Positions 1 to 64,000 of a stretch of 64,000 bases of DNA are shown here, in pieces; the first letter of the stretch is position 1; each line of letters opens with the position of its first letter. Made by a program: the position numbers and the translations under genes. The stretch comes from Amoebidium appalachense (Eukaryota; Protista; Ichthyosporea): positions 8,249,355 to 8,313,354 of the forward strand of contig CAVNZM010000006.1 of the NCBI GenBank assembly GCA_963693365.1, given 5' to 3'. The notes under the pieces are model-generated. The model saw only the letters and a program-made list of their open reading frames with translations. It ran no database searches and was not told where the DNA came from.

Positions 1-352
1 AGAATTGAACCATATATGGTTCTTCAGCTGCATACCACATAAACGAAGTGAACCAATAAGAGGTTTGCATAAATAGGACAAAGGTCTGACTGGCTCGGAC
101 CGCACCAGAATCACGAATGGCATGTTGCCACCCGCGCTGGCCGCGGATGAACCAATCCTGGGCCTTGATCCGAAACCTGGGGGCTATATAAGAAAGCCGT
201 CCCAGTACGGGGATCACATCAGTGAAGTCTGAGACAGACTGAGTCGGCCCATAGTAAAAGCAACCTGGCCGCGTGTGCCTTTCTACCCGTTCTCTGTCTT
301 TATTTTGATTCAGTTGTACTCTGCCTTATCCTAACTAGTCCAACTGTTTACA
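1..352 (+). mobile_element. Probable 3' part of an LTR abutting the viral region
   Basis: Non-coding; CCAAT (~152), TATATAA (~186), AGTAAA (~253), T-rich U5-like tract ending ...TGTTTACA at 352; gene-dense sequence follows. The partner LTR is not in the window. Confidence 0.35.
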
Positions 353-600
353 AAGGGGTCGAAGGCGCAGACACAGGCGCAGCCGCGCAAAACATATCAG
401 ATTTGACGGCCCCGAATCAGCTTGAAACCATGCGGCAACGGCATGCAGCACCGGCAACCTAATAAAACAAATGCGTACACAGTGTAAATGCGTGCTGTTT
501 GGCTCCTTCTGTTTCTGTTGTTTGTCGGCGCTGCCGTCTTTATTTGGACTAGCCCGTGAAGGGCTCGGTTAAGAATTGATGTTTTCTTCATGCTCGTGGG

Positions 601-813
601 CTACACAGCCTTTGTCTTTGCCAGCAACTGCTTGCGGGTCTTGCGCACCAATTTTAGGAAGTCCTTGCCCTCGTGTTCGGCCTGGTCGAGGCGGGCAAGT
701 GCCGTCTTCATGGTCGACGGCTGCGAGGGGATGGCGGGGGCTTTGGCGCGTCTCGTGCGAGACTTCCTCTTGGACACGCCGATCTGCTCGAGGATTAGGT
801 CGTCCAGTGTCAT
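601..813 (-). CDS. Small basic hypothetical protein (70 aa, MTLDDLILEQ...)
   Basis: ATG at 813 inside ORF 601..930; K/R-rich (KRKSRTRRAK); co-oriented with neighbours. Confidence 0.55.
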   Translation of the reverse strand: MTLDDLILEQIGVSKRKSRTRRAKAPAIPSQPSTMKTALARLDQAEHEGKDFLKLVRKTRKQLLAKTKAV

Positions 814-868
814 TCTAACAGCACTGCCGAATAAACGGGGAGCTGCCAACCGTTGGGCGCAAAACCAC

Positions 869-1144
869 CTACAGCCTCTCGAGTGCGGGAACCGCGTACT
901 GGAGAAGTGCGTATATGATGCCCACGGCAATCAAGCTCCGCGTGATGTTCTGCTCGCCACGTCCCTGCCAGACCAGGAAGAACAGGAACACGTACTGCAG
1001 CCAGGGCCACTTGCGCCCCAGGCGGTGGAGCGAGTCGTTGGGTGGGTAGGCCATGTAGGCGGTCAACCCGGTGATGGTAGCCTGGAAAAGGGGGTTTCTC
1101 ATGTATGCCCTCATCCCATAATCGACACCCGTGGCCAAAGACAT
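869..1144 (-). CDS. Small multi-pass membrane protein (91 aa)
   Basis: Three hydrophobic segments (LFQATITGLTAYMAY, WLQYVFLFFLVW, SLIAVGIIYALLQY); TATAATG start context. Confidence 0.65.
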   Translation of the reverse strand: MSLATGVDYGMRAYMRNPLFQATITGLTAYMAYPPNDSLHRLGRKWPWLQYVFLFFLVWQGRGEQNITRSLIAVGIIYALLQYAVPALERL

Positions 1145-1200
1145 TATACCCTACCACCAAATTATATCGAACGGCTGCTGTCTGGAGGCATTTTGGCGGT

Positions 1201-1716
1201 TTAGAGAATCTCGAGCCCGGCGTCGTCCAAGCGCATGCGTGCCACCCCCGTTGCCGAGGTGAACAGCAGTCCCGAGTCCCCGGCTGCCTCGATGCGCCAG
1301 CCGTTTGCAAAAACAAAGTGGCCGTCGAAATTGCCTACAAGCCTGTCCATCCACGGGCTCTGTATTCGTCCGTCACGTGTGACCGTGAGCACATCCTGGC
1401 CGTTACCTGTTCGTAGGCGCCCGCGCACGTGCGGATCGACATAGACCATAAGGTCCTTGATCTTGGGGAAATATGGCAGCGGCTCGTCCAGCACCAGCAG
1501 CCCCCGTGCGAGCTCAACCGACTGGATCGTGCGTACGTGGTGAAGCACAGCCAGGGCCTGTCCTGGGTAGAAGAAGTACTCGGGGCTCGTGACGTTCCTG
1601 AACCTGAGGTTGCCCTTGTCCCAGCTGAACCCCCCCTGCACGCCTATGGAAAGCGGTTGGTCGGAGTCCCAGGCCATGCACCTGACCGTCGCGGTGTCCA
1701 GCTCGCATCCCGACAT
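1201..1716 (-). CDS. Beta-rich hypothetical protein, possibly virion fibre-like
   Basis: ATG at 1716 (MSGCELDT); beta-strand pattern such as RTIQSVELARGLLVLDEPL and NGWRIEAAGDSGLLF. The fibre role is inference. Confidence 0.55.
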   Translation of the reverse strand: MSGCELDTATVRCMAWDSDQPLSIGVQGGFSWDKGNLRFRNVTSPEYFFYPGQALAVLHHVRTIQSVELARGLLVLDEPLPYFPKIKDLMVYVDPHVRGRLRTGNGQDVLTVTRDGRIQSPWMDRLVGNFDGHFVFANGWRIEAAGDSGLLFTSATGVARMRLDDAGLEIL

Positions 1717-1732
1717 TATTGCGTGGCTCTGC

Positions 1733-2233
1733 ATGGATAACCGCCATGATAACAGTCATTCGCGCGTCTTTGCGGCCGAGCTCGACGGGCAGGTGGGTGC
1801 GAGAGATGTGGCTCGACGGCTGCTGGAGAACGGGGCGAGGGCGGTATGCTCGGCAGGCAGTGAGGGTGGTGTTCGAGTGTGCGTGCTGTACCGGAGCTTT
1901 CGGGGCGCGGGCGAGGTGATGGGTGTGCTTGCGGCTTTCAAGTGCAGGAGGTGTGTGGTGCGACGTCCAACAAACGCGTTCAAGGACTGGCTGGAGGTCG
2001 TCTCGCTAAACCGTGACCCGTGCATGTACGTACAGAAGGGGGGAAAGATGCAGCTGAGCGAGGAGCTGTTTCCAAAAGAGCTTGAGTCCATGGGCTGCTA
2101 CTGCGAGTACGTGGAGGCATGCCACTTCTACTCGCCCGTGCTCAAAAGACTGGATATGCCACTGCCCCGTCTGGGGGATATTTATTGCGAAGAGGAGACG
2201 GAGGCCAGCGAGGATGACGCGGCCGGTGACTGA
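1733..2233 (+). CDS. Hypothetical protein (166 aa) with acidic tail; weak resemblance to a Rep/HUH-fold domain
   Basis: ATG at 1733, divergent from the 1716 gene; contains CMYVQKGG (YxxK-like) but no HUH histidines. Confidence 0.55.
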   Translation: MDNRHDNSHSRVFAAELDGQVGARDVARRLLENGARAVCSAGSEGGVRVCVLYRSFRGAGEVMGVLAAFKCRRCVVRRPTNAFKDWLEVVSLNRDPCMYVQKGGKMQLSEELFPKELESMGCYCEYVEACHFYSPVLKRLDMPLPRLGDIYCEEETEASEDDAAGD

Positions 2234-3048
2234 GGGGCCGCCCCGGGGGGGCTGGGAGCTGCGGGCGGGCCGGGGGGGCTGTGGGGCTCCTCGTCGGGGT
2301 CGCAGTCGGGGGTGAGGTAGCGGTCCAGGGTGTCCTCGAGCGCTCGCTGCACGGCCGCCCAGGCGCCCTCGTCGTAGTGCAGGGTCTCGGTGTCGAGCTC
2401 ACCGCACAGGCACTGGATGAACTCGCAACTCTTAAGCCCTGTGATGGCAAAGTAGCCCATGACCTGGATGCGGTCGTAGACGGGGATGTGGAACTTGTTG
2501 ACGCGGTTCTTGACCTCGACGATGCGCCCGAGCTCGTCGCACACGCCGTCCAGGCGGCCCCCGATCTGGTAGCGCACTCCGCCACGCGTGGTGAAGGGCT
2601 TGGAGACACGGAACACGGTGTTGCGCTCGGTCAGCTTCTTGCCGGTCAGCCGCTCGTACTCGTCCATGACGGGGTCCTCGCCCGTGAGCCCGCGGGTCTT
2701 GAAGATGACGCCCCTGGCCAGCTCCCTGTCGGCGGGGTCGTCGATGGACGAGAGCGCATCGTCGATCAGCATCTTGAGCTCGTCGGCGGACTCGGCCTTG
2801 GCCATCTTCACGAGCCCGTTCTCCAGCACGTCGGCATGGCGCTTGCGGCAGAGGAACTCGGCCTTGCGGGCCGCAGCCTCGCCGAGACGGGCATTGCGCA
2901 GGCGCGAGCGAAGGTGGGGGAAGGACGAGTAGACGATCTGCTCGTTGTGGCAGAGCAGGGCGTTCACGGCATCGGCGACTTCACGATACTTGTGGCGACC
3001 AGCGAGGGCAGCGAGCTCAGTGCAGTAGATGGTCAGAATTCTGGACAT
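2182..3048 (-). CDS. YqaJ-like (lambda-exonuclease family) viral recombinase/exonuclease
   Basis: RGLTGE, IGGRLDG, IVEVKNR and YDRIQVMGY motifs of the YqaJ PD-(D/E)XK family; ATG at 3048 downstream of a TATA box at ~3102-3111. Confidence 0.85.
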   Translation of the reverse strand: MSRILTIYCTELAALAGRHKYREVADAVNALLCHNEQIVYSSFPHLRSRLRNARLGEAAARKAEFLCRKRHADVLENGLVKMAKAESADELKMLIDDALSSIDDPADRELARGVIFKTRGLTGEDPVMDEYERLTGKKLTERNTVFRVSKPFTTRGGVRYQIGGRLDGVCDELGRIVEVKNRVNKFHIPVYDRIQVMGYFAITGLKSCEFIQCLCGELDTETLHYDEGAWAAVQRALEDTLDRYLTPDCDPDEEPHSPPGPPAAPSPPGAAPQSPAASSSLASVSSSQ

Positions 3049-3237
3049 GCCTACAGGTAGCTGAGAAAATAAAAAGTGAGGGGGTTTGGTCACCGCGCGG
3101 CCTTTTATACCCTCGAACCCAGTCGCCAAAACAAGAAAAAATCGACCGCGCTTCATCGCGGCAGTCGCATCACCTCTGACTCCCGCGAAGGTATAAAAGC
3201 CGGCACACACCCATACAACCATCACACCTGCAGCAAC

Positions 3238-4938
3238 ATGTCTCTCTCTCAAACCTTTCCTTCTCTTGCCCGCGAGTGGCACCCAAGCAAGAATGCCCCG
3301 CTGTCGGCGTCGTCCGTGGGGGCAAAGTCGAACAAGAAGGTGTGGTGGCTCTGCGGCACACCGGGCTGCAACACCGAGTGGGAGGCCTACGTGTTTGCGC
3401 GGATCAAGCAGGAGCCAGGCTGCGTCGCGTGCCGCAAGAAGGCCGACCCCAAGAAGTACTTTACCAAGAAGCTCGATGCCGACAAGACCTTTGCGGCGCT
3501 CTTCCCCGACATTTCCGCAGAATGGCACTTTGAGAAGAACACCCCCATCACCCCCTCCGACATCGGCAAGGCAAGCAACGTCTTCTGGTGGAAATGTTCC
3601 AGTCCCGGTTGTGATGTCGAGTGGCAGGCGAGCCCCTCGAACCGCACGAAGAACGGACCTGGCTGCCCGGCATGCAAGCGCAAGGGGATAAGCATGCGCG
3701 TGAAGACGGATGAGACACTCCAGGCAAAGTTCCCGGCCATCGCCGCCGAGTGGCATCCCACGAAGAATGGTGAGGCCACGCCGGACAGCGTGCACCACGG
3801 CAAGAAGATGAAGGTCTGGTGGGTGTGCACGAACGGTCACGAGTGGGAGAACTGGATTCACAACCGCACACGACTCGGCAACGCCTGCCCCAACTGTGCC
3901 AGCAACAAGAGGGCTCGCGCGCTCGGGCCTGACGAAGTCGAGACGCCGGCCACCAAACGCCCGCGCAAAGAACTGCCCAAGAACGACGAGGAGTACGCCG
4001 AGAAGCGACACGCCAACCTTGAACGACGAAGCGCCCATGGCATCGAGATAGGTGCAGTAGGAAAGAAGTGGGTGATGGGCATGTTCAGAGAGGCTGGTCT
4101 GACCATTATGCCGACAAGGGAAAGTTGTGGCGCAGATTTCCTTTGGGTGACGGAGCCTGGTGACGAACCCCGTGGCTTTGCGGTGACGGTTAAAACCAGC
4201 ACCCGACGGGACAAAACAGATTATGCGTTCATGCGATGCAACAAATACTCAGGTGGACTGGTCGCGTGTGTTGGGGACAATGGCGAGACACGGCGACTGT
4301 GGATGTTCGCGGGAAACGAATCAGTCATGAATTCTTCGGGCCAAATTAGGATTGGGCAAGGGGGGCGGACTAGATTTTCGGACCGTCAGGTCGCATCAAC
4401 TGACGAATTGCTGAATGTACTTGAGGGCCTGAAGAAGAACCTCCAAATACAATCATACATTCAAACAAACACCCCAAAGGGAATAAAGCAGGTGCGGGAG
4501 ATGGAGACGCAGGCTGCCATCGAGGAAGTACTCCAGACCAAATTTGTGTATCCAGAGGCACATGAACACAACGCGCGATACGACATGTACTGGAAGGGCA
4601 AAAGGATCCAGGCCAAGACGGCGACGGACATGGGTTCGTATTGGCAGTTTAAACTCGCGACATATGCCGGTGGACCCATACGTGAAACATATTATGCCAT
4701 AGGCGACTTTGACTTTGTTATGGTGTATCTTCCCGGTTCTTCACCGAGTGTTTTATTCGTCCCTGCCTCAGAGCTTCACCGACGAGGGCTGATCGCTGAT
4801 GCCCACGGTCCTCGAGCGGCACCCTGTGTGACATTGAAGAAGCATGGTGGGGGGAAGCACGGCTGGCTCCTGGATTTCAGATATCCTATAGTCCAGGGGT
4901 TGGAGGAAAGCTTCTTATCAATCCTGGAGCGTTTCTAG
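3238..4938 (+). CDS. Three DUF4379-type zinc-ribbon repeats plus two PD-(D/E)XK nuclease domains (homing-endonuclease-like)
   Basis: 3x EWH..KN...WWxC...W...R...CxxC; C-terminal ADF...VKTS and YDM...IQAKT motifs; GGTATAAAAG at 3190. Confidence 0.8.
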   Translation: MSLSQTFPSLAREWHPSKNAPLSASSVGAKSNKKVWWLCGTPGCNTEWEAYVFARIKQEPGCVACRKKADPKKYFTKKLDADKTFAALFPDISAEWHFEKNTPITPSDIGKASNVFWWKCSSPGCDVEWQASPSNRTKNGPGCPACKRKGISMRVKTDETLQAKFPAIAAEWHPTKNGEATPDSVHHGKKMKVWWVCTNGHEWENWIHNRTRLGNACPNCASNKRARALGPDEVETPATKRPRKELPKNDEEYAEKRHANLERRSAHGIEIGAVGKKWVMGMFREAGLTIMPTRESCGADFLWVTEPGDEPRGFAVTVKTSTRRDKTDYAFMRCNKYSGGLVACVGDNGETRRLWMFAGNESVMNSSGQIRIGQGGRTRFSDRQVASTDELLNVLEGLKKNLQIQSYIQTNTPKGIKQVREMETQAAIEEVLQTKFVYPEAHEHNARYDMYWKGKRIQAKTATDMGSYWQFKLATYAGGPIRETYYAIGDFDFVMVYLPGSSPSVLFVPASELHRRGLIADAHGPRAAPCVTLKKHGGGKHGWLLDFRYPIVQGLEESFLSILERF

Positions 4939-5006
4939 TGTTGCAGGAGTAGTGACCACTGTGGCAGGTCCACGTCGTTTATGCATGGTTTTTAGTCGTA
5001 TGTATT

Positions 5007-6389
5007 TCAATAAAGGCGGAAATTTGTATAATCTATACAACGAACACAACATACTTGCAATAATCCACGGTATAGAATTAAGATGGGTGACCAGGAGAAG
5101 CGCAGACTGAGCATCCCACCACTGATGCTCACTAGGTTGTGACCTCTGGCATATACCCAGAAGTCCACGGTGCCGCTGAGGGACTCGTGAAGCTCCAGGT
5201 TCAGGTCAATCGTGTCGATGCGGGAGAAGTTCGTGCTGCCTGTGGGCTGGATGGAGTCTTCGGGCTGGAGGGCATAGGGGATCATGAACATCTTGAGCGT
5301 AGGGGCACGGGTGTGGTACTTCTGGACCAGCACCTTGTGCGAGAACAGCCCGCTGTAGTTGTACTGCATGCCGGTGTTGTTGTACTTGACGTCGATCTTC
5401 TGGATGGGTAGGTACAGCGGGTTGTTGGGGCTCTTGCCAGGCGAGGCAAAGTTGAAGAAGTCGTTCTTGCCGGGCTCGTTGTTGCGTGTGCGGGGCTGGC
5501 ACACGATGAGCAGCTCCTTGACAGGGAAGCCGAAGTTGAGCTGCTGTGTGAGGGTAGCCTTCTCGTTGGGCCTGCTGTTGACGTTGGAGCTGAACATCTT
5601 CTCCTGCCACAGGTCCACGAGGTAGTCGTGGCGCTGGGCCTGGGCCCACATGGCACGTTCCTGCTCGTCCACGAAGATGTACTCGACGATGATGCTGCTG
5701 TCGGATATCTTGCCACCATGAGCGTCGTTGGTGGAGCTGGAGGGCTTCTGGTCGCCGACGTCGTTGATGAGGTCACGCAGGGGCTTGGTGTCGATGTCGA
5801 TGCGCACGGTGTGGAACTGCAGGGCGACAATGGGCAGGGCAGCACCATACCTCCTGTTGAACCAGAACTGCAGGGGAAAGAAGTACTCCATCTCGTGGTT
5901 GGCCCACTCGCGCAGCTGGCTCACATGATCGGCCTTGCCAATGGCGATGCCCAGCCCCTTGCCAGGGGGTGTCTCGATGTCCTCGAGCAGAGCGAGAAGG
6001 CGGCCCACGTGCTGGTCGATGCGGTATGTCCCCACGTTCAGCTCGATGCGGTTGAAGAGGGCAAAGGGCAGCATGTTGACAAAGTGGGCGTCGTAGGGAA
6101 GGGGGCCAATCGAGGCGTTGGAGACGGCGTTGGGTGGCCCACGCTTAAGAGCGCCTACCTTGAAGTGGATCCAAAGGTCCTTGATGAGGTCTCCGGAACG
6201 ACTAATCTCGCAGTTGCAGCCGGTGGCGCCGTAGTCCAGGGCGGTCTGGAAGTTGACCCTAAAGAACTCAATGGAGAAGTTGCTGATCTGCGCATACTTG
6301 CTGCGGAACAGGGTCTTGGTGGGTTTGAAGGTCAGAACGGAATCCTGAACGCCCTTGGACACCAGCTGCACAATCGCCGAGCTAGACAT
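5007..6389 (-). CDS. mcp: NCLDV-type double jelly-roll major capsid protein
   Basis: N-terminus VQLVSKGVQDSVLT..P..T.F; ISRSGDLI; PLQFWF...ALPIVALQFH; FPVKEL; YALQPE...QPTGSTNFSRID; C-terminal VYARGHNLVSISGG. These are hallmark NCLDV MCP motifs. Confidence 0.96.
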   Translation of the reverse strand: MSSSAIVQLVSKGVQDSVLTFKPTKTLFRSKYAQISNFSIEFFRVNFQTALDYGATGCNCEISRSGDLIKDLWIHFKVGALKRGPPNAVSNASIGPLPYDAHFVNMLPFALFNRIELNVGTYRIDQHVGRLLALLEDIETPPGKGLGIAIGKADHVSQLREWANHEMEYFFPLQFWFNRRYGAALPIVALQFHTVRIDIDTKPLRDLINDVGDQKPSSSTNDAHGGKISDSSIIVEYIFVDEQERAMWAQAQRHDYLVDLWQEKMFSSNVNSRPNEKATLTQQLNFGFPVKELLIVCQPRTRNNEPGKNDFFNFASPGKSPNNPLYLPIQKIDVKYNNTGMQYNYSGLFSHKVLVQKYHTRAPTLKMFMIPYALQPEDSIQPTGSTNFSRIDTIDLNLELHESLSGTVDFWVYARGHNLVSISGGMLSLRFSWSPILILYRGLLQVCCVRCIDYTNFRLY

Positions 6390-6477
6390 GTTTAATAGAC
6401 GCGCACATAATATTGCGCTCTCGTGGGTCTGGATGCATATCGTACCATCAAACAGACTTTTTGCGGCCAACAGCAGG

Positions 6478-7250
6478 ATGCCCTACGCAACGTTCGAGGC
6501 CCTGTACAACGACTTCGGCGGCCCGGCCCGCCGGCTGCAGATACTCGCCACGGACCGCTACGCGAGGGATTTCGACATCCCTGAGCCCGTGGTGCGGGAC
6601 TGCGCGCTGCTGCTTGCGCACGCGATCGACGAGTTCACGGAACAGCTGGCCCACGAGGCGCCGCTGCCGCTGTCTGCCCTCGGGATCGTCGACATGGCGC
6701 ACTACATCTGGGGACTGCTCGAGACGGCCGAAGTCAAGAAGTTCCCGTTCAGCAAGGCGCTGCGCGTGGCCGAGGACGTGTACCAGCGCACGAGGCTGGC
6801 ATGCATGTCGTCCACGGCGGCGGACTTCAACCGTACGGTCGTGGACGCATGCGGCACGCCCGCCACGGTGGTGACGGACATCAGCAGGTACTCGCGCTTC
6901 TACGAGCTGCCGCTGGCGGACGTGGCCACAATCAACAGGTGGCTTGTGACAACCAAGCGACAGCTGGCAAGCGACCCGATGAAGGTACTGGATGTCCCCA
7001 AGCCCATCCAGCGCATGCGCCCGCGCACCCGCTGCGTGAAGCGGGAGGAGGCGCAGAGCCGGCGCATGGAGCTGCACGAGGACCTGTTCCAGCGCTGGCG
7101 CAACACCGTCTACAAGCCGGACAACATGGTGGCCATGCCGACCCACGAGGTGGACAAGAATACCCTGCTGGCCGTGCACCACCGGCGGCTCACCGGGCAG
7201 CACGTCGAAAAGTTTGTGTCGGGGACGGCGGAGGACATCCAGGGAAAACC
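6478..7250 (+). CDS. Hypothetical protein divergent from MCP; 3' end uncertain (frame runs on to 7980)
   Basis: ATG at 6478 (MPYATFEAL); strong GC3 bias to ~7250, after which the frame is antisense to the next gene. Confidence 0.6.
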
Positions 7251-8157
7251 GGCGCACGGGGTACACCTTGACCGGGCGCAGATCCCCCTGCACCATCTTC
7301 AACGTCTCCTCGGGCTCGCAGCCCTCCTGCTCGCGCCACGTGCGTGCGAGCATCCGGCCGACCGTGCTGCTGGACCTGTCGGTGATGCCTCGGTCGACGA
7401 GGAACTTCCCGACGGTCACGTACCCGCCGATCGCAGACTCCTCGATGGCCGCACGCTCGCCGGCGGGCACGAGCACGTTGGCCACGGCGTCGTTGAGCAG
7501 CATGATGCGCATGCGCGGGTCCCTGTCGAGGCCGAACTCCTCGAGGAGGCTGCGGTAGCTCTTGATGTTCTCCACACGCATGCGCCCGTTCTCCTCCTTC
7601 ATGCGCTCGTTCTCAATGTGCATGCGCTCGACCTCGGCCTCCTCCCGCTTCACGCGCAGGCGACGCTCCTCCTCCAGCTCTTCGCGGCGTCGCTTGCGCT
7701 CGGGGGTCTCGTCGGTGCCGTTGCGGAAAAACGCACGCTCCTCGGATGTGCTGCCGTCATAGCGGGCCTCGATCTCGGGGATGAGCGAGAGGTCGCCGGA
7801 GAGCAGGCGGGCTACGTAGGTGGCACACGTCCTGCGGAACACATGGGCGCGCTTGCCGGGGAGCAGGAAGATGATCTCGAGGAGGACCCGGAAGGGGGCG
7901 ATTGGGGTGGGTTTTCCAACCCCATTGATCTGGGCGTCCTCAGCCTCGCTGAGGATGTCAACAACACTATGGTCCTTTGATTTCTTAATCTGTGACCATG
8001 CCTCGTACATCGCCGCCTTTCCAATCACCATTGAAATCACATCTAGGACACTTGCCATGTTCTTGTCTCTGTCAATGCGCATAGTGCAACCTTTGAACTG
8101 GGGGAACTCCTTCCAAAGAAGCGACATGTCGCCTTTTTTGTTCTGCTCGCCAGCCAT
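7245..8157 (-). CDS. Bro-N/KilA-like DNA-binding family protein, copy 1 (coiled-coil C-terminus; stop apparently missing)
   Basis: ASVLDVI...INGVGKPTPIAPF...LLPGKRAHVFR...LLSGDLSLIPEIE; aligns with the 20702-21642 paralog up to VKVYPV. Confidence 0.75.
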
Positions 8158-8235
8158 GCTGTGTCAGAATGACTGGTTTTGCACGGGTGGTGCTCTTTTA
8201 TACCTTGTGATCTTGCAGGTGGCTAGGGTAAAACC

Positions 8236-8931
8236 CTACAAACCCCTGCGCCTTGCTCCCAAGGGTTCCTGCCCACCCATCGCAATCGTCACAATGTCAT
8301 TTACCGCGCTGTACACACAGAACCCCTCTGCGTGTGGGTTGTAGCGCAGCCACCGGCACCCCAGCGCTTTTGTGATGTAGTTCTGGCGCACCTCCTCATA
8401 CACTGGGTCACGGTCGTCATGGTTGTGCTCGTCGCACTCAACCGCCAGATTCAGAGCCGGAAAATAGAGATCGATACGATATGGCTTTACGTAGAACTGT
8501 GGGGAGCTTTCAAAGTACGCCGTGCACCGCCGGATAACAGAGATGGTTTCGCTTTCAATGTAAGTTTGCATTATCACACCTACCGGCAATTCAAACTTAG
8601 AAGCCCAGTAGGCTTTTTTGTCGGCTGATAGCCTGCAGCCAGGGAGGATGGCAGCAACTATCTGGCGCATGCCATCCCACGAAGCAACAGGGGTCAGCTT
8701 GCCCTTTCCGTTGATCCGGAGAAGGGAAACTCCGATGTTCGGGTCTTTAGACTTCTTGAGATCAAACCATGCAGACCTTGCTGCATTGGCAGTGCCGAGT
8801 ACCAGAGATACTACATCCAGCACACTTGCCGTCTTGGTAACCTCGTCGATGCGAATGGTAGCAACCTTGAACCAGGGGAACTCCTTCCAGAGCATCGACA
8901 TGTCGCCTTTTTTGTTCTGCTCGCCAGCCAT
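8236..8931 (-). CDS. Bro-N/KilA-like N-domain fused to a DUF559/Vsr-like endonuclease (copy 2)
   Basis: Same N-terminus MAGEQNKKGDMS.LWKEFP; C-terminal QF.V..YRIDLYF...LAVECDEHNH...RQ..I...LGCRWLRYNP. Confidence 0.82.
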   Translation of the reverse strand: MAGEQNKKGDMSMLWKEFPWFKVATIRIDEVTKTASVLDVVSLVLGTANAARSAWFDLKKSKDPNIGVSLLRINGKGKLTPVASWDGMRQIVAAILPGCRLSADKKAYWASKFELPVGVIMQTYIESETISVIRRCTAYFESSPQFYVKPYRIDLYFPALNLAVECDEHNHDDRDPVYEEVRQNYITKALGCRWLRYNPHAEGFCVYSAVNDIVTIAMGGQEPLGARRRGL

Positions 8932-9123
8932 GCTGTGTCCGACTGGCCTCCTCTGCCGGGCGCTGCTCTTTTATACCTTCAGACCAGGAGAACGGGAGCC
9001 CCGACGCTCGGCACGGTTGGTGTCGGCCTCCCAGGCTGCCAGCCGCTTGTCGTAGAGTAAACTGCATCAACACGGAAAGTGCACCGGACGTGCACATGTA
9101 GCAATCTTTTTGGGGTCCCGGGT

Positions 9124-11265
9124 ATGGCGAATATTCTGGAGGATCTGGACTTGGTGGAAAACATGGAGGACGAGGACACGGACAGCATGGAGGACGAGGG
9201 CACGGACAGCATGGAGGACGAGGACACGGACCCCTTCTCAGATGCGTATTTTGAATTCCTGGAAGCTGCAGGGGTTGTTGAGCCTGGCACGACGGTCGAC
9301 GACTGGTTCTGCGCCGACCCGGCAGACATAAGTGCGCTCCGGACAGGTAGAAACTGGTGGCCGAACAAGCGCGCGGTTCAGGAGGCCGTGGACAACGGCA
9401 CGGTGCAGCGGGCGATTGAGCGCCTGCAACAGCAGGGCCTGGAAATGCCCGAAGGACGGGGGATGGAAGACCTAATAATCGAAACGCTGGTGTTCATGCG
9501 CGTGGCCCGCCAGGCACTCTCCGAGTCTGGGATGGTGCGAAAGGTGTCAACCTTGTGGGGTGGGGAGCCTGAGAACCGCGACCCCTACATACGCGAAAAT
9601 CTGGAAGATCTGGTGAGCCCCGCCGTGCGCGAAGAGGTAAAGGCGGCCAAGCGCAATGGGGACGAGAATGCCATTCAAAATATTATGGATGATCCGGAAA
9701 TCCGCGCCCAGATCACAGACGCGCTGTGGTGCAGGGCTGCTCGCAGGGCCAATCGTCTCAAGCGCCTGGAAACAGCTCTGTACATGTCCGAGGGGCTCAC
9801 CAAGAGAGAGTACATATTCAGGTACGCAGATGAGTTGTTTCCCTCGTACGCCGCGGCACGGATACGTGATATACCAATGGGTGATAACGAAGCATGGGAA
9901 AGGGCCGTCGAAACTGAAATGCTAGACGAAGCTGTGGTGGAGGAAGTCCGGAAGAAACTTATGAAACGCGCCACCAGTATTGGCGGCAAATATGTCGGAA
10001 TCTTCCAGTTGGCTCTCAACGAGATGATAGCAAGCCACGGTGGCGTCATTCCAAACATGCAACAACGTCCCCACAATGGCGATGTCGAAATGGCTGTAGA
10101 ACCCGAAGCCCCGGATTCGGATTCGATGCCCCAGGCTCCATCTGGTAGCACTGCACCGGTGTCCGGGTCTGCCATGGATCTTTCGCACGCGGAGGGCGAT
10201 GAAGATGATGCGAACATTTTCGAATGGACCGCACAAGGCCTTGTCAAACTATTTGCTACGTTGACCGCTGACTCTCCGCACCAGGCGAATCGGCTTTGTT
10301 ATGAGCACAAGTGGGAGCTTGTTGACAAGTTTGAGTTGTTCGCGCGCGGTGCGCTCGAGATTGCCAGACGACGTCAAATGAAAGAAGATTTGGGCAAAAT
10401 GCTGAAGGCAGATTTGGACGCAGAAGAGGCAGACGCTAAAGACGAAGAGGACGAGGAGGACCGCGCGTTTGTGGTCCCTGATGACGACCCGGAGGTGCAG
10501 CCACCAGACAACAATGCACCCGACACCCTTTCCGACGAGCTCCGCGACCTGAGGGCTGCGGTACAGATTGCACAACCCGAGACCAGGATCGAAGCCGTGA
10601 GGCAGGTTCTTGACTGGCTGGCGAGACAGCCGAACGGGGTGTACCACCCACCGCCGCCACGGATGCTGTTCCACAGGTTGCCGTCTCCATTGGACCTGTC
10701 AGACTGGCTCACCCGGACGATTTCTCCCATGGATGAAGAGGACATGAGGATCCCAGAAGGGGTTTACAACGCGCTGCAGAAGTGGATCAGGTACACGAAA
10801 CTTAGACGCCTAGAAGCCCTGCGCGCAAATTTCAGACCGGCCCCGTCGACCGCGGAGTTAGAGGCATACGTAGAGAGAATGTACAGGGCGATCAACGGCT
10901 TGCTCCCGGATCGCTTCCACAACCACACTAATGATTGGACGGGACGGTTTGATGCCTACCCCAGCGAAACAGCAGCCATCATACTCCTTTCTGGGGCAGA
11001 ACCCCGGGGGGATCCATTGGCGGCGGCAGACGGCGACCCCATATTTGCGAGGATGCTCATCATCGCCGCAGGGGTCCAGGGATTGCACGATGCAGGGGTT
11101 TTTCAGTTTACAGGTGTGGAGTCGCCGGTTAGACCGGTGGTTGAAGACTTGCCATTAGGACCGGCTGGAAATACCCGGTGGACGCGGTCTGGAACAACGC
11201 ATGCCCTGAGGGCCACCAAAAGGCAAAGGAGACAGCTCAGGCATTACAGTCCACCCGGGCAGTAA
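9124..11265 (+). CDS. Large acidic hypothetical protein (713 aa)
   Basis: Long ORF; N-terminal 3x MEDE(D/G)TD repeats; acidic tracts; basic NLS-like C-terminus (KRQRRQLR). Confidence 0.75.
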   Translation: MANILEDLDLVENMEDEDTDSMEDEGTDSMEDEDTDPFSDAYFEFLEAAGVVEPGTTVDDWFCADPADISALRTGRNWWPNKRAVQEAVDNGTVQRAIERLQQQGLEMPEGRGMEDLIIETLVFMRVARQALSESGMVRKVSTLWGGEPENRDPYIRENLEDLVSPAVREEVKAAKRNGDENAIQNIMDDPEIRAQITDALWCRAARRANRLKRLETALYMSEGLTKREYIFRYADELFPSYAAARIRDIPMGDNEAWERAVETEMLDEAVVEEVRKKLMKRATSIGGKYVGIFQLALNEMIASHGGVIPNMQQRPHNGDVEMAVEPEAPDSDSMPQAPSGSTAPVSGSAMDLSHAEGDEDDANIFEWTAQGLVKLFATLTADSPHQANRLCYEHKWELVDKFELFARGALEIARRRQMKEDLGKMLKADLDAEEADAKDEEDEEDRAFVVPDDDPEVQPPDNNAPDTLSDELRDLRAAVQIAQPETRIEAVRQVLDWLARQPNGVYHPPPPRMLFHRLPSPLDLSDWLTRTISPMDEEDMRIPEGVYNALQKWIRYTKLRRLEALRANFRPAPSTAELEAYVERMYRAINGLLPDRFHNHTNDWTGRFDAYPSETAAIILLSGAEPRGDPLAAADGDPIFARMLIIAAGVQGLHDAGVFQFTGVESPVRPVVEDLPLGPAGNTRWTRSGTTHALRATKRQRRQLRHYSPPGQ

Positions 11266-11316
11266 ACAAGCGAACACAATCGAAGCCACCAAAATTTTGG
11301 GGTGTTGAATCTATAG

Positions 11317-12822
11317 ATGGCACACGGGCGAGGGAGGGATGTAGTGGAAAGATTTCCCGTGAAGCCGCGCTGCTTTTTCAGGTTCGTAAAGAAAAATGCA
11401 GAACATTTTGTGGAAGAAACGCCGGTCTCCCCCAGCACTCAGACGTACGCATGGACACCGGAAAACGGTTGCCTCTCCCTCTCCCTGGAAAGCACAGAAC
11501 CCGACACGATCCCGGTGTATCTTGCCTGTGTTAAACGTCTCCGGTTCGATGCGCAACAGGATGGCTACTCCGTGAATATCGAGTTCGAGAACCAAGATAG
11601 TCCTGGGATACGCACCTTCGACACAACTTACGATTCGGTTCGAAACTTCATGTTGGACAAGAGGGGCAATGCTTTCAAGGAGATCATGGTGAAGCACGCC
11701 CCATACCAGATCGAGGAGTACAAAAAGAGTACCATCCCTGGGAACCCAACACCCCCATATTTGCAGGAGGATTCGGTAGCAGACCTCTTGTTTGACAAAC
11801 TGTACCGCGGGGCCCAACAAATTTCGGGGTCCATAAAAGATTTGATAGGGGTAGGGTCTGTGTGGACTTCGCCTGCAGTAGAGGGGAGAACCAATACTAT
11901 AGTAATGCTACAGACATATCTTCCGAAGTCCACAATTTTCGCCCCCGGAGAATTGCTCCGTACACAACCCAACAACGAGTCAATGACTGTCCAGCCATCG
12001 TTTAGGAATCTCAGGAACGATGGCTTCATGACCACCATATCGATGCCTAAATGGAAGTTCTTTTTTAGGAACGAACTCGCGACAATGTTGTTCCAATGGC
12101 TGACTGACCCCCAACGGGTGCCCTACTTTATTATATACACAGGTGAAGTGCACCATGCTTCTGTCATCATACTCGTTTCAGGTGACAAGTCGAGTATAGT
12201 TCTGGAGTTCTTCAATGTCCATGCCCCGAGTAGCACGTTGACAAAAGCCCTTGTCTCATTCATGAGAAGCGCTGATCCCACAGGCAAGCTGAAAGACATA
12301 CTTCGATCCCTCAAACCCGAAAGTGTTTGCACTGATTTGCAAAATCTTCATGGAAAAAGGACATTGTACGACGAATTGTTTGACAGAGACGAGGTGGTCG
12401 ATGGGGCCTGTGCGTCTTGGTTGAGTATTTATATACTGCTGCGGACTTCACAAGCCGACTGGTCGTCCATACCGGGTGCGGATGGGCACACCATAGGCGA
12501 GCGGATCTGCAACTTCATCAAGACGAAAATCGCAAGGGATGGGGGATTCCAAGCGGTCTATAAGGTCGGGGGAACGATCGCGATGTACGGAAAGCACCTG
12601 ATCGAACTCTACGGGGCTAAGATGTATCAAACTGCGGATTGGTGGGCGCAAGACGGCGTCAATCAACAGGAGCGTTACCGAGAGGTCGTGGACATGGTGC
12701 TTTCCAAGAAAGTTCTCGTATTGACCGATGCCGAGCTTAAGGATGCAGGACTGCCAACACGCAAGGACGGCGAGCAACTTGTGAACGAGGTCCGAGAACA
12801 AGCGGCGCGCCTCCTCCCCTGA
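11317..12822 (+). CDS. Putative CE-clan-like cysteine protease, paralog A
   Basis: HASVIIL...LEFFN...DLQ...DGACASW gives the His-Asn-Gln-Cys order; full-length paralog at 17651-19168. Confidence 0.65.
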   Translation: MAHGRGRDVVERFPVKPRCFFRFVKKNAEHFVEETPVSPSTQTYAWTPENGCLSLSLESTEPDTIPVYLACVKRLRFDAQQDGYSVNIEFENQDSPGIRTFDTTYDSVRNFMLDKRGNAFKEIMVKHAPYQIEEYKKSTIPGNPTPPYLQEDSVADLLFDKLYRGAQQISGSIKDLIGVGSVWTSPAVEGRTNTIVMLQTYLPKSTIFAPGELLRTQPNNESMTVQPSFRNLRNDGFMTTISMPKWKFFFRNELATMLFQWLTDPQRVPYFIIYTGEVHHASVIILVSGDKSSIVLEFFNVHAPSSTLTKALVSFMRSADPTGKLKDILRSLKPESVCTDLQNLHGKRTLYDELFDRDEVVDGACASWLSIYILLRTSQADWSSIPGADGHTIGERICNFIKTKIARDGGFQAVYKVGGTIAMYGKHLIELYGAKMYQTADWWAQDGVNQQERYREVVDMVLSKKVLVLTDAELKDAGLPTRKDGEQLVNEVREQAARLLP

Positions 12823-12864
12823 GGGCACCAAAAGGTCAAGAATTGAGGTGGATTGATCCCTGCC

Positions 12865-13230
12865 TCAGCGGAGGACCTCCCTTCTCAGCGCAGCGGCCAG
12901 CCGCGCGAGCCAGGCGGTGCGGTCGTCGCCCAGGCGTGTGGCAAAGTCGGCATAGGACATCTGTGCCGAGAACCATTGACCCTTCTCCTCGTTCCAGTAG
13001 CGCAGGCCGTTAACATTGGAAACTTCCATGCGCGGGCACCGGCCGCATTCGCCAAAACGGGCTGTGTCGGCCTCCCAGCCCGCGGCCAGGCGCTTGTCAT
13101 AAAGCAGGGCGGCACAGGCGGGTGCGTCGCAGGGCGGGTCACGACCGAACACCGTGCGCACCGCATCTCGCAGCGCAAGCGCAAGCAGGGTGGTCACGCA
13201 GAGGGCCATGAGCAGGAGTACCAGCTGCAT
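12865..13230 (-). CDS. Small signal-anchored Cys-containing protein (121 aa)
   Basis: Hydrophobic N-terminus LVLLLMALCVTTLLALAL; CxxxxCxxxL and CGRC motifs. Confidence 0.65.
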   Translation of the reverse strand: MQLVLLLMALCVTTLLALALRDAVRTVFGRDPPCDAPACAALLYDKRLAAGWEADTARFGECGRCPRMEVSNVNGLRYWNEEKGQWFSAQMSYADFATRLGDDRTAWLARLAAALRREVLR

Positions 13231-13278
13231 TGTTACGTCACGGGCGCATTTTGTGCCGGCTTAATCTTCCTGTAGTGC

Positions 13279-13867
13279 ATGCACATCACGCACGGCGACC
13301 GCTTCGTCAGCCGCAACCTCGCGCTGCTCAGCTGCCCGGTGGAGTGGCCCGAGGACCTGGCCAACACGAGGCACACGGGCATGGGCCTGCGGTGGCGGCG
13401 TGACGGCGACAAGGTCACCGCCATGCTCGGTGAGACACGCATGTACTGGAGGGCGCTGCCCGAGGCCAACGTCGTCACGTTCACCGATGACCCGGCTCAG
13501 GCGAGCTCTTTTGGGTTCAGCGACTGCCCGCTCCCGCAGCCCAACCACGTTCCCGACACGGGTCTGGCGGGCGTGCGGGTGCGTCTGCACGACAAAGACC
13601 TGCCGGCTCTCCCCCCGCCTAGCGCACCGCCCCCAGGGCCGCGTGGAGCTCGGCGTGGCCTTCTCCATCGGCGTGCTCGGCGTGGGGCCCCTGCCCATGC
13701 CCTCGTGGTTTGTGTCCTCGGTCGCAGACACGAGCCCCACCATGCAGTATGGGTTCCGCGGCGTCAACCTTGCGCTGTGCCTGCTGCACGTGTGGCGCGT
13801 GCGCGTGTGCGTGGACCTGTTCCCGTTCCCGGGCCTGACGCTTTTTCTGGCGCTGCTCGAGCTCTGA
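13279..13867 (+). pseudogene. Hypothetical gene, probably frameshifted near 13530-13560
   Basis: Protein-like sequence starts in the 13279 frame and continues in the 13400..13867 frame, which stops just before the next gene. Confidence 0.45.
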
Positions 13868-13887
13868 TATTTTGTAGCCATCTATCA

Positions 13888-14283
13888 ATGCGTGCGCTGC
13901 TCCTGTGTCCCCCCCTGCTTGCACTGGTCCTTGCGGCCCCCGAGTGCCTGGTGTTTGCAAGCTCGGCAACCCTTGCGGCAACCACCGCGCACGTGCCGCC
14001 CAGCTCCACTGCCGAAACAAAGACGTGGTGGGCGACCCTGACGCACGTGGAGACCGTTGCAGCCACCACCACAGCCGCCGCTTCGATTCAAACCATCGAA
14101 ACCACCTCGGCCTCGGAAACTCCCACCGAAACGGACACCGACGTATTCGAGATCCCCACCTCCATCACTGAAGGCGACCCAACCGACGAACCCATGCCCA
14201 CGATGCCCGTGGACCCGCCCGCACCACCCGCCGGGGTGAACGCATCCAACTGGGAGTGCCGTTGCACGCTCATCAGACGTTAA
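13888..14283 (+). CDS. Secreted Thr/Pro-rich mucin-like protein
   Basis: Signal peptide MRALLLCPPLLALVLA; T/S/P/E-rich body; WECRC tail. Confidence 0.7.
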   Translation: MRALLLCPPLLALVLAAPECLVFASSATLAATTAHVPPSSTAETKTWWATLTHVETVAATTTAAASIQTIETTSASETPTETDTDVFEIPTSITEGDPTDEPMPTMPVDPPAPPAGVNASNWECRCTLIRR

Positions 14284-14363
14284 TCATTTCTCGGAAAACC
14301 AGAGTTGGCCTGTCCATTCTTTGTTTTGTTCAGCCACGCCAGCTTTTAATTTGCGCAAGAAGA

Positions 14364-14874
14364 ATGGACTTGTCAAACTTTGAATGCGATTGCCTTAATC
14401 ATTCTAATGCTTACTATCGGTGTGTTGGCATGGGCATACATCAAGTACGAACCCAAACCTGCCCCTGGCAAAAACGACAGTACCCCTAAGCCTGGCCCCG
14501 GCAAAAACGACAGTACCCCTGCAGTCGCACGGACACAGTGGTATGCTTTCGACCAAGTGGGGGACCACAGCACGGACAACACGTTTAACGACTGGCAAGA
14601 CCCGGTAAACTATGGGTACACGTCGGCCAGTCAGTGCATTAACCGATGCCAATCTATGAGCGGATGCCAACAGGTGGGCTATTCGCCATGGCAGGATATG
14701 GACGGGAAGCGGCCAAAAGGCTATTGCTACATGAGAAAAGCCGTCAAGAAATGGCCGTTGGATGCGTGGTCAAACAAGTCCGGTGTGGCTGCATCGGAAT
14801 CGCAGGTCACGTATGTGATGGCCGCACAAGTGCCGGAGAGCGAGAAGCAACATGGCAAGCTGGTTGAGTTCTAG
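14364..14874 (+). CDS. Membrane-anchored PAN/Apple-domain protein (ATG at 14364 is 1 nt out of frame with ORF 14380..14874)
   Basis: N-terminal TM, repeated PGKNDSTP stalk, SASQCINRCQSMSGC...CYMRK PAN-type cysteine pattern. Confidence 0.65.
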
Positions 14875-15052
14875 CATGAATCAGATGAACAAATGTAAGA
14901 AAGGCTGGCATTTCCATTGCCCCCTGGTTTGGGTGCACGCTGCTACAAAGATATTTGGCAACCTTGTTTTTCTTTGTCGTGTATATGGCCAATTTGATGG
15001 CTGTTTGATCTTGTGTCTAGAGCTGGCTTCTTTTTTATTGTGCCCCAATGTA

Positions 15053-16411
15053 ATGTCGCATGCGCGCTCCCGCATCCTTGACGACATGGCGTCCCACATC
15101 GATTTCTCGGCAGCCGTGGCGCGCCGGGCAGCGTTCCCGCACGGGCCAGCCCTGCCCTCGGCCCCCCGCAGCGTGTCGGTGCCGAGCGAGGCGCCCCCGC
15201 GTGTCGAGCCCCCGCAGCCGCCGCAGGGCCAGTGGCGCTACCACTTCGTGACGGGCGGGTCCGAGTGCCGGCCGCTGCAGGTGGAGTTTCCCGCCACCCA
15301 GTCCGTGCACGGCATCCGTGTTGAGGGCATCAAGGCGCACAGCGTGTACGACGTGTGCGAGGGCGCCAACAAGCTCACGCTGTCGCTGTCGTACCTGGAC
15401 TCGCCCGACGGCCGGCCCCCAGGCATGTGGGTGAAGGCGTCCACCGACGTGTACCTGCCTGTGGGCAACTACACCCTGGACACCCTGTGCGCCGAACTCG
15501 AGATGCGTCTGGACGCCGCCATCGCCGCATGCTTCAACCCCAGCTACAGCCCCGAGGAGGTGGCGGACATTTTGGAGATGTACCCCGACACGCTGCCCTA
15601 CTACGCCAGCGTCACACACACGGAGCAGTTGCGCCGGGACGCCGAGCGCAACGGCGAGGCGTGGACCAGGCACCAGGACTTTGTGTGCAAGACGCGGTGG
15701 GCGCCACGCCGGCAGGGCCCGCGCGACGAGATCGCATTCGAGGCGCTGATGCTCGCGCAGCTGTACTACAGGGAGAACGCATGGGCGTGGCGTGAGCTGG
15801 CCAACGAGCGTGACACCCACGGGCGCATCCAGTGGCCGTTCCACAACACGCTGTACAACCTCATGACGCCCTCGAAGCTCGCGCTGCCCGGGCGACTGGT
15901 CATCAGCATCCACCACCGCAAGAACATGGACCCGGACACCATGAAGCACTGGCTGCCGTATGCGTCGGTGCCGACGTTCTCGCTTGACGTGTGCCGGGGG
16001 CTCGGGAGCGTGCTGGGAATGGCGGCCGGCGCGCACGTCAGCCACAGCCTGACAGCGGGGCTGCCTCCGCTGGCCCGCTACTTCGACGGGCGAGACCATG
16101 CGGCCGTGGAGGAGGGCGACCAGCAGCTGCCGTGCCAGGGCGACAACATCCAGTGCGTGTTTGGGACGGATGCACCCCTGGGCCCGCGGGGGGCGCTCAT
16201 GGTGCACGTCATGCAGGGCGAGACGAACCTGCAGGGGCGCATCATGGCGCCGGGCGTGCAGGGGGCGGCGGGCGGGGCGGTGGACGACATGCTGGCGAGC
16301 CCGCAGATCTTGGGGACGCTGGACCACGTCGACACGCTGCGGCTGGTGGTGGTGGACGAGACCGGGACAAGGGTGAGCGGGTGCTTCTCGGCGCTGGTCG
16401 CGGTTAAATAA
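15053..16411 (+). CDS. Probable penton/minor capsid protein (single jelly roll with large insertion)
   Basis: LQVEFP...VHGIRV...YDV..GANKL...LPVGNYTLDTLCAELE and C-terminal VDTLRLVVVDETG match the NCLDV/polinton penton pattern; stop overlaps AATAAA. Confidence 0.7.
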   Translation: MSHARSRILDDMASHIDFSAAVARRAAFPHGPALPSAPRSVSVPSEAPPRVEPPQPPQGQWRYHFVTGGSECRPLQVEFPATQSVHGIRVEGIKAHSVYDVCEGANKLTLSLSYLDSPDGRPPGMWVKASTDVYLPVGNYTLDTLCAELEMRLDAAIAACFNPSYSPEEVADILEMYPDTLPYYASVTHTEQLRRDAERNGEAWTRHQDFVCKTRWAPRRQGPRDEIAFEALMLAQLYYRENAWAWRELANERDTHGRIQWPFHNTLYNLMTPSKLALPGRLVISIHHRKNMDPDTMKHWLPYASVPTFSLDVCRGLGSVLGMAAGAHVSHSLTAGLPPLARYFDGRDHAAVEEGDQQLPCQGDNIQCVFGTDAPLGPRGALMVHVMQGETNLQGRIMAPGVQGAAGGAVDDMLASPQILGTLDHVDTLRLVVVDETGTRVSGCFSALVAVK

Positions 16412-16438
16412 AAGAGACTCCCAGATAATTCCCGACCT

Positions 16439-16954
16439 CTACCCGCCCATAGCCGCCCTGTCAGCGGGGCGTTCAACCTGTGGGAACCTAGGCACGAACG
16501 AGAAGGACTCGAATGTCGCGTACGCCGCACGGCGCGCCACAGCCATGCCGCAGTGACGCGCGCGCTCCTGGAACTGCTGGTAGCGGTCGGTGTACTGGGG
16601 ATCGGACGACGTCTCCATGAGGAACACGCCAAACCTGTCCTCCTCCTCGTCACCGAAGAAGATGATGTTGACGACGACGGGGACCCCCTCGAGCCGCCCG
16701 ACCATGAGCCAGTTGTAGTGCCCCCTCCCATGGATCATCCAGGGCTCCCGCGCCTGTGCGCTTTCGATCAAGAACAGAAACGACTCCTGCCCGGACAACA
16801 CATCCTCGCACGGCAGTGTCAGCTGCAAGTAGAATATGTTCGGCTGGCCCAGCCGTGGTATCATTTCGGCCAAATCCGAGCCGCCGTCGATAAACACCTC
16901 GTGGTCGTAATCCGCGTCCCATCCCCATGTGGCCTGTGAAGTCCCGATTCCCAT
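16439..16954 (-). CDS. Hypothetical protein with N-myristoylation motif (MGIGTS)
   Basis: ATG at 16954; MGxxxS consensus; GC3-biased frame. Confidence 0.65.
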   Translation of the reverse strand: MGIGTSQATWGWDADYDHEVFIDGGSDLAEMIPRLGQPNIFYLQLTLPCEDVLSGQESFLFLIESAQAREPWMIHGRGHYNWLMVGRLEGVPVVVNIIFFGDEEEDRFGVFLMETSSDPQYTDRYQQFQERARHCGMAVARRAAYATFESFSFVPRFPQVERPADRAAMGG

Positions 16955-17032
16955 GCCTGTGCCAACAATATTCTTGTAAACGAGTTGGGCAGGGAAGCAT
17001 AAAAGGGAATCCCCCAACCCCCCACCCTCACA

Positions 17033-17605
17033 ATGCGTGTGGCCGCCATCGACATCGGCTTCCTGAACCTGGTGGTGTGCGTGCTCAGCACGACCGACGA
17101 CCCCGCCACGCCCTTCATCATCCACACGTGGGACCGCTGGCTCGTGGGCAACCCGGACACCACGGCCACGGTGCTGGTGGAGCTGCTGCTGCGCCGGCTG
17201 CACGAGGACCGCGCGCTGTTCGCGGACGTCGACATGGTCGTCATCGAGCGCCAGATGGTCACCAAGCTGAGCGTGCTGGCGCACGCGCTGCAGGCGTACT
17301 TCCTCACCCTCAGATTGACCAATGGCCACGGGCCCGGCGTGGTGCTGCAGCACGGCACGCGCAAGAACCAGTGCGGGGCGTGGCTCGCCCGCCACGGAAT
17401 GGCTCCTGCGGAGACGGGCAAGGCGGGGTATGCGGTGTACAAGCGGCGTGCGGTGGTCGACACGCAGCAAGCGCTCAAGCTGCAGAGTGAGCAGGGGTGG
17501 CGGGACAAGTTTGGGCGGGAGGGCAAGAAGGACGACATGGCGGATGCGCTGCTGCACGGTCTGTGGTACCTGTTCTGTCGGAATCAGAAGGGGGGGTCAC
17601 GCTGA
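17033..17605 (+). CDS. RuvC-like Holliday junction resolvase (poxvirus A22 type)
   Basis: AIDIGFLNL, VVIERQ and KKDDMADALL catalytic motifs. Confidence 0.92.
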   Translation: MRVAAIDIGFLNLVVCVLSTTDDPATPFIIHTWDRWLVGNPDTTATVLVELLLRRLHEDRALFADVDMVVIERQMVTKLSVLAHALQAYFLTLRLTNGHGPGVVLQHGTRKNQCGAWLARHGMAPAETGKAGYAVYKRRAVVDTQQALKLQSEQGWRDKFGREGKKDDMADALLHGLWYLFCRNQKGGSR

Positions 17606-17650
17606 AAGAAGGCAGACAGTGTTCAAAATAAAGTTGGCAATCGCCCCTGC

Positions 17651-19168
17651 TCATGCGAGCACACTTGCATTCGGAGTTGTCGCTGCTGCTTTCGCGATGT
17701 CTTCCACAAGCCGCTCTCCATCCCTGCGCCTCGGCAGTCCTGCGGCTTCAAGCTCGGCATCGGTCAACACGACCGTTTTCTTGGTTATTACCTCTCTTAT
17801 TACCTGTGTGTACCGTGGGTCATCAAGATTCGGCTGCACCACATTTATCTCTCCTCCATGCATCTTAGCCCAGTAGAGTTCGGTCAGTTGCTTCCCGTAC
17901 AGGGACAGCACGGCCCCGATTTTGTAGACTGCCCGGAATCCTCTGTCCACCTTCTCAAGCTTTGTCGTTATATGATTGCAGACCCGTTCCCCAATGGTGT
18001 TTCCATTGCCCGGTTGGGAACCCCAGTCGAAGCTTGACGTGCGCAGGAGTATGTAGACCATCAACCAGGAGGCACATGCCGAGTCGTGTATTTCGTTTCT
18101 ATCGACAAGTTCCTCATACAAAACCCTCCTAAAACTTGTCTGAAGGCTCTTACATACAGATTCGTGTTGGTAGGTGCGCAGAACTTTCGAGCTTCCAGTG
18201 TAACCGGCCCCCTCAAGGAACATACAGAGGGCGTCAGCGATTAGCCCTGCCGGGGCAGACATGTTAAAGCACTCGACCACCTTGACTTGCGAATCGATAA
18301 TGACAACAGAAGCATGCTCTGGGCTCGACACATGCATTATATAGTAGCGCTCACGTTCTTGGCTTTTCAGCCATGAAGAGAGGTTCGACACGAATGCTTT
18401 CGGGCATCTGAAACCCCACTTTCCTGCTGACACCTTCCAAGTGGACATTTTACCATTGTCCGTCACAACACTGAGTGCTGGTGTGGACTTGGGGACAGCA
18501 TCACTATTATGCTCTATTTTGAGGGATGTGCCAGGGGAAAAACGAACAGATTTTGGCAGATAGGTTTGCAGCAGTACGAAGGTGTTGTCCCGAGACCTGG
18601 CGCCACACCCTGCCACAGCCGGTGAGGCTTCAACGGAGCCAACCCCAATCAGCTCGGTCAGTGACTTCTGAAGATCAACGAGACCGTTGTACCAGTCAAA
18701 TAGAAGTGGCCACGTTTTTTGTATGTCCTCCATCATGTCCGAGGGCGTAGGTCTTCCAGGGACAATAGCCTGTTTGTACTTTTCGGCCACGTAGGGAGCA
18801 CACTTCACCACAATCGACCCGAAACGGTGCTTCCGCTGGTCCACGAGAAACCGGCTTTTTGAATCATACCTTACAGCAAACTTGTATTCCGTACCAGCTG
18901 TTTGACGCATACAAATAAACAACAATCTGTAGCCACCCAGCCCTGCTTCAAAAACCAGAGATGTAACACAGGTCAGACAGACTGGTTCGACATCATTTTG
19001 AGTGCTCCACAAGTTGATGGAGAGACAGACGTCCCCCATAGCCCACTTGTATGTCTGGGTGTTGCGGGGTTTCAGATGTGCGTCTTCCAACTTGAAATGT
19101 TGGGTATTGCGTTTGACAAACTTGAAGAAGCAGTAGGGCTTTACCGACAATGTCTGTGTTGAAGCCAT
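17651..19168 (-). CDS. Putative CE-clan-like cysteine protease, paralog B
   Basis: HASVVII...VECFN...SLQ...DSACASW; colinear with 11317-12822 (VKP.CFF.FVK; VVLTDAEL..AGLP.R.DGE). Confidence 0.65.
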   Translation of the reverse strand: MASTQTLSVKPYCFFKFVKRNTQHFKLEDAHLKPRNTQTYKWAMGDVCLSINLWSTQNDVEPVCLTCVTSLVFEAGLGGYRLLFICMRQTAGTEYKFAVRYDSKSRFLVDQRKHRFGSIVVKCAPYVAEKYKQAIVPGRPTPSDMMEDIQKTWPLLFDWYNGLVDLQKSLTELIGVGSVEASPAVAGCGARSRDNTFVLLQTYLPKSVRFSPGTSLKIEHNSDAVPKSTPALSVVTDNGKMSTWKVSAGKWGFRCPKAFVSNLSSWLKSQERERYYIMHVSSPEHASVVIIDSQVKVVECFNMSAPAGLIADALCMFLEGAGYTGSSKVLRTYQHESVCKSLQTSFRRVLYEELVDRNEIHDSACASWLMVYILLRTSSFDWGSQPGNGNTIGERVCNHITTKLEKVDRGFRAVYKIGAVLSLYGKQLTELYWAKMHGGEINVVQPNLDDPRYTQVIREVITKKTVVLTDAELEAAGLPRRRDGERLVEDIAKAAATTPNASVLA

Positions 19169-19290
19169 CTACACAACAGCCGAATTTTTCGACATATGGG
19201 TGGTTCCCTGGGACAGTTTCGGATGGGTTCCCGCGCGGGGTGGGGGGGGGGGGATTGCGTCCATTCTGTGACCGATATATGCAAAAGAGT

Positions 19291-19701
19291 TTATATCCCT
19301 GCTGCACCGATGCCAGCAGGCTTGACGCAGCAGAAGTCCGGCGCGCACGGCATCGACGTGGCCCTGCGCCGCTTGCACCGCAGCACCCCGCCGGTCTTGG
19401 GGTCCGGTCGGTAGAGGTTGCAGCCCACAAACTGGTTGCACGGCACGAGCGACGGATTCTGCGGCACCACCGTGCGGCACAGCCACCCGCACCCCACCCC
19501 CGGCACCGGCACCTGCGAGCACACGGGCGCTGCGGTGGCCGTCTGCGCAACGAGCCGTGTGCATCTGGATGGTTGGGTGAGGGTGGGCGTCGGGGTGGTT
19601 GGCGCCGGCGTCGGGGGGGCCGTCACGGTCACGTAGCTGGCGGCGGCGGCGGCGGCGGCTTGTGCAAGTAGGGCAACGAGCACGTACATTACCGTGTGCA
19701 T
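19291..19701 (-). CDS. Small secreted cysteine-rich protein
   Basis: Signal peptide, P/T linker, about 10 Cys. Confidence 0.65.
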   Translation of the reverse strand: MHTVMYVLVALLAQAAAAAAASYVTVTAPPTPAPTTPTPTLTQPSRCTRLVAQTATAAPVCSQVPVPGVGCGWLCRTVVPQNPSLVPCNQFVGCNLYRPDPKTGGVLRCKRRRATSMPCAPDFCCVKPAGIGAAGI

Positions 19702-19798
19702 GGATAATAGTTGTGGGCGCAGGGGTGTTCTTGTTTGTTGGGGGGTGGGGGGGGAGGTCCCAGAGCTGGTTGTGTTCTATTTATTGGGGCCTGCACAT

Positions 19799-20551
19799 AT
19801 GAACTGGCCGGTGGAAAAGAGGGTGCTGTCCAACCCGGGGGACCTGCAAGCCTTTGTCGACGACCCAACGTGGTTTCATCCCGCCCAGCCGGGCATTGCG
19901 GGTGGGGTCCAGACCCGAGCACTGGGTGTAGTCCGCATCGTCTACCCGCAGCCGCCCGAGCCCACGGACGAATTCGGCAACATTCGCAGGGGCAGAATGT
20001 CGGTGCTGACTGCCCCACTCAGGTTTGTGTGCAAGCACACGCACTTCATCGATGCCTGGTATGACCCTCCACGCGTGATGGATGATGGCCGCGCGACGGG
20101 CTTCTGGGAGTTTGCAATTGATGCGGGGCATGACTGGGTCGATGACAGGCGGCTCATGGTCACGTACAGCGCTGCACTGAATGCCTTTCAGTGGATGATG
20201 GTCTTTGACCTGGATATCCAGCCGCCGGATTGGGCAGATATCATGCCCTCCTACACGGAGACCCCCACCTTGATCTTCGAGCGCCCGCTCCCCGGTGCCC
20301 CCACACTCGCACAAACAGCGGCCTCTGGGCTCATTCGAAACCAGGCCGCCGTCGTGCCTGCCCCGCCCTACACGCGCGACCGCCTCTGGATCCACAGGAA
20401 CTTATGGCGCGGGCTGGCGCACGTGCTGCCCGATGAGGCCATCGAGGCCGTGCTGGGCTTCGGCAACACGCTCTACGGGCTGCTCGGCACCACCCCCGGC
20501 GGCAGTGCGTACATGGGCACCACCGAGTGGCCCATCGACTACGGCGACTGA
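19799..20551 (+). CDS. Hypothetical protein (250 aa)
   Basis: ATG at 19799 after an AT tract; coding-like GC3; Trp/Pro-rich. Confidence 0.65.
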   Translation: MNWPVEKRVLSNPGDLQAFVDDPTWFHPAQPGIAGGVQTRALGVVRIVYPQPPEPTDEFGNIRRGRMSVLTAPLRFVCKHTHFIDAWYDPPRVMDDGRATGFWEFAIDAGHDWVDDRRLMVTYSAALNAFQWMMVFDLDIQPPDWADIMPSYTETPTLIFERPLPGAPTLAQTAASGLIRNQAAVVPAPPYTRDRLWIHRNLWRGLAHVLPDEAIEAVLGFGNTLYGLLGTTPGGSAYMGTTEWPIDYGD

Positions 20552-20701
20552 GGCCCTGCGCGGGGGCTGGTGGTACCACCACCAGGGTGGCCGGGGGGTG
20601 TAGGGGGGGGGGGGGGGGGGGGCCGGGGGGAGGGGTGACCTTTTTATGGTTCGCTGTTCTCACTTTATTGATGCTGGTTGGTGTGCCTCGGCCACTATAC
20701 G

Positions 20702-21642
20702 CTACACAACGTGCTTCGCCAGGAAGCTCACAGGGTACAGCTTGACCGTGCGCACGTCCCCGTTGACCACCATCTGCGTCGTCTCGGGCTCGCACCCCAT
20801 CTCGTCACGCCAGGCCTTGCTGACCATGCGGCCGAGCGCAGAGACGGACTTGCACTTGATGCCACGGTCGACCACGAACTTCCCTACCGTGACATAGTCG
20901 GAGAGGGTGGTGCCTTCGATGGCTCGCAGACCCTGGTTGGGGAGCAGCATGTTGGAGACCGAGTCGTTGACGAGCTGACGCATGCGCGGATCACGGTCGA
21001 GCCCCAGGCGCTCAAGCAGCGCCTCGTACTGGACGAGGTTGTCCATAGCCATCTTCTGGTTCTCCCTCTCGAGACGCGTGATCTCCGCCTCCTCCCGGCG
21101 CAGACGCAGCCTCCGCTCCTCCTCCAGCTCCTCGCGGCGGCGCTTGCGGTCAGGGGTCTCGTCCGTGCCGTTGCGGAAGAACTCGCGCTCCTCGGGGGTG
21201 CTGTTGTCAAAGCGGGCCTCGATCTCCTCGATGAGAAGCAAATCGCCAGAGAGGAGGCGAGCCATGTACTGGGCAGAAGTCTTACGGAAATCATGAGCGC
21301 GCTTGCCAGGGAGCAGGTAGATGATCTCGAGGAGGGTGCGGAAGGGGGCAACCGGGGTCACATTTCCCTTTCCGTTTATCTTCAGGTCTACAACACCCTG
21401 CAAAACCTCGGTTCTAAACCCGTTACCACCAGTAACGGGTTAACGGGTTCACCCGGAGACTTCCGCATGTCAAACCACGCCTTCCTGGCAGTGGTGGAAC
21501 TGCCCACGACCAATTCAATCACATCGAGGACGCTCGCCATCTTGCTGGCTTTGTCGACGCGGACCGTTGCATCCTTGAACTGGGGGAACTCCTTCCACAG
21601 AAGCGACATGTCCACCTTTGAGTTGCTCTGTCCGGTAGCCAT
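20702..21642 (-). pseudogene. Bro-N/KilA-like family copy 3, frameshifted by an 8-bp duplication
   Basis: ORFs 21388..21642 and 20702..21403 join into one paralog of copy 1 when one AACGGGTT copy (21434-21449) is removed. Confidence 0.8.
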
Positions 21643-21753
21643 GCTGTGTCAGACTGACCCCAGGTGGCCGTGTGTGCTCCTTTTATACCTGCGCGTGGCA
21701 CCCTCAGTCGTGCTGAGGATAGGTTGGTGCTTACCCATTGAAATGTCTTGGGG

Positions 21754-22940
21754 CTACTGTGCTTGCTCCTGGCTGGCTTTCTTGAACACGCTGATGACGA
21801 GGTCCCTTGTCAAGTCGTCCTCCATGTGCTCCCTCGCCATCTCCAGCATGGAAGCAGCAAAAGTCACAAAGTCCACACGGAACAGCTCGCGCTCGACGTT
21901 CTTGTGTTTGAGTGCCGTGTGCAGGCACTTCTCTGCAAGCGCCAGCTGCTCGGACGGCACGGGAAGCGCAAAGAGCAGGCGCTTGTTGGGCCCCACATGC
22001 CACGTACCGGCCTGCTTCATGCGGCCCTTCACGTCCTTCAGGCTCTGGCCGATCTTCAGACAGGGCGGGTCGCCATACTCGGACACAAACACGTAGATAC
22101 CGGACTGCTGCTTGGTGCACACGTGGTTGGTGACCCGGCGCAGCTCATCACTGGCATCCTCGAATTCCGATGGAATGTGGTCCTGCTTGAGATTGTCTGT
22201 GGTCTGAAGTTCCAGAAGCCGACACTGCACCTCGAGTTTCAGGCGCTCCTCCCGGATCACACTTGCCCGCTTGTCACACAGAGCGCCTTCCTCGCGCATC
22301 ATCATGATCTCCGTGTACTGAGCAGATTCGGCGATGCGCGCCTCCTTGTACAGACTCAGTGCAGTTTCCATCTCGGCCTGGTTGGTCATGAACTGGGTGA
22401 TGTCTCCGAGCTTCAGTCTCTTGGGCTCCCTCTCGGGGGTGCCGGCCGCACCCATTTCCCCCCTCACACTGTCGCGCATGAAAGCGTTGGGCCCTGACGG
22501 GTTGGCCGCTGCCGCGGCACGGTTGCGCTCGATGTCCTCCACCAAGAGTTTCGTCTCCACCTTCCAGGCGCGCTATGTCTTGGGCCCACTTGTCGATGAT
22601 CGCGGAACCATAGCGTGAGCTAGATGCAATCTTGAAGGTCAGCTTGACCAATGAGGTTGCAGGAACACCAGGAGATGGTTTTCCCCCATTTCCAAAGTGG
22701 CAATCGGTCATTTTGAGCCGATTGCTTGAGGGATGGGTCTTCGAAGATACGCCGTAGATATCGACCGGCTGCGTCTCTATCCAAACCGCGGACAAGCATG
22801 GTATAGTCCACAAGACTCGCCATCTTCACACCACCAACCTGACACACTCGAATGACATGGTTGCCTATGCAAATTGTGTCGCCTTTTTTAGCGGCGACCT
22901 CGTTTCCGGTCAAGACAAGATCGGTGTGTTCGAGATCCAT
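21754..22940 (-). pseudogene. Divergent Bro-N/KilA-like N-domain, coiled coil and T5orf172/GIY-YIG-like domain; two frameshifts (copy 4)
   Basis: MASLVDY..., GNGGKPSP...ARLEGGDETL, then GIYVF...LKIGQS...AEKCLH...ERELF; frame changes near 22725 and 22543; own TATA box at ~22980-22989. Confidence 0.7.
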
Positions 22941-22989
22941 GCTTTGCGAGACTGAGGTATTGTGGTGTGTGTTGGGTCCTTTTATACCT

Positions 22990-23393
22990 TCTGTTTGACT
23001 TCCAGGACTGGAATTTACTTCGTTGGACATCAGGCACTTGATAAAATTGATACTGCTCATGCGAACATGGTGCGCGCGCTTGCCGGGAAGAAGTAAGACG
23101 ATCTCGATGAGGGTGCGGAAGGGGGCAACGGGATCTGTCTCCAGACCCTTGCCGTTGATTTTCAGACCGTAAGCCGCGCTTATGGTTTCACTTACGGATG
23201 GATCAGAGCTGTCTCTGAGAGATTTCCATGCCATGCGGGCTGCTTCACGGTTCTTCCGAGCACAAGAGCGATGACATCCAAAACACTTGCATTCTTGGTT
23301 TTGTTGTCAATTCGCACAGTGGTGCCCTTGAACTGGGGGAACTCCTTCCAAAGAAACGACATGTCGTCTTTTGTTGTTCTGCTCGCCAGCCAT
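22990..23393 (-). pseudogene. Bro-N/KilA-like family copy 5, frameshifted/truncated; runs in frame into copy 4
   Basis: MAGEQN / MSFLWKEFPQFKG...ASVLDVI / INGKG...LLPGKRAH, with frame breaks near 23370 and 23250. Confidence 0.7.
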
Positions 23394-23555
23394 GCTGTGT
23401 CAGATAGACTGACCCCAGGTGGCCGTGTGTGCTCCTTTTATACCTGCGCGTGGCACCCTCAGTCGTGCTGAGGATAGGTTGGTGAGCATACTTGACTTGA
23501 AAGAACTTGTGGGATCGCCAAATCTCAAAAGCTTTTGATTTCTTCTTCGTACTGC

Positions 23556-24665
23556 GGCCCTGCGCGGGGCGTGGGGGGCTGGGAGGGGCTGGGAGGGGCT
23601 GGGGGTGGCTGGGGGTGCCTCGTCTGCCTCGCATGCCTCGCATGCCTCGCGCGCAGAACGGCTGTGTGCGCCGTGTGCGATGTGCGTGTGCCCGTGTGCC
23701 TCGCACGCCTCGCGTGCCTCGCGCCCCCCCGCCACTCCCGGGGGGGCGTGGTGTGCCCGTGTGCCTCGCCTGCCTCGCGCCGGGTGTGTTCGTGCTTCCT
23801 TTATTGTTCCTCGTGTGCCCCCCACAGCCCCCCACAGCCACCCCCAGCCACCCGCGCCCCCGGGGAGGTGTCACGCCATCAACGCCCGGACTTCCGAGCC
23901 TCTGGCGTAGCGGCGGGTGCCGTGTGCACGGGTGGGGGGGCACTGTGGGGCCCAACTGGAAACAGCCCGTACAGGATGTCCTCCTCGCACGTCACCATGA
24001 TCTCGTGCTTGTCCATGATCCTCATGGCGTGCGCGATGGTTTCGGCGGGCACGGGCGGGCCGTGGTTGAACAGGTGCACGCGCATCTCCTTGTCGGGGTG
24101 GAAGTGGTGGTTCGCCAGCACGTTCGCCATGGCGGTCTTCCAGTCGGCCAGCTGCTCGACCTGGACGATCTGGTGGTCCGTCAGCACGTCGATGCGCCCG
24201 ACCTTGGTGAGCGTGTCCTCGACGCCTTCCAGCCGGTCGGCCAGCTCGTATACGACCATGTTCCGTGCAAACTCAAGCTCGGTGTCCGTCATCACATACC
24301 GCACACATAAAATTCGCGTGCCGCCCCAACCGGGTTACCCATTGACAATCACACATCGCACTTTCGACCTTGTGTGTGCGCCCGACAATGTTGCGGCGCG
24401 TGGGGGGCTGGGGGTGGCTGGGGGTGGCTGGGCGGGGCTGGGGGTGGCTGGGGGCGCGGGTGCCTCGCGTGCCTCGCATGCCTCGCGCGCGACAGTGTGG
24501 GGCGCCCGGTGGTGGCCGGGGCGCGGCGCGGGGCGCGCGGCGGGGGCCAGGCGGCCCCCGCCACCCCCGCCACCCGGGCCCCGGGGGAGGGGGCCCCCCG
24601 CATGCCGTGCCCGCATGCCTCGCATGCCTCGTGTGCCTCGCGTGCCTCGCCCGCCTCGCGGGGTG
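23556..24665. repeat. GC-rich direct repeats flanking the 23879-24292 gene
   Basis: Blocks of (GGGGCTGGG/GGGGTGGCTG)n followed by (GCCTCGCAT/GT)n 9-mers at ~23570-23780, ~24395-24490 and ~24600-24660. Confidence 0.8.
23879..24292 (-). CDS. Catalytically altered PD-(D/E)XK nuclease paralog
   Basis: GRIDVLTD..IVQVEQ..WK.A...RVHLF aligns with 24704-25372, but ExK is replaced by QxE. Confidence 0.75.
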   Translation of the reverse strand: MTDTELEFARNMVVYELADRLEGVEDTLTKVGRIDVLTDHQIVQVEQLADWKTAMANVLANHHFHPDKEMRVHLFNHGPPVPAETIAHAMRIMDKHEIMVTCEEDILYGLFPVGPHSAPPPVHTAPAATPEARKSGR

Positions 24666-24703
24666 GGGTGTGTGTGCGTTTGTGTGTTTCTTCTCGGACA
24701 ACT

Positions 24704-25372
24704 CTAATTTGCCATGATCTTGCTATACACTATCTTGTGGGCACGGGTGTGTCTGCCAGGTTTCCCTATAGAGACACGCTCTCCTGCGGGAACAAACGAC
24801 GACCCGCCCAAAACCCGTGTCAGCACCGTTCCCAGTCTCTTGATCCCCACCTCGCAATCGTCCAACATATTTATATCAGCCCATTGTCGCATGCAACCGG
24901 CCATCCCCGATGTCGTAACCCAGGTCCCATTCTCGATACCAAAGCTGTGTGTTCCGCGTGCGCCTGTCGCTATGTCCTTTAGAAAGTGTATTTCGTTCGA
25001 CTCCTGTGCCCTCTCCGTTGGTTTTGTCCGGGTTGTGCAGATGTCCCCGTGACACCCCCAAATTAGCCGCAGAGTGTCGGGCTCCACCGTCACAAATACC
25101 CCAAGAGATTCTAAGGTCTCAACGGCAACCCTATAAACCTCGATGGATGCGTAACCAAACAGGTGCACACGAGCCTGTCGACCAGGGTAGAAGCGTTGGT
25201 ACGCCTGCACCTGTCCAAGCGCCGCCTTCCACTGCGCCACACGCTTGACCTCGATGACCTGCGTGTCCGTGAGTATGTCGATTCGGCCGGCTGGCGTGAC
25301 CACTTCGCACTTCCCCCCCTCAATCCTGGCTAACCGATCTCTGACCGACGCTTCATCATACGATGCCATCAT
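24704..25372 (-). CDS. PD-(D/E)XK nuclease fused to a copy of the helicase C-terminal domain
   Basis: EVVTPAGRIDILTDTQVIEVK...WKAALGQ..AY; last ~95 aa align with the C-terminus of 25819-27876. Confidence 0.85.
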   Translation of the reverse strand: MMASYDEASVRDRLARIEGGKCEVVTPAGRIDILTDTQVIEVKRVAQWKAALGQVQAYQRFYPGRQARVHLFGYASIEVYRVAVETLESLGVFVTVEPDTLRLIWGCHGDICTTRTKPTERAQESNEIHFLKDIATGARGTHSFGIENGTWVTTSGMAGCMRQWADINMLDDCEVGIKRLGTVLTRVLGGSSFVPAGERVSIGKPGRHTRAHKIVYSKIMAN

Positions 25373-25439
25373 AATAGGGTACCAAAAAAAACACGACTCA
25401 TTTTTATATTATAAGCCAGTCCGGGTGTTATGAATCCGA

Positions 25440-25810
25440 TATAACACCAATCACAACAAAACCACCGACACACCACCAACCTACCCAAGTTACCACCAAC
25501 CTACCAACAGTAATCGCGATTTCGATTAGTAGAATTAGACCCAAACGTCGATTTCACTTATAAATAGTAGGTTGGGTAGGTTCAGTGGGTTGTTTTGGGG
25601 TTGAGTCGAGCTGGGGCAAAAACAAACGAACACCAACGATGTGTGTTTGGGGGGACCCCTCCGAGAACCTACCCAACCTACCGAAGTTACCAAAACCCCC
25701 AACAACCAATGAAATACGCCCGTTAAACCAAGAAACCAATCGGATGGCTTTGTTAAAACGTTTGCGCAAAACCCAAGCTACCACCAAGTGGCCGAAGTTA
25801 CTGAAAGGAA
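25440..25810. promoter_or_regulatory. Non-coding iteron/inverted-repeat region, candidate replication origin
   Basis: AACCTACC units at ~25478 and ~25498; 17-bp perfect inverted repeat GTAGGTTGGGTAGGTTC (25567-25583) / GAACCTACCCAACCTAC (25665-25681); AAGTTAC x3. Confidence 0.45.
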
Positions 25811-25818
25811 GCTGGCGA

Positions 25819-27876
25819 TCACTTATGCGAAAGTATCTTCGAGAACGAAACTCGATAAGCACGCGATGTCTTTGACACTGCCCCCACTGCCACCGATTCG
25901 CGTAGCGGTACATGCAGCGCCTCTCCAAACACCTGTGTCAGCGTCGATCCCAACCTCTTGATGCCCACCACCCGCCGACTGTCGAGCATGTTGGCGTCCG
26001 CCCACATTCGCATCCGTTCAGCCATGCCAGTGGCTGTTACCCAGCACCCATCCGCGATTCCGAAGTCTTGTGTTCCGTCAGCTCCTTGGGCGATGTCCCT
26101 CAGAAATTGTATTTCTAGCGGCAGACTCTTCTCCATGAGCTGTTGCTTGAGCTTAGTATGGGGGGGCGGCGGCATTGTCTTAGGGACATCGGGAAGGTCC
26201 AGGAAGAAGTGGAACAGAGCCTCCAGCACCTCCGGTTGCCGGTGAAATCTGACGAACTCGTCGAAGTACCGGAGCTGACCCACCCGAGAGCCGTTTGCCT
26301 CGAGACATATGAATCTCCGATCGGATAGCTCCACACGAACGGGCCAATCTTCGTTTGACAGAAAGACGTAGCGCTCGAAGTTTTTGGTGTAGATGCCATC
26401 CACACCCTTCTTCTCCAAAAGGCTGTCTTCTTGTGTGATCAGACTTTTGATAAGGTTGTTGGCCTCGTGGCACCCACCAAAGACACACTCGTCGATAACA
26501 GCTAGTAGTTTGTGGTTGAGGTGGGAGTTGAACTTGCTGGATATGTGTTCCTTGTTCTTCACGTAAGCGTAGTATTCCGAGCCTACCAGCGCCTTGAGTA
26601 CGTCGAAGAACACATTTTTCCCGGTTCCCTGGACTGACTTGACGAGTACCGCCGTCCCAGACTTGGTGTCGGGGTGCTGGAAAATCTGGGCAACCCACTT
26701 GAGAAGGTATTCAAATACCTCGGCGTTTCCATCGGCAAGCACCTCGAATGCGTGGCGTATGAACATCTCGATCCCGCCATATTCCCGTACACGGTACTTC
26801 TCGAGGAGCTCATCCGGCATGACCACAACCTTCTGGCCAGGATGGTAGGGGGTCATCGGGCATTCTGGGCCCATGTAACGGAATCCCTCAGTGTACTTGA
26901 TGGGGAAGCCGCGAAAGAAGTTATATGTGAACAGGGCTCCTTGGCGGTACTTGGGGTTTATCTCTCCTGTCTTGGGATTGGGCGACGCGGGGTCGAAGAC
27001 TGCTTGCCCATAACGAGGAACGTGGCGTCCCATAAGGAAATCAATGCCGGTGTACGTCCGCTTGATTTCACCACCCTCACCCTCCATCCACTCAACCACG
27101 AAACCCTGCATGGTGCATTTCATGTCCTTCTCGGTCAACGTCTTGAGTGTGTACACGCCCTTGTCATGGCACCACACCTTCAAGAGGTAGAGGGATGTGC
27201 CGTTGATTTTTCCCACCCACTTCTGCAGGTACTCGACGAGCTCAGCTTCCTTCCAGGTGGTTGGTAGCAGGTCCGGCATGAACTCGTATCCACCCGGAGG
27301 GTCGGTCGACTCTTGCTCAAGAACGCGGATCACCTCCTCGATGAGAGTCTGCCGCTTCCGGTCCTTGTTTGCAACCACGGCGGGGGCGGCTGCTGTACTA
27401 GGTGCTGTGCCGAATGTGGTCGTATGGGGCCCCTGGGTCCAACGCGTCGCGGTCGTCCAGTCGAGAATCGGGTTCATTACTACCCTGTTGGCCAAAGGAA
27501 ATTTCTCCTTGGCCCATGACTTGAGCGCAGCTCTGTTAGGCCCGGGAGCTGGGTGGCGGGTGTTGCACTCGTAGTGTGCGGTCTTGTGGCGCTTGGACTG
27601 ACGGGTGGTTATTTCGGCATAAACCAGTCCAAACTGTCGCTTGAGGGAATTGTGGAGGTCGTTGTGATCGAAGGGCTCATTGTCCACCGTAACTTCCCGG
27701 GACCCCTGTGGTGCAAAGACTGCGAGGTACCAGTCAGGACAGGCACTGCGGCGCGAGAGCCCTTGGTTTGCCTGCTTGGGTTGATCTGCACCCTCGCAGC
27801 AAACCTCGTATTCGGTCTTCTCCGTATCCTTGCCGTCGCACCGGGCAGTGTTCATGTTTGAGCGAATGACATCCAT
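25819..27876 (-). CDS. D5-like superfamily 3 helicase (DUF5906-type) with no recognisable primase domain
   Basis: Walker A VQGTGKN, Walker B VIDE, motif C FLSNE, arginine finger DRRF; upstream FDP / YNFFRGF and HAFEVLA...YLLKWVA motifs. Confidence 0.9.
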   Translation of the reverse strand: MDVIRSNMNTARCDGKDTEKTEYEVCCEGADQPKQANQGLSRRSACPDWYLAVFAPQGSREVTVDNEPFDHNDLHNSLKRQFGLVYAEITTRQSKRHKTAHYECNTRHPAPGPNRAALKSWAKEKFPLANRVVMNPILDWTTATRWTQGPHTTTFGTAPSTAAAPAVVANKDRKRQTLIEEVIRVLEQESTDPPGGYEFMPDLLPTTWKEAELVEYLQKWVGKINGTSLYLLKVWCHDKGVYTLKTLTEKDMKCTMQGFVVEWMEGEGGEIKRTYTGIDFLMGRHVPRYGQAVFDPASPNPKTGEINPKYRQGALFTYNFFRGFPIKYTEGFRYMGPECPMTPYHPGQKVVVMPDELLEKYRVREYGGIEMFIRHAFEVLADGNAEVFEYLLKWVAQIFQHPDTKSGTAVLVKSVQGTGKNVFFDVLKALVGSEYYAYVKNKEHISSKFNSHLNHKLLAVIDECVFGGCHEANNLIKSLITQEDSLLEKKGVDGIYTKNFERYVFLSNEDWPVRVELSDRRFICLEANGSRVGQLRYFDEFVRFHRQPEVLEALFHFFLDLPDVPKTMPPPPHTKLKQQLMEKSLPLEIQFLRDIAQGADGTQDFGIADGCWVTATGMAERMRMWADANMLDSRRVVGIKRLGSTLTQVFGEALHVPLRESVAVGAVSKTSRAYRVSFSKILSHK

Positions 27877-27931
27877 TGTGGTAGTGAAGGGGATAGATAA
27901 TATTTGACGGTCTGAGGTCTGGCAAGCGCTT

Positions 27932-28387
27932 TTATACCTTCGGGCTGGGCACAAGACTGGGGTGTTCAGTCTCGACGTGCCTGTTCAGGGTTGTAGACCA
28001 GGCAAATGCAGCCTGGCACTGGTCGAAGGGGCATGTAAAACGCCCGCTTGCGCGCCGGGGCCGTCTCGGCAGCTGACACCCTTCATGAGCTGTTCGTCGG
28101 TGAACCCACAAACCCGCAGGATAGACGTAAGTGGCTGGACAGTCTGGGCATTGATAGGGTCGGCTGCCAGAGTGTGTGCGCTGGTGCAGTTTCATGTGGT
28201 CGCTGCGGGCAAAGCTTGCAAAGCAGCCGGGTTGTGGACAGGCATATGCGCCGGTGCTATTATTCTTGTGGGTATTTTCGTGTCTTTTTAGATTTGCCTT
28301 GAATGTGAACATTGCTGAACACAGTGTGCAAGCGTGGCGCTTCGGGTTAGGGGGTGTCTCTATGGTTGGCGTGTATTGGAGGTCCAT
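27932..28387 (-). CDS. Intronless four-finger C2H2 zinc-finger protein
   Basis: Four CxxC/CxxxxC...HxxxH fingers, linker HSGSRPY, helix RSDHMKLH; TATATAA at ~28425-28431. Confidence 0.88.
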   Translation of the reverse strand: MDLQYTPTIETPPNPKRHACTLCSAMFTFKANLKRHENTHKNNSTGAYACPQPGCFASFARSDHMKLHQRTHSGSRPYQCPDCPATYVYPAGLWVHRRTAHEGCQLPRRPRRASGRFTCPFDQCQAAFAWSTTLNRHVETEHPSLVPSPKV

Positions 28388-28477
28388 TACTGCTAAGTGG
28401 CAAGAAAAGAAACATGATAACGCTTTATATAACCCCTGGTCTTCTTCGTCGGCCACTGATTTTTTCTGTGACCTACA

Positions 28478-28650
28478 ATGATGGCCACCTACGACGAGGC
28501 GTTTGTCAGCGACAAATTGGCACGGATTGAAGGTGGGAAACGCGAAGTGGTGACCCCCGCGGGCCGCATCGACCTGCTCACAGACACGGACATCATCGAG
28601 GTCAAGCGCGCACCACAGTGGAAGGCCGCTATGGGACAGGTGCTGGCGGC
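28478..28650 (+). pseudogene. Third PD-(D/E)XK nuclease copy, truncated after GQVLA
   Basis: First 57 aa are highly similar to 24704-25372; unrelated G-rich sequence follows abruptly. Confidence 0.8.
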
Positions 28651-28946
28651 CGAGAGGGGGAGGCGAAAGGGGGTGGGGGACGAGAGGACGCGCTGCGAAG
28701 GGAGCGGGGGCGCGAGGAGAGGAGGGGGGGGCGCCGGGCGCCGGACGAGGACGAGCACGCAGGTCACGAGGTCCAGGCGCGCGGGAAGAGGCGCGGAACG
28801 GCCGCACAGCCACACTACCCCGACCGCCAACCGAGTATCCACTGTTCGACATGCGCCGGCAGACGGTACAGGATTGCGCAAACCATCACGTCGCCACATC
28901 ACGCTACAACGAAGAGGACACGTGCAGTGATTTGGGGGGACGAGCG

Positions 28947-29676
28947 GGCAAAGACGTAAAAGACGAAAAATAAATAGAGAAGGCACGGGCAAAAAGTCAA
29001 AGCAGCGCAGAGTTGGCCAATAAACGGTCAAAGCTAGCGCGAAGTAGTGAATATTCAACGAAGCTAGCGCAGAGTTGGCCAATAAACGGTCAAAGCAGCG
29101 CAGAGTTGGCCAATATCCGGTCAACCAAACACGAACCCTCGGTCAATATCCGGTCAACCCGAACTCGTGTTTGGCGAAAATCTAGTGAACCCAAAACGAA
29201 CATCGCGCGAACCCCTGCCAATATCCGGTCAACCCGAACTCGTGTTTGGCGCAAATCTAGTGAACCCAAAACGAACATCGCGCGAACCCCTGCCAATATC
29301 CGGTCAACCAAACACGAACCCTCAGTCAATATCGTTCGATCCACGGAGCATCCATTTCAATATTGGTCGAATCACGGAGACCACCTTTGAATAATGCTTG
29401 AATCGTATTCACCCGCTATTCAATCTGATTGGTCGAAACATTAAATCTGATTGTACGAAACCGGTTCAATCTGATTGGTCGAAACATTAAATCTGATTGC
29501 ACGAAACCGGTTCAATCTGATTGGTCGAAACCGTTTATTGACAGGAGTCCCAATTGTTGGGGATGACCGGCTGGCTACCACCCCAGCACGTGCTTCTCCA
29601 GGAAGCGCACGGGGTACACCTTGACCGGGTGCAGGCAAAGACGTAAAAGATGAAAAATAAATAGAAAAGCCACGGG
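28947..29676. repeat. CCAAT-rich nested repeat block bounded by ~43-bp direct repeats
   Basis: GGCAAAGACGTAAAAGA.GAAAAATAAATAGA at ~28947 and ~29634; internal GCGCAGAGTTGGCCAATA x3, ~75-bp duplication, AATCTGATTG x5. Confidence 0.75.
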
Positions 29677-29717
29677 AAGAGGGTGGGAAGCCCCCCTCCC
29701 CAAAAAACAAAACAAAG

Positions 29718-30500
29718 AGCGCACGGTCATAGCGCTCATGACACATCTCTCCAAGAACACATGTGCAAGCGCACGGTGATTGCGCTCATGACCCTACACT
29801 CAAACAACACAGGTGCAAGCACACGCATTGCCCCTCCCCCCCCACCCCCCCCCCCCTCCCCCCACCCCCCCCCCCCCACCTCCCCCCCCACACACACACA
29901 CACAAAGCGCCCGGTGATAGCGCTCATGACACATCTCTCCAAGAACACATGTGCAAGCGCACGGTGATTGCGCTCATGACCCTACACTCAAACAACACAG
30001 GTGCAAGCACACGCATTGCCCCTCCCCCCCCCCCCCCCCCTCCCCCCCCCCCCCCCCCCCCACCTCCCCCCCACACACACACACACAAAGCGCCCGGTGA
30101 TAGCGCTCATGACACATCTCTCCAAGAACACATGTGCAAGCGCACGGTGATTGCGCTCATTAACCTACTCTCAAACAACACAGGTGCAAGCACACGCATT
30201 GCCCCTCCCCCCCACCCCCCCCATCCCCCTCCCCCCCCCCCCCCACCATCCCCCCCCCCCCCCCACAATCCCCCTCCCCCCACACACACACAAAGGCATT
30301 CGGGAACACACATGCACACTTTGCATCCCCCCCCCCCCCCCCCACAATCCCCCTCCCCCCACACACACACAAAGGCATTCGGGAACACACATGCACACTT
30401 TGCATCCCCCCTCCCCCCCCCCCCCCCCCCACAATCCCCCTCCCCCCACACACACACAAAGGCATTCGGGAACACACATGCACACTTTGCATCCCCCCAC
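29718..30500 (+). repeat. Array of ~50-bp units (GCACGGTGATAGCGCTCATGAC...) with poly-C spacers, then 3 copies of a second unit
   Basis: Repeats are directly visible; the unit is the reverse complement of the 32752-33051 array. Confidence 0.85.
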
Positions 30501-30554
30501 CCCACCCCCTTCGTGAGAATGCACTGAGTTTCACTTAATAAAATAAGTTGAATT

Positions 30555-32405
30555 TTATTGATCGTAAAAGAGCACGAAGTCGCCTGGCCTGCTGGTAATA
30601 TGGTGATACCGATCACAGTCAGGCCAAAGTTCATCCCATGTGTTGGTTGCTGCTTCATAACACAGCCAGTGGTCGTATGGATCACCAACTACTTGCACAT
30701 GGTGATTCCTGATGGCATCCTCGAGGGCTGTCTGACACGGCAGTTGAGGGTACCAATCCGGACCATCCAAAACCTGGGCGATAGGAACAGCACTCCACAG
30801 GGCATCCGCGCTGGGAGACGTGTCAGGCTGGCCCGTGGTCTTGTTAATACCGATATAGCTGCCGCGCTGTTGTTCCAAATGGTCGGAGGGGGTTTGTACC
30901 CAATAATTCTCGATCTCTGCTTGCCAGGGGCAGACGGTGTCGGCATTGTTGAGCATGATTTGGTCAAATCCACTCGGGGGGTAGATGACGGCCGCTTGCC
31001 GGGTTTCGGTGTCGTAAGCATACAACCCGTCAACAACGAATGGCAAATCTCTACCTTGCCCCTCCACTTGGGCTTTTTGGAACTCTTCGCGCTCAACATA
31101 TTTCCTGATTGTGTCAATTAAGTCTCCCCAATCGAAGGGAAGCACAATGACGTGTCGTTTGTTCATGACGTCCACAAGCATCTGCCACGACACGCCCACT
31201 TGCAGACGCCGCATGTATGTGAAAATTTCGACGGTTTCGATGTCGGTATCGATCTGGCCCAGGGGAACAAACTCGCCTTCTTCCTGCCCTTCCTGAATCT
31301 CGTAAGCAAACCACCCCGTGCACCGCCCGAATATGTTTTTGCGCTCGGCAGGCCCACCCTCGCTGTAATCCGCCTGGACCCTGCTTACTAAATTCGAAAG
31401 CTTTTTGTCCCATTCCAGCTTGTGTCTAATGATGTTTGCGTAGTCGTACAGGTGGGCTTGGGTACGGGGTGCAGTTGTAACTGGCGGGTTTGAGGCAGCT
31501 TGTGCCAAAATATTGGCCTTTTGGGTGGCCATATCTAGTATTATATTCGCATGGACATCGTCGTAGCCGTCGTCGTCGTGGTCCCTCCGGTGGGCATAAT
31601 GGTCCATCAATCGCAGCAGCAAACACGTGTTAAACGACTCTAACGTATACGCAGAGCTGTCTAACTTGACAACTCCTGCAGACCCTCGCAACCACGCAGT
31701 GCACGGCGGGTAATGCCGCAGTTTGCCGTCCCCCGTGTACCCCTCACTGGGGTGTGTCTCTACGATCCTTCTAATAGCATCCTCAGGAAGTAAACCCCAC
31801 CAGTTCCAGAACCTACTATCCTGAAAATCACTGTTATTCTCTATCGCGTATTGGACATCCGCCAAAGTGGAGGTTGCAAAAAACATATCGGCAAAGCTCT
31901 CGCTCGTTTTTTGGTCCAGTTCGGACATTTTTGCCGCAATCTCTGCTGCTGTGGCCTGCATCACCGTCCTAGTTGCAAGGCAACAGCGCCCTTCAGGGTT
32001 GTACACGGCCAGCTTGTCATAGCTTCGGAGGTACACCGCTGTGCATGCACGGAAACCTGCTTTCAACTCTTCCTGCAGTTGCAATAGACTCAACGAGGTG
32101 TCTACCTCAAACACAACAAAAGGGTGCAACGTTTCCACTAGAGTGACATCTTCGGGGGTTGAAACCGTGGCAAGGCCGTTGGTGTTTGCAAGAGAAAACA
32201 CTGCAACATCTTCCCCTACAGGGCCTAACAACAGCGGTGTCTTCGATGGAACGATCCGAACACGCACTGGCATTGAGGGTGCAAGTCCCATTGCTGACAG
32301 CGAAATAATAATTCTGCCTATACCCTGCATGCCAAATCCTGTTGTGTTTTCGTGCAGCTGAGGTCGGTGTATTTGAAACGATTTGGATATAATAACATCA
32401 GTCAT
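30555..32405 (-). CDS. Orphan hypothetical protein (616 aa)
   Basis: Long intronless ORF with lower GC3 than the capsid genes; CCAAT boxes just upstream; stop overlaps AATAAA. Confidence 0.75.
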   Translation of the reverse strand: MTDVIISKSFQIHRPQLHENTTGFGMQGIGRIIISLSAMGLAPSMPVRVRIVPSKTPLLLGPVGEDVAVFSLANTNGLATVSTPEDVTLVETLHPFVVFEVDTSLSLLQLQEELKAGFRACTAVYLRSYDKLAVYNPEGRCCLATRTVMQATAAEIAAKMSELDQKTSESFADMFFATSTLADVQYAIENNSDFQDSRFWNWWGLLPEDAIRRIVETHPSEGYTGDGKLRHYPPCTAWLRGSAGVVKLDSSAYTLESFNTCLLLRLMDHYAHRRDHDDDGYDDVHANIILDMATQKANILAQAASNPPVTTAPRTQAHLYDYANIIRHKLEWDKKLSNLVSRVQADYSEGGPAERKNIFGRCTGWFAYEIQEGQEEGEFVPLGQIDTDIETVEIFTYMRRLQVGVSWQMLVDVMNKRHVIVLPFDWGDLIDTIRKYVEREEFQKAQVEGQGRDLPFVVDGLYAYDTETRQAAVIYPPSGFDQIMLNNADTVCPWQAEIENYWVQTPSDHLEQQRGSYIGINKTTGQPDTSPSADALWSAVPIAQVLDGPDWYPQLPCQTALEDAIRNHHVQVVGDPYDHWLCYEAATNTWDELWPDCDRYHHITSRPGDFVLFYDQ

Positions 32406-32751
32406 CGCGCTGATTGGCTAAACGCGGATGACACATCTTTTAACGGATGATTGGTTGGATAAATCTAGTTACCATCGGCTAGCCGCGCTGATTGGCCAAA
32501 TCCAATTGGTGGCATAACCCGTGCGCAAGCCCGAAAATTCGGATTTGTTTCTTGGTATTTTTTGAAGTCCGGAATATTTTTGCCTGGGGTGTATGGTATT
32601 TTTCATCCCCAGTTAAAGGGGGTAAAAGGGGGTTCCTATTTTAGCTTACCACGAAATTTGCAGGGGTTTACCATAAACTGAAAATATGATGGTATTTTTG
32701 AAACGTTTAGGGTATTTTTTACCGTAAAAACGGGGTTATGGTCGGGCCTGC

Positions 32752-33051
32752 CCGTGCGCTTGCACCTGTGTTGCTTGAGAGTAGGGTCATGAGCGCTATC
32801 ACCGTGCGCTTGCACCTGTGTTGCTTGAGAGTAGGGTCATGAGCGCTATCACCGTGCGCTTGCACCTGTGTTGCTTGAGAGTAGGGTCATGAGCGCTATC
32901 ACCGTGCGCTTGCACCTGTGTTGCTTGAGAGTAGGGTCATGAGCGCTATCACCGTGCGCTTGCACCTGTGTTGCTTGAGAGTAGGGTCATGAGCGCTATC
33001 ACCGTGCGCTTGCACCTGTGTTGTTGGCGAGTAGGGTCATGATCGCTATCA
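32752..33051 (-). repeat. Six tandem 50-bp repeats
   Basis: CCGTGCGCTTGCACCTGTGTTGCTTGAGAGTAGGGTCATGAGCGCTATCA x5 plus one variant. Confidence 0.95.
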
Positions 33052-33154
33052 CCATACCCTTGCTCATGAGCGCCCCCCCCCCCCCCCCCCCCCAAACCCT
33101 CCTCCCATCTGCCCGCACAACCCCAACCCCACATTATATCGTGCACCGGGTAAC

Positions 33155-33548
33155 ATGGACGCTGGCGCACCCCTTCCCCCACCCAGCCCATTCGCACCCC
33201 CCTCCCCCGATCCGCACAAGCCCGCGCAGCACCCCCGGGCCCTCCCCCATCCTACTGGCCATCCTGGCCGGCCTGATCCTCTACGTGCTCTGGGACACGT
33301 TCAGCCCACGTGTGCGGCGGCGCCTGGCAGTGCTCAAGTGCCAGCGCGCGTGCCCAATGTGTGCCAGCTGCGGCAGCTGCGTTCCCCGCCGCAAGTGTGC
33401 GCACTGCCCCCGCTGCCACGTGTGCGGTGCCAGCCCCACTCGGTGCGCACAGTGCCCCGCATGCACGCGCTGCCCGCCCGAGCAGAAGTGCCCGGCGTGC
33501 CCCACGTGTGCGCATGCGCCTGCGGTGGTGATCAAGGAGCGCACTTGA
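33155..33548 (+). CDS. Membrane-anchored CPxC-repeat cysteine-rich protein (5' frame uncertain)
   Basis: TM ILLAILAGLILYVLW then about 17 Cys in CxxC repeats; the ATG at 33155 needs a frameshift in a C-run. Confidence 0.6.
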
Positions 33549-33584
33549 AGGGTTGGGTGAGCAGAGATTTTTGTGGCATAGAGT

Positions 33585-33845
33585 ATGGCGTACCGATGGG
33601 AGTACAAGCTGAAGGAGGAGCCCGGCAAGGCACCCGTGGTGCAGGCAACTATTGTGCCGACCGAGGCCACCACCCGGCGGACGCAGATGGAGCAACGAGC
33701 ATACGCACAAGAGCTTGCGGAAAAGGGCTATATAGATCTGCCCGATGAGTTGGCGGAGAAGTGTGGATTCAAGAAGTGGGTGCCGAAGAATCAACGACAG
33801 ACAGCAATTGTACTGCAGAAGATGATGGAGCCTGAGGATGCATAG
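33585..33845 (+). CDS. Small hypothetical protein (86 aa)
   Basis: Compact ORF with T-tract/ATG context like the other viral genes. Confidence 0.55.
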   Translation: MAYRWEYKLKEEPGKAPVVQATIVPTEATTRRTQMEQRAYAQELAEKGYIDLPDELAEKCGFKKWVPKNQRQTAIVLQKMMEPEDA

Positions 33846-34036
33846 AGACCTACACACAAAGGATGAATGGACTTACACCACAAACATGGAAAATGTAAAT
33901 GACGAGAGAATCTCCACAAACATGGAAAATGTAAATGACGAGAGAATCTGTTGGGATGTTTAATTTTGATGAGCTGGAGTCTATCTCCCCCCCCCTCCCC
34001 TTCACCGTTCAATGAAAACTTGGTAGCATGTGTATC

Positions 34037-34135
<99 letters not shown>

Positions 34136-34388
34136 CAATGTACGTGCCAGTGTGCTTGTACACAGATTGAAAAGGAGACTTGGGGTATATTAAATGGAGT
34201 CTCTCCCGCTACCACGGGCAAATACATTCAATAATCATTACGGAAACTTGGTACTGTTACCGGGCAAATACAATATACATGAAAATTTGGATAAGATTGA
34301 AGCAGATCACATTCGAATAAACATTACAGATAACTTGGTATGAAAACTTTGTACCACGTCTTTCCTCCACCACACCCATCACAAACCC

Positions 34389-34695
34389 CTATAGATGTGG
34401 ATGTGTGCCTACTGCCCACACCACCACAAATACGTTTCCCCCACCGCACCCACCACAAACCCTAAGTAAGATGTGAATGTGGGGCCTACCCGCCGCCACC
34501 ACTACAACTACGTTTCCCTCACCGCACCCACCACAAACCCTAAGTAAGATGTGAATGTGGGGCCTACCCGCCGCCACCACTACAACTACGTTTCCCCCAC
34601 CGCACCCACCACAAACCCTAAGTAAGATGTGAATGTGGGGCCTACCCGCCGCCACCACTACAACTACGTTTCCCCCACCGCACCCACCACAAACC

Positions 34696-34700
<5 letters not shown>
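34389..34700. repeat. About 3.5 tandem 87-bp repeats
   Basis: Repeated CCACAAACCCTAAGTAAGATGTGAATGTGGGG... unit. Confidence 0.85.
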
Positions 34701-39987
<5,287 letters not shown>

Positions 39988-40102
39988 GTTGCTGTGTGTG
40001 TTTTTGTGATGTGTGTAATTGTGAGCACCCTCTGCCTGTAAGACTGTCTGTGAGAGCGCTCTGTCTGTGTGCTTGTGCCACCGTGTTGTAGCGCTCGTGC
40101 TT

Positions 40103-40220
<118 letters not shown>

Positions 40221-40519
40221 AATCGTTCCTAGGAAAGCTCGTGCATGCGCGCGCTATGTTTTTTGTGTCCAGTCTAACAATGTTTGTGTTTAGCAGAACT
40301 CGTTTGTGTGTGTGCTCTGTTTTCGTATCCCAAACAATCTACGATTGTGTGCATAAGCCTAAAATGTGCCTCGCACAGGGAAACATGAAGGAAATTCTAT
40401 GTATCTGTATTGGCTAAAAAAGGGGACAACTGATAGCGCGGTGTGCACAGGTTATTATAACAAGTTTCTTTGTTGTTTTCGTTCTGTTTTTGGCAATCTA
40501 GCCTATTTGTAATTACAAT

Positions 40520-40790
40520 GGAAACATGTACAACAGCAGCGCCGGGCGAAAGTGACACGAACTGGTGTGGTGCGCTTGATTATGTTTGAAACATGCACAA
40601 CAGCAGCGCTGGGCGAAAGTGACACGAACTGATGTGGTGCGCCTGATTACGTTTGAAACATGCACAACAGCAGCGCTGGGCGAAAGTGACACGAATTGGT
40701 GTGGCGCGCTTGGTTATGTTTGAAACATGTACAACAGCAGCGCCGGGCGAAAGTAACACGAACTGGTGTGGTGCGCTTGGTTATATTTGT
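40520..40790. repeat. Four tandem ~70-bp repeats
   Basis: GAAACATG.ACAACAGCAGCGC.GGGCGAAAGT.ACACGAA... x4. Confidence 0.9.
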
Positions 40791-42260
40791 TCGTTCGGGA
40801 ATCAAGATGGACTCTTGTAATTTCTCCGTTGTATATAGAGCGCAAAGAGAGTGTTGAACATATATTCTCATTTCGCAAAGCTTGAAGCAAGCAAGAAAAT
40901 CACGTTTTTGATGACTGGCCAATTAATGTTTTGTTCAGTTTGGCCAATGGAATCACTGATTGGCGCGTACGTGATAATAAGCTAATCAGTGAGATCGGCT
41001 AATAATAGTTTGGGTAGCAAGGCCAGCCTGCCCAACCAAGACCCTTTTGCGAGTAACAATTGTGATTTATTCTAATAGGCAATAAATATTAAAAAAGCAT
41101 AATTTATTTATGTTTATTTATACTTTACGCGGACACAGACATTTGCTTGGAATTTTGTTTGGAAAGGGTCCTGTGAATCTGGTCTTCGAAAAGCGTTGCA
41201 GCCTTGAGTCACGGTGTATTGACCAACTAGATTGTACCAATGCCGATAAGCGCTTGCCTAGAGTACCAGTGCCCGATCACGTTGACCCAACCACTATTCA
41301 CCAATCACCGATTGGTTTTGTTGGCTGGCGCATTTACGTGATGACTGGCCAATGAAATTACTTAGTGACTGATAGCAGCACCGACCCTGGAGCGTTTTGA
41401 CTGAGCAAGGAATAAGGGAAATCCTAAAAGAGGGTTGTATGTTTTATGACATATAAGGTTCTATAAATAAACAACCATGCGCTTGGGATTTTGGTTGGAA
41501 AGCGTTTTGTATTTGCCCAATTTGAATCCGATGCTTCGATTTCGGTCAATCAGAATACCCTGAGCATCAGCGCCGCGATCACGTGGGGCAAGAACCAACC
41601 CCTATGCACCAATCAAAACGCTTGCACGTAAAAAGGTCCGCGAATAAGATGTTGTGAAAGCGTATATCCTTCGATGTTTTAAACTAGCGCTCGTTTTGTC
41701 CTGTATATTATATTTTTATTTCGTATATTCACCTTTTTTATACAGTTTACCTGTGAACCAAACACGATTAGAGATATATTCACTAACAGCGCCAAAAGGT
41801 TCTGTTTTTCTTATGCTTGATTCTCGTAACATAAGATCGTATTTTGCGCAATGGCTTCACATAAATTATTGATGGCGGTTTTTTTATATCAGTTCACAGC
41901 GCTGTCATTTTCTACTTTTCTGATTCTTTTGTTCATGGCTGTGTTTGCACACGACGGTGTTTGCCTAGAGAAACGTAACACTCTCTTTTTTTTTTCTTTT
42001 TCTCTTGTTCACGACTGGGTTTGCACAGGACTGTGTTTGCGCAGAGAAACGTAACACTCTTTTTTTTACTTTTTCCTTTGTTCACAACAGAGAATCGTAT
42101 TCGTAGCACTTTCTTTTTTTTTTCCTTTTTCCCTTGTTTTTTTTTTCCTTTTCCCTTGTTCACGACTGGGTTTGCACACGACTGTGTTTGCGCAGAGAAA
42201 CGTAAGACTTCCTTTCTTTTTTTCCCTTTGTTTATCCTTTTTTTTGTGAAAACTGTCACG

Positions 42261-43581
42261 ATGGATTATTCCCAGCAAACTCTCGGGTCGGGGTCATACG
42301 AAACCAACATCAGCAAGTCCGCCGACCCCGTCACAACGCAAGCCCCCCCCCCATCCAACCCCCCCCCCACACTCCGGCGGCGAAGTCCCCTCCCCATCCA
42401 ACCCCCCCCCCACACTCCGGCGGCGAAATCCCCCCCCATCCAACCCCCCCCCCCACACTCCGGCGGCGAAATCCCCCCCCCATCCAACCCCCCCCCCCAC
42501 ACTCCGGCGGCGAAATCCCCCCCCCATCCAACCCCCCCCCCCACACTCCGGCGACACTGCTCCCGTCGATCCAAAAATGTTCGAAGAGTACTTGGAGACT
42601 GTGTTGCAGTCGAAAGTAGACAGTGCCATTGCCTCTGCATTGGCAAAGGTCGGTACTGCGGCCACTGCACCCGCTGTCACCACCCCAACCACCGAATTGC
42701 AGGAGAAGCTGGAAGCCGCAGAGAAAGAATTACAAACGAAGGATCACGACATCCAAATCCTTAAGGGGGAAATTGCCGAGCTAAAATCGGCGGCGGCCAA
42801 ACAAAAACACCTTGCAGATGCAAAGGAACAGGTGTTATCGGCAAAGAATCGGGACCTCGAAGGGCAGCTTGTTGGAAAGGTGGCCGATATCCTGGAGCAT
42901 CAGACTGAAGGGGAAAGATACCGGGCCGAGATTACCAAGCTTCAGTCACACATTGCGACCATGAGGGAATCATACCGTAGAACAATCGACGAGAGCACAC
43001 AGAAACTTCGTGATTGGAATGACCCCCAGCCCCTCCCCGACATTACCGTCCAACACGGTCTCGCCCCCCCCCTCCCCCCCCCTGGTACGACCAATCAAAA
43101 AAACACCCCCACCCTCCCCCCGCCCGGTACCACTCAGCCCAAAACCCCCCTCAACCTCCCCCTGCCCATTCTCACCCTCCCCCCACCCGGTTTAGCCTCT
43201 GTCATGCCCGTACCCCCCTTCAATCCGTCCCTCACCACCGTTACCAGCACCCAATCCCACACTTTTGGTGCCTCCATGATGTCGAACCCCTCTGCATATT
43301 CCCAGGGTTCAAAGAGAGGGGTGTCAGATATTTCTTTCGGTGTGTACAAACGGCACCGCCAGGAAGAGACGTCATTTGAGACGGCAATAGATGAGGAATT
43401 GGAGGACATGATGGGTATGGGCGAGAAGGTCGAGGGGAAGAAAGGGAAAGAAAGTGGTCGAGCAAAGAAACCAAAACCGAGTCAGAAACCAGCCCCTGCC
43501 CGCAGTGGCAGGACACGAGCAAAGCAAGTTTCAGATATACAGGTTATTCACGGGGACAGTGATGAAGACGAAGAAGATTAG
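42261..43581 (+). CDS. Coiled-coil, Pro-rich, probably nuclear hypothetical protein (5' repeats with uncertain frame)
   Basis: ATG at 42261; C-rich ~45-bp repeats at 42340-42555; ORF 42577..43581 has heptad repeats, a Pro-rich segment, a K-rich NLS and an acidic tail. Confidence 0.6.
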
Positions 43582-43914
43582 GTTGGGAGTGGTGAGGGGT
43601 GTGTTTTGATTTTGTTGTATGTGTCAGGGGCTGGGTATGGCCACAGGGGCTGGCTGATGTATTTTAATATATGACTGTTGATACTGGTAGCACCTTACGG
43701 TTTCTGTATTTATGTTAACGAGCATCTTATGGATCATAGCATGTAGGCATCTTTTTTTTCTGGTTCTGGATGGTTTAGTATCTTGTGGTTATTATATATG
43801 TACAAGTCTTCTGGATGGTTTAGTATCTTGTGGTTATTATATATGTACAAGTCTTGTTTTGCTGTTTTAAATATCGATTGTATACAAAGAAGTCCAGGTC
43901 CCTTTTGGTACACA

Positions 43915-43937
43915 CTTGCATGCACGTTCAAAGTCTC

Positions 43938-43968
<31 letters not shown>

Positions 43969-44050
43969 ACACTCCCTCCCCATGCATGCATGCCCGTGTG
44001 GCACACAGTTTGTGTGCTTTCATAAGTCTATTGCATGCACGTTCAAAGTC

Positions 44051-44104
<54 letters not shown>

Positions 44105-44418
44105 ACACACACACTCCCTCCCCATGCATGCATGCCCGTGTGGCACACAGTTTGTGTGCTTTCATAAGTCTATTGCATGCACGTTCAAAGTCTCCCCCCC
44201 CCCCCCCCCCCCCCCCCCACCCCACACTCCCTCCCCATGCATGCATGCCCGTGTGGCACACAGTTTGTGTGCTTTCATAAGTCTATTGCATGCACGTTCA
44301 AAGTCTCCCCCCCCCCCCCCCCCCCCCCCCCACCCCACACTCCCTCCCCATGCATGCATGCCCGTGTGGCACACAGTTTGTGTGCTTTCATAAGTCTATT
44401 GCATGCACGTTCAAAGTC

Positions 44419-44472
<54 letters not shown>

Positions 44473-45030
44473 CCTCCCCATGCATGCATGCCCGTGTGGC
44501 ACATAGTCTATGCACGTTCAAAGTCTCCCCCCCCCCCCCTCCCCCCCCCCCACCCCACACTCCCTCCCCATGCATGCATGCCCGTGTGGCACACAGTTTG
44601 TGTGCTTTCATAAGTCTATCGATGTATATTGCATGCACGTTTAAAGTATTTATTTCCCCTCTTTTTGCACACACAGCTTTGCACACACAGCAACTGTCTT
44701 TTTATTGTATCCACTTTGGGTATGAAGCGCTGGCGCTGGGTTTGTCGTATACTCCACTTCGGGGCTTTTGTATGCAGCGCTTATTTCCCCTCTTTTTGCA
44801 CACACAGCTTTGCACACACAGCAACTGTCTTTTTATTGTATCCACTTTGGGTATGAAGCGCTGGCGCTGGGTTTGTCGTATACTCCACTTCGGGGCTTTT
44901 GTATGCAGCGCTTATTTCCCCTCTTTTTGCACACACAGCTTTGCACACACAGCAACTGTCTTTTTATTGTATCCACTTTGGGTATGAAGCGCTGGCGCTG
45001 GGTTTGTCGTATACTCCACTTCGGGTCTTT
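43915..45030. repeat. Two adjacent minisatellites (~113-bp poly-C unit; 131-bp unit x3)
   Basis: Directly visible tandem units. Confidence 0.9.
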
Positions 45031-45644
45031 TTGTATGCAGCGCTGGCGCGGTGACACGTCAATCGGATTAAAAGTCCGAGTGACTTGTTTGTCTCAGAGT
45101 GGTGTCGTACTCCGCAGCACCCGTCTTCTTATTGAAATAGTATATGACTGCATACATCAATGGTGTAACCAATAAACATGTGAGGACAATAGCAGCGCTG
45201 ACGTACACCAGATACATTTTGTTCACTTTCTCTCTAGCATTCGGTTCGGACTTCATTAAATTGTACCAGTGTATATTTGCAACGACACTGCATATAGATA
45301 TCACATAAAGAATGCCTGTGGTGACCGTGCTGTCGAACATGTACGTGTACCTCACAAAACTTTCAGTATCCGACGTGTTACACCCCAAAAGTGACCTCTC
45401 TGAGATCTTGCCTGTGGTACAAACTCTTGATGCCGTGTTGCTCTTGTGTTTTACCAGTACCCCTCTCTCCAGATGCCGAATTTAGATTGGAATTCGTGAA
45501 TACACCCATGTGATTGGTCAGTGGTTTGGCACCAAGAGATTGATTGATATGCCATCAACCAGTCAACAAAAAGTACTCGCTTTTACTTTTTGTCTCACTT
45601 CACCCCAATCCAAGAACAGTGCACACCAAAACAAAACACTAGAA

Positions 45645-46127
45645 ATGGGAGACACACTTTTGCGCCCCGATTCGGTTGACCCCGAACGATGCCCTGCATT
45701 TGCACCCTCAAAAAAAGCCCAGTGCAAAAACAAAAAGAAAACATGCCCACACCACAAGGACGGCTTCAAGCCCTGGGTATGCTTTGCCCCTGCCACCGGT
45801 GCCCTCCTCTACAGCGACAACACCATCAACATCCTCCACACCCACAAGGCCGGGGACTATGGTCATGCAAACCTCCTGTTGGACGACCTCGTGGCCGCCT
45901 TTACAGTCGCAGAAATGCAGCGCCCTCGCACCGAGCGCACCGGGGCACCCGTGCCAACTGTGTCCACTCCGGATCCACCCATGGGTGCACCACAGCCACC
46001 GGTTGTAGCTGCAGCAGTGGGTGTGGGCAGGGAAAATGGGTACTGCCAGGGCAAAACCAAGGCTGGCAATCCCTGCAAAAACAGGGTGAAATCTACGACC
46101 CATTGCCATAAGCACAAGCCCAAATAA
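45645..46127 (+). CDS. Small protein with two C-x8-10-C-x6-9-C-x2-H zinc motifs (DUF5763-like, common in NCLDVs)
   Basis: CPAFAPSKKAQCKNKKKTCPHH and CQGKTKAGNPCKNRVKSTTHCHKH; stop overlaps AATAAA. Confidence 0.65.
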   Translation: MGDTLLRPDSVDPERCPAFAPSKKAQCKNKKKTCPHHKDGFKPWVCFAPATGALLYSDNTINILHTHKAGDYGHANLLLDDLVAAFTVAEMQRPRTERTGAPVPTVSTPDPPMGAPQPPVVAAAVGVGRENGYCQGKTKAGNPCKNRVKSTTHCHKHKPK

Positions 46128-47049
46128 AAAAACCACCCACACAGCCGCATGGTGCCAACATACACTATCCTCCCCGTGAGTGGCATGCCAGTCTCCCCTG
46201 CTCCCCTGCCTCCCCTGCTCCCCTGCCTCCCGGAACCAGGCCCCAGTGAGTGCTCACGTGCCCCCCCCTGCCTCCCCTGCTCCCCTGCCTCCCGGAACCA
46301 GGCCCCAGTGAGTGCTCACGTGCCCCCCCCTGCTCCCCTGCTCCCCTGCCTCCCGGAACCACGCCCCGGCGCAGTGGCAGCTATTTTTAGATATAGAGAT
46401 TCCATGGCCACATGGCCAGATGGCCAGATCATTTTGCTCACCGTTTTATCCCGTTTTATCCACCTTTTTCCACACACTGAATTTGACCTGGCCATCTGGC
46501 CATCTGGGTAGAGACCGTTTTCTGTTCTGATATTGGAGAACTGTCTGATAGTGATAGCAAATGTCATTCGAAGAACAATCGGGAAACCCCGTGGTGTGAC
46601 AACCAATCAGAATGAAGCAACAGTGATATCCGGATCATCGTCCGCCAGCCGCACCGTGTGCACAGATATCATGATATATGTATTTAAATTATATGTATAT
46701 TCATATATATAAATATATATAAATATAATTTATGATATATATTTATATATGTTTATATATCTATATTCTATAATATAAATATATTACAACTTTGATGTAT
46801 GTAGAACGCATGAAGGGATTATCGGCTTGACTCATCGGATTCGAACCACCATGCTTGTCCTGCTGCGTGATTGGTGTTTTGTAATCTGATTAATGATAAT
46901 CAGATTGAACCGATTTTTGTTCGGCTGTGTGATTGGTATTCATTAGTCACATTATGGATAATCCGATTATGCTCCTGTTTCTTGATTGGTCTTCTCCAAT
47001 CATTAATGATTGTCCGTTATGACAGTTTTTTTCCCACCCTTCGGAGGTC

Positions 47050-48000
47050 AGTTTTCACTTGCACTTCCGCTGTTCAAGAAGTCTGAGCTGTAACTCCTTT
47101 CAGTTGCACCCGTGGCTTGTAGGCTAACTAGACGATGTTTTCAGAGCTACAGGCTGTGCAGGTTAGTACAGATGCTTATGCGACTGTTGCGTCTACCTGT
47201 TTGCTGAAGGACTGGGCTTCTGTGCAACGTTCTATTCTTGCTTTTCTTCCTTGCTGTAGCCCTCCTTTCTTCTTGGTCTTTCCTGCCGCAACTGGTGCAT
47301 GCTGTCGCAGTTTTACTTTCTGTCACACTGCAGCTTTTTTGTGCCCTCTGTGCTCACATCTGCATAACAGGATGATACTTTCAAGAGTTATTTTCACCTT
47401 TGCTCTCCTCTTTCACATGCAGGGCACCATCCTCTCTGACAGAGGCACCATCCTCTCTGACAGAGGCTAACGGCCGCTTGCTTTTAGAATGACAGCTTCT
47501 AAACCGAGCAGCAAGGAGGTAGGTTTTTACTGCCTGGGTTATGCCCAGCTTGGGCTGGCACCTTTTGATGTTGGTTCTTGGCAATGCCGCTTTTTGTGAA
47601 AACGTTCGTGCAATAAAGAGCCCTAAGGGACCTTGCACTTATCGTTTATGGTATAGTGGTTGAGCTCTTCTGTAGGTCGGCCTGTCAGCACTTTTAGTTT
47701 TGTGCAGGTAAACACAGGGCAAAAAGCGCGCATTCTGCATCATTGTGTGCCAAGCCATGTTTTCGGCAGTTTCTACAAGTCTCTTAGTTCATAAGGGCTG
47801 GTGCATACAAAACTTCTCGGCAACCATTGTTGGAAGGTTATGCCCTCCTTTGTTTCATTGTTTTAACAAATGTGTGCCGTCCTTATTGCCCAGCATGTGT
47901 AGTGGGGCACCCATCTATCATGACATGTGCACGTTTGACTTTTTACCTGTGTGATAAGGTCTGTTAGCGCCCACTCCTACACGTTGCACGCAACGTACCC
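47050..48000 (-). pseudogene. Possible decayed Mutator-like transposase C-terminus
   Basis: Broken frames give QTCTCHDRWVPHYTC (SWIM-like) and CRCEHRGHKK (knuckle-like); many stops. Confidence 0.25.
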
Positions 48001-48460
48001 CACTGACACATACGAGGTTAGTCGGTAACCACTTGCTTGCATCGAAAGTTTAGAGTGCTGCTGTAGGTATGACAATGTAAGATTCTGTCCTTTTGATGTT
48101 TTCGTGTTAAACCTCATGGGCGTTTTGTCCCCCCCCCCCCCCCCCCCCCCCCCCGCCCAAAAAAAAAACAAACTTTTCAGCTATAACATAATGGACCAGG
48201 TTATTCCCCTTATTTCCTGTTTCAAACTGCCTCTCACTTTTCCTCCTTCTCACTGGTCACGCTTCACTTTCCCCGTGCAGGTGGGAGATGGTGCACTCGG
48301 GTGAGTCTTCTAGCAAGCAGCAGCAGCGCACATGGCTGACCGCAAGATTGTTCGGTGCTGGTACATGACTGCCAACCTCGACATTCCGACATAACAATTC
48401 CACGACACTGGTACCCCCCCCCCCCCCCCCCCCCCCCCTCCAAAAAAAAAAAAAGAAAAG

Positions 48461-48511
<51 letters not shown>

Positions 48512-51410
48512 ACACACAGCTTCCCATCCACCTTGCCTTAAGTTCTATCATAAACTAATTTGCTGTTTGCTGATCTCTCTTCCCACTCACTTGGTTTCTT
48601 TGGTGCATCGTGTTCTGTGTGTGTGGGTGTAGTGTGCATCAGTGTGTGTGTGTGTGTGCTATATATATGTATAAACATTGTGTATATATGTCGTTGATCA
48701 CCATCCCCCCCCCCCCCCCCCCCCCAAAAACGCCTGTTCTCCCACCTCTCCATTCCCCCCCATCTCTCTGTATGTGCGCACATGTAGGTGTGAGTGGGCC
48801 CGGGTGTGTATGCACAATAATGTATTTTGGTTCTCAATGTATCCCTTAGTAGTCGTTATACTTGTAAAGGGTTACGTCGAGGCTTCCAGCAACCATATCC
48901 TATTACAAATTGCACGAGGGGAGGGAATGACATGTCCTAACCCCCCCCCCCCCCCCCCCCCACGCGGGAGCAGCTCGAGGACATGCGTGTTGACGGAGTG
49001 CCATGTGATTGACCCACCACCCAGTAACGACCCTGAGGACGTCAGCAGCCACAGCCACAGCGAGGAACAAGAATCAGTGCCACAAGAGAGTCTGCGGGGA
49101 ATAAGGCGACGAGCAAAGATTGGAGTACTAGACTAAGTAGTTGTCATTGTATTATGGTTAGAAATCAACTAAATATGCAATTATTCTTGTAGAAGTTATA
49201 AATGCGCATGTTGATACGATAGAAAATGTAGAAGTTTGGAAGTTGGATAATAGCGTTTGTGTCACATGCTCCTGGGGAGCATGATTAATTAAAGAAAAAC
49301 CTTAAGTGTGCAGCCGTCATAGAACATGTGTCACCATCCCAACGGGGGGGGGGGGGGGAGGGGAGGGGGGGGGGGGGGGGAAGGGGGGGAGAGGGGGGGG
49401 GGGGGGAAGTGGGGAACCGGGGGGGGGGGGGTGAATAGATAGAGAGATATCCATATAGACATCATTTATATATTCAGATACCTATATAGGTATATATAGA
49501 AGTGGTATACAATCAATATCATTTCTAATATAGAATACATATTCAGCTAATAAATTCTGAATATGTGTTATGCGCATATAGAATGTCATGACTGATGTCT
49601 CATCGTTCCATAATAGATACGTATTATATGCTAATTGTATGTCTATCTACATATGTATTTCCATATCTAGCTGATATCCAGATGTGGTTCGAAACCTGAG
49701 CTGTATATCCATTCGATCCCGATTAGATATCACTCATATATTGGATTGGTCCTTAGGATATACATGCAACGGTTGAGTATTAGATATCAATGTGGATATA
49801 GAATACATATCTAGACACTGTGTTCGGATATTAGCCTATATGTCTATATATATATATAATACATGCAAGGGCCGATATCTTTTGGTCGTCTATCACATCC
49901 ATTTTCGTTGTTCATTTACTGATCCAGTACATATATACTGAGATGCATGTTGGATATCTATGCTTAGGTCTACTTGGCAACTATTATGAGGTCTATTGGT
50001 CACCTGACTGTATATAGTCAATATAGGTATTCTATGCCTATATACATAGCTATCCGAATATCTAATGAACCTCATTTCGGTAATAAATATAATACACAAC
50101 CTATATCTATTGCATATCAAATGACATCTCTTTTGCATCAATTACATATGATTAAGGGTACCCACAACATATCAATTGGATCTCGATTGTGCACATTTTA
50201 AGCATGTTACATATATATAGTGGATATCACATTGGATATAATATTGGGCAGGTTACCTGTCACTGGGTCCCTTCGTCACATATCCATTATATATGTTGTG
50301 CATGTGTATTTGCATATCTAGTGTTCGATATCCACTGGATATCACGTTTTTTGTGGATATCTAGTGGATCCCTAACAGTAGTTATCCAATGGATATCAGG
50401 AATTTAACAGATATCTATATACATATTAGGCGTAGATATCCAAGATTTATATCTATTTTATTTTAGATATCCTTTACATATGTTAAACCCATGAACTGGA
50501 TGTAGGGTTATGTTCAGGATGGGTTCGAGTATATGGATATCTTTAATATATCTTTTATGGGTTCCGGATGTTTCTGCAAGATTGCTGATGGAAGTCTTTG
50601 AGTTCAAGCTCATGGTAGTCGAGGAGGATTTGACGAGCACGATCTTCACGTTCAGCCGCATAGGTCATACCTCTGCGAAAAACTACCCCCCGTACCCGCC
50701 GATAATCCGAAACGGCATGCAGCGAAATCTGTGTAATCGGGAGGTAAATTGTACCGCACTTTTCGATCTGCCGATAATCGACGGAAGGGTATAAACTAGA
50801 CCTAACTCCGCCGGCGCACGCGACACATTGACCGCGACCTTCCGATAATCGTACGGTCACATTCGGGCTCGTGCGCTTTTTGGCGGGCTCATGAGTGGAA
50901 TCGGATGATGGAATGTCGCACCACACTTAGCCGACCAATGGTAAACCAACTTTGTACAAAATGGGGGCTATGCTGAATGCGCGCCTCCGGGCTTGGAGTC
51001 ATCAGCTTCCCGACGGCCGCTCTACTGTACAGTTTGAGCTTGTCCTGAAGTGAGAGTCGGTTGATGATGGAAACTTTCTGAGGAGGAAAAGTTTGTCGTT
51101 ATCATATTTAGTGTGCGAACTAGCAGAGTATGGGGTCACTTAAATGGCTTAGGGGTGCGGCGTGCAATTTTAGAATAAGGGCCGACAGATCATCTGGGCT
51201 CTTTCAAGAGGTAGAGAGAATGAGGGAGCCCAAGGCGTGAGTGCTCCTGGTAGTCACGCCTCTATTTCTACCGTCGAGAAAGGTATTGAACATACCAAAA
51301 GCATGTTCCTAATTCTCTGCTTGTATACAACTTCACGTATAGTCTGCCTAGGGCAGGGTGACGAAAAGTGGTACACAAGCTCGCGCACACACTTGCACGC
51401 ACGCTCACAC

Positions 51411-51442
<32 letters not shown>

Positions 51443-51599
51443 GTACACACACACGGCACACACACACACACACGCATGGAGTAAGAGCGTGCAGACGATA
51501 AGACGCAGTCGTTAACACACAATTTTCAGACATACACACACACGGACACCAGCACACAAACACACGTACACACACACACATCCGCACCCACCACAAACA

Positions 51600-54400
<2,801 letters not shown>

Positions 54401-54729
54401 GATCATCAGCATGTACTGTAAAGGTGAAACATAGGAAGTGAGGATTAGAGCGGCTAGAATAAAACGTGAATAATGATATATACCAGCTGCGCTGGAGTAA
54501 CCTACAATAAACGTATTTACCGTTCACGTGGTTCCGAAGGCCGCCCTGGTTTTTTTTCGGATATAGCTGGCCCCTTTCCAGCTATGCACGCGTGCGCCGC
54601 GCTCGTCCCGATCGTGCCAAAGGTATGTGCTACGTCATAGGGAGTCGAATTCCAATGACTCATCTCAAGGAATGTTATCAAGGGCACTTTTTTGAGCTCC
54701 GAATATCTGCCGATGGGCTGCCGGCCGCT

Positions 54730-55308
54730 CAATTCCATAACCTCCGATAGCCCCAGATCACCGCGAGCCACCGCGGCGGCACCCCAGGGTAGCCGCCGCT
54801 AAAAATCGAATCCAGCCAATCACGAATTCTGTCCACTTGCCATACGATTATCTCCGATCGGTTTTCGGTCCGCAATCCGCAGATAATCGGGGTTAAATGA
54901 GTCAAAATGAGCCAACGGGCGCGGCGATTATCTGCGGGTACGGGAGGGAGGTTTTCGCAGAGTACGGAGGTTGTGGAAAGCTTGGGCAGGTGACACATCA
55001 TCGTGGATTTGACCAGAGTTATACAGCTCATCATTGGAGACGAGTTGAGTAAACATCTGTTCAAGGAAGTTGGAAGCCTCGGTGTAGGCCTCCTCAGTGT
55101 CATAGCCGTGCCACTCGTTCTCGTCGGAAGGGTCGACCCACTCGGGGGCCTTGATGACGGGCACTAACTTGGCCGCGGTGGTAGTACGTAGGTACCGGAA
55201 GATGACGGGTTCCCACTCATAATAGGTGAGACGTTTGCCGGACTTCTTGTCCGTGGTGTCATCCCCTTTCCAGGGGGTGAGGTTGAGATACGCAGGTTTC
55301 TCCGGCAT
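54730..55308 (-). pseudogene. Gag-like fragment, possibly Ty1/copia
   Basis: WKG...YYEWE..I..YL...A...L...VS...SPAQAFHNL resembles the copia Gag N-terminus; frameshifted. Confidence 0.3.
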
Positions 55309-55569
55309 GGTGATCAATCAGTCAGATGATGCGTGAGAGAGGAATCAGATCGGTATTCAAATTTGAATATTTTCGATTGCAGCGAGAGTATGTGTTGCGA
55401 GAGCGTGCGAAAATGGGCCTTTAACCTGTTGTTTTGTACGGGTCTAAGGGAGCAGAGTGCACAGAGGTGTCATGTAAAACACGACTAACACATTAATGAG
55501 AGGGCAATCGGAGTTGTTCACGAGACATTGAAAGATTTCAAACAACAACTGATTCTTTATTGTGCTCTC

Positions 55570-56238
55570 TGACATATACTAATCCGTCTCAGCAGATTAG
55601 CCTAAGTCTACGATCGAGATCGGGGGGGGGGGGTGTCGTACCTACAAACAGAGTGTATATGAACTACTCTAACTATCTGCACGCTTAAAGGGGCTCGAAA
55701 CCGTGTATACGTATAAACTTTTCTTTGAGTTGGGTGGGAAGCGAGTTTTTTGTGTTCTGAGAAGAACTTCCAAAAGCCCGCGACCCCGCGAGACACTTCA
55801 CAGACACGCGGCCCACTGGCCAGACAAATACCACAGTGACATTCAGCCAATCACAACACTCCCTCCCCCACAGACTACACGCACTCCACACCATTGGCTA
55901 CCGCGACCTCAGACACCCCTACAGCACTACAACACGTACACACGTTTACTCACAATACATATAAGCATACACACACGCGAGCAGGCAACATGGGTCTCGC
56001 CACGCACACAGCAAGAAGCAATACAACATTTAACATGGAGAGTACGCAGAGGCATGGGGCATGCACGCGCGCACCAAACAATCAGCCGCCGCTGCATCAG
56101 ATTCTCCCCATACCACTGATTAATCTCCTCATACCCCATTTAGACCCCGGCATCACTATGCAAGAAAACCCCCGAAATTAACTCACCAAAACACAAAATA
56201 TAGAAGTAAACTAATACGAATCAGCTCAGCACATGACA

Positions 56239-56272
<34 letters not shown>

Positions 56273-56965
56273 GGCCCGGGTCCACAGATCATCAAGATCA
56301 AGTCCGGGGCCTCAAGATAGCTGTACAGCTGCGTGCATCTTGCCTCTGCCGGCGCAGGGCATTGGACCACGTCAGCCGGGACAGCCGTCCAATAGAATTC
56401 TAATTAGTGTGTAGGATAGATCGTAGGAGGACTTAGGAATGTCATTGTTCGGGCAGAAGCCCTTTTGTAAGGATTGGCAAGGTTTGATAGTATATGTTGC
56501 CAAACGTATTTATATATTTAGATGTAGAGGAAAGGGGGGGAGGGAGGGGGGGGGGGGATAGTATGAAATGTAGATTTAGACTCTGCGGTGCCACTAGGGG
56601 GAGGGTGAGGGGTGAGACTTGGATAAATATATTAGTTGAGTAGATCGACTTAGCTCGTGCAGGCGCACGATAAAAGTAGATCGGAATGTTAATGGAATGT
56701 GGCATCGTAGGGGGCCAGGTGATGATGATCTTGTAGGGCACGGCCTTGATGGCCTCAGTCGTAACTTAGACTCAATCCGTACGGATCTAAGTTTGCCCGT
56801 CGGAGCCTGGTCTTAATAAACTTTACCGTTTTTCTGTACACGTTCGTTCCTTTTCGTGTGTGTACACTTAGTAGAGTGCCGCGTCTCTAGTACACATACA
56901 TTAGGATACGACAAGCTACACCTTTCTTTTAGTGCGGTTTTTCGCGCTAGGGTAACGCGGTGACA
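55570..56965 (+). repeat. 5' LTR (interrupted; 3' end inferred at ...GTGACA 56965)
   Basis: Matches the 3' LTR on both sides of the insertion; TATA-like tracts; AATAAA at ~56815. Confidence 0.75.
55634..56238. mobile_element. 605-bp solo LTR nested in the poly-G tract of the 5' LTR
   Basis: Absent from the 3' LTR; termini TGTCGT...ATGACA; flanked by G-runs. Confidence 0.8.
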
Positions 56966-56999
56966 GTTCCTTCTGGGCTGTTGCTACACCTCAAACACA

Positions 57000-57036
<37 letters not shown>

Positions 57037-57074
57037 ATAAACACAACCACACGAGTTAGGGCACACACCACACA

Positions 57075-58409
57075 ATGGCTAAGTTTAACGTAGACATGTT
57101 CTACGCATTGGCAGCGGAGGATAGCTCCCTGCACACACAGGTACCACAGGTTCATACACTAGACGTTAGACAGACCACAGCTTTCAGTTTTACACTCAAA
57201 CACGACTCGGAAATCCCTAGGTGGCTTAGGACACTCCTAGCTAACACACCCACACTAGTGTTAGACACAAAGAAGGCCCCCACTGTGGCGGCCTCGTGCT
57301 TAATGATCAAACAGTGCATCGACCACAAAACAATGGCCGACTTATGCACCCTGATGGAGGAGCACCCGTACCGGGCCGAGCAGGCCCCCCAGGTGACGGC
57401 TCGTATATACGAGCAGCAGTACGACGAGGGGAGGGACGAGATGGTGTCCCGGACACTCGGCCAGAAACGTCTGGCCGCACGGTTCATCCCCGACGACGAG
57501 GACGAGAACAGCACCGACGACGTGGACGGGGAGCTCGAGGCCTTCACACGGCCGGAAAACGAGCTCGAGTATACGGCCCGGCTCGTCGGCCGATACCTGA
57601 CGGCCGACCGGCGCCGTACCTTCCGGGCCCAGCTCAGAGAATGGAAGTATACCTTTCCCACACTAGATATGTCCCCCGTAGAAGCTCGTGCATTCTTTGA
57701 GAGGGAATATCGGGTCTTTGAGGACCTTTGTGAGTTAGCTGGTGACGTGAGTGATAGGGAAAAATTCGAGTTTGCTCGTAAGGCTCTCTCTGTAAACACA
57801 GACACTGCACGCATGTTTGGGGAGCATGATGATGTAGATGAGGTGGTGTTGCATGTTAAACGTCACTTGCTTGCCATGCACGAGGTGAAGTTCAATAAGA
57901 GGGATAAAAAGGAGGTGATGGAAGTAGACAAGAAAAAGAAGGAGAGTGGACAGAAGGGGGAAAAAGAGAAAAAAGAGGGTGAACAGCCAGATGCACTCAC
58001 CATGTTGGTCAAGCAGGTTGCCGAGCTCTCCCAGGCCGTCTTTTCTGGCCGAGGGGGCTTCGGCTTCCGAGGTGGCCGTGGCGGCGACCGGGGTGGACAC
58101 GGCGGTCGTGGCCGAGGTGGACGTGGAGGACAACAGCAGCAGTTCACCGAGAGGTTTGCCCCTTATCTTGCTCGTGGTGGTGGGCAGGGTAGAGGGAGGG
58201 GTGGAAATGGTGGTGAGAGAGGCCGAGGGGGGCAGGGGGGAAGGGGGGGCCGTGGTGCACACGGTGGGCCCCCCCAGCATGACCGGGCTCCCGGTTATGC
58301 TTTGCGCCAAGGTTTTGAAGTCCCCCCTGGCCCCTTCTTTGGTGCATGTTACTTTTGTGGCCGGCAAGGGCACTCTGCTGCATATTGCCGTAGTTACAAG
58401 AGCTATTGA
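57075..58409 (+). CDS. gag: Gag with RGG-rich region and CCHC zinc knuckle
   Basis: CYFCGRQGHSAAYC; position directly after the 5' LTR. Confidence 0.92.
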   Translation: MAKFNVDMFYALAAEDSSLHTQVPQVHTLDVRQTTAFSFTLKHDSEIPRWLRTLLANTPTLVLDTKKAPTVAASCLMIKQCIDHKTMADLCTLMEEHPYRAEQAPQVTARIYEQQYDEGRDEMVSRTLGQKRLAARFIPDDEDENSTDDVDGELEAFTRPENELEYTARLVGRYLTADRRRTFRAQLREWKYTFPTLDMSPVEARAFFEREYRVFEDLCELAGDVSDREKFEFARKALSVNTDTARMFGEHDDVDEVVLHVKRHLLAMHEVKFNKRDKKEVMEVDKKKKESGQKGEKEKKEGEQPDALTMLVKQVAELSQAVFSGRGGFGFRGGRGGDRGGHGGRGRGGRGGQQQQFTERFAPYLARGGGQGRGRGGNGGERGRGGQGGRGGRGAHGGPPQHDRAPGYALRQGFEVPPGPFFGACYFCGRQGHSAAYCRSYKSY

Positions 58410-58972
58410 GTTCCGGGGGAGGGGGAAGCTGGGGTCACTGAGGGAGGGGGGGGGGACAGTATCGGTCCCCCCCAGGTTGCAGAGAACCTTCACCCTCCCC
58501 CACCCCAGGTTAAGCTTCCCTTTGCCCCCTCACCGCCCCGATACGTGTGGGAGCCGGGCATCGTCGTGGGTCCTCAAGACAGCGTCGAGGTGGTATGGCA
58601 TGAATGTTTGTGGGGTGACTCTACCAAAGGTATGAATGGTGTGAATGTTTTGTGGTTGGGGGAGGTTCCCCAGCCACAAGTGGATGGTCTCAGTGTTTCT
58701 TGTCCCAACCCGGTGTTTGTTCTAACCACATCGGAGGGGGTTTCTGTGCCATTGTTTCCGGGAGGGGGGGGGACACACACGAGTAAAGGGGGAAGGGGGG
58801 GAAGGCACAGACACATAGAAACACACCACCACAACAACATACGACGGTTGCAGACACACCTACACCCACACACACACCCACACATACACCACACACACAC
58901 ACACCACCCACCCACACATCACACACACACACTCCACCACCACCCACATCACATACACACCCCACCCCACCC

Positions 58973-61762
58973 GTGCAGGCACCACAGGTAGGTATGTTGC
59001 ACGTAGGTATCGAGGGTGTGAGTCTTCGTGGGCAGGGATTGGGAGTGAGTGATGATGTGTTGCTTGAATTGGAGGAGGATTTAGTTGGTTTTAGCCGGCA
59101 TTATATAGACGTATGGTTAGCTGATGGTAAGTTGAAGGCTGTTGCTTTGCTCGATGGAGGGGCTCAGGTTAATTGTGTGCATGCTTCGTTTATTCGTCGT
59201 TTTAATCAGGCCGGGGGGGAAATTCCTATATTAGATGCTTCTAGCACAGCCTTAGGTAGTGCTAATAATAGTAGTATGTCTGTGGAAGGTGTTTGTGTGT
59301 TGCCGTGTGAGATAGGTGGCCAGGCTATGCATATTGCTTGTTATGTGGTTAAGGATTTAGCTCAAAGTGTTTTGTTGGGAGCCCCATTTTTCCGTAGACA
59401 TGTGAATGCTTTGTTTGCACGTACGAATGTTTTAGAATTGCAGTCCGGCGTTAAAATTAAAACCCATGATGGGCTCGACGGTTATCAGTCTGGTGCTAGA
59501 ACGGTAGCTGAAGTAGTAATCGAGCCTTATCAGTGCCAAACGGTACGTGTCCGGGCCGGCAATCATGTTAGGATAGGGGATTTAGGGGTTTTTACTCCGA
59601 AAACCCCATTTCAGGAGGTGGCCCAATGGACCCTTAGTAGGGTATGGCCGGATAAGACAATAGAAATAGAATTAGTGAATCCGGGCATCGAGCCTATAGT
59701 GATTAGGTCAGGTGTTTCCGTCGGTAGTTTCACTAATGAGATTGGTAGTATAGAGGTCTCTCTTATTACCCAAAAGGAGGATGCCGGCTCGAAGGGTGAC
59801 TCAGGAGGAGGGGGAACAACTTTATTTAACGTTAGCCACCAAAATGTCACCCGACACGATGGGGGGGGGGACCGGGACAGCACCGGTCCCACTCCCCCGA
59901 CCCCCAAGAGGAAGGAGGGTCACCCCGGGTGTGAGAATGTGCAGGCAAGGGGGGAGGGTGTTGGTCTAACCCGTGGATCTGACGGGTTAACCAACACCGT
60001 GGGGGGCAGGGTGGCCACAGACCTGGCCCCCCACATACATGCACTAACTCATCAGGAATTGCCCGGGGGCATTGGTGTGCCGGGGGGAGGGGGGGGTGCT
60101 AAGGGTGACCGCCTATATCCGGAGGTACCTCAACCTCACCCCGAGCAGCACCGATGTAATACAGGAGGTGAAATGTTAAGTGGCACTCCGGTGAATAAGG
60201 ATGCATCCACTTGTGATGGGGGTAACCCGGAGTTAGTATTGCCGTTTGGTATGAAGGAGGGGGATTGGACGGTAGAACAGAAAAAATTGCTAGCTAAGTT
60301 ATTTGATAGGACTCGGTTTGCATTTCTGGCCGATGATAACGAAGTAGGCTTCGTTAAAGGGTTTGAAATGCAGATCGACACAGGTGATAATAGGCCGGTA
60401 GTGATGCCTAGCTATAGAATGGAGCAGTATAAATTGTCGGATGCGCTAATAATAGTGAGTGATATGTTAAAAAAGGGTCATGTGGAGCATAGTTCGAGTC
60501 CGTGGAGAAGTCCGGTGCTATTGGTTAAGAAGCCCGACGGGTCTTGGCGCCTAGTGAACGATTACAGGGCTCTGAATCGGATCACTAAGGCAGACCAATG
60601 GCCTCTCCCTAACATAGACGAGCAGCTTTCACAGCTGCACGGCTATACTCACTTTGCTAAACTTGATTTAAAAGCAGCTTTTTGGCAGATAAGGTTGGAG
60701 GAGAGCAGCAAGGAGAAGACTGCCTTTGCACTGGGTGACCAGCTGTTCCAGTACAAGGTGGTGCCGATGGGTTTGCTCTCCTCTCCAGCTATGTTGTGCC
60801 GGGTAATGTATAAAATTCTCCACCCTCATTTGGATGTATGCCACCCTTATTTGGATGATGTTTTAATTAAAGGTAGGTCATTTGAGGAGTTAGTTAATAA
60901 TTGTGAAAAAGTATTTTTAGCTTTGGGTGAGTCTGGTCTTCGTATTAGCGGTAGCAAGACTGTGATTGGTGTGCCGGAGGTTAAGTTTTTAGGTCATATT
61001 GTGTCTAGTAATGGTCTTTCCCCTGATCCGGAGAAAATCCGGGCCATAGTTGAGTGGCCCCGTCCTCAGACTGTCACTCAACTAAGGCAATTTTTAGGTT
61101 TAACTAATTATCTTCGTCGTTATATTAAGGACTATAGTATGCTTGCTTTGCCGTTAACTAGTCAGACGGGGGGGGAGAAGAAGAATAGAATAGATTGGAA
61201 TGTTGATGCTGTTTCTGCTTTCGAAAAGCTTAAGTTAGCTTTGCAGTCTTCGAGTATGCTTGTTCATCCTGATTTTTCGGCCGGGGGGGGGATGTTTAAA
61301 GTTCGGTGCGATGCAAGTAAGGTTGCTGAGGGGGCCGTGTTATATCAAGTGCAGGAGGGGCAGGATAGAGTGATTGCTTATGCTAGTCGTTCATTTAGTA
61401 AAAGTGAACGTAGATATAGCAATCCGGAGAGAGAGTCCCATGCTATCTTTTGGGCAGTCTCACAGGCATGGAGGTATATACTCGCAGGCAGGACGTTTGA
61501 GGTCTACACCGACCACAAGCCCTGCCTAGCCATGGCCGGCACCACTCGTCTGGTCAACGAGAGGATGCAGAAGTGGGCCGCGGCTCTCGGTGAGTTCTCC
61601 TATAAATTGTTTTATGCCAAGGGTGAAACAATGGTCGACTGTGATGCTCTCTCTCGTGCTGCTTATATTTTGTTTGAAGAAGAGAAGGAGGGGGAGGGGG
61701 GGATAGTGAGAGACGGGGGGGGAGGGGGGGGAAGGGGGGGGCGAGTGAGCAGAAAGGAATAG
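58973..61762 (+). CDS. pol: Pol: aspartic protease, reverse transcriptase, RNase H
   Basis: LLDGGAQ; SPWRSPVLLVKKPDGSWRLVNDYRALN; LDLKAAFWQI; PMGL; YLDD; CDAS; YTDHK. Confidence 0.95.
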   Translation: MQAPQVGMLHVGIEGVSLRGQGLGVSDDVLLELEEDLVGFSRHYIDVWLADGKLKAVALLDGGAQVNCVHASFIRRFNQAGGEIPILDASSTALGSANNSSMSVEGVCVLPCEIGGQAMHIACYVVKDLAQSVLLGAPFFRRHVNALFARTNVLELQSGVKIKTHDGLDGYQSGARTVAEVVIEPYQCQTVRVRAGNHVRIGDLGVFTPKTPFQEVAQWTLSRVWPDKTIEIELVNPGIEPIVIRSGVSVGSFTNEIGSIEVSLITQKEDAGSKGDSGGGGTTLFNVSHQNVTRHDGGGDRDSTGPTPPTPKRKEGHPGCENVQARGEGVGLTRGSDGLTNTVGGRVATDLAPHIHALTHQELPGGIGVPGGGGGAKGDRLYPEVPQPHPEQHRCNTGGEMLSGTPVNKDASTCDGGNPELVLPFGMKEGDWTVEQKKLLAKLFDRTRFAFLADDNEVGFVKGFEMQIDTGDNRPVVMPSYRMEQYKLSDALIIVSDMLKKGHVEHSSSPWRSPVLLVKKPDGSWRLVNDYRALNRITKADQWPLPNIDEQLSQLHGYTHFAKLDLKAAFWQIRLEESSKEKTAFALGDQLFQYKVVPMGLLSSPAMLCRVMYKILHPHLDVCHPYLDDVLIKGRSFEELVNNCEKVFLALGESGLRISGSKTVIGVPEVKFLGHIVSSNGLSPDPEKIRAIVEWPRPQTVTQLRQFLGLTNYLRRYIKDYSMLALPLTSQTGGEKKNRIDWNVDAVSAFEKLKLALQSSSMLVHPDFSAGGGMFKVRCDASKVAEGAVLYQVQEGQDRVIAYASRSFSKSERRYSNPERESHAIFWAVSQAWRYILAGRTFEVYTDHKPCLAMAGTTRLVNERMQKWAAALGEFSYKLFYAKGETMVDCDALSRAAYILFEEEKEGEGGIVRDGGGGGGRGGRVSRKE

Positions 61763-61767
61763 ATGCT

Positions 61768-63630
61768 GTGTCTGTGGATGTGTCTTCTTGGGTTCCGGGG
61801 TTGCTTGCTTATAAGTGTAGGAGAGGGGGGGGGAGGTATTTGTCGGTGTCTGAGGTCGGGACCGAGTCTCATGGCTCGGCCCCTGCCTTAGCACCTACGG
61901 CTTTGATCTTAGCTCAGGAGGAAGATGTGTTGATTGGTCTGGTTAAGAATTATTTAAAGGGGCCGGTTGATTCGATTAAATTTACAAATAAAAGGCAGAT
62001 GATTAAGGTAGCTAAGTTAGCAAAAATGTGTCAGGTAGAGCAGGATTTAGTTTATCATTGTTCTGGGCCAGACGGACACCGAGTTTGGGTCCCGACGGCA
62101 CTTGTGCCTGAGGTTTTGCATATGGTGCATGAGCATCCCATGGCTGGTCATTTAGGTGTAAATAGGACGTTGCTTCGTGTTAATCGTTCGTATTTTTGGC
62201 CGGGTATGAGTAGGGAGGTGAGGGATTATGTGTTGTCATGCATGCATTGTCAGGAAAGGAATGAGAGTCCCCACTCTCGTTCCCGCCCGTCGTTTATTAG
62301 GGATTTTAATGTTCGTATGTTTGAAAGGGTAGCAGTGGATGTGGTCGGTCCTTTTAATTCTACGGTTGAGGGTAACACTGTTCTTGTTACCGTCACCGAT
62401 GTGGCCACTCGTTGGGTTGAAGTTTTTCCTCTCCCCACTGCTAATGCCGTTTTGTTTGCTCGTATTTTTGTGGATGAAATTTGTCTTAGGTTTGGTTGTC
62501 CTCGTGTTTTGTTAACGGATAGGAGTCGTGTGTTTTTAAATCAGTTGGTGTCGGAGGTGTGTAAAATTTTAAGGGTAGCTCATATCACTACGTCTGCATA
62601 TCACCCTCAAGCAAATGCCATCTCTGAACGTGTGCATGCAGTGTTTCAGAAGTCCTTTGGCAAAATGGTGGATGTGGAGGCTAATGATTGGGATCATATG
62701 TCTAGGTTTATTGCTCATTCATATAATTCTACCCCTCATGCTGTGACTGGTTTTTCTCCGTTTTATTTGGTCTATGGGCAGGAGGCTATTAGTTTGTTAG
62801 ATACGGCACTTTTGCCGATGGGGGGGGCTGACCGACTAACTTATCCCCACTGGACTGAGTTCCGGGAGCAGCTACTAACCCGGGCCCGGGCTGCACGTGA
62901 TGCAGCTCTGGCCCGTACACAGCAGGCACAGGCACGTACAGACGTGTCCACACGTCCGTTACGTGAATTTGCCGAGGGTACTTTAGTTTTAATTAGGGAT
63001 CATACTAGGAAGAAGAGATATAAGCAGGAGCAGGAAGGTAAGGGTGAAGGTGAAGGTCTTCGTAAGTATGGTAAGAAATGGTTGCCTCTTTTTATCGGTC
63101 CGTATAAAATAGTGGCTAGGTTAGGTCCGACGGAATATAAGGTGCAGAGGTTAGATAATGAGAGTGATGTTAGATTTTATAATGTAGATGATATAAAGGA
63201 ATATTATGATAGGGCCCTTAGGGTTAAACGGCCGGAGGGCCGTCGAGTGTTAGATGCATTCACCCCCGACTATGACGGGTCGGTGGATGTATCGGAGGCT
63301 GCAGTAGATAAAATTATGGATAAAAAGGTTATCGAAGGTAAGGAAGGTAAGGTAAATTATTATTTAATTCGTTTTGAGGGAGGTTATCAGGAAGATCAGT
63401 GGTTGCCTGAGTTTCATTTGGATTGCCCGTTTTCTATTCGTGCTTATGAGGCTAGATTAGTGCAGAGGGAGTTGCCTAGTGCTCCCTCTCGGCCAAAGAG
63501 AGTTATTCCTCAGTTTAATCGTGGTGTGAAAAAGTCGGTGGGGGAGGGGGCCGGGGGGGGAGTGATGCAAATACACGTAGACACACGGGGGGAGGGGGAG
63601 GGAGGGGAGGGAGACCGAGGAGGAGTGTGA
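61768..63630 (+). CDS. Integrase with GPY/F and chromodomain (frameshifted from RT-RH in a G-rich tract)
   Basis: H..GHLG...C..CQ, VAVDVVGP, LTDR, YHPQANAISER, FIGPY, then VDKIMD...YYLIRFEG...DQWLPEFHL. Confidence 0.93.
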   Translation: MSVDVSSWVPGLLAYKCRRGGGRYLSVSEVGTESHGSAPALAPTALILAQEEDVLIGLVKNYLKGPVDSIKFTNKRQMIKVAKLAKMCQVEQDLVYHCSGPDGHRVWVPTALVPEVLHMVHEHPMAGHLGVNRTLLRVNRSYFWPGMSREVRDYVLSCMHCQERNESPHSRSRPSFIRDFNVRMFERVAVDVVGPFNSTVEGNTVLVTVTDVATRWVEVFPLPTANAVLFARIFVDEICLRFGCPRVLLTDRSRVFLNQLVSEVCKILRVAHITTSAYHPQANAISERVHAVFQKSFGKMVDVEANDWDHMSRFIAHSYNSTPHAVTGFSPFYLVYGQEAISLLDTALLPMGGADRLTYPHWTEFREQLLTRARAARDAALARTQQAQARTDVSTRPLREFAEGTLVLIRDHTRKKRYKQEQEGKGEGEGLRKYGKKWLPLFIGPYKIVARLGPTEYKVQRLDNESDVRFYNVDDIKEYYDRALRVKRPEGRRVLDAFTPDYDGSVDVSEAAVDKIMDKKVIEGKEGKVNYYLIRFEGGYQEDQWLPEFHLDCPFSIRAYEARLVQRELPSAPSRPKRVIPQFNRGVKKSVGEGAGGGVMQIHVDTRGEGEGGEGDRGGV

Positions 63631-63833
63631 ACGTAGTCGTAGGAATTTAATTTATTATCATAGGTGTCTCCGTAGGTATCAAGCTTATGGTGTAGATTAA
63701 TTTATTATTTTTCTTCGTAATTTATTTAATTTAATTTTTTTTAGGAGACTGATTAGTCTATGTCTTTTTAGGGGGTGTTAGATGTAATGTGACTGAGGTG
63801 GGACTCAGCTTTTCCGGGGGCCGGGGGGGGAGT

Positions 63834-63884
63834 TGACATATACTAATCCGTCTCAGCAGATTAGCCTAAGTCTACGATCGAGAT

Positions 63885-63921
<37 letters not shown>

Positions 63922-64000
63922 GGCCCGGGTCCACAGATCATCAAGATCAAGTCCGGGGCCTCAAGATAGCTGTACAGCTGCGTGCATCTTGCCTCTGCCG
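63834..64000 (+). repeat. 3' LTR (partial)
   Basis: Identical to 55570-55633 joined to 56239-56350, apart from G-run length. Confidence 0.95.

Follow-up and report, generated by a model that had tools for sequence, protein, structure and literature searches.

Giant viruses of the Nucleocytoviricota (NCLDVs) that dispense with their own polymerases are already known, namely the SmDNAV group and the mriyaviruses. NCLDVs of about 200 kb without PolB and RNAP have been described in two preprints (bioRxiv 10.64898/2026.08.29.747986, 10.64898/2026.07.28.741200), so the type of lineage that the initial annotation of the present locus had proposed as undescribed is not new. As far as the available text of these preprints goes, the SmDNAV group is nucleus-dependent and sister to Mamonoviridae plus Manesviridae, near the placement of the Amoebidium elements, and the latter two families encode PolB (bioRxiv 10.64898/2026.08.29.747986). 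Neither Amoebidium nor Daphnia is mentioned in the main text of either preprint, and HUH is not mentioned in the main text of bioRxiv 10.64898/2026.08.29.747986. In Amoebidium, CGC/GCG methylation has been reported along with endogenous giant viruses (Sarre et al. 2024, PMC11244446). According to the available text of that paper, JmjC occurs in 39% of 132 insertions, and the inserted regions reach 200 kb, none with the full core set. The core genes named there are A32, VLTF3, D5, MCP and PCNA, with no PolB or RNAP; the insertion trees were built on MCP and VLTF3, and PolB was used only for adintoviruses (PMC11244446).

We analyzed one stretch of 64,000 nt from Amoebidium appalachense (the window), which carries such viral DNA. 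Our preferred reading, with a probability of roughly 0.55, is that a larger giant virus, likely integrated many times in an Amoebidium-like protist, left the locus as a damaged and likely rearranged copy; the parent likely replicated in the nucleus on host polymerases, and its helicase is predicted to carry an inactive HUH origin-binding domain where a primase would sit. What matters is this helicase; the insertion itself very likely belongs to the published set.

Gene content of the insertion

The features of the locus are as follows.

1-352 (+): end of an LTR-like repeat; left bound of the viral DNA, not a viral terminus
601-1734 (-): three small orphan genes (70, 91 and 177 aa; the 91-aa one with a hydrophobic segment)
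2182-3048 (-): YqaJ-like exonuclease/recombinase; TATA box 61 nt upstream
3238-4938 (+): three treble-clef zinc fingers and a weak PD-(D/E)XK nuclease; TATA box 46 nt upstream
5007-6389 (-): major capsid protein (MCP), double jelly roll
6478-7252 (+): orphan gene, truncated at the 7252/7253 junction by comparison with sister contigs
7253-8931 (-): two members of a paralogous family, each downstream of GGTATAAAAG
11317-12822 (+): orphan paralogue A, 44% to 17651-19168
15053-16411 (+): penton-like candidate, unconfirmed
17033-17605 (+): RuvC/A22-like Holliday junction resolvase
17651-19168 (-): orphan paralogue B, paralogue of 11317-12822
20702-23445 (-): additional paralogous-family genes, in part frameshifted
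21754-22479 (-): weak T5orf172/GIY-YIG-like gene
25819-27876 (-): replication protein, predicted HUH-Rep-fold domain plus NrS-1/D5-type SF3 helicase; TATA box 60 nt upstream
27932-28387 (-): C2H2 zinc-finger protein (Pfam zf-C2H2, E 5e-18); TATA-like box 44 nt upstream
28996-29533: non-coding tandem arrays with units of 31, 75 and 46 nt, candidate origin or terminus
29584-29635 (-): 3' end of a paralogous-family gene
29718-33068: unit between inverted arrays of a 50-nt repeat, containing a 616-aa orphan (30555-32405, -)
33039-33845 (+): Cys-rich membrane-type ORF and 86-aa ORF, the last intronless ORFs
35231-36069 (-): split JmjC gene adjoining the insertion

The NCLDV-type capsid protein and the A22 resolvase named in the initial annotation were both confirmed. 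The MCP matched Pfam Capsid_N (E 1e-26) and Capsid_NCLDV (E 1e-22), and both families (PF04451 and PF16903) scored above their cut-offs, as expected of the Nucleocytoviricota double jelly roll; among PDB entries it matched PBCV-1 and other capsid chains (best E 9e-46). Its frame lacks the stop codon of its relatives and reads on for 34 extra residues. The resolvase reached 24.1 bits with Ydc2 (cut-off 23), fell below the cut-off with Pox_A22 (E 0.002), and matched a protein encoded at a locus with an NCLDV capsid gene (E 5e-9). For the proposed YqaJ exonuclease the matches exist and are weak (Pfam YqaJ E 0.023; PHROG 434 E 0.0015). The proposed penton protein found no confirmation: it had no Pfam or PDB match, and its single homologue (43%) shares a PxGNY segment, which we take to be a penton motif. 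The gene at 3238-4938 matched DUF4379 (E 1e-43) and PDDEXK_5 (E 0.05) in Pfam. The orphans in 601-1734 belonged to no Pfam or PHROGs family at cut-off. The paralogous family of 7253-8931, whose first gene there is cut at its 3' end, is presumably Bro-N/KilA-N-like, and no domain of that type was matched in Pfam. Orphan paralogue A has a His/Cys pattern suggestive of a putative papain-like protease; it had no family match, its single-sequence fold was unusable (pLDDT 35), and a profile of the two paralogues had no match in PDB.

No PolB, RNAP, A32 or VLTF family was detected among 44 ORFs searched with Pfam or 33 searched with PHROGs, a six-frame scan of the window found no PolB, RNAP or VLTF3 motif, and no SF2 helicase was found in the window. 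The Walker A pattern of the six-frame scan missed the helicase's own Walker A, and that pattern is insensitive. The original observation that these core genes are missing thus holds within the window. It applies to a damaged copy, from which the A32 ATPase, an essential gene, is missing as well. For the parent virus, we consider that RNAP was probably absent, and that the chance of PolB having been absent is slightly better than even.

The surroundings point to the endogenous giant viruses already published for Amoebidium. The adjoining gene at 35231-36069 matched Pfam JmjC in two different frames (E 3e-12 and 0.0055; 109 segments scanned). In a gypsy element, 23 of 277 CpG lay in CGC/GCG context, against 45% expected, and CGC/GCG is depleted in the flanking DNA, an indirect sign of a host with CGC/GCG methylation. 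Based on the split JmjC gene and this depletion, the insertion very likely belongs to the published set.

Sister copies and relatives

The initial annotation had described one compact virus and, as an alternative, a fragment of a giant-virus insertion, and it had proposed that sister copies be inspected. This inspection favored the fragment. The LTR-like repeat at the left end terminates in CA, and other contigs carry on behind 352 with a TGGCG-type start, presumably primer-site-like, while sister viral contigs extend left of 353 with other DNA. In all four runs, sister contigs either extend past the LTR-like left end or quit the window sequence at internal points. They diverge at 5097, 7252/7253, 15023, 17660, 19751, 19885, 20670, 28648 and 29635, with loose ends of at least 255 letters at 353, 7252, 7253, 15023, 17660, 19751, 19885 and 28648; behind 7253 they run into 76 to at least 255 other letters, and they link 29635 to the sequence found at 7283. 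One contig of run X1 matches the window over 452 of its 3,240 nt, and one of run X17 over 2,118 of 3,655 nt. Reading frames are broken near 13630, 23373, 23857 and 28466. Copies are also polymorphic: run X4 yielded 1,445 matching contigs (828 at 99% or more, 440 at 95-99% and 177 at 90-95%), and a sister contig of run X1 differs at 121 of 1,697 letters in the unit 29718-33068 versus 3 of 1,385 in the helicase. The view of these roughly 28-33 kb as one compact virus is accordingly not supported.

The only named relative is in the Daphnia sinensis assembly, where MCP KAI9549643.1 and helicase KAI9549581.1 lie 62 accessions apart, each on a contig of 183,011 nt. The two likely share one 183-kb contig, although the accessions may be numbered in another order than the genes and some of the contig may be host DNA. 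Another MCP relative lies on a contig of 122,362 nt. We found no paper in the literature on a giant virus linked to D. sinensis. Taken together, the loose ends, the partly matching sister contigs, the 29635-7283 join and the spacing in the relative indicate that the region is, in all probability, a fragment of something larger.

The MCP phylogeny that had been suggested gave a distinct clade and no family placement. In a midpoint-rooted FastTree of 154 sequences and 411 columns (8 of 162 dropped for length >620 aa), the window fell in a clade of 11 tips set off by a long branch (0.77, support 1.0), and the tips checked outside this clade carried no virus name. Searches of IMG/VR revealed no sister locus with the MCP, the helicase profile (3 distant loci) or the penton candidate; the MCP profile matched 11 loci there, at best 29%. 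In JGI metagenomes none of the best 80 of 177 loci was close (27% at best among the matches listed). Among the matches listed for the 94 IMG/VR and JGI loci, only the MCP, the resolvase, the helicase and, weakly, YqaJ were represented.

Predicted HUH-Rep-fold domain of the helicase and TATA boxes

The SF3 helicase of the initial annotation was borne out by DUF5906 (Pfam, E 3e-20). Its residues ~46-160 (window 27397-27741) are predicted to form an HUH-Rep-fold domain, with a pLDDT of about 80 in a model that was built on 7 sequences and has a mean pLDDT of 57 as a whole. In the fold search (VIA), this domain best matched wheat dwarf virus Rep (Z 10.0, rmsd 3.0, 101 aligned), followed by Vientovirus Rep (9.9), the SV40 T-antigen origin-binding domain (8.6) and papillomavirus E1 (8.3); ACT domains also matched, with Z up to 8.8 over 83 residues. 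No AEP primase domain was among the best 50 matches of a wide fold search. Atlas features of the helicase homologue P0174 were shared with Rep_OBD/Viral_Rep clusters (0.93; 189-191 features in common), under the naming bar and with these family labels on 10-38% of the cluster members; its TM of 0.64-0.69 to CRESS Rep clusters was likewise under the bar. By the same kind of features, residues 1-110 of P0019, in which the first strand is missing, leaned to RepB/AEP primases (0.92). At the sequence level the domain matched no Rep, and a profile search of PDB and Pfam was empty.

Neither the primase DxD nor the catalytic Yx2-3K was present in any of the five homologues, and an HIH (HxH) motif was present in two. 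From the fourth strand to the start of the fifth, all five lack Tyr and share an invariant Trp, which we infer, from strand order and not from residue-level superposition, to occupy the position of the catalytic Tyr. An HUH fold is very probable on the basis of the model, and the domain is quite probably nuclease-dead. The protein hence departs from the D5-like architecture of AEP primase plus SF3 helicase: the SF3 part is present, and the N-terminal domain best matches HUH Reps. It is likely an initiator of the E1/T-antigen kind. What is new here is this predicted domain on the helicase, without primase DxD or catalytic Yx2-3K; the available literature yielded no report of an HUH-fold domain fused to an SF3 helicase in a virus with an NCLDV capsid.

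The exact TATA box GGTATAAAAG occurs in 8 copies, all within 3102-27938, against 0.04 expected and in 0 of 100 shuffles, and the genes behind it are replication and DNA-binding genes only. Of 35 starts, 10 have the looser box TATA[AT]A[AT] at a distance of 36-61 nt upstream; 3 of these 10 were picked after the motif was known, and none of the 10 belongs to a structural or membrane gene. TATA boxes are host-type early promoters, and a viral late RNAP is still compatible with them, as in baculoviruses. For Medusavirus, the available text reports an early motif that is palindromic and differs from the TATA box seen here (PMC8557863). Both the primase-less helicase and the TATA boxes fit a nucleus-dependent parent. 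With these two indirect supports, it stays plausible that the parent depended on the nucleus and had no polymerases of its own.

Origin of the locus and comparison with known systems

The same damaged insertion could also derive from a medusavirus-like parent that had its own PolB and no RNAP, with the polymerase gene outside the window or deleted and the HUH-type helicase loading for the viral polymerase. A32 and VLTF3, indispensable for the family, are likewise missing from the window copy, sisters carry extra DNA at many junctions, and the published placement is near Mamonoviridae, which like Manesviridae encode PolB (bioRxiv 10.64898/2026.08.29.747986). However, the available text names no PolB for the 132 insertions, whose trees rest on MCP and VLTF3 (PMC11244446), and the primase has been lost from the helicase; we regard such a parent as rather unlikely. 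A mriyavirus-like virus that is truly small (35-50 kb) and almost completely contained in the window would account for the coding share of 85% across 353-29640 (rough gene set), the absent polymerases, the HUH domain as a mriyavirus hallmark (PMC11253617, available text) and the published insertions' average of about 21 genes, by our own arithmetic from the available text. It is improbable given the many junctions with unseen extra DNA, the 62-accession gap and the contigs of 122-183 kb in relatives, the fusion of an HUH domain without motif III, and an MCP that passes both NCLDV Pfam cut-offs.

The helicase block (about 20.7-29.6 kb) might be a plasmid- or transpoviron-like hitch-hiker, whose initiator would be uninformative on the capsid-bearing virus. 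Single-contig depth, which is not copy number, is lower there than over 9-19 kb (11-19 vs 31-42 in X1), 20564-20670 is unbridged among the pieces listed, and a C2H2 zinc finger is present. Against this, the MCP and helicase relatives in the Daphnia assembly lie on contigs of the same size, the TATA motif and the paralogous family are common to both blocks, and sisters join 29635 to 7283, leaving this origin little probability. Finally, the assembly could have stitched the junctions together from several similar copies or from a free virus sequenced alongside, as the many near-identical variants would allow; 352/353, 7252/7253 and the right flank are unbridged among the pieces listed (32 of about 6,000; 32 of about 38,500). 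Yet the frameshifts, the lost stop and the LTR-like insertion are expected of an inherited copy, and contigs in X4 and X1 bridge the 5097 junction, so chimerism is very improbable.

Under the preferred reading of a nucleus-dependent parent, early genes with a TATA box would be transcribed by host RNA polymerase II. An origin would be bound, without nicking, by the Rep-like domain, and the SF3 ring would open the DNA for host primase and polymerases to copy in the style of E1 and SV40 large T. YqaJ and RuvC may then process recombination intermediates and concatemers, some of which would have entered host chromosomes, and the integrated DNA would later have acquired deletions, frameshifts and an LTR insertion. 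More tentatively, at somewhat less than even odds, we suggest that ichthyosporeans host an unnamed deep NCLDV lineage that has dispensed with its DNA polymerase as well as its RNA polymerase and replicates in an SV40/papillomavirus-like manner, with a disarmed CRESS-type Rep domain and an SF3 helicase as its replication protein. If true, nucleus dependence would have been reached independently for a third time, after the mriyaviruses and the SmDNAV group.

As far as the available texts allow comparison, the locus resembles the published Amoebidium insertions (PMC11244446): its NCLDV genes are intron-poor and include an MCP and a D5-like helicase, a transposon has inserted secondarily, a split JmjC gene adjoins it, core genes are missing, its copies are polymorphic, and the flanking DNA bears the CGC/GCG signature. 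In that paper, however, the helicase is called a D5 primase, and polymerase loss, the HUH domain and promoters are not discussed in the available text. With 'Ariadnavirales'/'Skiavirales' (the SmDNAV group), it shares the NCLDV capsid, the retention of RuvC/A22 and YqaJ, and the missing PolB and RNAP, a lack of RNAP and mostly of PolB that is defined there on complete genomes and seen here in the window only. In contrast, that group has a UL9-like AEP-SF2 protein and no D5-like SF3 helicase, whereas the window has SF3 and no SF2, and its hosts are mostly thraustochytrids. Like Mriyaviricetes (Yutin et al. 2024, PMC11253617), the locus lacks PolB and RNAP, has lost or replaced the primase on its helicase, and has an HUH domain and RuvC. 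According to the available text, the mriyavirus HUH nuclease is a separate protein, predicted active, with Yx2-3K, and the genomes are 35-45 kb (PMC11253617); here the domain is fused and lacks motif III (Yx2-3K in 0 of 5, HxH in 2 of 5), and the parent was very probably larger than the window copy.

The likeness to papillomavirus E1 and polyomavirus large T (1r9w, 1ksy, 3qk2, 4gdf) lies in the predicted architecture, in which an HUH-fold domain that lacks the catalytic tyrosine precedes an SF3 helicase. Initiators of this type bind the origin sequence-specifically, unwind the DNA with their SF3 ring and recruit host Pol alpha-primase, so that host enzymes replicate the viral genome. Structurally, the domain in the window is slightly nearer to CRESS Reps (Z 10.0) than to E1 and T antigen (8.3-8.6), and its helicase is of the NrS-1/D5 type; the likeness is therefore likely convergent. 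Should the parent have lacked PolB as well, a giant virus would have arrived convergently at an initiator of the T-antigen kind.

Viral genes of the left part

Over its left 34 kb, the window is densely filled with intronless ORFs on both strands, and the remainder is repeat-rich eukaryotic DNA with a gypsy retrotransposon at its end. The main features are as follows.

2182-3048 (-), YqaJ-like gene
5007-6389 (-), major capsid protein (MCP)
15053-16411 (+), penton candidate
17033-17605 (+), RuvC/A22-like resolvase
25819-27876 (-), replication protein, N-terminal domain plus SF3 helicase
57075-63630, gypsy retrotransposon (gag-like, protease, RT, RNase H, integrase)

The capsid gene exceeded the cut-offs of both NCLDV capsid Pfam families and matched chlorovirus and other capsid chains, the helicase matched DUF5906 (Pfam, E 3e-20), and a RuvC/A22-like resolvase was found, which upholds three assignments of the initial annotation. 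Its YqaJ exonuclease survives as a weak match (Pfam, PHROGs). Its penton protein was not borne out: the candidate has one homologue (43%) and matched no family or structure. As had been claimed, neither Pfam and PHROGs searches nor a scan for motifs in six frames detected PolB, RNAP, A32 or VLTF in the window.

Other genes deserve mention. Three treble-clef zinc fingers are fused to a weak PD-(D/E)XK nuclease at 3238-4938, convergent with the capsid gene; it may be mobile, since the sequence downstream of the capsid gene varies among sister copies. Two 500-aa orphans (11317-12822 and 17651-19168, 44% identical) conserve HAS, EFFN/ECFN and ACASW segments, which we take to suggest a papain-like His/Cys protease, a pattern that found no database support. 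Three small paralogous proteins (23879-24292, 24704-25372, 28478-28930) share a GRIDILT..QVIEVK segment, presumably PD-(D/E)XK-like, and the second also bears a copy of the helicase C-terminal domain (43%). At 29718-33068, inverted arrays of a 50-nt unit flank one orphan of 616 aa whose upstream DNA is rich in CCAAT; this stretch diverges from sister contigs more than its neighbors do and is possibly a small mobile unit or viral end structure.

A damaged copy and its relatives

Contigs of four public runs were aligned to 1-19900 and 19000-34030. The stretch is present in at least 20 rows of three named studies and 9 rows without a study, one possibly the window's own source. Bases 1-352 form a separate high-depth repeat with CA at its end; behind it, other contigs have a primer-site-like start, and it is read as an LTR end. 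In sister copies, other DNA was found beyond 353 (a record of 3,240 nt, of which 452 letters aligned, and one of 3,655 nt, of which 2,118 did). Sister contigs diverge from the window at 5097, 7252/7253, 15023, 17660, 19751, 19885, 20670, and 28648, many loose ends reaching at least 255 letters. From 29635 they run on into sequence located at 7283 in the window, so the window's gene order likely differs from that of the parent, the virus behind this copy. Reading frames are interrupted near 13630, 23373, 23857, and 28466; that of the capsid gene is missing the stop found in its relatives. Single runs contain several alleles side by side, which fits a multi-copy family; read depth gives no copy count. 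These departures, the foreign left side and the broken frames argue against the "compact" genome proposed for 353..33845.

The endogenous part of that interpretation is supported. The last viral ORF is followed on the right, after 1.4 kb, by a split JmjC gene. CGC/GCG context accounts for 1,139 of 2,366 CpG in the viral part, equal to expectation, and in the gypsy element for only 23 of 277, versus 45% expected. Amoebidium methylates CGC/GCG, and the study that describes this (Sarre et al., PMC11244446) also reports 132 insertions of giant viruses, placed next to Mamonoviridae and lying in regions of at most 200 kb; 39% have multi-exon JmjC genes and none has the full core set. The window insertion is very likely one of them, and judged by these signatures the host is very probably Amoebidium-like. 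To the right of the JmjC gene come orphan ORFs that contain tandem-repeat insertions (37177-39987, 42577-43581, 45549-46127); they matched no Pfam family at cut-off and may be part of the same methylated island. LTR-like fragments of the gypsy element are found near 55570-55630, 56271, and 63845-63940, a layout that would fit an interrupted 5' LTR.

The nearest named relative (capsid 78%, helicase 51%) comes from a Daphnia sinensis assembly, where both genes are on a contig of 183,011 nt, likely the same one, at a distance of 62 accession numbers, accession order being a proxy only; some 20 genes separate them in the window. Amoebidium grows on Daphnia, which would explain a viral relative there. 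A tree of 154 capsids put the window's capsid in a long-branched clade of 11 and yields no family placement. The sole distant members of this clade are divergent capsids on a 2.2-kb ENA contig (P0023) and a 6.2-kb JGI contig (P0160).

The replication protein and how the parent may have been copied

Four helicase homologues were found by search and two more as cluster members, and a structure model was built from 7 sequences. Residues 46-160 (pLDDT about 80) run beta-alpha-beta-beta-alpha-beta-(turn)-beta, a predicted HUH fold. The best fold matches were the HUH Reps of wheat dwarf virus (Z 10.0, rmsd 3.0, 101 aligned), Vientovirus (9.9) and TYLCV (9.7), followed by the origin-binding domain of SV40 T-antigen (8.6) and papillomavirus E1 (8.3); ACT domains reached 8.8 across fewer residues (83). 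The remainder matched the NrS-1 helicase (Z 12.1). In the Atlas, homologue P0174 fell by features with Rep_OBD, Viral_Rep and Gemini_AL1 clusters (0.93) and by structure with CRESS Rep clusters (TM 0.64-0.69, below the naming bar), whereas truncated homologue P0019 leaned, counter to an HUH Rep, toward RepB/AEP primases (0.92). Sequence profiles of the domain gave no match. By published motif definitions (PMC11253617), DxD and Yx2-3K are absent from all five N-terminal domains, HIH is kept in two and replaced by HxE in three, and an invariant Trp occupies the motif III position, judged by strand order. The domain is therefore likely neither primase nor nickase.

Eight copies of GGTATAAAAG were counted, all within 3102-27938, versus 0.04 expected; seven lie 44-61 nt upstream of an ATG opening at least 60 codons, and the eighth precedes a frameshifted paralogue. 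TATA-type boxes precede 10 of 35 starts, three of them chosen after the motif was seen. The ten starts belong to nuclease, helicase, zinc-finger and paralogue-family genes; among the 35, no capsid, penton-candidate or membrane gene has one. Genes without TATA boxes often carry TA-rich letters directly before ATG (TAATG, TAGATG; starts 813, 1144, 11317, 14407, 15053, 19168, 33585), perhaps a late-promoter motif.

A mechanism can be built on the observed SF3 helicase, the absence of catalytic motifs, the TATA boxes and the damage, and on the predicted fold; we infer its other steps. Host Pol II would make early transcripts, the Rep-like domain would bind an origin, for which the arrays at 28996-29533 are a candidate, the SF3 ring would unwind it, and host primase and polymerases would copy the DNA, the scheme used by E1 and large T. 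YqaJ and RuvC would process concatemers, pieces of which would have integrated into the host and decayed. That host machinery copied the parent through an initiator-like helicase, taken as a whole, we rate at roughly 55%. The boldest form, a deep unnamed NCLDV lineage of ichthyosporean hosts that lost DNA and RNA polymerase and carries a disarmed CRESS-type Rep domain with its SF3 helicase, is tentative, falling somewhat short of an even chance.

The chief rival is a medusavirus-like parent whose own PolB lay outside this copy. The packaging ATPase is also lost here, so the copy cannot show PolB absence in the parent; we consider this rival unlikely but far from negligible. With capsid and helicase likely together on the long Daphnia contig, a truly small virus is improbable, and a hitch-hiking helicase block equally so. 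An assembly chimera is the most improbable reading.

Comparison with known viruses

The 'Ariadnavirales'/'Skiavirales', NCLDVs of some 200 kb that have neither PolB nor RNAP, are placed as sister to Mamonoviridae plus Manesviridae in two preprints (bioRxiv 10.64898/2026.08.29.747986, 10.64898/2026.07.28.741200). As described there, they keep RuvC and YqaJ, gene types also present in the window (YqaJ weakly), but lack the SF3 helicase that the window element has. Mriyaviruses are described as having genomes of 35-45 kb and an HUH nuclease that is a separate protein and predicted to be active (PMC11253617), whereas here a predicted HUH fold is fused to an SF3 helicase. Because it departs from what defines each group, the element was filed under neither. 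Among the listings of literature searches for an HUH-SF3 fusion in giant viruses stood only the mriyavirus paper, a preprint on a polinton-like virus and two papers on small DNA viruses. Polymerase-less NCLDVs are already known and the insertion itself very likely published, so the novelty rests on the initiator-like helicase, the new element here.
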